Shown in pieces: positions 1 to 64,000 of a stretch of DNA of 64,000 nucleotides. The DNA lies in assembly GCA_964057225.1 (NCBI GenBank), contig OZ059894.1, positions 9,362,001-9,426,000 on the forward strand. Reading direction: 5' to 3'. This stretch comes from Auanema rhodensis. Lineage: Eukaryota > Animalia > Nematoda. Position 1 is the first letter of the stretch, and every line of letters begins with the position of its first letter. The translations under genes were made by a program, and so were the position numbers. Below the pieces are notes generated by a model. It had not been told where the DNA came from. It made no database searches and was given only the letters and a program-made list of their open reading frames with translations.

Positions 1-1142
1 GATTCCTGTATTGAATGGTCTTGAAAAGGTAGAGCTATATCGTAGATTTTTGTTTAAGATATCAAGTTTTTAGGCTGATATTATTAAAATTCTTCCTCAA
101 TTTGTGCTTAAAAGTGTCAATCAAAGGACAGTTCGTAGTGTATTTAAGAAACTTCTTCTCGGACGTCGTAAGACTTTGGTGGAATCCACTACTATAATTA
201 CAATATTTCGATTTTCAGATATTGACACAGGTGAACCAGTTTTGACAGGATTTGAACTAGTATACGAGTATCATTTAATCAATCCATCTACTTCAAATGA
301 AGAAGAAACTCAGATAGAAAGTATGTTCTGAACTTGAAAGAACTTGAATTTTGACAAAAAATTCAGATTTGCGTGATTTATTAGAATATCTTCCGAAGGA
401 AGCCGTTGCTAATGCTGTTGAAAAATTATTGGATATTAGGCCAATTCCCTTATTGTTTTACTCCACTATAGTTGCTGTAATCGACAAGGTTTACAATGTT
501 TTAAAATCAAGTTTAATGTTTTTCTTTAAACTTACAGTATCCTTCATTGGACGGGTTCCTATCAAATGTTTTACAAAAATTAATTAGTAAAGAGTTGTGG
601 AAAGTTAGTGAACAGACGAGGATTGCATTTTTCCGAGCACTTAGCCAACTCAAAATTGTTGCTTATACGGCAAGTTGTTTGTATATAGGATCTAAGTGAC
701 AGCCTAATTCTAGCCTATCCTAACATGTTTTTCAACTGACGAGTTCTTAGAATATATGGATTATCATGTAGCTAATGGAACGAAAACTGAAACTTTGAAG
801 TTCTTGAATAAGCATTTACCTACCCTTTCAACACATCAACAGAAATCGATCAGGTAAATCAGTTATTCTCTTCTTTTCATTTCATGATTACAATTTCCAG
901 CTCAACGATGATGGATCTGATAAAGGGGCGAGAAGAACGCAAGGAAATGGATAAAGAAGAGAAAGAACGTGATCGAGAACGAGAAAAAGAAAAAGAGGAA
1001 CGCCGAGAGCGTGAACGAGAGAGGGAAAGAGAAAAATCAAAAGTAAGATCTATCATAGAAGTCTTCAACTATATTCTTACATCTTACATTGAATTTTCAG
1101 AAAGAATCACGTAGGGAATCTAGACGGTTGTCAGCAGATTAA
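1..1142 (+). CDS. symk-1: Symplekin, 3' portion (multi-exon, 5' end outside window)
   Basis: Spliced translation IPVLNGLEK/ADIIKILPQFVLK...VFKKLLLG...PIPLLFYSTI...YPSLDGFLSNVLQKLISKELWK resembles the symplekin C-terminal domain; RE-rich tail; stop TAA 1140-1142, AATAAA 1195-1200. Confidence 0.85.
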
Positions 1143-1307
1143 TCGGGTGCTCTTTGTTACTGGTGATGTTTTGTTAATATTGTTATATTTCTTAAATAAA
1201 ATACTAAATATACATTAATTATTTTTTTATTTCTTTACTCGGTTTTCCATATGTGTTTAATATGAAATATGAACCAGCAAATGTAGTACAGTTTGAATAG
1301 TTCTAAC

Positions 1308-2465
1308 ATGAGTTCTTCTAATCTACCTTCGCCTACTTTTGTGCATCATGGAATCAAGGCATCCTGCTGCTCAACGTTTTCAATGAATGACACAGAATAT
1401 CTTATAGTCGGAACATCTAACGGAAAATGCTCTCTTTGCAATATATCAACTTATAAGTTTATAGAAACAATATATGGTTTGCATTCCTAATTTTGAGCAT
1501 GAAGAAGTTCTAAATGTATCCAGATGATCCAGAGAAGCGGTCCATTGTTGGTGTTGGATCTACGCATGAAAATACAATTCTTGCTCATGTTCGCAGCTTT
1601 GCTATCATTTTTTTTTCGAAAAACGAATCAGTTTGGGAGCAAACCAAACAAATTGATGTAGATCATTATGGGTTTTGTTCCATTAAGATCACTCCAACAA
1701 GCTTAATTTTCCCTGACTGCGAGGTTTGTAGTTATTATTTTTATATGAAACTTGAGAAAATGGTTTAGAGAGCTCAAAGTTTTATAAGAATTCACAAATC
1801 AGGCAAAGAACTTGACAGGTGCTTATTCTCAATAACTGAAATTCATCTTCTTGATTTCAGAATTAACCTAGGGGATCAAGTTACTCCTCTCTGTATTGAT
1901 GTTCTAAGCTCTTCAGAAACAATTTTTGTAGGAGATGATTCAGGAACCTTGACTATATCTAGGAATGAGCAACAGACTACTGTAATTTAAAACGAATAAT
2001 AGATATTTCGTCAATTTTTTACAGAAAAAGCTATATTCGGAACCCATTTTCGCAGTTGCTACTTCGAATACAGGATTAGTTGCTGTCTGTTCTACGCTTC
2101 CTCCAATTAAATGCTTGAAGTACCCAGAATTCGATGATAGTGAAACAGTGAACTTGGAATATCGGGCGGAGTAAGTATCCTTCTTTTTATTGAAAACGAT
2201 AAATAGCTTCTTTAGTACATCCGGTTGTGGAAGTTTAGTGTTTTTACCTTCGGGCAAGACGTTACTAGCTGGCTTTTGGGATGGTTCAATCCGAGGATTT
2301 TCAATTAAAAAACGCCAAATTACGCTGTTTTTGAATTTTCATCAACAGTCCATCAGCAGTCTTCTGTGGTTCGCGAGTGACGTAACTGAAGACAAAAAAG
2401 ACCAGATGGTTTCCTGTTCTCAAGACGGCACTGTTTGCTTTTGGAATTTCTCCAAAAATACATGA
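1308..2465 (+). CDS. WD40-repeat protein, GNB1L/Asa1-like
   Basis: MSSSNLPSPTFVHHG...VDHYGFCS...LLAGFWDGSIRGFS...LNFHQQSISSLLW...SCSQDGTVCFWNF*; GT-AG introns; WD repeats with GNB1L-like motifs. Confidence 0.75.
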
Positions 2466-3880
2466 AAGGTTATTATATTTGTATATATAAGAAAACAATT
2501 CTTAATAATATATTATCATGAACTTTCTTCAATTTCTGAAAAATTTTGCTGATTAGCATAATTGAATCCGCATGCAACCGCTCTCGATGCAAAAAAATTA
2601 AAAATGAGATCTGTTTTCTGGTCCAATTTCAGTCGAACTTTGAAGTGAATATTCCCATGTTTCTTCAACAACATAGAATATTTGTTGATGATGGCAACAG
2701 ATTAAGAAAATTTGTTCTTCGATGTTCTAACTGTTTAATAAGACTCTATCTGATAAGTCGAGCATGTTTTGATTATGTTGGTCACTTGTTTGATTATCAG
2801 GTCGTAATGTATAGTTATCGGCTACTGTTCCATCGTCATTCTTGTTGTAAAAGAGACCTCTAGCTATTTCATTTTCTTTCTTTCGTGTCCTCTTTCAACA
2901 TGTCATTTTGAACTGTTTGTATTCACAAATAAAGGCACAAGCTGCTTAAAGAAGAAAGAAATACGAGAGAAATATGAATGAGACACAAGCGTTCCTACAC
3001 TTGCTTTCCCTTCTCTCCTACCTACCACAACCTACCCATATACCAAGCTCACCATATCAGTTTGTCTTCTTGTTCTTTTGCTTTTTCCTTCTTCAGACGT
3101 ATCTTCTCATTGTTGACATCTCAATCCCCAAAGCAACGTCAGAGACAAAACTCCTAGGAGACGAAATGAACAAGAGTTACTTGCCACCTAAGATACATCA
3201 CGTTCAGCTTCTCCGTTTCGATCAAGCCTTACTTGTTCTCGTCCACATTGTCGTCATCATTCAACCATCATAATGTGTTGTCCTTCAGCCTATCAGCCTA
3301 TCGTTAATTCCAATCAGCTATCGATTCTTACTGTGTAACACTGGTCGTACAGCCCCCCTCTTCTTCTTCTCGTCCCCCGGTTCCTTCTTTTCTCCTTCGT
3401 GTTCTTTGTGAGACGCTCGCTTAGTTTTACCCCCTGAGACATAGACACTACATATTGTATGAATGCCTTTTGACGTTAGAAACAGTCTGTTGTTTTACTA
3501 TCACCTGCCACTAATTTATCTCTTTCCAAACTTGAGGAGGAATTGTTGTACAGTTTTACTTCATTTCTCATTTCCTTCCTGTTTCTTCTCTCATATTCTT
3601 CGAATTTCTACGCAAAAAAACCAACAACAACTAATTAAAAACATATTTCTTCCAACATAATAACTTAAGCTATGTATTATAAACGTATATTCCCACATCA
3701 ATTTCTCCTATCTTGATTGTCTTGTTGATGAATTCAGGTCGATTGATTCGTTTTTCAGTTATTTCTATCAGCTATTTTCTCCAGTTTTCCTTAATCTCTT
3801 TCTTAGTCCCCCTCCGTAATCTTCTAAACAGTTACAGTTCGCAAATGTTTTTTCCTCTTGTAAATATTCCAACATTAAGC

Positions 3881-6800
3881 ATGTGGTGGGTATTCCTGCT
3901 TCTTTTTCTCGAAGCTGGTGCCAGCCGTTGTCCGGCGCAATGTGTTTGCCGTGATAACGAAACTTCTGTGGATTGCTCTAACCTCGGTACAGTTTATATA
4001 AGAGTTTCCAACAATTTATCTGTTTATCAGATTTAACACATTTTCCTGATGATGTGCCGGAAACGGTCAAGATTTTAAATCTTCGAGGAAATAGAATTAT
4101 TAAGTTGTTAGCTAGAAACTTAAGAGACTTACCCAACCTGGAAATGCTTATGCTATCCCATAACCATTTGCGTTTCGTTGAAGAGGTTTGTCACATGTAT
4201 GTAGATCGTGTTAACGTATTAGTGCTTCAGAATATTCTTGATGATGCCCCACAACTTCGACGCTTGAATCTTGCTCATAACCGCCTACTAAGGCTTCCAC
4301 CAATATCATCTCAACATTCAAAACTATTATCACTTATTCTTCGTCACAATCATCTGGAGCATATTCAATCTCAAGTAAGTTGTCGTCGTTCATTTAATGA
4401 TTTGTTATAAATTTCTTTTTACGACACAGCCGAGGTAGGTTTATGTATTTTCTCTTTCATTATCTAATTTCATTTATTTCTCGAAAATATTCTGTATTTT
4501 CTCTGAAGTACAATGTAACTTCTCTCTCTCTCTTTAATTATTTCACAGTTTTCAATATTTCAGGTGTTTACATCTCTTCCTAGACTAATTCAAATTGATT
4601 TATCTCATAACAGACTTCAAAGCTTACATTCTCAAATAATCACTGTAAGTGAAATATTGTATTTCATCGTTCAACATCATTCTTAGGACCTTTCTCGTGC
4701 TCAATCAGTCATACTTAGTGAAAATCCATGGAACTGTGATTGTCGGTAAGAATTTACTCGTTTTTCCTTTCATATGCCATGTTTAAAGAATTGGATTCTT
4801 GGCTAAAACCTTATCAATCGAATCCGAACATCATCCCCATTGCTTCAATCCATCTCAATACAGAGGTCAAATCGTCAGCAAAGTCAGTGTATATCTGTAA
4901 TGTTCAGAAGAATGTTCTCTATTTCAGGTGAAAAATCCAATCTGTAGAGTACCAGATCAAACAATTTCATCAAAGCAGCGAATTCTTGAATGTCCGTTAG
5001 ATGTAATTTCCACTAAAAATGTTGTTTGGATGTATAAGTATGCTGAGACTTTCTTCAAATTCTTTGAATTTCATCAATAATTTTACAGAAATATTGAATT
5101 AGATTCATCAGAGCTTTCAACCTATGAGATGTCATCTTCTAATACTTTGATTTTACCATTAGAACAAGATGCTCATGATATCTCATGCACCTATGATGCT
5201 CCAGTTGTTCCTCATAAACGGATTCGTAGACAACATGGAGTAGCTCCAGTTTTCACATACGCTACTACCGATAGATCATTCAGGTCTGAGTCTTCTATTA
5301 TCTCTAAGATGCTCATATTTATCTTTTTCAGAATTGGAGCTCGTGTTCAACTTCATTGTGAAGTCCAAGGCCACCCACAGCCAGAAATTGTCTGGTATAA
5401 GAATAACAGAGTAAGATAATCATTTCTCATGTCAATGTAATACATATCATATATTTAAGCCATTTACATCAAATAGTCGTGCAGAATTCACCCATAACAA
5501 CACAATTATTTCAATTTTACCATTTTTCGAGAGTGATGCTGCATTGTAAGTTTCCAAGTTGCAGAATTTCCAACTTGTAGAGCATGTTTCAGATACAAGT
5601 GCGTTGCAAGTAATCTGTATGGTCGAATCGAAAAGGAAATGAAAGTTGGTCTCATAGATAGGTAAAGATGATTCTATTCTTTCTAATTTATTATTCTTAA
5701 TAACTTCTCGATTGATTTTCCTCTATCATTTTGACTGATAATTACGTGTTTTCATTGAAATGTCGTTCAAGTTCTCAAGTTTATAAGCATGCTGCTCTGT
5801 ATATATTACATATATATTATATATAGTATATAATTTTTTTTGTAAATATTCAAGAGATTAAATAAAATGAAAAATTTGTTCTTTTTTTGATGCTCTTCGC
5901 CTGCTTTCATGCTTTGCAAACACGATCAGCTCGCATAATTCTAATCATCTACGGCTTCATCTAACTTTCAACACTCTCTTTCTTTGGTTTTCAGTGTCGG
6001 ACCGTATATTACTGATGAACCACAACCTCAGACTGCTGATATCGGATCTGAAGTATGAGTTTTCTCTTCAACATTCTGTCAAATTTGAAGAAATTATATG
6101 AAAAAAGGAAATTTTATCAGATAACATTCCGATGTATCTCGAAAGGTGTTCCACGTCCAATTCATACATGGATGTTTGATGGTGCTCCCATTGCCAATAT
6201 TAAAGGAAGAATTTATGTAAAATAAATGAATTAGCAAGTAGAATACTAGATGAATCTTGTTATAGGTATCAACTGATACTACTGAGTTAACTATCAAATC
6301 AGTTCGTCGATCTGATAGAGGTATGTATACTTGTGCAGCTAACAATGGTATTGGATTGATGGCTTCATCTGCTTTTCTCGAAATCAAAGGATATTTAGCC
6401 GATCAAGTAAAAGATCTTCCATCTTTTGATCTTCAGAACTCTGACTTCTGTATTCCAGGTCAATAACGTCATCACAGATTCAGCTATTCGGCAAATTGCA
6501 GCGAAAGCCATAACTAATATTGACAAGTTTGTGACATTCTCATGGTTTCGTCTAGTTTATACACTGTTTAGAGCTATAACTAAGACAAAGGATTTACGTA
6601 AAAAGAAAATTTTCAAACCAGAAGAGCTAAGGCGTAATGTTCAGCATATCTTACCTCAAGAGGTATAGCATGACTAATAGTACGATGTTTTCACATCAAA
6701 TTCTCTCAGGTTGTTGATATCAATAGAGCTCGTGAAATCTATGAAGAGTCTATTCGTCTTGTAAATGACTACGTTGAGCAAGGTAATACATCACAGATTT

Positions 6801-9800
6801 TTTGAAAAAGCTGAAAAAGTTGGCTGTTTTCAGGTTTAAAGCTACCAATCAACGATCTTGCTCCCAATATCACTTATGAAGCTTTCTTATCTGCTGGTCA
6901 TATGCAGGTTATTTCTAAGATTTCAAATCGTTATTCTAAAGAAAATACACATTTCAGACATTGATGAATGCTTCTGGTTGTGTTGGAGGAGCTCATCAAC
7001 TTGATTCATGCTCAGATCACTGTTATCACAAGCATTATAGATCATATAATGGTCAATGTAACAATTTGGCTCATTCTATGTGGGGAGTATCTTCCATGCC
7101 TTTCATCCGGCTCCTTCCTCCGATGTATGAAAATGGATTCAATACTCCAGTTGGTTGGGAGAAAGGTCGTCTATATAACGGTTTTCCGAAGCCAAATCCC
7201 CGTGAAGTAAGGTTATAAAGAAGAAAATCAAAAGATTTAAGCATATTTTCAGGTATCCAGAGTTATGGTTGCTTCTCCAAAAATTACTGCTCATGAGAAA
7301 CTATCTTCAATGGTTATGCAATGGGGACAGTTTTTAGGTTCGTTTCTGAGAAAATGCTGAAACAGCATGAGTAAAACATGTTTCAGATCATGACATCACC
7401 TTTGCTGCTGCAGCCTTATCTCGCCACAATTTCAAATCTGGAGCTTTATGTAACAAAACATGTGAGAACATAACTCCATGTTTCAACATTCAATTGCTTC
7501 CTAACGATCCAAAGTTGCAACATAAGAGGTAATTAAATCAGAGAAAAATATTAAAAAGATAATGACCGATGTAGCAGTCCCGACCAAATTCCTTGTATTG
7601 AATTTGAACGTAATGCTGCTGTTTGTGGTTCAGGAGAAACTTCAACTTTGTTCGATAAAGTGACATACAGAGAACAGATGAATGTGGTTTGTTACAGTTT
7701 CAATCTTGAAGTTGTAACGTTCTAATATGACGTTTAGGTGACATCATTCATCGATGCTTCAATGGTTTATGGAAGTACTGAAGATCATGCATTAGATCTC
7801 AGAGATAGATTCACTGACAACGGATTATTGAGATTTGATACAACATCAAAGTTATTTTCCCTCATAATCCGAAATTGAAGATAAGCTTCTTTCAGAGCTA
7901 ATAAGGAGTACATGCCCTTTGAACGTGATTCCCCTATGGATTGTCGTCGTAACTTTAGTGAACCTAATCCAACCAGATGCTTCTTATCAGGCGATTTCAG
8001 AGCAAATGAGCAGGTACTAGGCATTCTCCTGTGATAAAATTTATTTTTCTTTCTTGTTTTAGCAAGGCTTAACTGTTATTCATACTCTATTTGTACGAGA
8101 ACATAACAGAATTGCACGCCAACTGAAGAGGATCAACCAACATTGGACAGGAGAGACAATCTACCAAGGTAATCTTGCTTGCCAGCTCATTTTCATTGTT
8201 TTTTTTCCTTTAGAAGCTAGAAAAATTGTTGGAGCTATGATGCAACATATTACTTATAAGGAATGGCTTCCAATTGTTCTTGGCTCGGTACTCTACTATG
8301 CTCTAATGCAACTAACGTTACTGCAAATTTCAGAAAACTGCTGAAGAATACAGACATCTTCGTTATGATCCCGGAGTTCACGCTGGTATTTCAAATGCTT
8401 TTGCTACTGCAGCTTTCAGGTTCGCATGTGGTAAAGCTTCACATTATAACAAAAGCTTAATAGATTTGGTCATACCCTTATAAACCCTGTACTTCTTCGT
8501 TTGGATAAGAATTTTCGGGAGATCAGAGAAGGACATCTTCCACTGCATAAGGTAATATCTCATCAAATGCTACATCTATTACTAAAAGTACATGAATAGG
8601 CTTTCTTTGCTCCAAAGGTCATCTTACATGAAGGCGGAATTGATCCCCTCCTTCGTGGTCTCTTCGCATCTCCTATGAAACAACCTAAAAATACAGAAAT
8701 TATGAATACGGAATTAACGGAGAAACTTTTCTTAAAATATCATCAAGTAGATGAAGAATTAAAGAATTATTCATCAATGTATCATTACAGGCATCACTAG
8801 ACTTAGCTGTAATGAATATTCAGAGAGGTCGAGATCATGGTCTACCATCGTAATGCACTTTCTCATCTCGTTTCATTCGGTTTTTTCTTTTCAGATATAC
8901 TCAATATAGAGAATTTTGCAATCTGCCAGTACCTAAGACATGGGATGAAATGATTCCGATTGTTAAAAATGCTCGTGTTATACAGAATCTCAGAAATCTT
9001 TACGGACATCCGGGTTAGAAATTAGCTCTTTTTTTCAAAAAAACACAAAATTTTTATTGAATCAGCACAAATCTATGGGAGTGTTTTAGTTTTTTATAAA
9101 AAATAAAATAAATAATATTGAGGCTTAACTCAAATACCTAATGATTAAACATGCCAGCATTGACATCTAAAACTTTCTATTCTTTTTTATTTTTTTGGAC
9201 AAAAATTTTTAAAGTTGATCAGATAATATGTTACGCATATCCTCTCTATTCATTGAAAACTTAAGCTTCATATAGCTGGGAAGTTGCTTGATGTTCAATG
9301 ATTTTTTGAATAAAAAAGTTGTTGAAGAGCGCTCAGCGTAGATAAAGGTTCTCAGCATCATCATCAGCCGAAAGATGGTAATTTTCATCGCGCTATTGTT
9401 GTATCACAATACAATACAAACAAGATTTCCTGTTTTTATATAAACTGTGAACTTAGAACACCGTATGCCTTATGAGTGTTACTTGTTGTTGTTGTTGTTG
9501 ATATAATTTGTTGGAATTCCTTAAAAAAATGCAAAAATGAACCAGCGCTCAGCAGAAGTTATGGTCTCAACAGATTATTCAGCCGAAAGATGGTAACTTT
9601 CATCGCGCTACATTAGAAACAATTTTTGTGTTTATATATAAACTGTGAACTAAGAAGACCGTATGCTTTATGAGTGTTACTTGTTGTTATTTTTGTTGAT
9701 ATGACTGACTGGAAATCTTTGAAACTTTTTGAAAAAATATAAAATTTCGACGGCGCGCTCAGCATAAGATATGGTTTCAACAGATTATTCAGCCGAAAGA

Positions 9801-10806
9801 TGGTAATATTCATCGCACTTTCCGATAAGAAATGGAAAACGACAGCAATCCTATATACCCGGCCGTGTTTGTGCGCCGTACATATTTTGGGTGCAGTAGC
9901 AGCAAACAAAATGTGTACTATAACATGGTGAAACAGCCTTGAACGCCCCCGTCTGAGACATGAAACTTACACGAAAATAGAAATATTATTATAGAAATGA
10001 AGTTTAAATTCTTTAAATATTTTAGAAAATATTGATTTATTCGTCGGTGGAGTATCTGAAGTATTAGAAGCTGATGCATTAATGGGGCCAACATTCCATT
10101 GTATTATAAATGAACAATTTAAACGATTACAACAAGGAGATCGATTCTGGTACTTTTCTTATAATTTTTTATAATACGGAAGTATTTTTTAATTTGAAAA
10201 TTATCTTCAAAACAATACTTTAGGTATGAAAATGCTGGTGTGTTCACTACAGAGCAACTTAATGAACTCAGAAAAACAACTTTATCCAAAGTTCTATGTA
10301 ATAATGGAGATGAGATAGATCGAGTACAAGTATGTTTGCTTAAACTGATAAGAAGTTCAACTCAATTTCATTTCATTCAGACAAATGCTTTTGTTTATCC
10401 TGGTTCAAATTTATCTAATTATGGTCACTGTAGTGCGTTACCAGATATCAATCTAGAGATGTGGAGAACGAGGCCTGATGAACAACAGTGTTCTCATAAC
10501 AAAAACAATATTTTGAGGTAGATTCATTGTTATTTACTGAGAAGAGTTTTATGGAAATTCTCTTCAATTTTATGTGAAAAAGATAAATTTAAGCCGCAAG
10601 AAGAGAGCATCTAAAGAATGTATTCACGAAGGCAGTGTTGTATTCCATGGAGAGACGGTTATAGATGAAGCCTGCTTCCGTTGGAGATGCTTCGTATGTT
10701 CTTCTTGATTACCTCTCATCGTTTCAAATTTCCAAGTTTGAATTTTCAGAATGGACGAGTAACAGGTGAAGGCCAAGAAGCTGGTTGTATCACGAAGAGA
10801 TTTTAG
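3881..10806 (+). CDS. Peroxidasin (signal peptide, LRRs, Ig domains, heme peroxidase, C-terminal partial vWC); pxn-1/pxn-2 family
   Basis: [15 protein letters not shown], LRRs, NPWNCDC, Ig ([18 protein letters not shown]; GMYTCAANN), [42 protein letters not shown]; stop TAG 10804-10806. Confidence 0.95.
9328..9394 (-). ncRNA. Box C/D snoRNA copy 1 (snR39/snR59-SNORD32/51-like, LSU rRNA 2'-O-methylation guide)
   Basis: Minus strand: AGCGC-GATGA...ACCATCTTTCGG-CTGA-TGATGA...CTGA-GCGCT; 12-nt guide complementary to conserved LSU CCGAAAGAUGGU; T-run downstream. Confidence 0.85.
9544..9609 (-). ncRNA. Box C/D snoRNA copy 2
   Basis: Same box C (GCGATGA), identical D' guide ACCATCTTTCGG-CTGA, C'-like TGTTGA, box D CTGA, terminal stem AGCGC/GCGCT, T-run downstream. 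Confidence 0.85.
9754..9819 (-). ncRNA. Box C/D snoRNA copy 3
   Basis: GCGATGA...ACCATCTTTCGG-CTGA...TGTTGA...CTGA-GCGC; T-run downstream. Confidence 0.8.
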
Positions 10807-11108
10807 AGAGAAAGTTTTTATTTATTTATTGAACGTTAATTGTTTTTCCTCATGACATATTGTTTACTTTTTGTTGATTTTTTTTGCTTTTGTTTCAAGA
10901 TTAGGAATTGAGAAATAAAAATAAATAACGAATAAAATCTTTCATGAAACCCGTTAAAAGGGACATTTTACATACATGACGGCTACACGTAAATGAAGTT
11001 CTAGATAAATCACAGGAGACTAGAATTGATGATATGTTATATTGTTGTTTTGATAAATAATAATTTACAAAAATGAAAACTTGAGTAAGAATATAGGAGA
11101 TAGATGAA

Positions 11109-11256
11109 GTGTGTGTGTGTGTGTGTGTACGTGTGTGTGAGAGAGAGAGCAGAAATAGGGCAGAAAGATGAAGATAGAGAGATCAACTACGATTGTAGGA
11201 GATTCCAAGGTGCTAATGATAGAATTTTCAATGAGCTTCTAGAAAATTAGTGTCGG

Positions 11257-11294
<38 letters not shown>
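11109..11294. repeat. (GT)n and (AG)n microsatellites
   Basis: Dinucleotide runs visible at ~11109-11149 and ~11260-11294. Confidence 0.9.
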
Positions 11295-11299
<5 letters not shown>

Positions 11300-11352
11300 A
11301 GGAAATAGGATCATAGCTTATCGATGAAAAAAAACATTTTCTCTGAGGAAAT

Positions 11353-13694
11353 TCAGTAGATAGTACTGGTTTCGAATTGGATTATATTCATCCGACGCTG
11401 TGGACTGTCTTGAATATGTGATTGTTCTATTCGATGTATGACACTGGTCATGTAACGTCGTAAAGTAGTTAAAGGATTTCGAGAATAACTTTCAGTTCTC
11501 TGAAATAGGAACATGTATTATAAGCTTAATTCTTAGATAAAACTTACTTTATTAGCTGGAATAGGTAATCTGATTTCATGAATTTCTAAACTACTCCGTC
11601 CATCATATTGTTCCTTATAACGAACATCATAACTTGTACGAGAAGCAGAGCGTGTAGGAACATCTGCAACGTTTTTGTTAAAATTTTTATGAAAATAGAT
11701 TTTAATTAACTAACCAACAGATAGAAGATTTCCTGAATACATCTTTTCACGTGATGAACTACGGATAAGCATTGAAGTTGCCGACACTCGATGTGTACTT
11801 GATGTAAGAGCCATCTGGAAATTCTAAATGATAAATAAAAATAATGTTAGATCAAGGTTCAGTTACTATAAGCTTGGAACTTATTTTGATGAGTTGTTAT
11901 TGAAAAGAATAATAAGTGGAATTACCTGTTCCGTCTTAGTAACATCAGTATAGCCGGATGGCTTTTGTCTCGATACTTCAATATCAAATACTCCAGGAAA
12001 TTGGTGAACATACTTTCTGCAAATAAGAAGTAATTAAGATATTTTTAATTTAGCGGATAGATACCTGTATATGCTTTCAGGTAATAGACTGAAGAATAGC
12101 TGTAAGAAGACACATCTGAATTTACGGCTCATAGCACAATAGATAATGAAGTTAACTGCTGAATTAAGTAATGAAAGAAGATCCATAATATCTCCCAATG
12201 GTTGATAGATCTGAAAAAAATGTTCATTTTTCACTGAAATTTAATAAAATTCTTACTCTATTGTAGAAGGTAGCTTTAGAAAAGATTGCATTTCCTACAT
12301 GCAAAATACCCTGAGGCAATTCAGTTAGGAGAAATATGGAAAGTACTGCAACAAGCATTGGTGTTGTATGATCACTGGGCATACGTTTCTTATTCATAAC
12401 CTATAAATACATAGATATTATGTTTATGAAGATGAAGATGAAAGTGAAAATTAAAAAATCTATTAGGAAATTTAAATTTTTTTCGCCGGAAATTCAATGA
12501 AAACATACTTGAGCTAAGCTCTTTCGTCGAGTTGATACGTCACGAATAATTTTGAGCAGAGCCACAATGGAAAACGTTAATAAGACACACGGAACAACTT
12601 TGAAAAGTATGCCATTAGTCCAGAAAGCAGCCTGAGCAATATTGTTTTGTCTATCATAGATCTAAGTTGAAAACAACCTTAAGAAGACCACAATCTTGAT
12701 CTGATGCTTTAACCTGATACATGAAGTCTGATGGCGTAGTGTTGGCTGAGTATTTGACCATACGCTCATCTTCCTCATCACAATAACCTTCAGCTGAGTG
12801 TTCAACTATCTAAAAACACAAGCAACCTATAGACATAACATTGCCTTCATGAACATACTTCAAACGTTAAAAAATTGGGAATATTGGCTAACATTACAAT
12901 ACATAAAGTTATTAATGCCAAAATAAAAGTTGATTTAGTTGTAACCATATCCGTAGGTCCGCTAGTAGCTCGTTTGATCGTATAAACACGAATTTGAGCC
13001 AATAAGACCTGAAAATAGGATGAGGACATAAGGAGCAAAAAACGGTGAACAGAAGACATATTTGAATGTTCTTATAAAAAAAAACTAATTAGATCAGTTT
13101 GTCTTTAACAAAATGTTGAAAAAAACATACTGTAAGCCAAATGCTTGTGGCGTGAAATATGACAGTAGTTTGTGAATGTAGAAATAGAAAATATGCCCAA
13201 CCACGGCTAAAGTCATTAAAATCACATCTGAAATGAATTTGAGATGATGCAAACGAATATGCTGCAAGATATGATAATACCTCTGAGTTGCTGCTATCAT
13301 GAAATGATAGACAAAGATTAGAACAGATGACATAACTAAGATATCACATACAGCTACGGCACATAACAAGCAGTTGATGGGAGATTGCATAGTTGGTCGA
13401 GTTAATACAATGACCGTTACGATATTCATCAAAGTACCTGAAATGCTTTGAGATTACAAAATTAAATTTCGACGACTATTCTTCAGTTTATTTCGTGATG
13501 CAATTGAATTTTCTGTTGTTCATGTTGATGAAAAACATAGAAAAGTTATCGTCTTCATTCTATTTACCTGCTATACATAGTGCTACAACCACATATGGCT
13601 GGACATTGGAGTAGAGCTCATTGAGAGATGAGACGGACTGGGCAAGCCATATAGCTCCCGTAAGGTTAACGGTGCCCATCTCACAAGCAGACAT
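11353..13694 (-). CDS. Class A neuropeptide GPCR, DMSR/EGL-6 (myosuppressin-receptor-related) family
   Basis: GTLMNIVTVIVLTRPTMQSPINCLLCAVAVCDILVM; FWTNGILFKVVPC; DHTTPMLVAVLSIFLLTELPQG; LGDIMDLLSLLNSAVNFIIYCAMSRKFR; stop TGA at 11353. Confidence 0.9.
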
Positions 13695-13930
13695 CCCATC
13701 CGTTCTTCTGCAAAATTCAAGATAAATAGCATTTAATTTGAAAAAAAAAGTATTTATATAAGAGATAATAAAATAAAATTTTATTTATTAGTAATAGTTA
13801 ATAATAATAATAAATTATTATAATAAATAATGATAAAAGTAATGAAATATAGGCTTTTAGTAACAGAATTAACTAAATGGAAAAAGTAAAAAACGATAAA
13901 TTCTGATCTAGAATTTATGATCGTAGAATG

Positions 13931-13990
13931 CAACCGCATTTCATGAGAGATTCATGCCGAATGATTCATTCACGTCAAGAGTACGTGAGT
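13931..13990 (-). promoter_or_regulatory. TCATT-N24-CGGTTG dispersed motif with upstream ACGT boxes
   Basis: CAACCG 13931-13936, AATGA 13960-13964, CACGTC/TACGTG further along. Confidence 0.6.
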
Positions 13991-16900
13991 CAGATGCATC
14001 TACTTTATATTCTAATGAGGTGGGCCACACAACGGCAACCACACCAGAACATTCACGACATGCAGTAACATAAGTAATAATCCTAGTTGTAGCATATGAA
14101 ATATGTATGGAACAATAAACAAAATTTTATATAAATCAAGATTCGATGAACGAGCTTTAAACTGTTATTCTAATGTCGGGTCGAAAAAGATTTTTAAGCA
14201 GACAGGAAGGAAAACGAAGTAGAGTGTGAGAAACATTAAGTACAAGTGAGAGAAAAGAGAAAACGAAAGGTGATTTCAAAGATTATTCACATACAATTTT
14301 GATGTAAGACCACGTCAAAAGATCAACTGACATTTTCAGAAGTGATAGTTCATGAATTTGACCGGAAAATTCGAAGAAAAAGGGAATGTTTCATTAAAGT
14401 CGGCTTAAAAAACTTAGAAAACGAGAGAATAAAGTAATGTGTCCGTTCGGATAGAGAGTCCAAAAAAATGTTTCTGTTCAAAGAGCTAATATAGAAGAGA
14501 CATAGAAAATATGTGGTGAGGGTGTTGAACAATGTTCTGAGAAATTTGCGTTGGTTGGAAGAAATGGAAGTCAATTTAGGATTTGTACCTCGAAAAGGAC
14601 GTTGGAAAAGACATAAAATAAAAATTATTATCGTTGTCAATCTTTGATCAAAGAGTTCTCGTTCATGTTGATATACATACATACATATAAGTAAGTATGT
14701 AGATACTATGCGTTAGTAAAGTGTATTTCGGCTCAATAGCATAGTAAAAGCCAAATTTTTGGGAGGTGGGTCGTTGTAGGGAGGTTGGAGCAGCAGATTG
14801 GTGGAGTGGATGAAAATGGTTGTAGCTCAGCAATTTCAGGTCAGAAAAACAATAGGAAAACAACATTATCCATGATTTTCGCATAGATAAATGAAGAAAA
14901 TATCGACATATTCTTAACGCATTTCTCAGTGAAATTGAAATAAATATGTGACCTGAGGCAAGCGGAAGCCGTTTTGCGAACCGAATGATTCGTCACTCTT
15001 CTGAACATGAATGAAAGAACTAAGGAAGCTTATTACTGATTCATGAGAGCAACGTGTCGATAGCCTGGGCAGCATGGATTGATGTAAGCCAAATATAGAT
15101 TTCAATGTTCACCACAAATTATTTGTGGCTGTCGGAATATCTAGTTACCTCTGCCTTAACACATCAGCACGAGAATAGACACATGAATATACTTGCATCT
15201 ATCAATATGGTTCATTGAAAAGTGTGAAAATACTTCATTCCGGGTATGTTTCAAGCATTGAAGCCTTTTTTCCAAATTTTCTTCCAACAAGCTCGTTAAA
15301 GAAGCTGAACACACCGGATATAGGATAACAGCTGTAATCTATATTGGTATTTCCAGCAGTTTACGAATAAAAACAGCAGAAATGAGTGGAAATTGAGCAT
15401 AAAGAGATGAGAGACAGACGGAAAGTTTTCAAAGTTTGAAGTTGTACTGAACGTTGTGTGAACTTCGTCAACAATAAAGCAGGAACAACTGAAATGGAAA
15501 AAGCAGAAGCTCGAATCCCATGAACACAAACAATTTTGAAATTGAAATGATAATGTTGAGGTCAACCAAAAACGAACTCGCTGCTCTTAAAGGGCTTTTA
15601 AGCTTTAATTTATACCAGATTCAACGCGAACAATTCAAAGCTTAAAAATCATCGAAATCGTTCATAATATAAACTGGATAACGTGAGAAAACCAGAGTAA
15701 CAAGAAAAAACATGAAAGTTCATGTTCTCATTTTTTTTATGAAAAATGTTTTCACCATTTTTCAATCGTATTTTGTTTCTTAATTTTGTTAAGAAATAGA
15801 GGGGGGAAACGAAAAAATATGCAATGTTCTCAGTAGTAGGCTGAATGAACGAATTGCTGAACCGTCGACGACACTTATTCACGAGAGATCCCAAGCATTT
15901 TATGGAAATAAGATAATCGTATGATGAAGCTTATTGAGTCTTAAGCTAATTTTACGGTCGGCTTAGCGGATATAACTGCCAGTTTTATCAAGAAAATGAC
16001 TGAAAAAAGGAAATTATAAGAAGGAACACTGAAAAAAAATAAAATTTTTAAAAAATAGCTGGGGAAAAATGAAAAACGAAATAATATTAAAGATTTTGTG
16101 GACATTATTGAATCGAAGAAGTAAAAAATGAAGACAAGGTCATTTAGGAACGAATATTAGAATTGGAGAGAGAGCTAGAATGAAAGAGAGATAGCAAGAG
16201 AGAAGAGAAAGAAACAGAACGTGAGAAGAGCCGGAGTTAAGGAGAGAGATTAAAACAACCGTTCGACACGTCAATTTCGAAGAAAATAGTTATAGTCTAA
16301 TGACGCTCGACACGTGGATGAGCTGACGTATGAGCTGACGATAGAAATATTCTAATTGTCTTGCTCCAAGCAACAACTTGGAAAAAGAAAGGAGATAACA
16401 TTGAAATTAGCATCAAAATATTTTTAAAAAGCTAAAGATGTATAAGTCAGATTGGGTTGAAGCAAATGTAATGCACTATAGGCTTCATCAGATCGACAAC
16501 TCAAAAATGTCTCAATAATATGCAAAAGATATATGAACGTATAGACACATCAATAGAATAGATACAGAGCTAATTGAAATAAAACTGATACATTACGTCA
16601 AAATAATCAGTTTGAATGAGATAGAAGAAGCAAACGACAATTTGGTTAAACCTATGAAAAGGGTTCAGATTTTGAATTAAACAAGCTATTAGTGCGTGGT
16701 GCTTCAAATAATTTGGCTCATCCTCATATACTCACAGTTCGTTCTCGTATTTCTCTCTGCCTCTCTCTATCTCTCTATAGTTGTCTCTTATTCTCTTTCT
16801 ATACATATCCTTCCTCTCAATCATTCTCTGTTTTGTGGAGTATTCTCATTACAAGCTTTCTCGGCCCTTCATAGCCAGATGATGTTCTTGTGAAGTTCCA

Positions 16901-19900
16901 ACAATTGAATAATGCGATGGCCATTTAGAGCCAATAAGAACAATCACATAGTAATGTTCCGGACTGAATATGCAGTTAGTAGACAACAATATAGTTAAGA
17001 TTATAAACAAATCATTAATTGATTATCACCATTAGATTGTTATGAAACGAAAATCAAAATAATCTGTTGAAAATAGAAGATATGATAGGGCTTTGTGATG
17101 AGAGAACGGATCACCTGGAGTGTTGGACAAGCTGAATGTTTCAGGATTGATATCTAATCCGTCCTTCCACAACTGTCACTCCAAGAAGAGAGTCACAAAG
17201 AAACGATGGATGACATGATTGTTCGTAAATAACAAAACGAGAACTTTAAAGTTTTGAACTATGAAAGAGTGACAGATGAAAAGATTGAATGAACAAGCTG
17301 ATTTGAGTTGCTTTTACAACTTGCAAATGGGAAGAGCGAGTAAGATCAGAAATGGTGATGGTACTTACTCGTATAGCTTGCACTTGACTGCAAGAAATCC
17401 AGAGGGAGCTGTTTTCTTACTGAAAAGAATTTCAATAGTTTCTGCCGGTTCTTACCCAGTTTTTCAGAAAAACCGAGTAGTTGAGTTCAAAAAAAAGGAA
17501 AATAGAGTCAGATAAGCTGAATAAATGAAAGACGACAACGAGAGCAAGGGAGCGAAAGAAGAAGTAAACGAATGAAGTAGTAGAGATACAAATCGTAACG
17601 AAACTGCCAAAAGCCTTTTTCTAGTATCTTTGCGAAAATCGACTCAGGATAATAGAACTCCAAACGGATACTACAAGGTCGTGCATGTTTTTCCGGAACC
17701 AATTTTCTGAATAAAACAAGAGGAGATGAGTGTGAAAAAGGCTTTCTTCAGTTTTACAGTTAAGTTAACATTGTTTAACTAAAGTTTTTGCTGTCAAGCT
17801 CTTTTTTCTTCTTCTTCTTCTTCTTCTCTCCTTCTTCTCAAAACAGCTAAGCTATTGGACGAAGGATATATCCGTGATGGCTGGATCAACAAACGAGTGT
17901 CAAGGAAATGATATGTAATATACTGAAATGAGCATCAATCTAATAAAAATTGAGAAAAAAATTCATCGAAGAAGTATTAATTTGATAAATCTGTATTATA
18001 GAAAAGATAATAGAATATTGAGAACTTTTATCTCAAATCCTGAGAGTAATTATGAGATAAATAGAGAAGGAGAGAAAGAGAGAGAGAAACATAGGGAGAG
18101 AGAGAGAGATGAAGAAGCATAGCTAGTTTTGCATGATTTTGTAGTTTACAGCCAAAAATCAATTACATTTTGAAAACAAGTAAGGATTTGAGGTTGACGA
18201 AGATGTAGGATGATGAGAAATAAATTATTCTATATCTTCCTCATCATATTAGATTACTAGACAATCCAAAGATAGACCATGATGACAAGGACTACGTTTC
18301 TTCATCTTCCTCATTATCAGCTATTTCTTGCTCAAGCTAGCTAAACACAACTTTGCTTCTTGAGCTCAGTCAACTGGAATAACCGAGCTGGACTTTTTCG
18401 GTAGTTCACTTTCAGCTTAAGTAGTATAGATTTGTCTTGGATCATCTGAAGCAGATTTGAATTTATTCGCAGCGTCGGACCGAATGATTGAATTCATGAC
18501 TACGAATTTCAGGCAGGAAATCATCCAGTTGATGTGTGACTGAAGTTCCAACTGAAGACAACGAGTATAGTCAAATGACTGATTTGTCTCCGCTATGGTC
18601 GAAGAACGCATCCCATTGAATTCTGGACATATAATTAGCCAGCTCAGTGTTGCCATCGACGTCGTCGTCGCCGTCGTAGATGGAAGAAGCAGAGAGATTT
18701 CTTCTTTTTGTCTTTTTATTGGAACATCTACAACACAAATAGACACACGTTTTGTGTAGTAGAGAGACTGCTCATAGAAGCATGATAACCACATGAGATG
18801 GTGATCGACTAGGATTTCAGCTTACTCCTTCCAACCCCCCCCCCTCCATCTCCTTTCCCTGTCCGCCTGCTTCTCATCTATCAACATCACAACAAGTACG
18901 GGAATATATTGCTATTTATTGTGTTTAAAAAGAGAATACGTTATTCTGAATATGTCAGAGTTAATATTCCGTAAAAACAGAACAAATTATTTGAAAATAA
19001 AAGATAAAAATAAGCTCTTCTCTCTATGTATATTGTATGAATGTATATGTAGATGTTACTCTTCCTTGACGTTCTCCTTATTAGTATTAATCATAAATAA
19101 TGAAATTTAGAAAAGTAGCAAAGAAAACCTAGAGACTATGCAAGTTCAGCTTCATGAAGCTTAGGTAACATCTTCATTTTAGTTTTTTTTTTCTTTGATT
19201 GAGAAAGTGAGTACCTCGAGAAATTCAAAATTGAGAAAACGTACGAGTTCATACTCAAACGATCATATTTTCGTTTTTTCTTAGTTTATTCATCTCGACA
19301 CTCAAAGCTCAATCAATTAGTGCTTAAGCTGATAAGGAAATTAGCATGTCAAGTCAACAACTTGAAATTTTTTGAAGAAAATTTGAGACGTTTGTGCAAG
19401 ATGGATATTCTCTAATTAAGATGAGAGATTTAAAGTTACGTATTTGAGCATAAGTTAGATGTTATGATATTTCATTTACAATTATATAAAACTTAAAAAT
19501 AGAAAAATCAATAGAAGATGCAACTAACTATATGATATAGGTTAGAGGTCTTGCTAACTGGTTATATGACAGAATTCTAACATGATCTTTAATATGGAAG
19601 ACATTGAAAGTGATTGGAAACAAGTTAGATTAGAGAGAGCATGGGGATGGGAGATGAGAAAGTAAAAGTGACTCGAAAATAGTGAGCAATGTAGATAGAC
19701 AGATAGAGAGAGAAAGAAAGAGAGAAAGATGCAGAAGGCGGGAGGAAAATAATAAGAACGGAAAATGAAGACAGGAGGAGCAGGAGGGGAGACAGGAGAG
19801 GATGTACATGTTGTAGAGCTATGAAGTATCACTGCCTAGGATACGGCAAGGGATAGAAATTTGAATGAGCTCTGAACTTCATTGACTTACTACATCTTCT

Positions 19901-21902
19901 TCAGAATGCTGTATTCGAAAAACAGATGACGTCAAACTCAATATTACTGAATAAGAAGATGACATCGAGGCATGAAGTAGATGTCGTCGAGGATGATGAA
20001 GAAGTTGATGAAGGCTCTCACTACATCCCAAGGCTCATTCTTTGTCTCATCTCTCTTCCCTTTCTCTCTCTCTCTTTTTCTGTCTCTTTTACTTACTTTT
20101 CTCATATGATAGAACGGATAAACGTTCAATTTAAGTTCAGCCATCTCAAAATTAATTTGAAGAATAGTATGATAGTTGAAGTTCCATTTCAGAAAAATGA
20201 GTACAACTTAATCATTTTGAGAAAAATTTATAAAAAGAAAAATAGAAAAATGGAAATAAGACACTTTTTCTTATTTCTTATTCTTTTCCCTTAAAGATCT
20301 ATCGCTCTATTTTCATAATTGGATGCTAAAATTGGAAAAATCCGTCGAAAGGACTGAAATATCCTGTAAACTACCGAAAGTAAAGCAATAAATTTTACCG
20401 AAATGAGTATTTTCTTTCCTAAATTAAAGAGAGAAAAAGTTGTTTTGAATGTTTAATATTAATAGAAGGCTTGTTTCGAAATTTGTTGAAAAATAGAATT
20501 AAAAGATGAGAAAACTGAGAAGCAGGTAGTTTAACTTGAGTTTCGTCTTTTTTTTTTGTCTTGTAAAGTATCTATAACACAAACTTGAGACACAACTTTC
20601 AACATACTCTGTATTTTTTGCTCAAAAAATGAAGAAAGACAGATAGAGAAAAAGAATGAGGTTTAGCAACAATAGGCTACGAATAAATTCAAAATATGAT
20701 TTCCTTTTATCAAAAAATCTTGTTTAAAGTTGTAGATAAGTTGGTGATTTGAATAGTTCTTCAGCAACATATGTAGTATGAACATGCTTTGTAGGGATAT
20801 GAATAGTGATATAGCCTATATGGATATATCCTAAGATTACATGTCAAATAAAGTAAATTTAGTATACGATGCTGAATGAGTCAAGATAAAGAAGCAGCAG
20901 AAGAAGTAGCAGAAGAAGAAGAAGAAGAAAGAGATGAAGAGGAAGGAAAAGTAAAGGAAAAGTAGATGAAAATTAGGATCATGAAAAGAAAAACAGAAGC
21001 TGCTGAAGTTCGGGGCGATAATGGCAACTATTTTGCGTGTTTCAAAGAAAATTAGTGAATTTTGGAGATAGTCAAGCGAAACTGGAAAGAAAGTAATCCC
21101 ACACATTTAGTTTTCTAATCGAAAGTCTTTGTATTAGCCATGTACATGCATGTGTGTATGTATGTGTAGGCAATGTATAGAAGCAGCTGTGCCCAAAAAA
21201 AAAGCTTCAACTGTTGTGAGAGTTGAGAGTAAAAAATGAAGAAAAAAGTTTTTTCCGACTAAGAATCAAGAAGATCCTAAAAACAGAAAGCTTTTTCTTC
21301 ACAAGCTATTCTTAGGTTAAGCAGAAAATCCTAAGGCCGGATAAAAAAAAGTTCATAGAAACCATAAGGCGCTGAATAAAGCTGCAGATGGCAAGACAGG
21401 ATCGTGGGAAACCTTCGAATCATTGACGTCGATTGTGATATGAAAATGATTCGAAAGTATGAATGAAAGCAGTGTGATTGCGAGAGTAAGAGAGAGGGAG
21501 ATAGAGAGAAACAGGGAGAAACCAGAGAGGGAGATTATTCATTCGTCGTCGGAGTTGAGAACGAACATAGTTTGAATGGGAAGAAGAAGTTTGAGGCACA
21601 TGAAAGCCATCTATAGACAACATCACTGAAATTTTGAAAAAAAACTTCTTCAAAGGCAATCTGAACTCACATTACGTTTACGTTTTTAGATTAGAGAGTT
21701 AGGAAGAGAGTAAAGAGAACTCATGATTATTGTGATATTTCGGTTGTTTTTCTGTTATTTCTCTCACTAACTGAATCAAAATTCAATCTTCAATGTTTCA
21801 TCAGAACAGTTCATGAAGAGATAATAACAACAAACGCATGAATTATACTGACGTCAAATAAATGGAGGCAGAAACGAGCAAGATTTAGATAAAGAGGGAA
21901 AT

Positions 21903-21961
<59 letters not shown>
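21903..21961. repeat. (AG)n microsatellite
   Basis: About 29 AG units, one interruption. Confidence 0.9.
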
Positions 21962-21964
<3 letters not shown>

Positions 21965-24024
21965 GTGTGAAAATGAGAGATAAAGAGTAAGTAGAAGAGA
22001 GAATATAAGCAATTGGGGTACGTTGTCAGGATTTGTACAAGGTCGTCGATGGATAAGTGGGAGTACGCCCTGAAGCAGTTCTACTAATTCCCTTCCTTAG
22101 ATGAAGGCAGACAGCTGCAATCCAAGAGTTTTATGAATACAACATCGAGATATGAGATCTATTGCTCGCAAAGTTCATGACGTTCATGTTTATATAGAAT
22201 TGTGAATTGTCACATTTTTCTACAATTAGATAAAGTTTATTAGATTAAATGAAATGAAAAAACAGAGTGAAAGGCCTATAAAACTGGCTTGAACCGTGTG
22301 AGCTCCTTGTTACCTGACTATTACTTAGTCAATGTTCTAGAAAAACTGAATGATATCGAAAGAACAAAATGTGAAGAACAGTCCTCTTCAGAGTTCAGGG
22401 ATATGCCAGCCAGAAACTGAGATGTGGTGGCCTTAAGTCGCAATTGGCACCGCCCCATCAGATGCCTGACGTTGGCTGATGATGACGATGATGATGCAGC
22501 AGGCAGCAGGAGGGTATTGGTGCTTGAAAGCCGAGAATGATTCCTCCTACATCTACAATATTCGGTCAACATACAAACAAATGTCATAATACTGATGACC
22601 ACATACTACGATTTTCGTTTCATTTTACTTTCATTTTTACATGAAAATATCAGATTAATTAGTTGTCCTGTCAGAATTATGATTTCAAACATTTCACTCT
22701 TTGGCATATAAATATTGAAAAATGAACAACAGCCAACAGGAAAAATTTATAGTTATTTCAGCCTTGTTCGAAGGGAAACCATCATAATATATGCAATATA
22801 TTCATATAACATGAAAAATAAGAGAAAAAAAAGAAATTTTTATATGCAAATGACTAATCTTTTCTTTAACTTTCATTGTATACTATCTTTTTTTTTCAAA
22901 TTTTCGGGCTATTATTGAAGTTTCGTTCGACTAAAACAGCAATATAATATGAATTTAACCTGAAATATTCATGAAAACGAGGGAGGGAGGGAGGGGACTT
23001 TCTCTTCTGTAGTTACTGTGCAGAGCAGATACTTTTCGTATATTTCCGTAAGTATCAGTTTAAGTTTTTCAATTTCAAGAATTATGTTCAAGAATTTGTG
23101 AATTGTTCAGCTTTTAAAACTTTAATTTCTTTAAACAAATAAAAGAATAAATTGAAAAATGTGTTTGATTGAGGGTGGAGGAAAAACTTTTATTAAGCAA
23201 TTGTTGGTATGAATGTATTAATAAAGGTTAGTATTAAGTTATTATTTCATAAAATTTAACAAATAAATAAATTTTAATTAAAGAACTGAAAAAAAGTAGA
23301 AAAGTGTGTCATTTAGTGAGAAGATGAGATGATGTTTGATACTGACCGCAACCTTTTTCCTTTTTCTAAATTTAAATTATAATTTAGGCGTTTCAAAGCT
23401 AACACAGATTGACACCAGAAGAAACACAAATATCTTCTTCTTCAATGCTATTTCAGCTAAATTACTTTTCATCAGATGAAAATTATTTCCAGAAAAGACA
23501 ATTTATTACTTTAGTTGAGTGAGAATCCAAAGAAGAAGATAACATATTCTCAAAATATTTGCAGAAGCAGCAGCAGCATATCCACTTCCTCCCTCGCATA
23601 GTACCTTTTTCCTTTATTTTTCAAATATTAGCTGTAAAAACCGTTTGAAAACAAAGAAACAAATTTCACGGTGAGCAGCCGTGTGCCTGTGTTTCGTGTC
23701 TACAACACAAAATACTTTTTCCTCTTCTAATTAGCTTATTTGTTACCTCAGAACTCATATAATTAGTCTCATTTGCTCTATTAACTATTTCCCAAAAACT
23801 GATTCTATATCGTTAAACTGAAATGTTGAATCGGTTCTGCTTGCGTTAAATAACATGAAAATGATACAGACAAGAATAAATAAAAAATGTTTTTGTTTAT
23901 AATACTTATGACGGTCTAAGCAGCGAGTCGGTCCAATAATGTGAGTTGATATATATTCATGTGTGTATATAGGTAGTGAGAGTGCGATTGAGTACGTGTG
24001 TGTATGTGTGACTATTCCATCACT

Positions 24025-24125
24025 TCACGTTTGAACTTACGTGAACTTACGTGAACTTCCGTGAACTTCCGTGAACAATACGTTTTCACTCATTCTAAAT
24101 GACGTGTAAGATATGACTGGTTGCA
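24025..24125 (+). repeat. Tandem 10-mer (CGTGAACTT[A/C]) x4-5 leading into TCATT-N24-GGTTG motif
   Basis: gaacttac-gtgaacttac-gtgaacttcc-gtgaacttcc-gtgaac; TCATT 24090-24094, GGTTG 24119-24123; clearly homologous to 28187-28270. Confidence 0.75.
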
Positions 24126-24949
24126 TATTTCTTTTTCTATTAAATGCTATTTATAATATTTCTTTTCAGCCTGCCGCGGTCGGCTAAAGATATATTTTAT
24201 TTTGGAGATTCCTTGATATTTAATTTCTCTGCATTATTTCAATTTCAACTTTTTTTTTTCTCATTTATATTGAGAGAAAATAAAAATCATTATAAACTAT
24301 TTAAGTTAAGTAAACTGAAAGGAACCCCTGAACGTCTTCGCTGAAATGAAATAAAAGTTTCATTTTAGATGTGTTAGATGATGTGAAAGTTTTTGAGGGA
24401 TTTGTACGCTTTAGCATCATTTAACGGAACCTTTCCTAAAGTCTTGCTGAACTATCTGCAAAAACTCGGCGAATCATGCATTATATGTGTCATATTGCAA
24501 ATTCTTGTTGTTTCTACTCTATGTTCATTAAGAATCATGTACAACGAAATTCCGAGAGTAGAGCCTGAAGCTAAAAAGGAAAAGCTTTTATTCAATTGGA
24601 ACTTCACGTCACGCGTCGCAATAGACTGGAATGAAGTTGAATAAAGATTTAGATAAAGTGAAATAGTCAAATAACAAAACAAAATATAATAATCTCTCCT
24701 AGTAACCTTGCAGCTTGAGACGCATGATCTTTAGAACGTGCTAAGAGCATCAATTTCAGTATGTCAATGGCAGAAGCTCTTTCTGTGAAAATCAGCTTTA
24801 TAAGCTGTTACTATATGACATATAGCTAACCTAATGCACATATTGAAAGAATTGAGTGAATACAAGGAGCAAGTCCAGAAAAACATTTAGAAAAAGTCGG
24901 GCAAATCAGTAAAAAGTAGCGAGGGCGAAAGAAACAACAAAGTAAAAGC

Positions 24950-26248
24950 CTAGTCTTTCATATGTATTGCTTGAGGCAAGAAAAAGGAATGTCTATAGAT
25001 AGGTGCTAATGAGGAAAAATCTGCTTTGATACATACGAAAAAGTATTTTAAAAAGTTTCTCCACGATGTAGTGTTGTAGTTCATATCCATGACGTGCCAC
25101 ATCATAATTAGCTCTTTAATCGGATTTTTTGTGTTGTGGACCTGTACCAATGATTGGCACTCTCCATGTAAGAGGTGGATAGATGAAGTATAAACTAATG
25201 GTCACAATATTGACAATCAAAGCAGCAGCATTAGCAGCCTACAATAGCTTTTAAAATAAACTTATCGTAGAAATGTTCTATAATTAATTCAGTTTAAATG
25301 AAACGAAAATATGAAAGTACACTTTTTTTTGATTGGATGACGATCTGATTTGTGACGATAAAATTGGATTTTTTTCAAAAACTTTGAAGAAAATCTCGTA
25401 AATGAAACTTACAGCAATGTACATGTTGTTGGTAATGATACCGAAGAACAGCCATTGACCAATAAGGAAGAACAATAGGAATTGGAATGTGGCAGGCAGA
25501 TATTCTGTGTGGCCCATCGAAATTGCTCTTTTCTGCAAACGTTTTCAAATAATTGGCCAGTTTTTGAGACATTAATGACAAGTATTTGTGTTGAGAGAGT
25601 GGTAAAAACCTACAATTTCATAAATTCCTCCTGCTAAACTAAGAATTTGAGATGCGGCAGCAATGGATCCCATTGCATCAGCTTGTAAGCCGTTTTCTGA
25701 AAATATGATCTTATGCAGGTAAAAGCTGACGAGAGTACCAAGGCTTCCTATATACAGATGAACAGTAGCAAATGTAGCAAATCCAACTAATAATTGAAGT
25801 AAAAGGTATTTCTACAACAATGATATTTGAAAATCTATTTAGAAATGATAACTCAACTCTCTTTGGCTGATAAAATCCAAAAGCGGAAATATAAAAAATG
25901 AAAAAGAGGATATTAACTGAGTTAATACGAATATTAGTCATATCATCAGTTAGAAATCCGTGTTTCAACCAACAACAAGTACTAAAAAAGCGGAAAAATA
26001 ATAAAAACTCCAATTTAATTAAACAAATTAAATGAAATTGGATGAAAACATACACAATTAATGGCAATACGAGGTTAATTGAAGAAAACCCATCGGCTGT
26101 ACCTCTTCTTTTCCAGTCCAGCACTAATCCACTACATGTTATATAGTATGAATATGGGGAATATAAATTGGCAAACTTACACTGGAAGAACAGTAAAAGC
26201 TATGGAAAAAAGACCTAACCATGTCGTAAATATTGTCATAGGATCCAT
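24950..26248 (-). CDS. SWEET/MtN3 sugar transporter (swt family)
   Basis: MDPMTIFTTWLGLFSIAFTVLP...DWKRRGTADGFSSINLVLP...CWLKHG...INSVN...KRAISMGHTEYLPATFQF...QWLFFG...ANAAALIVN...YPPLTWRVPIIGT. Confidence 0.9.
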
Positions 26249-28186
26249 GATAACCTAACTGAAAATTTCAAAAATTATGAAAAATTGGTACAAATAATGA
26301 AAAATTGATCAGACATGAACGATGAAAATGAAAACTTGATTATGTACAAATACCATTAGGTGTAGGTGTAGTTTAGTGAAAAACGAAAAAACGGGAATGG
26401 GAGGTAAGATAGATAAAGAGACGTGGAAATAGATTGGAGAGTAAGAACGTTCAAGTGTGGAAATACCGCGATGGAGAAAGAGAAAGAGAGAGGGAGAGAA
26501 AGAAAACAGAGAAAATACTGCGAATAAAGAAAGAGAAGTGAGTACAAACTTCAATTAAACACAGTAAATTTCAAGAAAACTCAGAATAATTTGAGAGAAA
26601 GGTGCAAGAGCCAGCCATGGAGTCAATAAATCAATAAAAACGAAAGAAAGTGATTATTTGATCTTACAAGAGCATTGAACTCTCGTATTTAAGACCCAGA
26701 TTCATATCTAATTGAGACGTAGACTAAAAACATCTGGTAGTTAAGACGATAATTTTTCTAAAAATCAGGTAATCTTGATGATAATTTGCTATGATTATAG
26801 AATTTTGACTTATATATTGAATTGATAGTGACAACAACAGAATATTATAAACTAGAAAAAGAAACGAAAAAAACTCCAAAAAAGCCAGTTTATCAGCAAA
26901 CATCATTGGTAGACATCAATTCGTATCAGCTAATTCGTATTTTTTAACATCAAGAGCACAAAAAGTTAAGTAATTCTGCATCATATAGCAAAAATTATTT
27001 CATTATCAAGCTGATAAAATCGATTTATAATCTTAAATCATAAAACTTAACAATGTGGAGAAGTATGATTTCACTTCTGTACTCTTTGAAAAAGGAAAAC
27101 GTTACAATGCTTCTAGGTACGCAACGTCATCACAACGATATTTCGAAAGGTTGATTGGAAAGATAGATCTAAGTTCCTGATTTGATTTTATTCAAATGAC
27201 AAAAATATTTCTCAATTGAAACAAAGATGTAACTTGTGTTGCTGTAATAATTCGTGACATGGATGAGATTATTGACCAAAAACACGAACGAAAAACTTGC
27301 GAACTAATAGAATTAAAAAGAACTGTAACAAACTAATTAAGGAAATAAAAAGAAAAATGTAAAGAACGTGTGGAAAGTAATTAATTTTTTACGAAAAAAT
27401 CCAAAAAATTAAAAAATAAACGGAACATTTAATGAATTTACTTCAAGATTGAGTTATAATCACGTGGCAAGTATTGGATAAAAAAGTCAGACAAACAGTG
27501 TAGGAAATAGAGAAAGAGAGGAAGCATGTGCGTAGATGCGAGTGAAGTTTGTGAACTATGAGAAAGAAGAACAAAGTAGAATGAGCGATAAATGTAAAAA
27601 TGAGCAAAGAATTCAAAGACAAATGTTGAGAGGAGACGCAAATGTTAAAGAGAATGAGAAGAACATATTGCAGAGATGGGTATTGCCAGAGGGAAATTTG
27701 AAATATATAGAAAGAGAAAGTGAGAGAAAAAAAGCAACTTTAGTTGTATTCTTGTTGGCAGAATAACAAAATCTTTATGGTTGGTGGCATAAGGCTGGTG
27801 AATACGCAGAGAAGTATGGAGTGTAATTCATTTTGATCCAATACATTATTTATTGAATATTTATATAAATATTAGAATATATTAAGATGTAAGATTAAAA
27901 AAAATTATAAATTCATAATATTTATCAAATATAATCAATAATTTCATACATATGTATTAAAATGTTAATTCATTATTTAAAATAAGATATAAATATTCTT
28001 GTTATATATGAAAAATTCTTTAATTTCTAGTTTATAGTATGAAATCGATCGTACTATACCAAATATCAAATACTACATCATGATACCAAGTGTAATAATT
28101 AGGTCACAATATTTGTTTAATTAAATAATACTTAATGAATTATTTTTTTAATAAAAGAAAGAATATTTCATAGTTTGTCATGAAAA

Positions 28187-28270
28187 TGACGTGAGAATGT
28201 CACGTAAACTTCACGTAAACGTCTACATGTCATTTCGATTAGCGTGTAAGCAAATGACCGGTTGTATTCA
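28187..28270 (+). promoter_or_regulatory. TCATT-N25-GGTTG motif copy with repeated TCACGTAAAC
   Basis: TCATT 28230-28234, CGGTTG 28259-28264; follows a very AT-rich tract (27845-28170). Confidence 0.6.
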
Positions 28271-29396
28271 TTTAAGATTTCAATTAAAAATTATTTTCCA
28301 TCCCCCTTCCCAGGTTACATCATGATGTCTGTAACATACCATCAATTACGTAATAATGCAGATTTCTATTTTCTGATCTTCAAGGATTACACATACGGTT
28401 ATACTTAATCTAAAAATAAGAAGTATCATGCGTAATAAATTCATTTTTAGAAACAAAAAATGTGTTTCTGCTTTGAAACCTTATTTACACCATCTCAAAA
28501 TCGTGAAATCGTCTTTGCGAATCAAGAGTTATCAACTGATGACGTCTGAATTAACTTCTCAGCTTCAGTAACTCTTCGTATCCGATATTATCAGTAAAGC
28601 GACAGCAAAGAACGAAAACATGACGTTTTTTTCTTCTTTCAATGATCCAAAATTTGTTAAGGTCATACAATACAGATTCCTATTCAATTTCAAATATCTG
28701 AAACAATTTCCATGACAATATCATGCTTCTTCTTTATTTGTTGACAGTTATATTACGGTATATATCAGCATAATTCAAAGAAGAATATATTATTTTCAGA
28801 GTTTCTATTTCGTTTGCAACTGTAAAAGATCTTTCATAAAGACATGTAAGACGAGAAGAACGGTAGAAAAGAGATTAATCCCTGTGGCTACGATAGTTTG
28901 GAGATTTGATCATTGTATAAAAGAAATGTTCCGATATATCATCATAAACAAAACCAAAAATTAATGTTTCCTGATGTCTTAACAAACAAAATATATTTTC
29001 TTAATCCTCACTACACCCTCAAAATCTTATAGTTGTTCAAGTTGGTAGTTTTCTCTTGAAAAACGCTGGCTGAAGATCATCTGTTCGCATGTTATGAACA
29101 TTCTTGTGTATATCTGTATATCCTAATCATTATGATTGATATAAGATTATGAACGCTTTTCGTTAAGATTGAAATCCTCCCCCACTTAATCTTCAAATCA
29201 GCCTACATCTAAACCAAGCAGTATGATCTTCTTAACTATTTGTGTTTGATACATATACATATATTTCCACCTAATACATATATATATATATATACAGTTT
29301 TCATATAGACGGTTATTCAGTGTCCCTCGTATTCTGATTGCTTAACTTCTCATTTGATTCTTGTCCACGTTGTTCGACTTCTCCTCCAGCAATAAC

Positions 29397-30923
29397 ATGG
29401 AAGATGTTATTCGCCTGCTTCTTCCTATTTGTGGTTTTTTCGTTTGTGTCGTCAATCTTCTGATTTTATCCATAACTCAACGATTAACTACATTTCCTTC
29501 GCTACTTAGATGTTGTGCCTATATAGGTAAAATTTAAGAAATATCTGTTAGAATACATTATTTTCCTTTAGATTTGCTCACAGGAATATCTATGATAGCT
29601 TCAGGAATTGAACAGTTCTCGTTTGATGTAACCAAAGTAAACGATTTTCTAAATTTTCTTGAACAAATCATGTTTTTTCGCAGATTCAGTGGTACGATCC
29701 AAATGTTTTTCTCTGGGATTTTGTTAGTCTCCTTCAAATTATAATGATCATTTGTTTCGCCATCAATCGATTTGTCAACTCCATTTCGCCTTATAAAGCT
29801 CTAAGAGTAAGTTTCAAGTTGTACAGCCAAAACTTAAAATAAAGTTTCAGATATTTGAAAAAATGAACTCAAGGCGGTATTTCATTGCTCTCATAGTCAT
29901 GTGTTTACTATTCACATTCGTATTAAAAGCTTTCTTAAAAAAGGTTTTTAGAGAAAATAGCTTCAACTTCTCTAATCATTATCATTTTAAGATTTTAATA
30001 TATCTAAATGCTCATTTTGGTAATGAAGTCCATTCAATAGACATAGATTTCTGGCTTCACAACTCTATTTTTATAGCTTCTTGTATAGGTAATACTGAAG
30101 AAAATTAAAAAATGAAAGCTCCTCATCCATCTATTCAGGATCAGCCTTGTCCGGAGCCACAATTCTTATTCTCATCATTCGATTTACCAGGAAAACATGG
30201 TCATTCTTCATTAAACGAAATTGTGATAATCACATTACCGTAAGTATTTTCAATAAACTATTTCTAAGTGCTTAAGCACTTATCAAGGATATTTATTCAT
30301 GATGATTTATAGATTTCCATTTTATGTTTCGGTAGAAGCATATTCTTCTTACTTAGTGAAATGATTTCATTTGATAACTCGAAAGATTTACAACCACTTG
30401 TGATGAGGTGAATCTTATAACTCAATTTCTAATTAGCTAAAATATAAATAAATCTTTAAGAGTATCTTATATGATTTCTATCACATTATTTACTCCAATA
30501 ATCCTTATTATATTCTTTCCTTCATTCATCAGAGGAATTCGGCAACCATATGATAAATATAAAATTCCTAAAATTCATATAACTGGTTAGGAAAATGCTT
30601 TTAGCATGTGTATACTAACAAGTTGTAACTTTAAGATGACAATGAGTCCGGAAATAAAGAATATGATAGCAAATCCAAGAATGATAGCTCAGTATGGTCA
30701 ACAGGACAGCATTTTATAGGACAGGTGAAACATTTTTTTAACAAATTTAATTTAAATAAAGTTTGATTTTCAGCTAGATTTTGAACATCATGAAACGAAA
30801 GCTGAGCGTGAACGAAGTATTTCATTCTACCGAGATGTTCGATGCGATAACGCTGCTCTACTTCATAAACTGAATGTTGCAGGGGAAAAACGAAAACTTG
30901 CTCGTAGATCAACGGGACTTTGA
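29397..30923 (+). CDS. Orphan 7TM/GPCR-like receptor
   Basis: Phase-consistent GT-AG exons: MEDVIRLLLPICGFFVCVVNLLIL...ICFAINRF...TPIILIIFFPSFIRGI...SISFYRDVR...LARRSTGL*; seven hydrophobic segments, DRY-like NRF. Confidence 0.7.
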
Positions 30924-31818
30924 AGATTCAATGAGTAAGAAATCGTTGAACAACCCAAATGTATAAAGAAACTTTAGAAAAGTACATTTTTGCTCTTTAA
31001 AAAGTATACGAGTTCATAGTCTTATATGAATAAAAACATTTTTTTTTTCTCTTGCTATGTCTGATCATTCTTGGATTTATCCTCTTGTTCAAAAGAGAAA
31101 CAGCTGTTTTCACATGAGAAAACGTGAAAAACTAAACATCACACTAAGGCAACTCCCTGTTGTTCCAAAAATCTAAACAGATAGCTCCACCTTCATGCCA
31201 GTCTCAAGGCTTAAATGATTTTTTTTTATTGAACTTTTGCCCACTAAAACTACAACAATACTGTTTGTTTGTGAATTATAATGTTTTTCAACATATACAT
31301 ATACAATTGTTTTTCCGGATAACTATTGTTCTTTCGGGAAAATCATTAATTTAATGAAAAACATGATTTGTTAGTTGTGTGGCATCTACATGTTATATCT
31401 CCTTTACAGGAAAATTGAAAAAGCAGATTTATCAAACGATTCACTGACTCTCATCCGAGATTAACAAAATTGAATTGCAAAACATCAAATTTTGCTTCAA
31501 TTCAATTAGTTAAAATCATTAAGATGTGTAAAATATAGAAAACAGAAGCACTTTGTTTCCAAATTTAGTTGGTTGAAGAGGGGTCGAAATCTTACACGTG
31601 TACAAGAATATGTATAAGCCAGACACCTGCACCTTATCTTGTATAAAAGCATATTTCTTTATAATTATAATCTAATAAAGAGAAATTATTATTATTATTA
31701 TTATATCAATATACTCTATCGTAATTCATGCATATAGGAACATGCATGGCGATGCTGATGATACACGTATGTACTACGTACCTACATTATACATATTTAA
31801 TCGATAACTGATATCACA

Positions 31819-31852
31819 CAACCGTTCGTGAAGAATTGAAAAAGTAAAATGA
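31819..31852 (-). promoter_or_regulatory. TCATT-N24-CGGTTG motif copy
   Basis: CAACCG 31819-31824, AATGA 31848-31852. Confidence 0.55.
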
Positions 31853-32289
31853 AAATTTGCAGGAAGAACAAGGCATTCAATATCAGCAGGCAATCATATG
31901 AGATCATCGTACATTCACTTTTTCCCATCAGCAGATACCGCAGCTTGCCTTGTGTAATTTCTAATAGAAAGAAGTTAAATGCATTCTGAATTTATTATGT
32001 TATCGTCATGATAAAGTGTTTATCACAGCTACATCTATTTTATATTCAAAAAAACAAACTTTCTAACTTTGATTGCTAAGTTTGACTTGGGTTGTAAAGC
32101 TTTTGGTCAAAACGCTAGCTTCTCTCACACAATACGTAACTGTATTGGTGAGTTTTAGACATTATGCCAGACATAAGCTCGTAGAATGATGTTTCAAGTG
32201 CCTTGCTTCGTTCGTCTTCATGATAAATGACTTGAAATTTCGCTTTTCATTATGAAATCTCTTTTCATCATTTGATTTTCAGATTTGTA

Positions 32290-35117
32290 ATGTTAAGGTC
32301 TTTATTATTAACTAAATCTATATGTCGAACATGTTTGACCTCACCTTCAACATCAACTAGGTACGTACTGTGCCGTAAATTTTTCTTATGAAAATCTTTT
32401 TTTTTCAGGCTTTTCTCTACTTTTAGATCTACATTACTAATAAATAGAGCTCCACTTTTGAAAAACTTTAAGAATGTGTTAAGTCAAACGGGAAAACGAA
32501 ACGTTAGTCTTTCTTTCTGTTGTCGCGCTTCATGTTCGTATTTCAGGTCACTGTGGTTGAGACCAAAAGGGCTTCAGTTAAATTAAAAAATGCTACATGG
32601 AAAGATTTGAAAGCAATTCTATCGTTAGCAGGACCCTACAAATGGCGGATCATTCGTAATATTTTTAATTTCTTCCAAATTAATTTAATTTTTCAGTTGG
32701 TATTTCATTCTTGGGTATAAGTAGTTCTATATTCTTGTTAACCCCTCGTATCCTGGGAAAATTGATTGATGAATTCGATGATTCTAAAAAGGATAATATG
32801 AAAGAAGACAAAACTCTAGAGATCGCCAAGTAATTTTTTCCTCTGAGGATATGCAAATTTACCCGACTTTGCAGATTTTTCAAAGAAAACCCTTTAGCTT
32901 TGGGTGGTGCTCTTCTTGTTGGAGCTCTAGCCATTGCTGCTCGTGTATACTGTATGCATACTGCAGGTTTTTATTTCAAAAATGTTTCAATAAATCCAAT
33001 ATATGTCTATTTCCGGTCAATTAATCATCAATGATTTGCGTAAATCAGTTTTCTCCTCGGTTCTTAAGCAAGATATTGCTTTCTTTGATAAAAATAAGGT
33101 AATTACAAGATTAGAGTTTGTTGCGTTTATAATTCTTTCTCTTTGTTTAGGTTGGAGAGATTGTATCTCGTCTTTCGACCGATGCCTTGATTGTCGGTTA
33201 CTCAGTATCAATGAATTTGAGTGACGGTGCTCGAGCTTTGGTGACATGTTTAGGATCTGGTGGGCTTATGGTATCTCTTGTTTTTTTGTTTGTGTTATTT
33301 ATCTTGTTCTTTAGGTTTATACATCATTAGCCTTATGCAAAGTTATGTTTGTTGTTATTCCTGTAATGGTCGGAACTTTTGCTGTTTTTGGAAATCTTCA
33401 GAGGAGATATACATTGAAAATGCAGGAAGCAGTTGCAGGAGCAAATGAAGTATGGGATGCAACTTTGATGAATATGAATCATGATGAATCTAATGTTCCC
33501 TGAGTTACAGGTTGCAACCGAAAGATTGACGAACGTAAGAACTGTACGTATGCTAGCTGCAGAGGAGAAAGAACTTCAAGCTTATGGCGCCAAAATCTTC
33601 GAAATTTGGAACATTTCGAAAAAAGAAGGTTTCGCAAGAGGCCTCATGTATGGATCAGTTCAGTTGAATTGATTGTTGATCATAGTTCATTTTCACTTTT
33701 TTCCAGTTCCAATTCACTGGCTATGTTGCTTTATCGACAGTTCTCTTCTATGGCAGTAACTTGATTAGTCAGGGGCTCTTAACATATGGTATATTTCACG
33801 AATGATGTTGAAAAGTTATTAATTTTCCTCAGGTGACTTATCTTCTTTCTGTCTCTATGCTGTACTTTGTGCTGCTAGTTTATCAAACATGTCAGGATTT
33901 TTCATTGAGATAATGAAGGTACTATCATGCAGACTCAAATCAAATAGCATATATCAATATATTTAGGGTTTGGGTGCTAGTAATAGGTTATTTGAACTAA
34001 GAAACGCCAGCCCCACTATTCCTTTAGTTGGTGGATTACAAAAGAAGGATGTAGCCAATTCTATTAAGTAAGCTTTACTATTGGCTTTGTTTCACAAATG
34101 GTACTTACTTCAGATTCGATCAAGTTGGCTTCTCATATCCGGGACGTGACTCACTTTTCCAAGATATCACTTTCGAAGTCCCTGCTGGAAAGATCACAGC
34201 TATTGTCGGAACGTCAGGAAGTGGAAAATCAACAATTGCCAATTTGCTTCTCAGGTGCACCATTTCTTTAACTTTCTTTTGAATATTTCCGGTGATTTTT
34301 AGATTATATGATCCTGATAAGGGAAATATCTTCATTGATAATGTAAATCTCAAGGACATTGACCCTACATTTTGGAGAAGAAGTATCGGAACTGTTGGAC
34401 AGGTTAGTATATATTCATATTCAGATAACATAAATATTTCAGGAGCCTGTTCTGTTTTCAACAACGCTAAGAGAAAATATAACTTATGGATCTGAGAGTA
34501 GTGAGAATATTACTGAAGCCCAAGTATGTTTAATCCTATTTGATCTTATGCATCATGATTCTGTTTCAGTTAGTTGAATCTGCTGAGCAATCAAATGCTA
34601 TGGAATTCGTTAAAACATTCCCCGATAAGTTTGATATGTTAGTTGGAGAACATGGATCAACGCTCAGTGGTGGCCAAAAACAAAGAATCGCTATAGCTAG
34701 AGCTCTTGTTAATGTAAAATTCAATTTTCATAATAGAAAAACATGCTTACTTACAGAAACCTAGAATTTTAATTCTTGATGAAGCTACAAGTGCTTTGGA
34801 TGCCAGTTCAGAATACTACGTACGGATGGCTTTGAACAAATTATTAGAAAATAGTCAGCAAACTGTTTTGATTATTGCTCATAGGTCTTGAGATCCTAGT
34901 TCATGAAGTACTTTAATCTTTATCTTATAGATTGTCTACAATTAAACATGCAGATCAAATAGTTGTTCTTGATAAGGGAACTATTGCCGAAAACGGCACT
35001 TTTAAAGAACTGATGGAAGTAGAAAATGGCGTTTTCCGAAAATTAGTGGAAAAGCAAACCCTAGGTTGGACAAGTGATTCAAAGCCCAAGGAGGGCGACC
35101 CAGAAAATGCTAACTGA
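32290..35117 (+). CDS. haf-3: Mitochondrial ABCB half-transporter (ABCB10-like)
   Basis: R/S/T/L-rich presequence; [21 protein letters not shown]; Walker [10 protein letters not shown]; VGQEP; [15 protein letters not shown]; [12 protein letters not shown]; IAHRLSTI. Confidence 0.9.
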
Positions 35118-35365
35118 AGAAGTAAGAGTTTTTAGAGTTGTATATTGTTGTTGTTACTATTTGTTATGTTTTTATTGATTGGAAATTAAGTTGTCCTAGT
35201 CACAGTCATATTAGGTATTTTGATTTCAATGTGTTGATTCAAAAATTACGTCCACTTTTTACTTCTAATAATGAAGTTGAGCTTATAGCATATAAAGAAT
35301 TTGTTATACTAATTTCTAACATAGCTATAGATTCCGAAATAGCTGTTCACTGCATTAGATAGGTA

Positions 35366-35432
35366 ACACGTGAAATTACGCTTAGCTTTGTTGTATTTTC
35401 ATTTTTAAATTGTTCTGTATGTCGCGCGGTTG
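35366..35432 (+). promoter_or_regulatory. TCATT-N24-CGGTTG motif copy with CACGTG, between two converging 3' ends
   Basis: CACGTG 35367-35372, TCATT 35399-35403, CGGTTG 35427-35432. Confidence 0.55.
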
Positions 35433-35525
35433 TGCATTCAAATTATGTCACCATTCTGCTCAACATTTAGCTATATATTTTAAAATAATAAATTTATTGT
35501 ATTACTCCATTAGCAGTTACTTTAT

Positions 35526-36093
35526 TTAACTTAATTTTTCAATTTTTGAAAACTCCAGTGATCCTGACTGACAAATAACGTCAAAGCGATAATTCTTTTA
35601 AAAAAATGTATTATCGATTCGATCAAAAAACTTTAACTTACATGTGTTGTTGTGTTTTCTAATTGCTGACATTCATCTGGAACTGTCAACTCATTGTCAT
35701 CCATGTTTAACTTTTCCTACGAATGATTGATGTAATATTATGATTAGATTATGTATTCATTACCTGGTTACAGTTTGATTCAACCATTTGAACATCTATT
35801 TCATAGTGCTCCATTGGTTTAAAACCTTTTTTAAAAACTTTGAAAATCTGAAGGAAGGATATGATGAAAGCAGTCAATTTCCAACCTTTTTAGGAATTAA
35901 AGCACTATCGCTGTCTGTCATGTTTTCATTAATTTTCTTTGCGGCTCCCCAAGCATAAGTCTAAGTTGAACAATAAAAAATGAAAGATTTGAATGAAAAT
36001 TACCATATATTTCGGTTTAGCTATATCAGTCAAAAATTTGCAGAAACTAAGCTGCATGACAAGCAAAAACAAACATTCTTTCAAGAACATCAT
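35526..36093 (-). CDS. Divergent secreted cystatin-like protein (130 aa, 5 exons)
   Basis: Exons 36093-36004, 35960-35886, 35847-35764, 35716-35642, 35594-35526, all phase 0 GT-AG: MMFLKECLFLLVMQLSFCKFLTDIAKPKYMTYAWGAAKKINENMTDSDSALIPKKIFKVFKKGFKPMEHYEIDVQMVESNCNQ...DECQQLE...NYRFDVICQSGSLEFSKIEKLS*; resembles nematode cystatin pattern PxYM..AW.AA..IN...LIP.K...Y...V...ES.C. Confidence 0.75.
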
Positions 36094-36675
36094 CGTATAT
36101 CTAAATGAAAAACAGAAGAAAAAAAAAGAATATTTTGCTTTTCTGTTCTAACTTTTAGACTTAAATACAATTACAATACAACTTTAATGCTGTTTTTTTT
36201 AATAAAAGTAAACATGTTCTGATAGCAATTAATATAATCAACAACAAGTACTCATGAACGTCGTATAAGATATGAGGAAATGAACATTCATTTCTCACGA
36301 TTTTTGTTGACTTCAGATAAGAACCTAACCATGTACGTCAAAGCAAGTTATGTATCCCTCCAGTATCAACGTACTTCACCTAGGCATATCCCCAACATAT
36401 TGATTATGGTTTGATCTAGTTAGTGGAGAAAAAAGTTTAATAATAGCCAAGATAAGTACTTATATTCTAAATTCTTATCAAAATAAAATATTTTATCTCT
36501 GGAAAAATGGATGATGGAAACTGAAAAGGTACCGTCATTTTGAAAGTTTGTTATATATTTAAAACTAAAAATAGAGAAATAAAGCCGTATAAAACCATAT
36601 AATAAGATAACATTTTTATTTATTAAAGCAATATTTATATAAAAACAATTGAATATTTCTTATACATATGTACTA

Positions 36676-38674
36676 TTAATCAAAGAGATTGAATTCGTCT
36701 GATTTCTCACATGTCTTGGCTATTTGATCCAAAATGATTTCAGAATGCTCGAAATAGTTGCAGAGGTTATTCAAAACATAAACATACTTCAAGGCTTGTT
36801 CATACTAAAACAAAAAATTGAACATAATCTGTTTGAACTCAGTTGTTTACCTCATTGAAGTCGAGACACAGATCATTAAATGCATGAACTACTTCATGAT
36901 GACAGTTCATTCTGAGGACGGGGTTTCGTTTCTCAAGCATTGATTTGGCTACAAGTTCGTTTGTGAATAATGCATCAAGTAGATTATGGTATGTCTTCTT
37001 GACATATCTTCGTTTCTGAAAGTTGAGAGAATAAGAATCATTTGAATTGGGAAATGTCGAACCTCGTGCAAATCAGCAATACGATCATTCAAATATCTAA
37101 TTCTATCATAATCATTGGTACGATCTCTTTCAGCCATCATGGAGTTCAACTCAATTTCTCGAGAAGGCCACATGGTCACGGATGGCTCATCATCATTCTC
37201 TTCCTGGAATATTGTATTTCAAAGATTTTAGATGTTTCCTATCATTACATCGTCAGTATATCCATAAAGTTTCTTGCTTCCTTGGAAATTTCCTACTGGT
37301 TCTTTGGCAATGCTTAAATCTCCGAATTGAAGAACATGTGACTTGTCAGTTCTTTCTTTCACAAGTTCAAACTGATGTTGTAATGTTTCAACGGTTAAGT
37401 CCTCCTGAAAAGAATTATCTCAATTTTAATAGAAAATAGAAAAAAAATAGAAAAAATAGAAAAATAGTGCAGAGAAGGAGGAGTTGAAAGTGAAAAGAAC
37501 TACTAACCTCATCACTATCACACATCCAATTGACTGAGAACAAATCTCCTAAGCATGGAAGATTCATTGAGTTATCACAGTATGTTCCCCATGAAGATTC
37601 ATGACCATTAGCAGCAGTAATAGCATAAACTGAATAAGAAGAGATTATTCATGAGATCTGTCCAGATATACTCACTATTCCATGTTTTTGGTAAACTCTT
37701 CTCGAACATAGATCCTGATTCACAAGCTTCGAGATAGAACACAAGCTCCGAATACTTTTGATTGGTGTTCATCCATTTTAACAAAGAGGTTAACTCCTTC
37801 ACAGTTAACTAAACATAATATATCATTTAGAGCTTATTCTTTAAAGAAAATCTGAAGCTTTTTCAAGTTTTACTAACCATTTCATTTGGGAATGAGATAA
37901 GTCCAACAGCTCCATGATCGGTGAAATAGATAAAGATTTTATCTTTTTCATTACTAAAAATATATATATAAGATAATAAAATATATATAAAGATTGATAC
38001 CTTTTAATAACACGACGATTACCTCCCTTAATACTCTCGTCTCCTTGTAAAATTTTCTTAAAATTAGCAACATTCACATCTTTTCCCTAAAGTAAAAATA
38101 TTTTTATGAATATTGAATTCTTTCATCTAACTCTATAGTCAATATGTAATCCTTCATAAACGTTTGGACCACCTGGCACATTGTAAAGTTCTCCACGATA
38201 AGGGTTTCTAAATGAATTTTCATGTTACTTTCAATGTAAGCTAATCATTTGAAATTTGAAAATTCAACTTACTGAGTATTGTTAGCTATATCATCATACA
38301 TCATAACAATAATATTTTCTTTTTGAAGTCCATGGTCTATAAGAGTATGATAAGCATGAGCAACATCAGCCTGAATATAAAGAATTTGAATGCTTTTCTC
38401 AGAAATTGCTTGAAAAATTATGAAAAACTCAGAGAAAAATAATAGAAAATGAATAATTCTGGTTATTACCTGATGACGATAGTTGTACCATCCATTTGAT
38501 CCTGCTACTAGTAAAGCATATGTATTACCTTCAGATTGCTCATTGGGCCTAAAGAATGTTGTCAGATGTTATTCTTTACGATAGAATGAAACGAAAATCT
38601 TACTTGAATCTGAATCTCTTACGTGTAGCTTGAGATACTGCTAAGAGTGCTAATAAGCACCATATAAACTTCAT
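36676..38674 (-). CDS. lgmn-1: Legumain (asparaginyl endopeptidase, peptidase C13)
   Basis: Signal peptide; [24 protein letters not shown]; MMYDDIA; catalytic FTDHGAVG and [11 protein letters not shown]; [11 protein letters not shown]. Confidence 0.95.
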
Positions 38675-39387
38675 ATTGACTCACAAAGAAAGAGCAAAAA
38701 CGAATGAGAAAGAGAGCAACTGAAGTGACTAGATGAGTGAAGCAAAAGTCGTTGATTGATTAAGAAAACCACAACTGACCAATATCAAAAAAGTTTTGGC
38801 AATATAAGATAGATCGTTATCAGTTCTAGAGGTTGGATGTGTGAGCATAAGATCCTTGTCAATAAACACTTTGTCAGCTGATAAAAGCTATGTCAGCTGA
38901 AATCAGTCGGATCGTTTAAGAAAAATGTTATAGATAGATAATTGCTCTTTGGATCAACATCTGTTAAATCATAATGATTAGATTATGAATATATAAGATA
39001 TAAAGTACTCTAACCAATGTTCTAAAAAGTCAAAATACTATCATTGGATGTTATATTGTTCTTATACTCCCTATACATCTTGTGTCAAATGGATGGCGGG
39101 AAATGGATTCATTGTGGAAATATTCAAAAAGATCTAAAAGGTTCTAAATGATATTCTTGCTAAAAATATATTGTAAATGAGCGTAAACTTCCTTTTTCTC
39201 AGAGAAATTAACATTATAAATCAGAATTATGCCCGCATGTGCTTATACTCAAGTATCTAGTTTGCATTGTTGGCTATAAAAATGTAATTAAATCTGGAAA
39301 ATAAGCTATTTTTAGCCAAACTGACAGACTATCTTTGATAAATGACATTAATTGACCATTATATAAGCTTATTAGAATAAAAAAATC

Positions 39388-39452
39388 TGTGAACTTCACG
39401 TGAAACGAAAGAATTTCATTTTTACTGAGATATTATTAGGAATCGGTTGCAT
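39388..39452 (+). promoter_or_regulatory. TCATT-N24-CGGTTG motif copy with GTGAACTTCACGTGAA
   Basis: TCATT 39416-39420, CGGTTG 39444-39449. Confidence 0.6.
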
Positions 39453-40041
39453 TCTGCTCTTCTTGAGCAAAAAGTATATTTAGATATTTGGAAAGTTTAT
39501 TCCAAATTATAAGTGACACATACGGATGGCCAGATGCGTGAATATCGTTCAGGCTGAGAGTTAGAGGTCATTTCATTACATGGGAAAAGTGTACTAGGAA
39601 ATTAGGTTAAGCTGTTCCATGCTCTATTAGAGTCTGAGGCTTGCGTGGACCTCGCAGATGCAGAGCAAGAATCTGTTCCAAATTGGAACACATGCTTGCA
39701 TCATTCACAAGACGTTGAAGGATAGGCATTTAGACTTTTTCCTTAAATCTATCATTTCCTGTTGAAAATCTTTGAGCAATTGATGGATATGGCCAATACT
39801 TTGAAAAAAATGAAATAAATCCAACTTCTTTCTGCTAAGAGAGTAGCTGCTGCTTTACAATAGCATTATTTGGCCACCCCAAGCATGTATTCTAGCTTGA
39901 TTCCTCTGGGAGACTTTTAAAGAAGAGCAAAAAGTTAGTGAAACTTGCTCCAACAACGTTTGGAATGTCTGAGACTTTTAGCTTCTCTTCATAATCATCA
40001 TTACAATCAAAGTATGGGAGAAAGAGGTATTCTCCTTAATA

Positions 40042-40045
<4 letters not shown>

Positions 40046-40097
<52 letters not shown>

Positions 40098-40109
40098 TCT
40101 CCCTCTCTC
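40046..40109. repeat. (CT)n microsatellite
   Basis: Long CT run upstream of the TWK gene. Confidence 0.9.
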
Positions 40110-41033
40110 TTTGTTTTTCATCTCTTCCTTCTTGTCTCCCCCTCTCACCAACGTCAATTTACATGTTCTATTCTAAAAATATATTATCGTAATTAATATT
40201 TTGAAGCATTTTCCTAATTCTTGATTCAATTTCTTTTTAATTTTGAACGTCAGATTTATGTGTCAGCTGACAGCACTATACAGTGTGAAGAGAGCTGTTA
40301 CTATAACAAGTGCTAATATCCTGTAATCAAGATGGGAATCTATGTTTCTGGTTTGGATAATACATGAACCGAGTTGCTGGACGACGAATAAGGTCAAGTA
40401 TAGATCTCTAATAGTTTTTTGCTCTTCTTAATCTTCTTTTACTATATGTTGCTCGTCATCGCTGGTGCTCTTTGATTCAGTTCAAAAGGCTAATATTTCT
40501 TTTTGATGGATTGTAAAGCGGAATATGCGAACTATGATTTTCAATTTTAAAATCTTATAATTATGCTGTTAATTACAGCATAGTTAAGCCTAAGCTTTAA
40601 CCAATAGCCGACATGTTGTTGACCAAGGGCATTACCCATTTAAGGCATCATATAGTCTGTTGAATCATTATGTTCTTCATCGTTTATATTATCCTTTTGA
40701 AAGTTTTTTTTAAATACAATTTGACAAGCATGACGTGAGTCTCAAGCGGACGACTAGAAGAGCATTTCTGGTTCAAGCTGCGAATTTCACTGATGTCTTG
40801 CCCCTGTCTTGTCATAGTTATGACAGCTACATACCAAATCGACAACTTTTCATTTTAGAACTTCAAGTAGGAAGTTTTCTACTAAAAATATATTTGAAAA
40901 TGTGGCTAGAAATCTTCAACTTTCATCTTTTCTTTATTTTATTTTTGATTTTTCTTTTCAAAATGTTTTTATCTGATCTTATTTGATATAGATAACATGG
41001 ATAACTAGTAGTCTTCAATATTCCAAGATAAAA

Positions 41034-44000
41034 ATGGCTCCAAAATGTTCTGGCGAACACTTGGATACACGCAAAAGCCTCAAAGGCTTAGCTCAATTCA
41101 TGCTGCCAGCTCTTATTGAGAAAGGTGAAGCCGATAATGAATCCGAACGAAGAAACCGCCGTTTTGGAGGAAATCGTCTGCTCAATTCAGCTCATTCCCA
41201 GATTCTTAAGAGTGCTGCTAACATGAAGGATGTAAGTTTTCAAATTGTCGTAATTGGCCGGAACTATCTTTTCGAAAATCGGCTGAAAAACACTTTTCCT
41301 GTTGTCAAATTGGTACAAGGTGGGAATGAAATGAAGACAGATTATAATTCGATTGAATAATAGTTTGAGCTTTCATTTTATATTTTCGTTTATATTCCCT
41401 TTCTAAGAAAAACTGCAATTTCTCTTTCTCTATCTCTCTCTCTGTGAACTCTAAGCCCTCTCTCTATTCTTTTCATTTACTCTCTTCATCATATTTTCGA
41501 GAACATTTGAAATTATATTGATAACCATGATCAAAAATCAAAATGTACGTGATAATATGACACAGGAAGTTGTTTTTCTCACAATTTTCAATAACAAATC
41601 ATATTTGTTGTTGTTTGTATTTAGATAGCTGGACGTGCTCATCAAGCTGGTAAACGACATGTTGAACGTCTCCAAGAAAAGCCACCCTTGTGCTTTCTCA
41701 TACTCAATCGTGCATATCATAAATATGGTTTGAAGGTTTGGTTTTTTGTTCTTTTCAATCATGTTTATCTTCATTCTTCATCGAATTCTACGTTTTTTTC
41801 CAGCATGTTGTCCTCATTCTAGTCTTTCTCTGTTATACAGCCATTGGTGCATTAGCTATTTTAATAGCAGAGAGTCCCCATCAAAATAAGTTGAAATCAG
41901 AATGGAATGATGTAATACACTATTACAAGTTTATGAGAATATCAGATTTATGTTCTTTCATTTCAGAGAGTCACTTTGACTCGTTCTATACGGGTTAATG
42001 AACTGATGAAAAGAGCTTTCAATAATTCAGATTATCTTATCTACATCAAAGGGGCTACAACTGAACGTCTTCGATATATGTTTCTTCAGTAAGTTTGTGC
42101 TAAATTTGAAAAAAATCATTATTCAAACTCTATGTTAAGTTCAAATAATGTTTATAAAAGTTGAAATCTAGGATGAATGTTGCAATATTTTCTTGATAGT
42201 ATGTCATAAATCAATGAAAAGTGAAGACAAAAGAGCATACAAAAGCATTAAGCTTGGATTGTTTTCCTTCTCTTAGCTTTATATAAGCAAACTATATAAG
42301 ATTTAACTTTGTTTTTGATACTAATTTTACTTCTCCATATTCAATCACTTGACGTCCTTTTTCCTTATTTTCATATGATATAGATTCATTTTTCCTTTTG
42401 TTACATGACTTAAACATCTCCAAGAACTTGAAGAGTCCTTAGGGGGATAAAATCTTAGACAATGCTGAGCGTCATGCTCTGTCGCCAATCCTAATCTGTT
42501 GAGTTTTTGTTCTTTTTGAACTTTTTCTACATTTTCAACTAGACAAATGTTTTTGTGTCTTAAGTCATGTAACATTATTTTTAAGTTAAAAGAACAAATA
42601 TAACTATAGTTGTCTGCAAAATCACAATACACAACAATATTCTTCAGTGAATTATCGCTATATGAGCAGCAGTTAGACGTACGATGGTCAGACCAAAAGA
42701 TGGAATGGGACTTCTGGAGTGCTCTTCTATTTGCTGGTACTATCTGCACAACAATTGGTTTGAAAACATATCTTTTCATTTGCCATCATGCTGCAAGTTT
42801 TATTTTAAGGTTATGGTCATATCTATCCAGTTACGAATGTTGGACGTGTTATAACTATGATATTTGCTTTGTTTGGAATACCATTAATGCTTCTTGTTCT
42901 TCAAGATATTGGAAAATTGCTGACAATCACCATGAAATATCCATGGTTTCAAACAAAACGCTTAACCAGACGTATACTTAGGTAAGATCAATCCATTTCA
43001 TCCGTTTCAACCCATTTTTGAAACCAAATTCCGTGTTTTTTTGTTTCAGATGTTGTACTAAACAACCTATAGCGGAAATGAAGCAGATTGAAGTTAAAGA
43101 ACGACAAGATTTGGAAGTTTTTGACCTGCCAGTTCCTGTTGGATTATCACTGATTGTCATTTGGGTATTTAATTTATTAAATTATCATATACATATATAC
43201 TTATATTTATAAAACATTCATACGTATAAATTTAAGGTAGAGTATAAAATAGAATGCAATCATTTTTTTTTAGAAATCTGTTTGAATGCAGCCGATTTGT
43301 GCTGAATTTCAGAACCAAATGAAATCAACATTTCGTAAATATTAATTAGCATAAACGTATTGCAGGTGCTGATTTGCTCTTTAGTACTATCAGCTTGGGA
43401 TAGTAATTGGACTCTTGTTGAATCTTTCTATTTCTTCTTCCTATCATTGAGGTTCATTTGATATTCATCATCTTATATTCTAATTTTTGTGAATTTAGTA
43501 CGGTTGGATTAGGTGATCTAGTTCCGTCATCACCACGCCTTCTGATTACTATGTTTGGATTCATATTAATAGGTTTATCGCTTGTTTCAATGGTTATAAA
43601 TTTATTACAAATGAAGGTAATGAATTAAAAATAATTGCAATTTTTCTATTAATAGATTTGATTTTCAAATGCAAAATATTGTTTTTAGATGAAGAAAACA
43701 TACGAAGCTGGTAATGTTACCTTAGTACGAGAACAAAGTGTAACCACATTGGGAATTATTCAAGTAAATAGCTAAATAAAATAAATTTCATACGTTATAT
43801 GATTTGCTTTTAGTGTTTTGATGAAGAACAAGCAAGTTCTGACCGAAGTCTTAGTCGCTCTACTCAAACCAGCTTGAGTTTGCCTGCAGTTAGACAGGTA
43901 AATAAACATAAAGAATACCAAAAACATTTCTTTTAAAGGTTGTATTACGATCAGACGGAGTACATTGGGTATCCGATGATTGTAGACTTAAAAGCCCCGA

Positions 44001-44195
44001 TGAAGTTACAACGCTGGTTGAAATGGAGAGCAGCTTAAGAGTTTGTGAGCAAATTGGTACGAAACGATTGAGCAATCTTTGAGCACAAACAATATGAAAA
44101 TTCATATTTTAGGAGATAATAATAATGACCAAGAAGATGATGATAATTTATTGGAAGAAACAGACGTTCTCTTAGGAGCTGCAGAAGAAGATTAG
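41034..44195 (+). CDS. Two-pore-domain potassium channel (TWK family)
   Basis: WDFWSALLFAGTICTTIGYGHIYPVT.GR...FGIPL; WTLVESFYFFFLSLSTVGLGDLVP; four TM segments; stop TAG 44193-44195. Confidence 0.92.
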
Positions 44196-44396
44196 CGTCA
44201 AACGTCACATTTTTTATTTCAAATTTCTCTATTGGGATCTTGTTTGCCATACATTTTTTCTTAAAATAACTAAACATTATTGTCTAACTTGTATATATAT
44301 ATATACATTTAATAAAAGCATAATAATATAGATCGATAGTCCGTCAGTTTTGGATACTTCATCTCCGATTAGTTAAATTCCTGGTTCTCGTAGTGA

Positions 44397-45581
44397 TTAC
44401 TGAGATCGGTTTCTAGGTTTGAATATAAAACTTTTTAAATATTCACGATGTGATTTGAAGACTATAAAGTACATTATTGCTACTGATATAGGAGGAAACA
44501 TAAACAAAGGTAGGATGATAAACCCGACAGGTAAACTGCAAAGAAAAAGATAAATATGGAAGAAAAAATGAAGAGAGAGAGATAGAGAGAGAAGAGAAAC
44601 GATAACTCACCCTCGTAGCATAGATAAATCTACACACATAAAGAATAATGTAGAACATGTTGGAATTGTATTGAGAACTGTGAAATTCAGGAAATAGAAG
44701 AAGATCATCTTAGCTATAGTAGCTTGTTGTTTCATTGTTTTCGCTGACAAACTGTCTTTGCGAGCTCTAATAGTCATTATAATCCTAGAAAACGAAAGAG
44801 ATAAGAGACATAGAAGATTAGAATTGAATAAAGGAAACGTATTAAAACTATACTTGTATGTCATATATGGTAAAGTTATGCTTAAAAATACTCCAGCTAT
44901 TATTATTTCCATAAGTAATATATAAATAAATATGTTGGCTCTTTCTACATAGATAATATGGGCTTCATACTTTTCCATGATGATTTGAACACGCTGATCA
45001 ACTAAATAGATTTTCTGGCGTAACGGCTCCTGATTCATGTCTGTGCACATGACGAAGAACCAAAAATTCAATATCGGATATACGATAGCAAAAATGATAA
45101 ACAGAAAGACAATTTTCTTCGATAACTCCAATTTTGTTGTTTTATGAATAATTACGTAATTGTACATAGTAGCTATCCATTGTCCAATAGCAAAAATTAT
45201 AGCAAAGCTCAAGACAACCGGTATCATGTAGCCAGTACGTGGCATGAAAGTTCGAAATGAGCTAAAGCTATAAATAATGATGTAGGGCATGACGAGCATA
45301 GGTTGAATCATAATTCCTAATACGTTAGTTTGTAGTGCAGGAAAAATAATATTAGATAGTAAAATAGTTTTATAAGGTCTATTTAGTTGCTTATTCCTCT
45401 TCAAAATTAAAAAAACAAATAATATAACACATAAATTACATATGAATGTAATTGCGATTAAACCAATTTTATAATATACTATATAAGGCTCTATTGCAAT
45501 AAAATCATCATAAATACTAGAATATACATTTGGATTGATTTCTAGATGTACATTAAAGAAAGTAATATTAAAAAAAGCCAT
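44397..45581 (-). CDS. Nematode serpentine chemoreceptor (Srh/Sri/Str-like)
   Basis: Hydrophobic 7TM ORF; LSAKTMKQQ motif before TM6; introns 44853-44785 (69 nt, read through in ORF track) and ~44610-44537; ends ...KSHREYLKSFIFKPRNRSQ*. Confidence 0.75.
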
Positions 45582-46176
45582 TGTTATAAGCTAAAGCTTG
45601 AACAAGAGTTCTTAGCAGAGGAGGTTCAAGCTCAGAGAACTAGCATACACTAGCTTGTTCCGGCAGGAAACTATTTTCAGAATTAGAAGAGGTTGCCACC
45701 AACTTCAAGATATATTATAGCCGATCAAACAGGTATAACATATTGTTAAGCACAGAGAATACATGAATGAATTAATTAGATTAATAACTGATATATATAT
45801 ATATATATATATATATCTTGAAAATTCAATATTTTCATATATAATTTTCTAAATATGAATTATAAATAACTTATTCTATTAGTTAAGTTATCAATTAAAT
45901 ATTCATAATATCTTTTTCGTACATAAATTAATTTAAAGAATTTCATCATTGTATTGAATGAGGAAAAACGGAAAGCAACTTGTTCTGTACATCTGTACAA
46001 GTTTAGAGTACGAGAATGAGCTATGAAATGCATTTGAATGACGAGTTTCTCAACTCATTTTCAAATTTAAATTTTTTGTTTTTCGTATAAGCAACGAACA
46101 TACGATATCAGCATACTATTCTAATGATTTTATACATGACATTCAAGTTTCAAATAGTAAATTTGCATATGAGGCA

Positions 46177-46195
46177 TTTGAAAAAAGCGCCAAAA
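46177..46195 (-). promoter_or_regulatory. CDE-CHR (E2F + LIN-54/DREAM)-like element
   Basis: Minus strand TTTTGGCGC-N4-TTCAAA (TTYRAA), ~700 bp upstream of CPEB ATG. Confidence 0.5.
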
Positions 46196-46540
46196 TACGG
46201 AAGAGAGAAGGTAAGAGAGAGAGGGTATGAGGCTCAAATGGAACACCCACGAAGAGTAATTTGTTTCAAGCTCACTGTTAATCTTTTTTTTTTACCAAAT
46301 TTCTGGAGCGCTTAACTTAAATTTTGTCTTTTTTCCATAAAAACCATATTACTTACCTTAGTTGTTCTCCAATCTGCTATATCGGCAAGTGTCTCTCAAC
46401 TTCAAAGGCGGCTGGAACAAACACAAAGTTCCAGTACAAGTTGGTAAACAACACTTAAATCGTGATGTCATGACAGCTAAGATTAAAGCTTTACCGTCTT
46501 TACTATTCGCCATCTAAGGAGAAAGTGCATATTAGCATGA

Positions 46541-46613
46541 TACCACCCGTGGGAATAAAGACCTCCCGTGAGATAGAAGGCCACCCGGCATATGCACCGC
46601 CCCTTTTTCCCAT
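46541..46613. promoter_or_regulatory. Cluster of TRA-1/GLI-like and LAG-1/CSL-like sites upstream of CPEB gene
   Basis: TACCACCCG 46541, GACCTCCCG 46560, GGCCACCCG 46579 (19-bp period; cf. GACC(A/T)CCCA); CGTGGGAA 46548-46555; TTCCCAT 46607-46613. Confidence 0.55.
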
Positions 46614-46876
46614 CGGCTACTTTTTTGGACCTGCTTAGCTTTATTCTGTAACTTTGTTGCAATGTTGATCAGTCAATCGTTTAGCAGAATGCTTATTCTC
46701 TAGCATTAATCATTATATTTCCATTTTATTAGTATTTAGCACAGTTAGTGTTTGTATAATTCTTGTGTTTTAATCATTTTTCTCTGTTCTTCATTTTATG
46801 TTGTAGATTTGAACTCGTCTAAAATCTTACAGCTTATGCTCTTATATTGATATGATAATTTCAATTTTTAGATATT

Positions 46877-48550
46877 ATGACAAGTTACATTAGACAGCGA
46901 CCTCAAATTTTTAATCCACCGGACATTATTGAAGATCAGTTTGTTCCAATTAGCAAACGTTCTCCGGTAAATGACAGGTTCTTTTTCCCGGAAACGTATT
47001 TTGATTCAAGATTTCATGTATGATATGATTTGTTAAGATCATTATTTAAATCTTCTATTTTACAGCAAAATTTTTCAAATTTCCGTCAGTTTGGCCATTC
47101 CACTAGCTCGAAAAAAGCTCAAAAGTCTAGATCAGTGTGTGATGCTCGTTTGAGAGGTTATTAACTTATAATCTTCTTTATTCTCATATTCCTATTATAC
47201 TTACAGAGTTATTAAACGAAAAACTCTGCAGTAGACGTTCAATGAGTTTAGAGTCAGCTATTGTCCCTTCATATTCAAGAAAAGTTTTTGTTGGCGGTTT
47301 ACCTACTGATGTTCCTCGTCGTAAGTATTTTCCAGCAAAGCTTGTTGTTAAATCTCCAAGTTCAGACTATGTTGAGCGATTATTCCAACAGTTCGGTGAT
47401 GTTATGGTTGATTGGCCAAGAGCTGCTTCACATTACAAAGCTGGTCGTAATATTGGTAAGGCTTCTCCTGTTGTTTTTCTTTTATGGAAACTATCTATAG
47501 CTCCTTGTACATTGAATGGATATGTTTTCCTTGTATATGATAATGAGGATTCTGTGCGACATCTTATCAATGCATGTATTTCCGAGCCAAATGACAATCA
47601 TTATTGGCTTCGAATGGAGAGTCCTACCTTATTCATTAAAGCTGTAAGTTCGATACTTAGTTTATTCGCTCATTAATTCTTATTCAAGGCTCAAGTTCGA
47701 CCATGGGCATTGTCAAATATTAATTATGTACCTTATCCTGAGATAAAAATTGATCCACGTCGAACTGTTTTTGTGGGCGGTGTTCCTCGTCCTGCTACAG
47801 CAAGTAGGCTTATTCTACTCCAGATCTTAATTTTTTTTTTAATTTTAGAAGAACTAGCTCAAATTCTTGAAGCTCATTTTGGGACTGTTGTTTATGCTGG
47901 TGTTGACATTGATCCAGAGTTACGTTATCCCAAGGTGCAGAATTAGCTTTTGACTATGTTTGATCATCAGCTTGTTTTAGGGAGCAGCTCGCGTCAATTT
48001 TGCTACATATGAGTCCTATATCAAGGCGATTAACGGTCGATTTGTAAAAATGGAAAAGATGGAAACAAGTAAAAGAGTGGGTTTTCTTCTTATTTTCCAT
48101 CACAACTTTGAACTTGCCTTTGTAGGAAGTTGAAATTAAGCCATATGTGATGGACGATATGCTGTGCGATGAGTGTTTCGGCTCTCGTAACAACAACGAT
48201 TTTGCGGATTACTTCTGTGGTCATCGTCCATGTCGTCAATATTACTGCAAGTAAGTATTTTCCTGTTTACTTCGGTTTTTACTTTGAGTTTTCTAGGCGC
48301 TGCTGGGATTTGCTTCACGTTGGCTCCAGATCGGATCATCGACCCTGTGTTCGTCAAGGTGACCAGACTAAGGTACGATAATGCTTGATTGTACTTAATA
48401 CATTCATAATATTATTAACTTCAGGAGTTGTCCGAGCTTCCACACCATACTGCCTCAAATGACTTCAATACCGATCTGATTTTGAAGATGTTCTGCTCCA
48501 ACGCTGGAAAGCAGACGCTGCTAAACCCTTGGGGTATCTCATTGGTCTAA
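46877..48550 (+). CDS. CPEB RNA-binding protein (2 RRM + ZZ finger), CPB-2/FOG-1 group
   Basis: [10 protein letters not shown]; VDWPR; GYVFLVY; QVRPW; [14 protein letters not shown]; [17 protein letters not shown]; VEIKPYV; CDEC..FC..C.QYYC..CW..H..HRP.VRQGDQT; short N-terminus. Confidence 0.92.
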
Positions 48551-48627
48551 TAAGTTGCACATATTCTACCTAAAAACATTTTTTATATATAATTTACTTA
48601 TTCTGCTCACTATGGAGTACCTTAGTT

Positions 48628-48770
48628 TGTAACATTTCATCGTATTTTAGCATTACAACAACTAACATTGTACAATATTCTGCTCTCTTTCTTCAAATTT
48701 CATTTATTCAATTGTTCAATAGATAGCCTTCGTTTGCTACTTATTTTTTGAAGCTTCCACCTGTACCATA
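48628..48770 (+). promoter_or_regulatory. Three FBF/PUF-binding-element matches in CPEB 3' UTR
   Basis: TGTAACAT 48628, TGTACAAT 48669, ccTGTACCATA 48760-48770 fit UGURHHAU. Confidence 0.5.
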
Positions 48771-49143
48771 CCTACCTCCTTCAGTTTCTTTCTATAGTTC
48801 TTCTTTCCTGTTTTTGTTCCTCGAAATAAGCTTCGATGCTCTGTTTTTGCGTTATGTTCAGAGATTCCTTGTTCAGTTTGTTCCGGCTGCTTATACACTT
48901 TTCCAAAATTGCTCTGATGTAGCTTGAATTACGTACTTCTTAGATGTTCTCGTTCAATGCGCAAAAGAACTTTTCATTTCATGTGTAGGCATCTGTTGAG
49001 ATTTGATGCAATTATCTTAATTCACCTGTTCATGTTTCTGTTTATTCTGGTTCTTTTAAATAAGATATTTTTAAATTTTAATTATTATTATTATTATTAA
49101 CAACAAATCATAATCTTGTGAACAATAATCTATTTTTTCGGTG

Positions 49144-52100
49144 TTAGAAATGAGTTATTTCTACTGTTTTTCCTTGGAATATTGCTAAAACAGCCGGTAA
49201 TACAACACAGGATCCAATCAACGACGTTATTCCTAATGTTATAAGCATTGTACCAACCTGAATATATGATTTTGCAGATAGACATTATATAATGCTGATG
49301 TTAAGCTGTGGATTTTTTGTAAAACTTACTTCTAAAAAGGCTGCTGTGCTGGAAAACAGCAAGGGCAGACCACACAGTACTGATGTGATAGCAGCAAGTA
49401 TGCAGGCAGAGCCAGCTGACATCAATGTATCTCTGGACCAGTTCAATCATTGGGAAGATTCGTTGATAGAATGAACAGAACTGACCTTAAATTATCCGTG
49501 AGGTGTCCAGATGATCTAAGTCCAGCTACCATATGCAAAGTGAAATCCATACTCAATCCAATAGTAAGTATCAGAATTGTTGATTCAACAACACTCAGTT
49601 GCCAACCTAAAAGCTTGAATGAAGTTTTAAGCTTTAAGTTTTAACAAACCTAAAACCACTAATATGGAAACCGTAGTTATAATGATAGTTGTAATAATTA
49701 TAATTGCAATTATTGATAACAATAATCGCCGAGTGCATAGTATAACTACAATTAAGCTCACAAATACACTTATGATTACAGATTCTATAGTTGATGGACG
49801 GATTTGTTGTAGAATATCATAATATTTGGAAATATCAGCAGATGATAAGCATTTGAAGCTGTAATAGTTGTCTAGAAGAAGCTTCAAATATGATTTGGAT
49901 TAGGAATGAACGTTAAATTACTTATCAATGTTTCAACTTTCTTGCAATGATTATCGAGATTATAGAACAGATCTTCTATATGATCTGCATTAGATGTGAG
50001 GACTGTTTTAGTTGGAATAGCTATAAAATAACTGCAAATTGAGAAATAGAAAAACTATGAAACGAAAAACAATTAACCCAATCAGATTAAGTTTCTTGTC
50101 TAGAATTGGTCCGTCACTTGGTAAAACGGCTAGATCATCTGGAAACTGAGAAGGCAGCTTTTCAACGCTGAACGATACAAAGCAACTGGAAGGTATTACC
50201 TAAAAACGATACTATCAGTTATTTATTAAAACGAAAACTGGATATACAGCTTTAGAAGCGAATGAACTACAGCGTGATCTAGCTCTAAACTTGCTTAGCC
50301 AGGAAGTGTAATTATGAATTCCATTCAGAGACATCAGCATGTTCACTGTCTCCTAAAATCATGTTAACAACTTGAAACTATAGTATTCATACAACCTCAA
50401 TGTTCGCAAGACGCTCAGTAGTCACATGTAAGACTGGAGCATGAAGTTTTCCTTTTTTGGGTGGAGATAAGGTTTTACTATTACTTAATATGAATAACTT
50501 TAAAACTTGAAATCATAAAATTCGAACCTTATAGACATATCGCTGATCACGTAATATTCCATAAGATGGGCACTTCGTTTCCATTGAAAATCAAATAAAT
50601 GAGAATTATCATCATACCATTCATAAGGATCTGAGGATGTTAAGACCTTGAGCGAGAAGATTCATAAAAGATATTTCGAGAATCATTACCTTTGTAGGAT
50701 TATACTTGGGAACTCGTAGCCCTGGACGATAAAAGACAATGACAGATGATCCAATGAGAAGTAATACAATCAAGCTACATATTATATATTTGAATTTAAA
50801 TATGAATTTAACCATAAAATCAATAAATATTTCTTTGAAGCTTTTCTTAAACTTAGGTTTTATATCAAATTCAGCTGAAAAACCAGATATTTCTCCTATT
50901 CGTTAGAAACATTCAAACGTACATTCGGTTGTGAGTACTAGAGTACTTGGCAGGAGCAACAGAACTAGAGCATAGTTGACAAGGACAGTAAGACAGGCAT
51001 ATACTCCGAAACATCTTTAGCAGAAAAAGTAATGGAATTGAGAAAGTTGAGAGAGAAAACTACCTCAAAACCAGAATATCACTGGTAAAATTAGATAGAA
51101 AGGCAACAGCAGTTGTAGCTGATGTGATGAACATGCTCATGAGGGAATGACTCAAAGACAGTCTCAAACATCTTTGATGCCTTGATTGAGGTGGAAGATA
51201 GATATCTCCAGGTTTCCAAGGAGAAGAATGAATCTAAAATACCTATACAGCTTGAATGAAGTTTTAGATCTTACGTGAACTTCTTGACGAAAGTAGTTAA
51301 GTAGAAGGAAAGCATCATCTGCTCCAATAGCTATCATTAAAACCAAGACAAGAAGATTCAAAAAAGGAAAGAAGTCAATTGAGAATATCGTCTGAATATA
51401 TTGGAAAAGTTAGAAAACTTGAAATATTTTCATCTGACCACATAAATAGTAAATGATATTCCCATTGAAAGTATTATAATAGCTAATATCATGATGGTGA
51501 AGAAAATACTTCGTGAGTACAGAAGAAAACAGGAAAAAACAAAAAATGCTGGAAATGCTTGTTTATAAAAACGTTTTAGAGCTTGATATACCTGAGATTG
51601 TGGCTAAAACGACATCATGCTTAATGGCAAAAGAAAATTGAGATTCTTTTAGATTGAAAAATGCTCCTCTTAAAACTATGTTCTTTGAAAAATGCTTCTT
51701 CAAGTTGGTCAAAAGTTGGTTATAGAACTTGTGTGGCTCCGAAGAACTACTCACAATAATCTGAAAGATTATTATAATCAGAATTAATAAGAAACTTACA
51801 GGTAAAACAACAGCAATGTATCGAAAATCGTTCTTCAAAGGAAGTAGATAATGACGGACTTGAAGCATAGCTTCCAGTTGACATAGATCGTCTGAAGGAT
51901 CTTGTTGACACTTCTCAATACTATTTTTCAAGTTTAATATGCTTAAAAAGTTGGAGAGAGTATGGTTAGCAAGAACATTATTCAATAGCTTACTCTGGTT
52001 CATTTAAAGCTTCACAGAAGTTGGGGGTTGAGAAGTTTAAACAAGTTGCAACTAAGGGTAAATTAAAGGAATTTTGAAAAATTACAGAAGAATTTGGAAA

Positions 52101-52955
52101 ATTTGTTGAATTAATAGTTGATTTTAGAATCATATCAACTTCACATAGATGTCGAAATATAGGCAATGTAAACAGCTGGAATAGAGGATAGAGGAGAAGA
52201 AACCTAAAAAACCTCACCTGGTCAGGGTTTTCAACTTCGAGGATGATTTTCGCAAAATAGTCCATGTATTGATATGGAATCTTCTTACCCATTGAAGAAT
52301 ATTGTACACAAGCATCTGCTAAATCTTTTTCATCTGGTTCCGAATCAGATCCATAATCATTATAATCCACGTTTATTGGTTCTAATGTTGAGCTGCTGGA
52401 TTGTAATTGATTCTCTTGACTAAAGAGGTTGATTAAACTTTTAAGAAAAGAGAATCATCATGCGGTAAATACCTGAGAGATTGCTTGCCGATGATAGTGA
52501 TGTTCGTACTCACAACGTTGCTTTCTCGTTTTGGACGTTCTTTCTTCAAACTTTCATAAATATCAACTGGACGAGCTGATATATTCTTCAAATTTTCTAA
52601 TAATAACCGTCCATCTGATAATATAGTTCCTCGTGTTTCAAAGCCCTATATATAATGTTTTATTAAAAGAAGTTTTTTTGAATAATCTTGAAAATACCAT
52701 TGTTGGATTAAAATTAAAAACATTAAAATAGAAGTAGAATCCAAAAGAAGTTAGAAGAATTGAACAAGCTAGTGTGATAGCTATGATTTTTCTTGGATTA
52801 TTCAACGTTAACTCGCAATATCTAAAGAAAAGTGTATAAAACCTTTAACTATACTATATAGTATAGATCATAACAACCCACCTTTCAAATATATCTTCTT
52901 GTAAACGACGAGCCGCATATCTTAATCTGGTCATATATGATATTGAAGTATACAT
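49144..52955 (-). CDS. che-14: Dispatched-family sterol-sensing-domain RND protein
   Basis: FNPTMGFETRGT; PINVDYNDYGSDSEPD..D.C; FFPFLNLLVLVLMIAIGADDAFLL; SMFITSATTAVAF; IGLSMDFTLH; ends KTVEITHF*. Confidence 0.9.
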
Positions 52956-53584
52956 GATGGTGGACTAAAGCCTCTCACTCACAAGACGAGCTCCTTGTTC
53001 TCGTCTGCATTCTAACCATGTTGTCCATCTATTGCATTGACAAAAGAAAATACAATAAACGATCGAATGTGTTGTGTGAAGAAGCATTGAGTGTATTGAA
53101 GAGACTCGGACATACATATCAGCGAATCTATTTCCATATAATGGTTTGAAGAAAGAGCTGCAAACAGTGATAGTCATATAGAGAGAACGAGAAGACCTTA
53201 CTACCTCCCAGTTATGTACAGTCATGTGCATACAACATGCATATTTCTCACTCTCTGTATACACATTGTACATGTAGATACATTATCAATAGCCATTTTT
53301 TACTTTTTTTTTTCATAAGAAATGCTTGACCGATTTCACTCAGATGACTATTATTATAGCTTTTCTTATAATTTTTTTGGAGTTAATTGCCTGATTAAAA
53401 GGTCTTCAAATTGACAAATCATAGAAACCCTTCTCAAATTCTGAAAGAGATCAGAATAATCTTATTTATTTTTCCGTTAAAAAAATTTCTTTTATTAGAA
53501 CTATTTTCATTTTAATGGATTATATGAATTTCCTTTCTCATTCCTCTCCTCTGAGGCTAGAGAAGACATTGTATTTCATTGATA

Positions 53585-54508
53585 ATGAGGCTTTTGACTT
53601 ACTTCATATGCATCTCAGTTACATACGTGAGTTTTTTGTCTCAAAAGCCTCAGTTTCCAGTTTTTTAGGCTTGTCATACAGTGAAAATGGTCGAATTAGA
53701 AGCTGAAACAAGTAATATTCGAAATTCTTTAAATAACGTTGTTTATAATGTTCAAACGTAATCTCCTCATCTTTTTATTTTCATTAAAATTTGATTTAAG
53801 ATTTCTCCGAAAGCCATCTGTCGATGGATTTAAGCAGTTGTTGAATTTGCCAATTGAGGAAAAAGAATATGAACGATCATATAACTCAAGGTAATATCTT
53901 TCATATTCTTTCAAAATTTACTTTCAATCAGTGAACCTTGTAATGATGTAGCAATGGTTGAGCTTCAAACCACTTATTCCTGGAATGAATCGAAAACAGC
54001 CAAATATGGGTGATTATCGTAGTATTAATTTATGAATTACAATGGAATTTAGTCAAATTCTTCGTAATGAAATGAATAAATTAGAAAGATATAGTGGAAC
54101 AAGTGCATCTTCACTTGGAAGCGATATGAAGATTGTTACAGCGTGAGTCAACCTAATTAGCATATCCTGAACACGTTTACATTTTTCACGTATTGTCATT
54201 CATTTTCTTGTTTGTTGCAGTCTTAAACGGTTGTTCTGCCAGTTTTAAAACAGTTTTTTCTACTTTTTCTTTTTTTTTTTCAGGAAAATACATACAACAC
54301 AAGCAGAATATTTCGGGCAACGCATATTTGTGTCCGGTGTGACGAAGCAATGTCCACGAATTAAAGAATTTGTTCGAAAAGCTGTTTCATGGAGTACAAA
54401 TGTAAATCTGAGAAATACATAAAACAAAAATAAAATTATTCATTATAGATATCATTTGCGACTGTTGCATGCCGTTGTGATCCATTACTAGCTATTTATA
54501 AAGTTTAA
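53585..54508 (+). CDS. Orphan secreted protein, 188 aa, 7 exons
   Basis: Exons 53585-53626, 53669-53757, 53801-53890, 53932-54009, 54053-54142, 54284-54401, 54449-54508 join in frame with GT-AG: MRLLTYFICISVTYA-CHTVKMVELEAET...EPCNDVAMVELQTT...KQCPRIKEFVRKAVSWSTNISFATVACRCDPLLAIYKV*. Confidence 0.75.
54172..54233 (+). promoter_or_regulatory. TCATT-N24-CGGTTG motif copy inside an enlarged intron
   Basis: CACGT x2, TCATT 54200-54204, CGGTTG 54228-54233, within 141-nt intron 54143-54283. Confidence 0.55.
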
Positions 54509-55127
54509 ATATGTAATTTTCTAATCGAAATCAGAATAATTATGAAAATATGTTCATTATTTTGTTGATAAATCTATATATATCCACGAAATAATGACGT
54601 ATATATATATTCTTCTGTTTTAATTCAAAAGATATCTAGTTATTCATATTTTATTTCATTGGAAATAAAGATTATCTCGATTGACTGATGAATCGCAATG
54701 TCGACATTGGCTGAATGAATGAGTGCGGAACACGTGATAGAAGTTTAATGATTCCAAATTGGCTGACCTACTTCAATAAGTTATAAGTCATGAAAAACAA
54801 GACTAGAACTTCAATTATATTATGATAATATAAGATTAATTCAATAAATAAACTTTATGCGATCGAAATATACAAACACTGAGGAATGTTAATAGATTGG
54901 TGGTGGGTCTGAAAGATGTGGTGAGTAAATGTGAGAGAGGGCATGTAGATGAGTGAGATATCTATAAACATCTAATTTTTTTGTTTATTTTTAAATGAAA
55001 AAAAAACTAATTATACATAATATATAATGAAAATAATTTCAGATAACATTGGGAAAGCTCAGTTAGGAATTTTTCAAGAGATATTGGCAACATAGTGTAC
55101 AGATAAAACATTATGAACAATTGAAAC

Positions 55128-56817
55128 TTATGGCTGCCAGGCAAGAGCATATTGGCCATTCTTCTCAATCTTGCAGGTCTTTCCTTCCTGAAAATAAACG
55201 AATATCTTATTCGGCTTCAGTAGATATACACAGCAATAGCTCTAGTGTACTGCTCTAAGAGATTATTCAACACGTTATACACAACGAGCATCAAATTCAG
55301 CAGAATGATGCACGAAAAACAAAAAAACAACAATTCTATTTCTTTACAATTTTATTCAGTTTTTTCTCGCCTTTTTCACTCCCTCATACTGATCCCTTTC
55401 TCTCATTCGTTTTCGCTGCCCTACGCATGGCAGTTCAACTGACAATCTGGACGCATCCAACATTGCTTTTCCCTCGCCATAAATCTTTCGCTTTTAACTA
55501 CAACTTGAAAACTTGCCTTGAAGTGAGATTTGTATGCGAAATCATCAAGGGCAACCACAGTTTCGAACTTTCCTCCAAGCTTTCCTTCAGCTCCTTTTTG
55601 GATGGAATCAGCAGCAGCTAGAAGATCCTAAACATAAATCGAGTGATTGACGTAAATCACACATTTCTCATACCCCTCCGCTCATAGCTCCGAGCATAGC
55701 AGATTCCAATTCCTTGTTACAGCAGGTGAACCCTGAGAAAATATTTGTTAGTTTGATTCATGCAGTTTATAATCTTTTCATCCCCCTGGGCCACAAGATC
55801 GTGTATTCGGTTATTTGAGTAATGTATGTGTGGCAACATGAGGCCTATTGGCAGAGAGCGCGCTGCGGTGCAGTATACGGGAGTTCGAATCCTGCGGTTG
55901 CCCAATGAGATAAACTACTATATGATACCAAGGTCGGTCCGAAGACGGTGAGGTAGGCTCGCAAGGGCTGAGCTGTCGACAACGAACGATACAAATGATA
56001 CAGATTATGAGAGATGAGGGCAGTTTTGTAATTTTTTACCATCCCAAAGCTTAGATGTTCATTGAACTATGCACTTTTCAGATTATGTGCTACCAGCTTA
56101 AATGGAATTTTTTTAGCAAGCTGAATGTCACTTTAGATCAACGAACCTATTTCTATAAGAAATACGGAGATTCTAAGAAATGTGAAATCGAAATCGATTT
56201 TCCCGTTTTCCACAATACCGGATAGTGAGAAATAAGGATAGGGGGATACGCAGGCATGATTAGTAGCGGCAGCAAGAATAGGAGAGAGATCTTGCTAATT
56301 ATTGGGTGAAGTGAGATGGTAACATTACGAGACTAAAAGATAGAATGGTTAAAGAGAGGGTAAGAAGAGGAACGGAGAAAGAGAGGGAGAGTGTAAGAAG
56401 AGAAAACGATTTAAAGCTTGTAAATGAATTCTCAATGTTGTTGATTCTTAATAAGGAATGAAGGAGAAATTAATTTATCGCGCTGATTACCTGAATTAGT
56501 TCAAATTCTTTAGATTATATTAGGAGTATGAACGAAGTTTGAGTGAACTAGCAGTGTTTATGATGAAAACTTGACAAAAAATCAACAGTATTATAAATTG
56601 GGAGAGAAAGATATATGTATAGGATCTATAAAACTTAAATACTAGTTGGCTTTAGAAATGTCAGAATTTGAACGGATACGGGAACAAATCTCAGTTTTTG
56701 GGGGCATTTGAGAAGTTTAACGAGGAAATACTTACCACTGTCATTGATATAACAGTTATCAGCTTGAGCGGAAACGTATCCGATGAAACAGACAAGAACA
56801 GCTACTGACAGCTTCAT
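55128..56817 (-). CDS. Hedgehog-related ground-domain protein (short grd, grd-5/grd-10-like), 103 aa
   Basis: Exons 56817-56736, 55732-55674, 55627-55517, 55187-55128: MKLSVAVLVCFIGYVSAQADNCYINDSGFTCCNKELESAMLGAMSGGDLLAAADSIQKGAEGKLGGKFETVVALDDFAYKSHFKEGKTCKIEKNGQYALAWQP*; TATAAA ~50 nt upstream. Confidence 0.92.
55832..56037 (+). ncRNA. Putative Pol III unit: degenerate tRNA-like leader + K-turn/box C/D-like RNA
   Basis: GGCAAC/GTTGCC stem, A-box-like AGGCCTATTGG, B-box GAGTTCGAATCC; then TGCCC-AAT-GA...ATGA-GGGCA closure, internal CTGA, T4/T6 terminators. Confidence 0.6.
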
Positions 56818-57984
56818 TCTGGAACAAATTGAAAGTAATTTTGAGACGGAAGAGAGGTCGGTATTTATAATGAGAGGGCAGGAGTGAATTGAAAAGCGTA
56901 AAACGAAAAAACAGAGAAATTATGAGGAGAGGCGTGAAAGGTGTGGGGAGAAGGAAAGGTAGCTCGTCATCTAAACATAGAATTCAATCTTTCAGAACTT
57001 GTTACATTAGCCGGCATGCACGAACAGGCATAAAGCCTTCGTTAAAATTAAGAAAAGCGGAAAAAAGACGACCAACGAAATGGGATAAAAAGCTAGAAAT
57101 GAAAGAATACGATATGTATAGGCTTCAATAAAGAGAGAAAGAAAAGGTAGATGATGAGAGCGGCTAGAAATGACAGAAGAAGAGAGAGATAGAGAGGGAG
57201 GCAAGGACGTTAATAGTTCTTCGCTTTAGACTTCTGATTCTGCAGGTTGATTATATGTGCTAACAGCTGATTTGTTAAAAGACTTTGAAAGGAATAAAGA
57301 TAATGAAGAAGTAACATATGAAAATTTGAGATTATATAGTCGAGGAGGATAGGTTTCTAAGTCTATATCGAAGAACTAAACAGCAGCAGCGGCCAAGATT
57401 GTGATAGGCTGCGATAGGAGGATGTTTACTTCGTCCAACTCTTCCACCCTTCTACAGCTTTTTGTCTGGCTATGAATCTTTAGAAAAATGGGCGGAGCTG
57501 CTTGGCAACACACTTTTTTGATGGCCAATGGAAATGTAATTAGCTACAGTCGTGATGAAAGATAAGTTGCGGTGATGTATAATTGCAGATATTAATGAAA
57601 AACAAGGCTTCTCTGAAACTTCCACTATAATACTCACAGAATGAAAAAAGAGGAAATGGCCAGACACGGCGGCAATGGTGAAAAATGCGTAAAACAATAG
57701 TATTAGGAAGTAGAAATGATTCAGAAGTCGGCTACAAGTTGGATTGACCCGCGCGATCGTCCTGGTTGTTATATGAAAAATGAAGAAGGTAAAGTGAATA
57801 GACTACAGATCTGAGAAACTGGTAGTAGTAATCCCCTATACGTCTGCAAGAAATAGATTCAATAACAAGAAGTAGAGGGTAACACCAACGGAATTATTAT
57901 AGTTTGTGAAAATTAGTAAATACATCAATTCCTCTTCGATTTTCGGTAATTATTTCAATAACTATCGAGAATAAGTGAAACACA

Positions 57985-58050
57985 CAACCGTGTCTTGCTT
58001 AAAATGAAGGAGAAATGAAAATGAGAACCTATTGCGTGAATATGCCGTGA
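57985..58050 (-). promoter_or_regulatory. TCATT-N24-CGGTTG motif copy
   Basis: CAACCG 57985-57990, AATGA 58014-58018, GCGTGAA/CCGTGA beyond. Confidence 0.55.
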
Positions 58051-60252
58051 GATTTCTGTTGAAACTGTCACCCACACACACATACACAACAACATCGAAT
58101 GTGGTCAGTTCTTCGGCGATACGCCGATATGATGAAGCTGTTAGTCAAGTTTGAATTCTCTTCAGACTTTCCACAACCTTCTTTTATCTTTAATGGATGC
58201 CCTCTGAGGATCTGAGACTTTCTTTGCGTTTAGTCATAAACTTAAACCTTGAGGATATAACGATTAGAAAGAGATTATGAACCAGTGTAAGGACAGAACA
58301 ATGACGGGAAAGAAACATGAAACAAATCTGAAAACTGACTATTGAAATATGCGTTTAGCAAATCCAGAATTCAACAGCCAACATGGAAAAAAGCTGAAAA
58401 ATAATGAATGTACTGTAGTTTTAGAAAAAATAAGAAATTTATGATCACGAAACAATTCTTAAACGCATTCTACCGGAGAGAAAAACAAGCTTTGATATGT
58501 CATCTTATCGTTCAACTACATCAATTCGAATCCAAAGTAGATCGTCTGTAATGTTCATTCAATATAATTTTAATGTCTAGTTGTGGCTTTATGATTTGCT
58601 CCTTATTATCTCTAGTTAGACTCGTAGAAATTTGTGATTTATATTACCATAAAACTAAAATCATCTAATTAATTGCTGCAGTTCATCTTCCTAATTTTGC
58701 TGCTAGATGTATCAAATCAAAACGAATTAAACACAATGTTTTTTCTTGGCTTTTTCATCAGATTCTGTTGAAGCCCGAAAGTAAGAAAAAACCAATACCG
58801 CTTCTGTTGAAAGGGTAATGCGATGGTGAATTAGACGACCTGCCCTACGGCAAACTAGAAGCAAGGCCTTCATTCGCCTTTTTTTCTGATTCACCTGTCT
58901 CTTGTTAAGAAACATTCTGTTGTGTGTGTGTATCTGTGTGTGGGTATAGACTATCAAGGCAATTTTCTTTGAATTTGTCGGATTTTCAGAGGTGGAACTG
59001 CCTTCAAACTCACTGAAATGCGAAGCATAACATTAGAAAAAGAACGAAGTATAATAGCACTAATACAATAGTTGCAAAACTACACGATCCCCCGGAGATT
59101 GTTGAAAACTGAAGCTCAATCATCAGAATGCAGACATCTTTGATTTTACAAACAATTGCTGTGGTCAGCTTCATAGTTCGTTTTTCCCTTGGGTTATATT
59201 GTGAATATCAACAACAACACGCAATCTTCATAATAGATTTATCTTTTTCGTTTTTTGGAAACATTTACCGTGGATGGGCCACACTAAGACACAAAATAAA
59301 CAAATGCTTATTAGGAAACAAGAGGACGGGGAAAGGAGTATCCATAGTTGAAACTAAGACAACATAACACGATTTAGATTACATTGAAAAGAGATATGAA
59401 TAACTACCCAGTACAAAGTACATATCAAATGAACACAGGTTGCTAAAATTATACAAAGTTTATCATACAAAGCTCGTGATGGATGAGCCACGGGACAACA
59501 ATACGAATTGGTGCGGAGTTCGGAACCAAAGATTTTCTTAATCTCGACAAAGATGAGAGATGCTGGAGTGAGAGGCATAGTTTGGTGACAGAAGAAACAC
59601 AAACAAACAACCCTTACAATCAGCAAGGATATTTCCGAAATCGTGTAAAAGTAGTTGTACACTCTAGCGAGATGCAGGAGATACACTTACCACTATTACT
59701 GGCAATGTTCAGAAATAGGACAATTTAATAGATATTTAAACAATCTTTCTATATATATATATATATTAAATGAATTCGCCTGGTAGAAAAAGTTTTTGTA
59801 AAAAGTAGAGTACAGGCAAGCCATTAGAGATACAGTAGATACAACTAAGTGAAGGTTGTGATTAGAGTGTCCAGACACAGATTTAAAATTAAATAATAGA
59901 GTAAGCCTGACAAAAGTACAATGTTCTCCAGAAAAGTGGAATTATATAACAATTTAACCTACATAGATCACAAAATATTCTTAATGTCGCCGGTACAGTA
60001 TTATCATCAACGTGGCCTTTCCACACAAGATGGGGTTGGGAGGGGAATGAAAGCACTAACTTTGATAAGCTGTATCTAAGAGTTAGTTTTGCGCTGGGAT
60101 GAGAAAAGTGGGCCTTGTATATACGACTATGTTATTGGATTATAAAAGTTACTGCTGACGGCAGTTATTCTTGAAATATCATAACATACTCAGTGGAATT
60201 AATATTCGTTTTACTCATAATTATCTTACTATATTATGACAAATAGATAGGA

Positions 60253-63200
60253 TTACTTAACACGACTTCGCTTCCCAGATTCTTCTTCGAAGGTATCTGA
60301 AGACGGTCTTTTACGCCGTATAACGGTCTCCTCATTGTCATTTGATGTGGATGATACAGAATCTTCTGTTAGGGGCCCAACAGGAGAGGCGGTTTCTTCC
60401 ACATTCTCATCTTAAAAAGCATAGCATAAGCATGAATGTGTCCAAAAAATTGCTTACCTTGCACTGACACCGGACTACCAGTTGATGATGAGGGAACAGA
60501 ATCGGAGGGGGTGGATGGACCTGGATTTTGCCCTTCATCTTCATCAGAATCAGAATCACCATAGTCAACCAGCGACTTAATGGAGTTTACAGGGCTATTT
60601 TCTTTACTGTTATTTTGTGATGAAGTAACTTCATCATCTCTAGAGGGTGAAGGTGCAGGAGAAGTAGAGGGCGAGGGTGTTCGTGAACGATCTCCAACCT
60701 AAGATTTTATAATTAGATTGAAAAATAAGCATAGATCAACTTACTTTAATAATAATTTTCTTATCAATTGGGTGTACAGGAGCTTGTTGGCCAGAAAATA
60801 CCGGACCCTCATCCTCATCAATTGCATTTTTCCTACGTAAAACTGAAGGGAACATGGGTTCAGATCCCGTTTTTCGAGGTGATTCAACGTCTCTTTTAAC
60901 CTAAAGAAAAAACTATTATCAGTCAAAAATAAATATATTGAAATTACCTCAATCTTCTTTTCAGAAGAGAAGTCTTCTTCTTCCTCATCCTCGAACCACC
61001 GCTCTTCCTGACGTTCTCTATTGAATGTTGGTGGGCTCGGCATCCGTTCGTCTTTAGCTGAAGTTCTTCCTCCAGCTTCTCGATCTTTTTGTTGTTCGTA
61101 CTTCAGTTTGAGATCTGTGAATACTCTAACATATGTCACATTCTCGAAAGCAGACATATGATTCTCTACTAGGTATTTAACCAAATTTTTAATATCCTCC
61201 TGAAAATAAAACTGATATTAATTGTACAAAAAGAGAAATAAAGTTACAGTTCGGATATATTCGAAGAGATCCAAAAGAGCAGAGTTAAGTAAATTGTAGC
61301 GGGAACCGTTCCTAACGTAGCAGGCAACAACCTTGTCCAGGACCTTTTCCCTCACTATATATCTATTATAGAAGTCATCTTTTACAGCTAATACTGTTCG
61401 AAGCATCTTCAAAGCGCCTAAAGGCAAATAAATAACAATTTTGAAAAACAGATAGAAAACTTACACAAGGAAAGGAAATGGTGACGACTAGAGAGGAGTA
61501 CTAGAACTTTATTCAAGAGATCATTAGAAATGCAATGCATCCGCATTGAAAAGGAATGATGCTCAATGCAAAAACATAAAAGTTTCACAATGAGAGCTTC
61601 CTTGTTAGCAGTGCAATAGTCATCTAAAGATTTACAAAATTAGTTTAAATTAACCAAAATTGCTAGATTTACCATTTTTTATGGTTCCATTCTTTACATT
61701 TTCTACCATAGGTTTTAATAAGGCGTATATCGACCGCTGATAGAAAACGTTTAAGAAATCAGATCTATCTGATTTATTCATGTTAACCATGTTTTCTGGA
61801 TCTAACAAAGCTCGCAAAATCTGAAAACAAAAAATAAACTTTGTAAAGTATTAGGAACATACATTGGATACGTGAGTAGCCGAAGTTAATTCGGAGTCTG
61901 AATCTGACAACATATGAACAATAAAAAGATTGAATAAGAGATCGTCCTGAACAAAGAAAGTATACAGAATAAAAGTTGAATAGCCCTTACGTTCTCCTTT
62001 CCTTTCGCTTGTTTTAACACAAAGTCCCGGACAACATAAGGATTGCAGTCAACTAATGTCCACATTATCTAAAAAAAACATAGACATTTAAAAATTAATA
62101 GAGAATATAACTTACATCAACCATGTAAGATCTTGTAATTGGGTCAGATGATCTCATACAAGGCTCAACGGTGCTCAAAATATCAGCGTTAAAGAATGCT
62201 TGAATGACATTCTAAACAAGAAACATATAAAAACCTTCAAAATTATTAATAATACCTTTGCAACTGTATCTTTCTGATGAGAAGCAGGCTGACCAGGCTG
62301 CACATGGGTTAAATGCAAAAACTCTCTAAGAAAATGTACACAATCACGCCTTCGGGCTACAGCTGTTTTAGCACATTTAAGTTCATCGAAAAGATCTTTC
62401 ATAAACTTCTTATCTTTCTATAAACAAAGATGATTCAAATATAGATGAAAATGTTTATTTACCTGTAGCGCGGATGATATTTCTACCCGTAAGAAAAACG
62501 CATAACTGTTTAAAGTTCCTGTTAAATTTTCTTCAAATAGAGAAGGAGCGGGTATGCACACTTCTTGAAGATATTGTATCCTGTAGGCTTTATGTATTTT
62601 ATTTCTAAAGTTTTTTAATTAGATAGCCAAAATGTAGTTGATAACTTACTTTACGTCAGGATCTGAAATTTCCAACACTTCTTTGAACTTAGCTTGCTCA
62701 TATAAAAATTCTCGATGCCTCCTAGGCTCATCATAGGTAGGATCGTATTCCAACATACCAATAATTTCTTTCATGTAACGATCATCGAACACGTACTACA
62801 ATATAAAGCATAGTTAAGATATTTAGTGAAATGATTTACCTCCATAAAATTCAGATCCTGCTGACCACTTCTATGCATTAAAATAATATTCTTAGCAATA
62901 GTATACAAACAATGAAGCCCGTCAGTATTTTCCAAATCTTCACACATCTTGAAAACTTCTGCTAACTTAGGCAAAACACTGAAAATCAAAAATAAAAATC
63001 GTAATACCCAAACGTTAATTACCCCTCTGATTCCAATATCTTGCACATTTTATCTCTTAAATTAACTGTTGACATATGATTAGTTATTATATAGTCAATC
63101 TCTCCTAAACGTCCCATTTCGATGGGGGGTAGGGCTACACGGCCTGAAGAGGAACCTTCTGAAAGTTCTCCTTCGTCAAGCTCATCAAACCCTGCATCCT

Positions 63201-63371
63201 AAAAAAGTAATAAAAATTAAATTCATATGTCAGTATCAAACTCACAGCATCACCCGGGTCCCTGCCTTGAACTTCACAAATTTTCGCCCAAATCTCTTCG
63301 CACCCGGATTTTTCTTGGAAACTTAACGCTAGATCACAAGTTTCCGATTCTGACCAAACTATCAAAGTTTC
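60253..63371 (-). CDS. smk-1: SMEK/PP4R3 regulatory subunit, 3' portion (5' exons outside window)
   Basis: [39 protein letters not shown]; FKMCEDLEN; IGMLEYDP; [11 protein letters not shown]; [20 protein letters not shown]; [13 protein letters not shown]. Confidence 0.93.
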
Positions 63372-64000
63372 CTGTAAAACAAAGTTGTATGAGCTAAATT
63401 ACAACAAAAATTAAAAAATATGTAATATATAACACACTCGTTCCAATGAACTCTCTAATACCCCTTCAGTTACGTAAAGTGCAATGTCAGTGCCTGCCAT
63501 GTAACATGTGTAGTAAAAAAAACAGATTCCAAAAATTACTAAAGTGATTAGATATATTAGGGGGATTACTGTTTAAGAAAATTCAGAGAATAAACGAAAA
63601 ATACACAGTAAATAATAGGAAGACCCTTTAATGCAATAAGATAGGACGTGGGCCTGCATCACGAGTTGCATAACAAAACACCGGGTACATAATCGATAAA
63701 GAGCGCACTTCGCACAAAACAAAATGAAGCGAAAAACTCCGAAACCGGATTGAGGCTAAAGAAAAGCAAAAACATTACGATATGAATACGCCTTGAGAAA
63801 TTACCAAATGATAGCGATATCAGAATGATACTTATGCACTAACAACTAGCCCCCCCCCCCATCGCGCATAAGCACACGTGATAAGTTCTCAACAAAATAA
63901 TGTTGACAGTATATCAGCAGAACTACTTAAACCGGAAGTAAAATATGCTTATAGAATAATTAAAAACACAAAAGATTTGCACGAGTAATAGAGATTAAAT

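Follow-up and report, generated by a model that had tools for sequence, protein, structure and literature searches.

A two-box DNA motif, TCATT followed at a fixed distance by CGGTTG, recurs about once per gene (~10 copies per 64 kb) in the 64,000-nt stretch of the Auanema rhodensis genome considered here (contig OZ059894.1, positions 9,362,001 to 9,426,000; the window), and raises the question of what kind of element it is. We defined the pattern as TCATT-N23-CGGTTG, 34 nt in total; the 24-nt gap referred to below separates TCATT from GGTTG and includes the C. A pattern search of the window returned exactly the six copies listed in the first-pass annotation, at 13931–13964 (−), 31819–31852 (−), 35399–35432 (+), 39416–39449 (+), 54200–54233 (+) and 57985–58018 (−). 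The mean of 100 dinucleotide-preserving shuffles was 0.02 copies, the same figure that had been estimated beforehand, and none of the shuffles reached six. The histogram of TCATT..GGTTG gaps between 5 and 60 nt in the window has a single spike (seven pairs at gap 24, two or fewer at every other gap). With the relaxed pattern TCA[GT]T plus RGWYV, 19 pairs were found at gap 24, whereas other gaps average 8.3, and nearly all of this excess is GGTTG. A post hoc chance match could draw on the fact that the motif was picked after the sequence had been viewed, and variants with a single mismatch should arise about once per window; against the six exact copies, the single-gap spike and the independent enrichment of upstream boxes described below, its probability is close to negligible.

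The four near copies reported earlier were all found where they had been placed: 28230–28264 (+; CGGTTG 1 nt further away than canonical), 24090–24123 (+; TGGTTG at canonical spacing), 2575–2607 (−; CGGTTG 1 nt closer) and 16256–16289 (−; CTATT in place of TCATT, CGGTTG at canonical spacing). To these we added a probable variant at 43294–43322 (−), TCATT-N23-CGGCTG followed by GCATTC, which as a single one-mismatch match is individually uncertain. The resulting 11 sites are named here by the A of TCATT (13962, 31850, 35401, 39418, 54202 and 58016 for the exact copies; 28232, 24092, 2605 and 43320 for the others), except for 16256–16289. All lie in non-coding DNA and they occupy both strands, as had been noted. 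The upstream box reads TCATT[T/C] at ten sites and CTATTT at one, never TCAGT, and the downstream box reads GGTTG[T/C] at ten and GGCTG at one. Counted from the A as +1, GGTTG[T/C] occupies exactly +28..+33 at nine sites and is displaced by 1 nt at the other two. The short word GCATTC directly follows the downstream box in about four copies, and apart from it nothing is conserved 3′ of that box among the 11 sites. The observation that spacer length is held while spacer sequence is mostly unrelated also stands, with spacer identity close to random. Judging from these features, we agree that the motif is not the product of chance but probably a bipartite protein-binding element with a fixed spacing and an orientation.

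Dispersal of a motif pair on both strands is also what one MITE or transposon family would leave behind if its members, carrying both boxes, had decayed, and an origin of this type, analogous to CERP2/CELE2 m1m2, had been suggested. The tandem m2+m1+ spacing in Caenorhabditis, 23–28 bp, is similar, and sites 24092 and 28232 resemble each other in the spacer and over +33..+90. However, flank and spacer identity between copies is 0.27–0.32, compared with 0.26 for random DNA, and a repeat search of the window found no repeat family covering the sites and no inverted termini. Since the copies do not align outside the boxes, let alone end to end as fragments of one transposon, they do not appear to be transposon copies. 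Identity with the m1m2 pair bound by HIM-17 was rejected: the m1 word TGCGCCTTTAA and the m2 word GGTCTCGMCACGA (Table S1, PMC9757741) are different words, and neither they nor their cores occur in the window. We regard descent from a MITE as very improbable.

The reading we favour is that each copy is a candidate RNA polymerase II core promoter of the TATA-less type, combining an Initiator (Inr) with a downstream promoter element (DPE), probably a known kind of element that is new for nematodes. The Initiator consensus in C. elegans GRO-cap data is YCAYTY with A as +1 (Kruesi 2013, PMC3687364); that of the fly is TCAKTY, and the over-represented fly core-promoter words include INR TCAGTY, INR1 TCATTCG and DPE KCGGTTSK (FitzGerald 2006, PMC1779564). 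For the DPE the consensus is RGWYV(T), which is strictly required to lie at +28..+32(33), counted from A+1 (Vo ngoc 2017, PMC5580651). CGGTTG fits both KCGGTTSK and RGWYV, GGTTG lies at +28..+32, and TATA[AT]A is absent from −45..−15 at all 11 sites. Letter for letter and in its exact spacing, the motif is a sequence match to the fly Inr + DPE. Three copies (31850, 54202 and 16256–16289) even carry the AACGG junction seen in fly MTE/DPE. The first-pass annotation had held that the element is not simply a core promoter; yet Inr consensus, DPE consensus, register and absence of TATA, every sequence-level property of Inr + DPE that we tested, agree with one. In a well-expressed legumain-like gene of the same window, the 5′ ends of RNA contigs (38768–38809) fall at a plain TCAGTT Initiator lacking a DPE (38771–38780, −; A = 38776), and this animal thus appears to use Inr-type starts.

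In flies TFIID binds both boxes, the Inr through TAF1/TAF2 and the DPE through TAF6/TAF9. By analogy, TFIID (or TLF/TRF2) would contact TCATT[T/C] and GGTTG together and transcription would be expected to start at the A; joint contact of this kind would fix the distance to the nucleotide and leave the spacer sequence free. CGGTTG is nearly invariant, in contrast to the loose consensus of the fly DPE, and this could indicate a dedicated factor with sequence specificity.

The upstream flanks are consistent with a promoter. In the interval −70..−3 the 11 sites hold 17 ACGT cores where 2.0 are expected, a count equalled by none of 5000 random site sets, and eight sites have at least one such box, which bears out the earlier remark that most copies carry ACGT boxes 5′ of TCATT. 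ATTAG[A/C] occurs near −46 at four sites, always in the same orientation. Site 13962 is preceded by two ACGT boxes and ATTAGA, site 39418 by TTCACGTGAA and ATTAGA, and 16256–16289 by ACGT boxes and ATTAGA; site 28232 has four ACGT boxes, and upstream of site 24092 ACGTGAA-type boxes are repeated in tandem every 10 bp (24032–24076). No ACGT box precedes site 31850, and site 2605 has no upstream boxes. In sequence terms the ACGT and ATTAG[A/C] boxes together with the two-box motif are a proximal promoter plus core promoter. The ACGT/E-box-like boxes at −10..−60 and ATTAG[A/C] near −46 would serve as proximal activator sites, forming with the core an oriented module of ~100 bp.

How well do the surroundings of the sites fit? 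The best promoter case is site 13962, where a TTTTGCAG acceptor ends at 13708, 254 nt downstream, and the ATG of a GPCR gene follows at 13694; outron, acceptor and ATG give a clear, if predicted, arrangement. Sites 28232, 39418 and 58016 have same-strand genes or putative ORFs 1.1–1.6 kb downstream, and it is plausible that they point into same-strand transcription units. Putative multi-TM ORFs begin on the (+) strand at ~29.36 kb beyond site 28232, and the next (+) gene after site 39418 is a two-pore K+ channel gene (ATG ~41034, 1.6 kb away). The gene downstream of site 58016 encodes a Ground-like domain and has its ATG at ~56817, 1.2 kb away; it has a TATA box of its own, TATAAATA at 56862–56869, a point against the promoter reading at this site. 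In this trans-splicing nematode the outron, from +1 to the first acceptor, would be discarded, so that the true start would be invisible in ordinary RNA-seq and the motif could sit 0.25–1.6 kb from the ATG. Pyrimidine skew in motif orientation is higher downstream than upstream of the sites (mean difference 0.07–0.09, P = 0.013–0.04 against random sites), and the strand-composition skew flips exactly at site 28232 and at ~31.8 kb, the position of site 31850. For strong acceptors at +35..+150 the enrichment is no more than marginal (P = 0.08).

Other placements are less easily read. On our home-made, crude gene map, six or seven of the 11 copies are followed by no recognised gene on the same strand, and the motif is missing from most of the confidently mapped genes of the window (peroxidasin, ABC, legumain, CPEB, SWEET). 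Site 31850 is divergent from the ABC-transporter gene (+). Site 35401 lies ~285 nt past the stop of that gene (35115–35117), within RNA contigs that run on from it; a spliced (−) transcript of low abundance has its 3′ end just short of the site. Downstream of site 35401 there are only contigs of depth 2–4, whose sole splice junction is on the opposite strand. Site 54202 is followed by a strong poly-T/CAG acceptor at +82, no recognised gene lies downstream, and 54203–54460 is present in no RNA run searched. There are no RNA contigs at 38834–40400, around site 39418. Site 2605 follows the stop of a WD40 gene (+) by 140 nt and points back into that gene, site 43320 is antisense inside the K+ channel gene, and a strongly CT-rich region lies downstream of 16256–16289. 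The two odd placements singled out earlier, one copy between or inside converging 3′ ends (site 35401) and one inside an oversized intron, are real. Promoter activity is compatible with both, given that antisense or non-coding units could start there, and copies with no recognised gene downstream may transcribe such units.

These orphan copies bear on two alternatives. The sites could be bound by one or more lineage-specific factors in a role other than initiation, as a boundary or insulator, a cohesin/condensin loading site, an origin or a terminator roadblock, and resemble Inr/DPE by coincidence. The near-invariance of CGGTTG, with GGTTG making up the gap-24 excess, would suit such a factor, as would copies at gene 3′ ends, antisense or inside a gene, the lack of stable RNA downstream of the three copies for which RNA data were consulted, and the absence of the element from ~88 kb of other nematodes, as a lineage-specific factor would predict. 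Against this, a triple coincidence is needed, of a worm Inr word, a fly DPE word and the exact +28 register. The copies are moreover TATA-less and strictly oriented with activator-like upstream boxes, which disfavours a structural site; at least one is in a textbook promoter position, and the downstream shift in strand composition is not expected of a symmetric structural site. We consider a non-initiation role unlikely, and the structural candidates put forward earlier (boundary, condensin, origin, centromere point site) are not needed to explain the data.

Alternatively, the copies could be genuine Inr + DPE promoters that form a dedicated class mainly for short, unstable or non-coding RNAs, such as 3′-end antisense transcripts or capped small-RNA/piRNA-type precursors, and less for mRNAs. 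The number of copies without a downstream coding gene is in line with this, sites 2605, 35401, 54202 and 24092 point into the 3′ end of a neighbouring gene, and assembled poly(A)-type RNA is lacking downstream of both 39418 and 54202. Promoter-proximal pausing, with which a DPE at ~+30 is associated in flies, would also fit. On the other hand, site 13962 plainly appears to serve a GPCR mRNA and three others lie upstream of same-strand genes; the downstream RNAs would share no sequence, structure or Rfam family; the density of copies is that of genes and not of piRNA clusters; and weakly expressed, tissue-specific genes combined with an incomplete gene map could account for the orphans. A mainly non-coding class is distinctly unlikely.

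A more specific proposal in the first-pass annotation, a SNAPc/Ruby-like small-RNA promoter, did not hold up. Promoters of this kind have a CTGTTTCA-type box ~40 nt upstream of the start and occur in dense clusters. The box here is CGGTTG, not GTTTCA, it lies downstream of the Inr, and the sites are dispersed. Rfam gave no match anywhere in the window, and the +1..+150 regions of the sites are unstructured (z from −2.1 to +1.0).

The Inr + DPE reading, if correct, has several consequences. The DPE is a textbook fly element that is rare or ill-defined in humans. A nematode using a near-invariant Inr + DPE at about one site per 1–2 genes would mean that core-promoter architecture has diverged sharply within Nematoda. 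True starts are hidden in trans-splicing worms because the outron is discarded, and a 34-nt signature would make start sites, outrons, alternative promoters and unannotated units predictable from the sequence of this genome. With the ACGT and ATTAG[A/C] boxes one would have a regulon that can be tested. A bolder version, which we find unlikely, is a dedicated, nearly invariant class of Inr(TCATT)/+27 CGGTTG promoters in this lineage, possibly read by a specialised factor such as TLF/TRF2 or by a DPE-binding protein peculiar to the lineage. A large fraction of these promoters would then produce antisense or non-coding transcripts that are missing from annotation, at the 3′ ends of genes and within them; this would amount to a layer of transcription with no described C. 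elegans counterpart.

Several known systems invite comparison. Like the sites described here, Ruby/SNAPc 21U-RNA promoters are short oriented motifs on both strands of non-coding DNA, and their YRNT-type starts are compatible with TCATT, whereas their GTTTCA core and clustering contrast with a GGTTG 28 nt downstream of the Inr at about one site per gene. CERP2/CELE2 m1m2, bound by HIM-17, is likewise a two-box promoter module of fixed-range spacing dispersed in a nematode genome (Carelli et al., 2022), but consists of other words in recognisable MITE copies, whereas the sites here have no sequence in common beyond the boxes. TCATT[T/C] matches YCAYTY, the C. elegans Initiator, perfectly and is expected at the true pre-trans-splicing start upstream of the outron; in C. 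elegans the Initiator has been described with a TATA box or alone, with no fixed downstream partner (Kruesi et al., 2013), and the DPE has been reported as not enriched (Saito, 2013). The closest likeness is to the Drosophila Inr + DPE (Burke & Kadonaga; Ohler motif 9/FitzGerald), which has the same Initiator word, downstream word and +28..+32 register, nucleotide-exact spacing, a free spacer and no TATA box, with the AACGG junction recurring in three copies here. The candidate element described here differs in its nematode host, in an Inr that is TCATT and never TCAGT, in the many copies that have no obvious gene, and in a downstream box that is degenerate in the fly and nearly invariant here.

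A search of the window for TCATT-N23-CGGTTG returned six exact matches, with the A of TCATT at 13962(-), 31850(-), 35401(+), 39418(+), 54202(+) and 58016(-), all where the first-pass annotation had placed them. Dinucleotide-preserving shuffles held a mean of 0.02 copies and none of 100 reached six, confirming a dispersed two-box motif of fixed spacing. The 24 nt of the original description counts the C of the downstream box in with the spacer, hence N23 in the true pattern. Allowing one extra N gave a single match, the copy at 28230, and a variable-gap search recovered the remaining near copies claimed at 2575, 16256 and 24090. A histogram of TCATT..GGTTG pairs in the window (gaps of 5–60 nt) has a single peak, with seven pairs at a gap of 24 and no more than two at any other; the looser TCA[GT]T..RGWYV gives 19 pairs at gap 24 against a mean of 8.3 for the other gaps. 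Together, the strict-gap spike and the loose-pattern excess argue for about ten real sites, nearly all with the strict word. Nine of the 17 CGGTTG words in the window have a TCATT or CTATT box 22–24 nt upstream. A likely variant, 43320(-), carries CGGCTG and then GCATTC, a word that also trails several of the true copies; with it there are 11 sites, each named here by the position and strand of the A.

When this A is taken as +1 of an Initiator (Inr), the 24-nt gap covers +4 to +27 and GGTTG lands on +28 to +32. The fly DPE is RGWYV at exactly +28 to +32 (RGWYVT to +33), and its spacing is strict, a change of ± 1 nucleotide lowering both activity and the binding of TFIID several-fold (Vo ngoc et al., 2017, PMC5580651). 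Fly promoters also contain the Initiator words TCAGTY and TCATTCG and an over-represented, precisely positioned DPE word, KCGGTTSK (FitzGerald et al., 2006, PMC1779564), and the C. elegans Initiator consensus derived from GRO-cap is YCAYTY, with A as +1 (Kruesi et al., 2013, PMC3687364). The upstream box, which reads TCATT[T/C] in 10 of the 11 sites, equals the Initiator; GGTTG conforms to RGWYV and CGGTTG to KCGGTTSK. The downstream box is nearly invariant among the copies; T follows at +33 in 6/11 sites, and AACGG in three copies likewise agrees with the fly MTE/DPE junction. No TATA word was found at -45 to -15 in any of the 11 sites. If one complex recognized the two boxes jointly, a fixed distance and a free spacer sequence would be expected. 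Judged from sequence, the two boxes are probably best read as a canonical Inr + DPE core promoter with proximal activator sites, and TATA-less Pol II initiation would be predicted at the A of the Inr. The first-pass annotation had dismissed a core promoter because of where some copies lie; those placements are real yet do not contradict one.

ACGT cores occur within 70 nt upstream at 8 of the 11 sites, in line with the earlier claim that most copies carry such boxes 5' of TCATT. They total 17 where 2.0 are expected, a number attained by none of 5000 random site sets, and their commonest form is (T)CACGT(G/A/T)A. ATTAG[A/C] is present at -45 to -53 in four sites (0.2 expected). The upstream boxes keep a constant order and orientation and, being both enriched and consistently oriented, point to an oriented module of ∼ 100 bp in which activator sites precede the core promoter. 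Directly 5' of site 24092, at 24032–24076, a 10-bp tandem repeat (TGAACTTACG, 4.5 copies) forms an array of ACGTGAA-type boxes. At 21660–21746 (+), CGGTTG is accompanied by two ACGT boxes and TTAGATTAGA upstream, and the Inr is missing at the canonical distance; possibly this is a module that has degenerated or is built in another way.

In this genome, known genes have a pyrimidine-rich sense strand. Read in motif orientation, pyrimidine skew is higher downstream of the sites than upstream (mean difference 0.07–0.09; P = 0.013–0.04 against random placements), and at 300 nt the difference is positive at 9/11 sites. The sharpest skew flips of the 13–33 kb region (∼ 28.0–28.2 kb and ∼ 31.8 kb) coincide with 28232(+) and 31850(-). 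Strong acceptors at +35 to +150 are marginally enriched (5 versus 2.2, P = 0.08), and a poly-T/CAG acceptor follows three of the sites, at about +78 to +82. Long (AG)n / (TC)n tracts lie at 21893–21961 and 40046–40110, and many shorter AG-rich tracts make the + strand strongly purine-skewed over 16–22 kb.

Genes were mapped with a home-made codon-usage and splice-site finder, whose models are incomplete and which fails to detect hydrophobic receptor genes. RNA contigs in the window are spliced, with short GT..AG introns; the RNA evidence consists of assembled contigs over 34500–40400, which show gene structure, not 5' ends. The clean case is site 13962(-), where an TTTTGCAG acceptor 254 nt downstream, followed by a GPCR ATG, gives the predicted nematode layout of promoter, outron and acceptor. 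In a search of 1.8 billion representatives, the GPCR exon best matched proteins of distant nematodes (Heterorhabditis, Panagrellus, Caenorhabditis angaria, Aphelenchoides and Thelazia). Site 58016(-) lies 1.2 kb upstream of a gene with a Pfam Ground-like domain that has its own consensus TATAAATA at 56862–56869 (-), ∼ 50 nt before the ATG, pointing to a pair of alternative promoters that differ in type. Pfam also gave a weak match in the window to secreted clade V proteins; with the spliced contigs and the GPCR homologues, these domains mark the source as a nematode of rhabditid type. A two-pore K+ channel gene follows 39418(+) at a distance of 1.6 kb, and the 34500–40400 set has no RNA contigs downstream of this site. 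For 54203–54460, directly downstream of the A of 54202(+), a run search likewise matched no RNA run. Putative multi-TM ORFs with neither a Pfam nor a protein-atlas match lie 1.1 kb downstream of 28232(+); two ORFs near 28232 and 31850 likewise gave no usable protein-atlas match. Sites 2605(-), 24092(+), 31850(-), 35401(+), 43320(-), 54202(+) and perhaps 16287(-) have no recognized same-strand gene downstream, and Pfam is mostly blank for ORFs near these orphans. The first of them lies 140 nt beyond the confirmed stop of a WD40 gene and points back into it. A single-exon ORF of 324 aa at 44607–45581 (-), with at least five hydrophobic segments, had no homologue among 5.8 billion proteins and no Pfam match, and may encode a lineage-specific, chemoreceptor-like multi-pass membrane protein.

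Several well-supported genes (peroxidasin, ABC, legumain, CPEB and SWEET) are free of the motif, which would therefore mark one promoter class among several. The region mapped to the peroxidasin gene contains a ∼ 210-bp tandem repeat (9330–9819; 1.9–3 copies, 80–91% identity). Contigs of the well-expressed legumain-like gene (-) start at 38768–38809, at or near a plain TCAGTT Initiator (A at 38776) that has no DPE and lies ∼ 100 nt upstream of the ATG; the first exon of this gene appears not to be trans-spliced. The genes that the motif would serve (GPCR, ion channel, Ground-like protein) look tissue-specific, which would also account for the missing assembled RNA.

One copy had been described as lying between converging 3' ends, and 35401(+) does sit between or inside those of the ABC-transporter gene (+) and a (-) transcript. 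The former ends at 35115–35117, its contigs continuing to 35416–35621; the latter is a low-level spliced transcript at 35763–36272 (CT..AC junction 35960/36004) with no ORF above 54 aa and no family match, which makes it a candidate gene for a non-coding RNA or a micro-protein. Between the two, at 35487–35498, the palindromic AATAAATTTATT could act as a shared bidirectional poly(A) signal.

The first-pass annotation had also proposed a MITE-derived motif pair like m1/m2 of the Caenorhabditis CERP2/CELE2 promoters. This origin does not hold: a repeat search found no family over the sites, BLAST among their 600-nt neighbourhoods returned nothing relevant, and, compared pairwise in register, the spacers and the flanks on both sides show an identity of 0.27–0.32, against 0.26 for random DNA. 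The m1 and m2 words are different and both are absent from the window. The sole resembling pair is 24092 and 28232, 4 kb apart, alike in the spacer and ∼ 90 nt downstream (24092–24180 and 28232–28310; common spacer word CGTGTAAG..ATGAC, with an acceptor-like CAG in the downstream part). The pair may have arisen by promoter duplication; alternatively, the resemblance may reflect a short 5' exon whose donor is a GTAAG at about +16. An SL-RNA-like reading of the pair, prompted by this GTAAG and by a later U-run/GG word in one of them, was rejected, as the leaders differ and the Sm-like word is in one only. A small-RNA promoter of SNAPc/Ruby type, another proposal, fared no better: Rfam gave no match anywhere in the window and the 150 nt downstream of the sites fold as unstructured RNA, so the orphans are not known small-RNA genes.

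In ∼ 88 kb around the GPCR homologues, fetched as ten loci from other nematodes (C. angaria 27.9 kb, A. besseyi 24.3 kb, Thelazia 10 kb and Logan assemblies), TCATT-N24-GGTTG does not occur, where the density of the window predicts nine or ten. For C. elegans, Saito et al. (2013) report no DPE enrichment downstream of start sites, and Kruesi et al. (2013, PMC3687364) describe the TATA box and Inr alone. A full-text literature search found no earlier account of CGGTTG or of a DPE-type promoter class in nematodes. Elements of this kind are well known; for their apparent prevalence in a nematode we found no precedent. In the apparently tissue-specific character of the genes that it would serve, the motif resembles the fly DPE.
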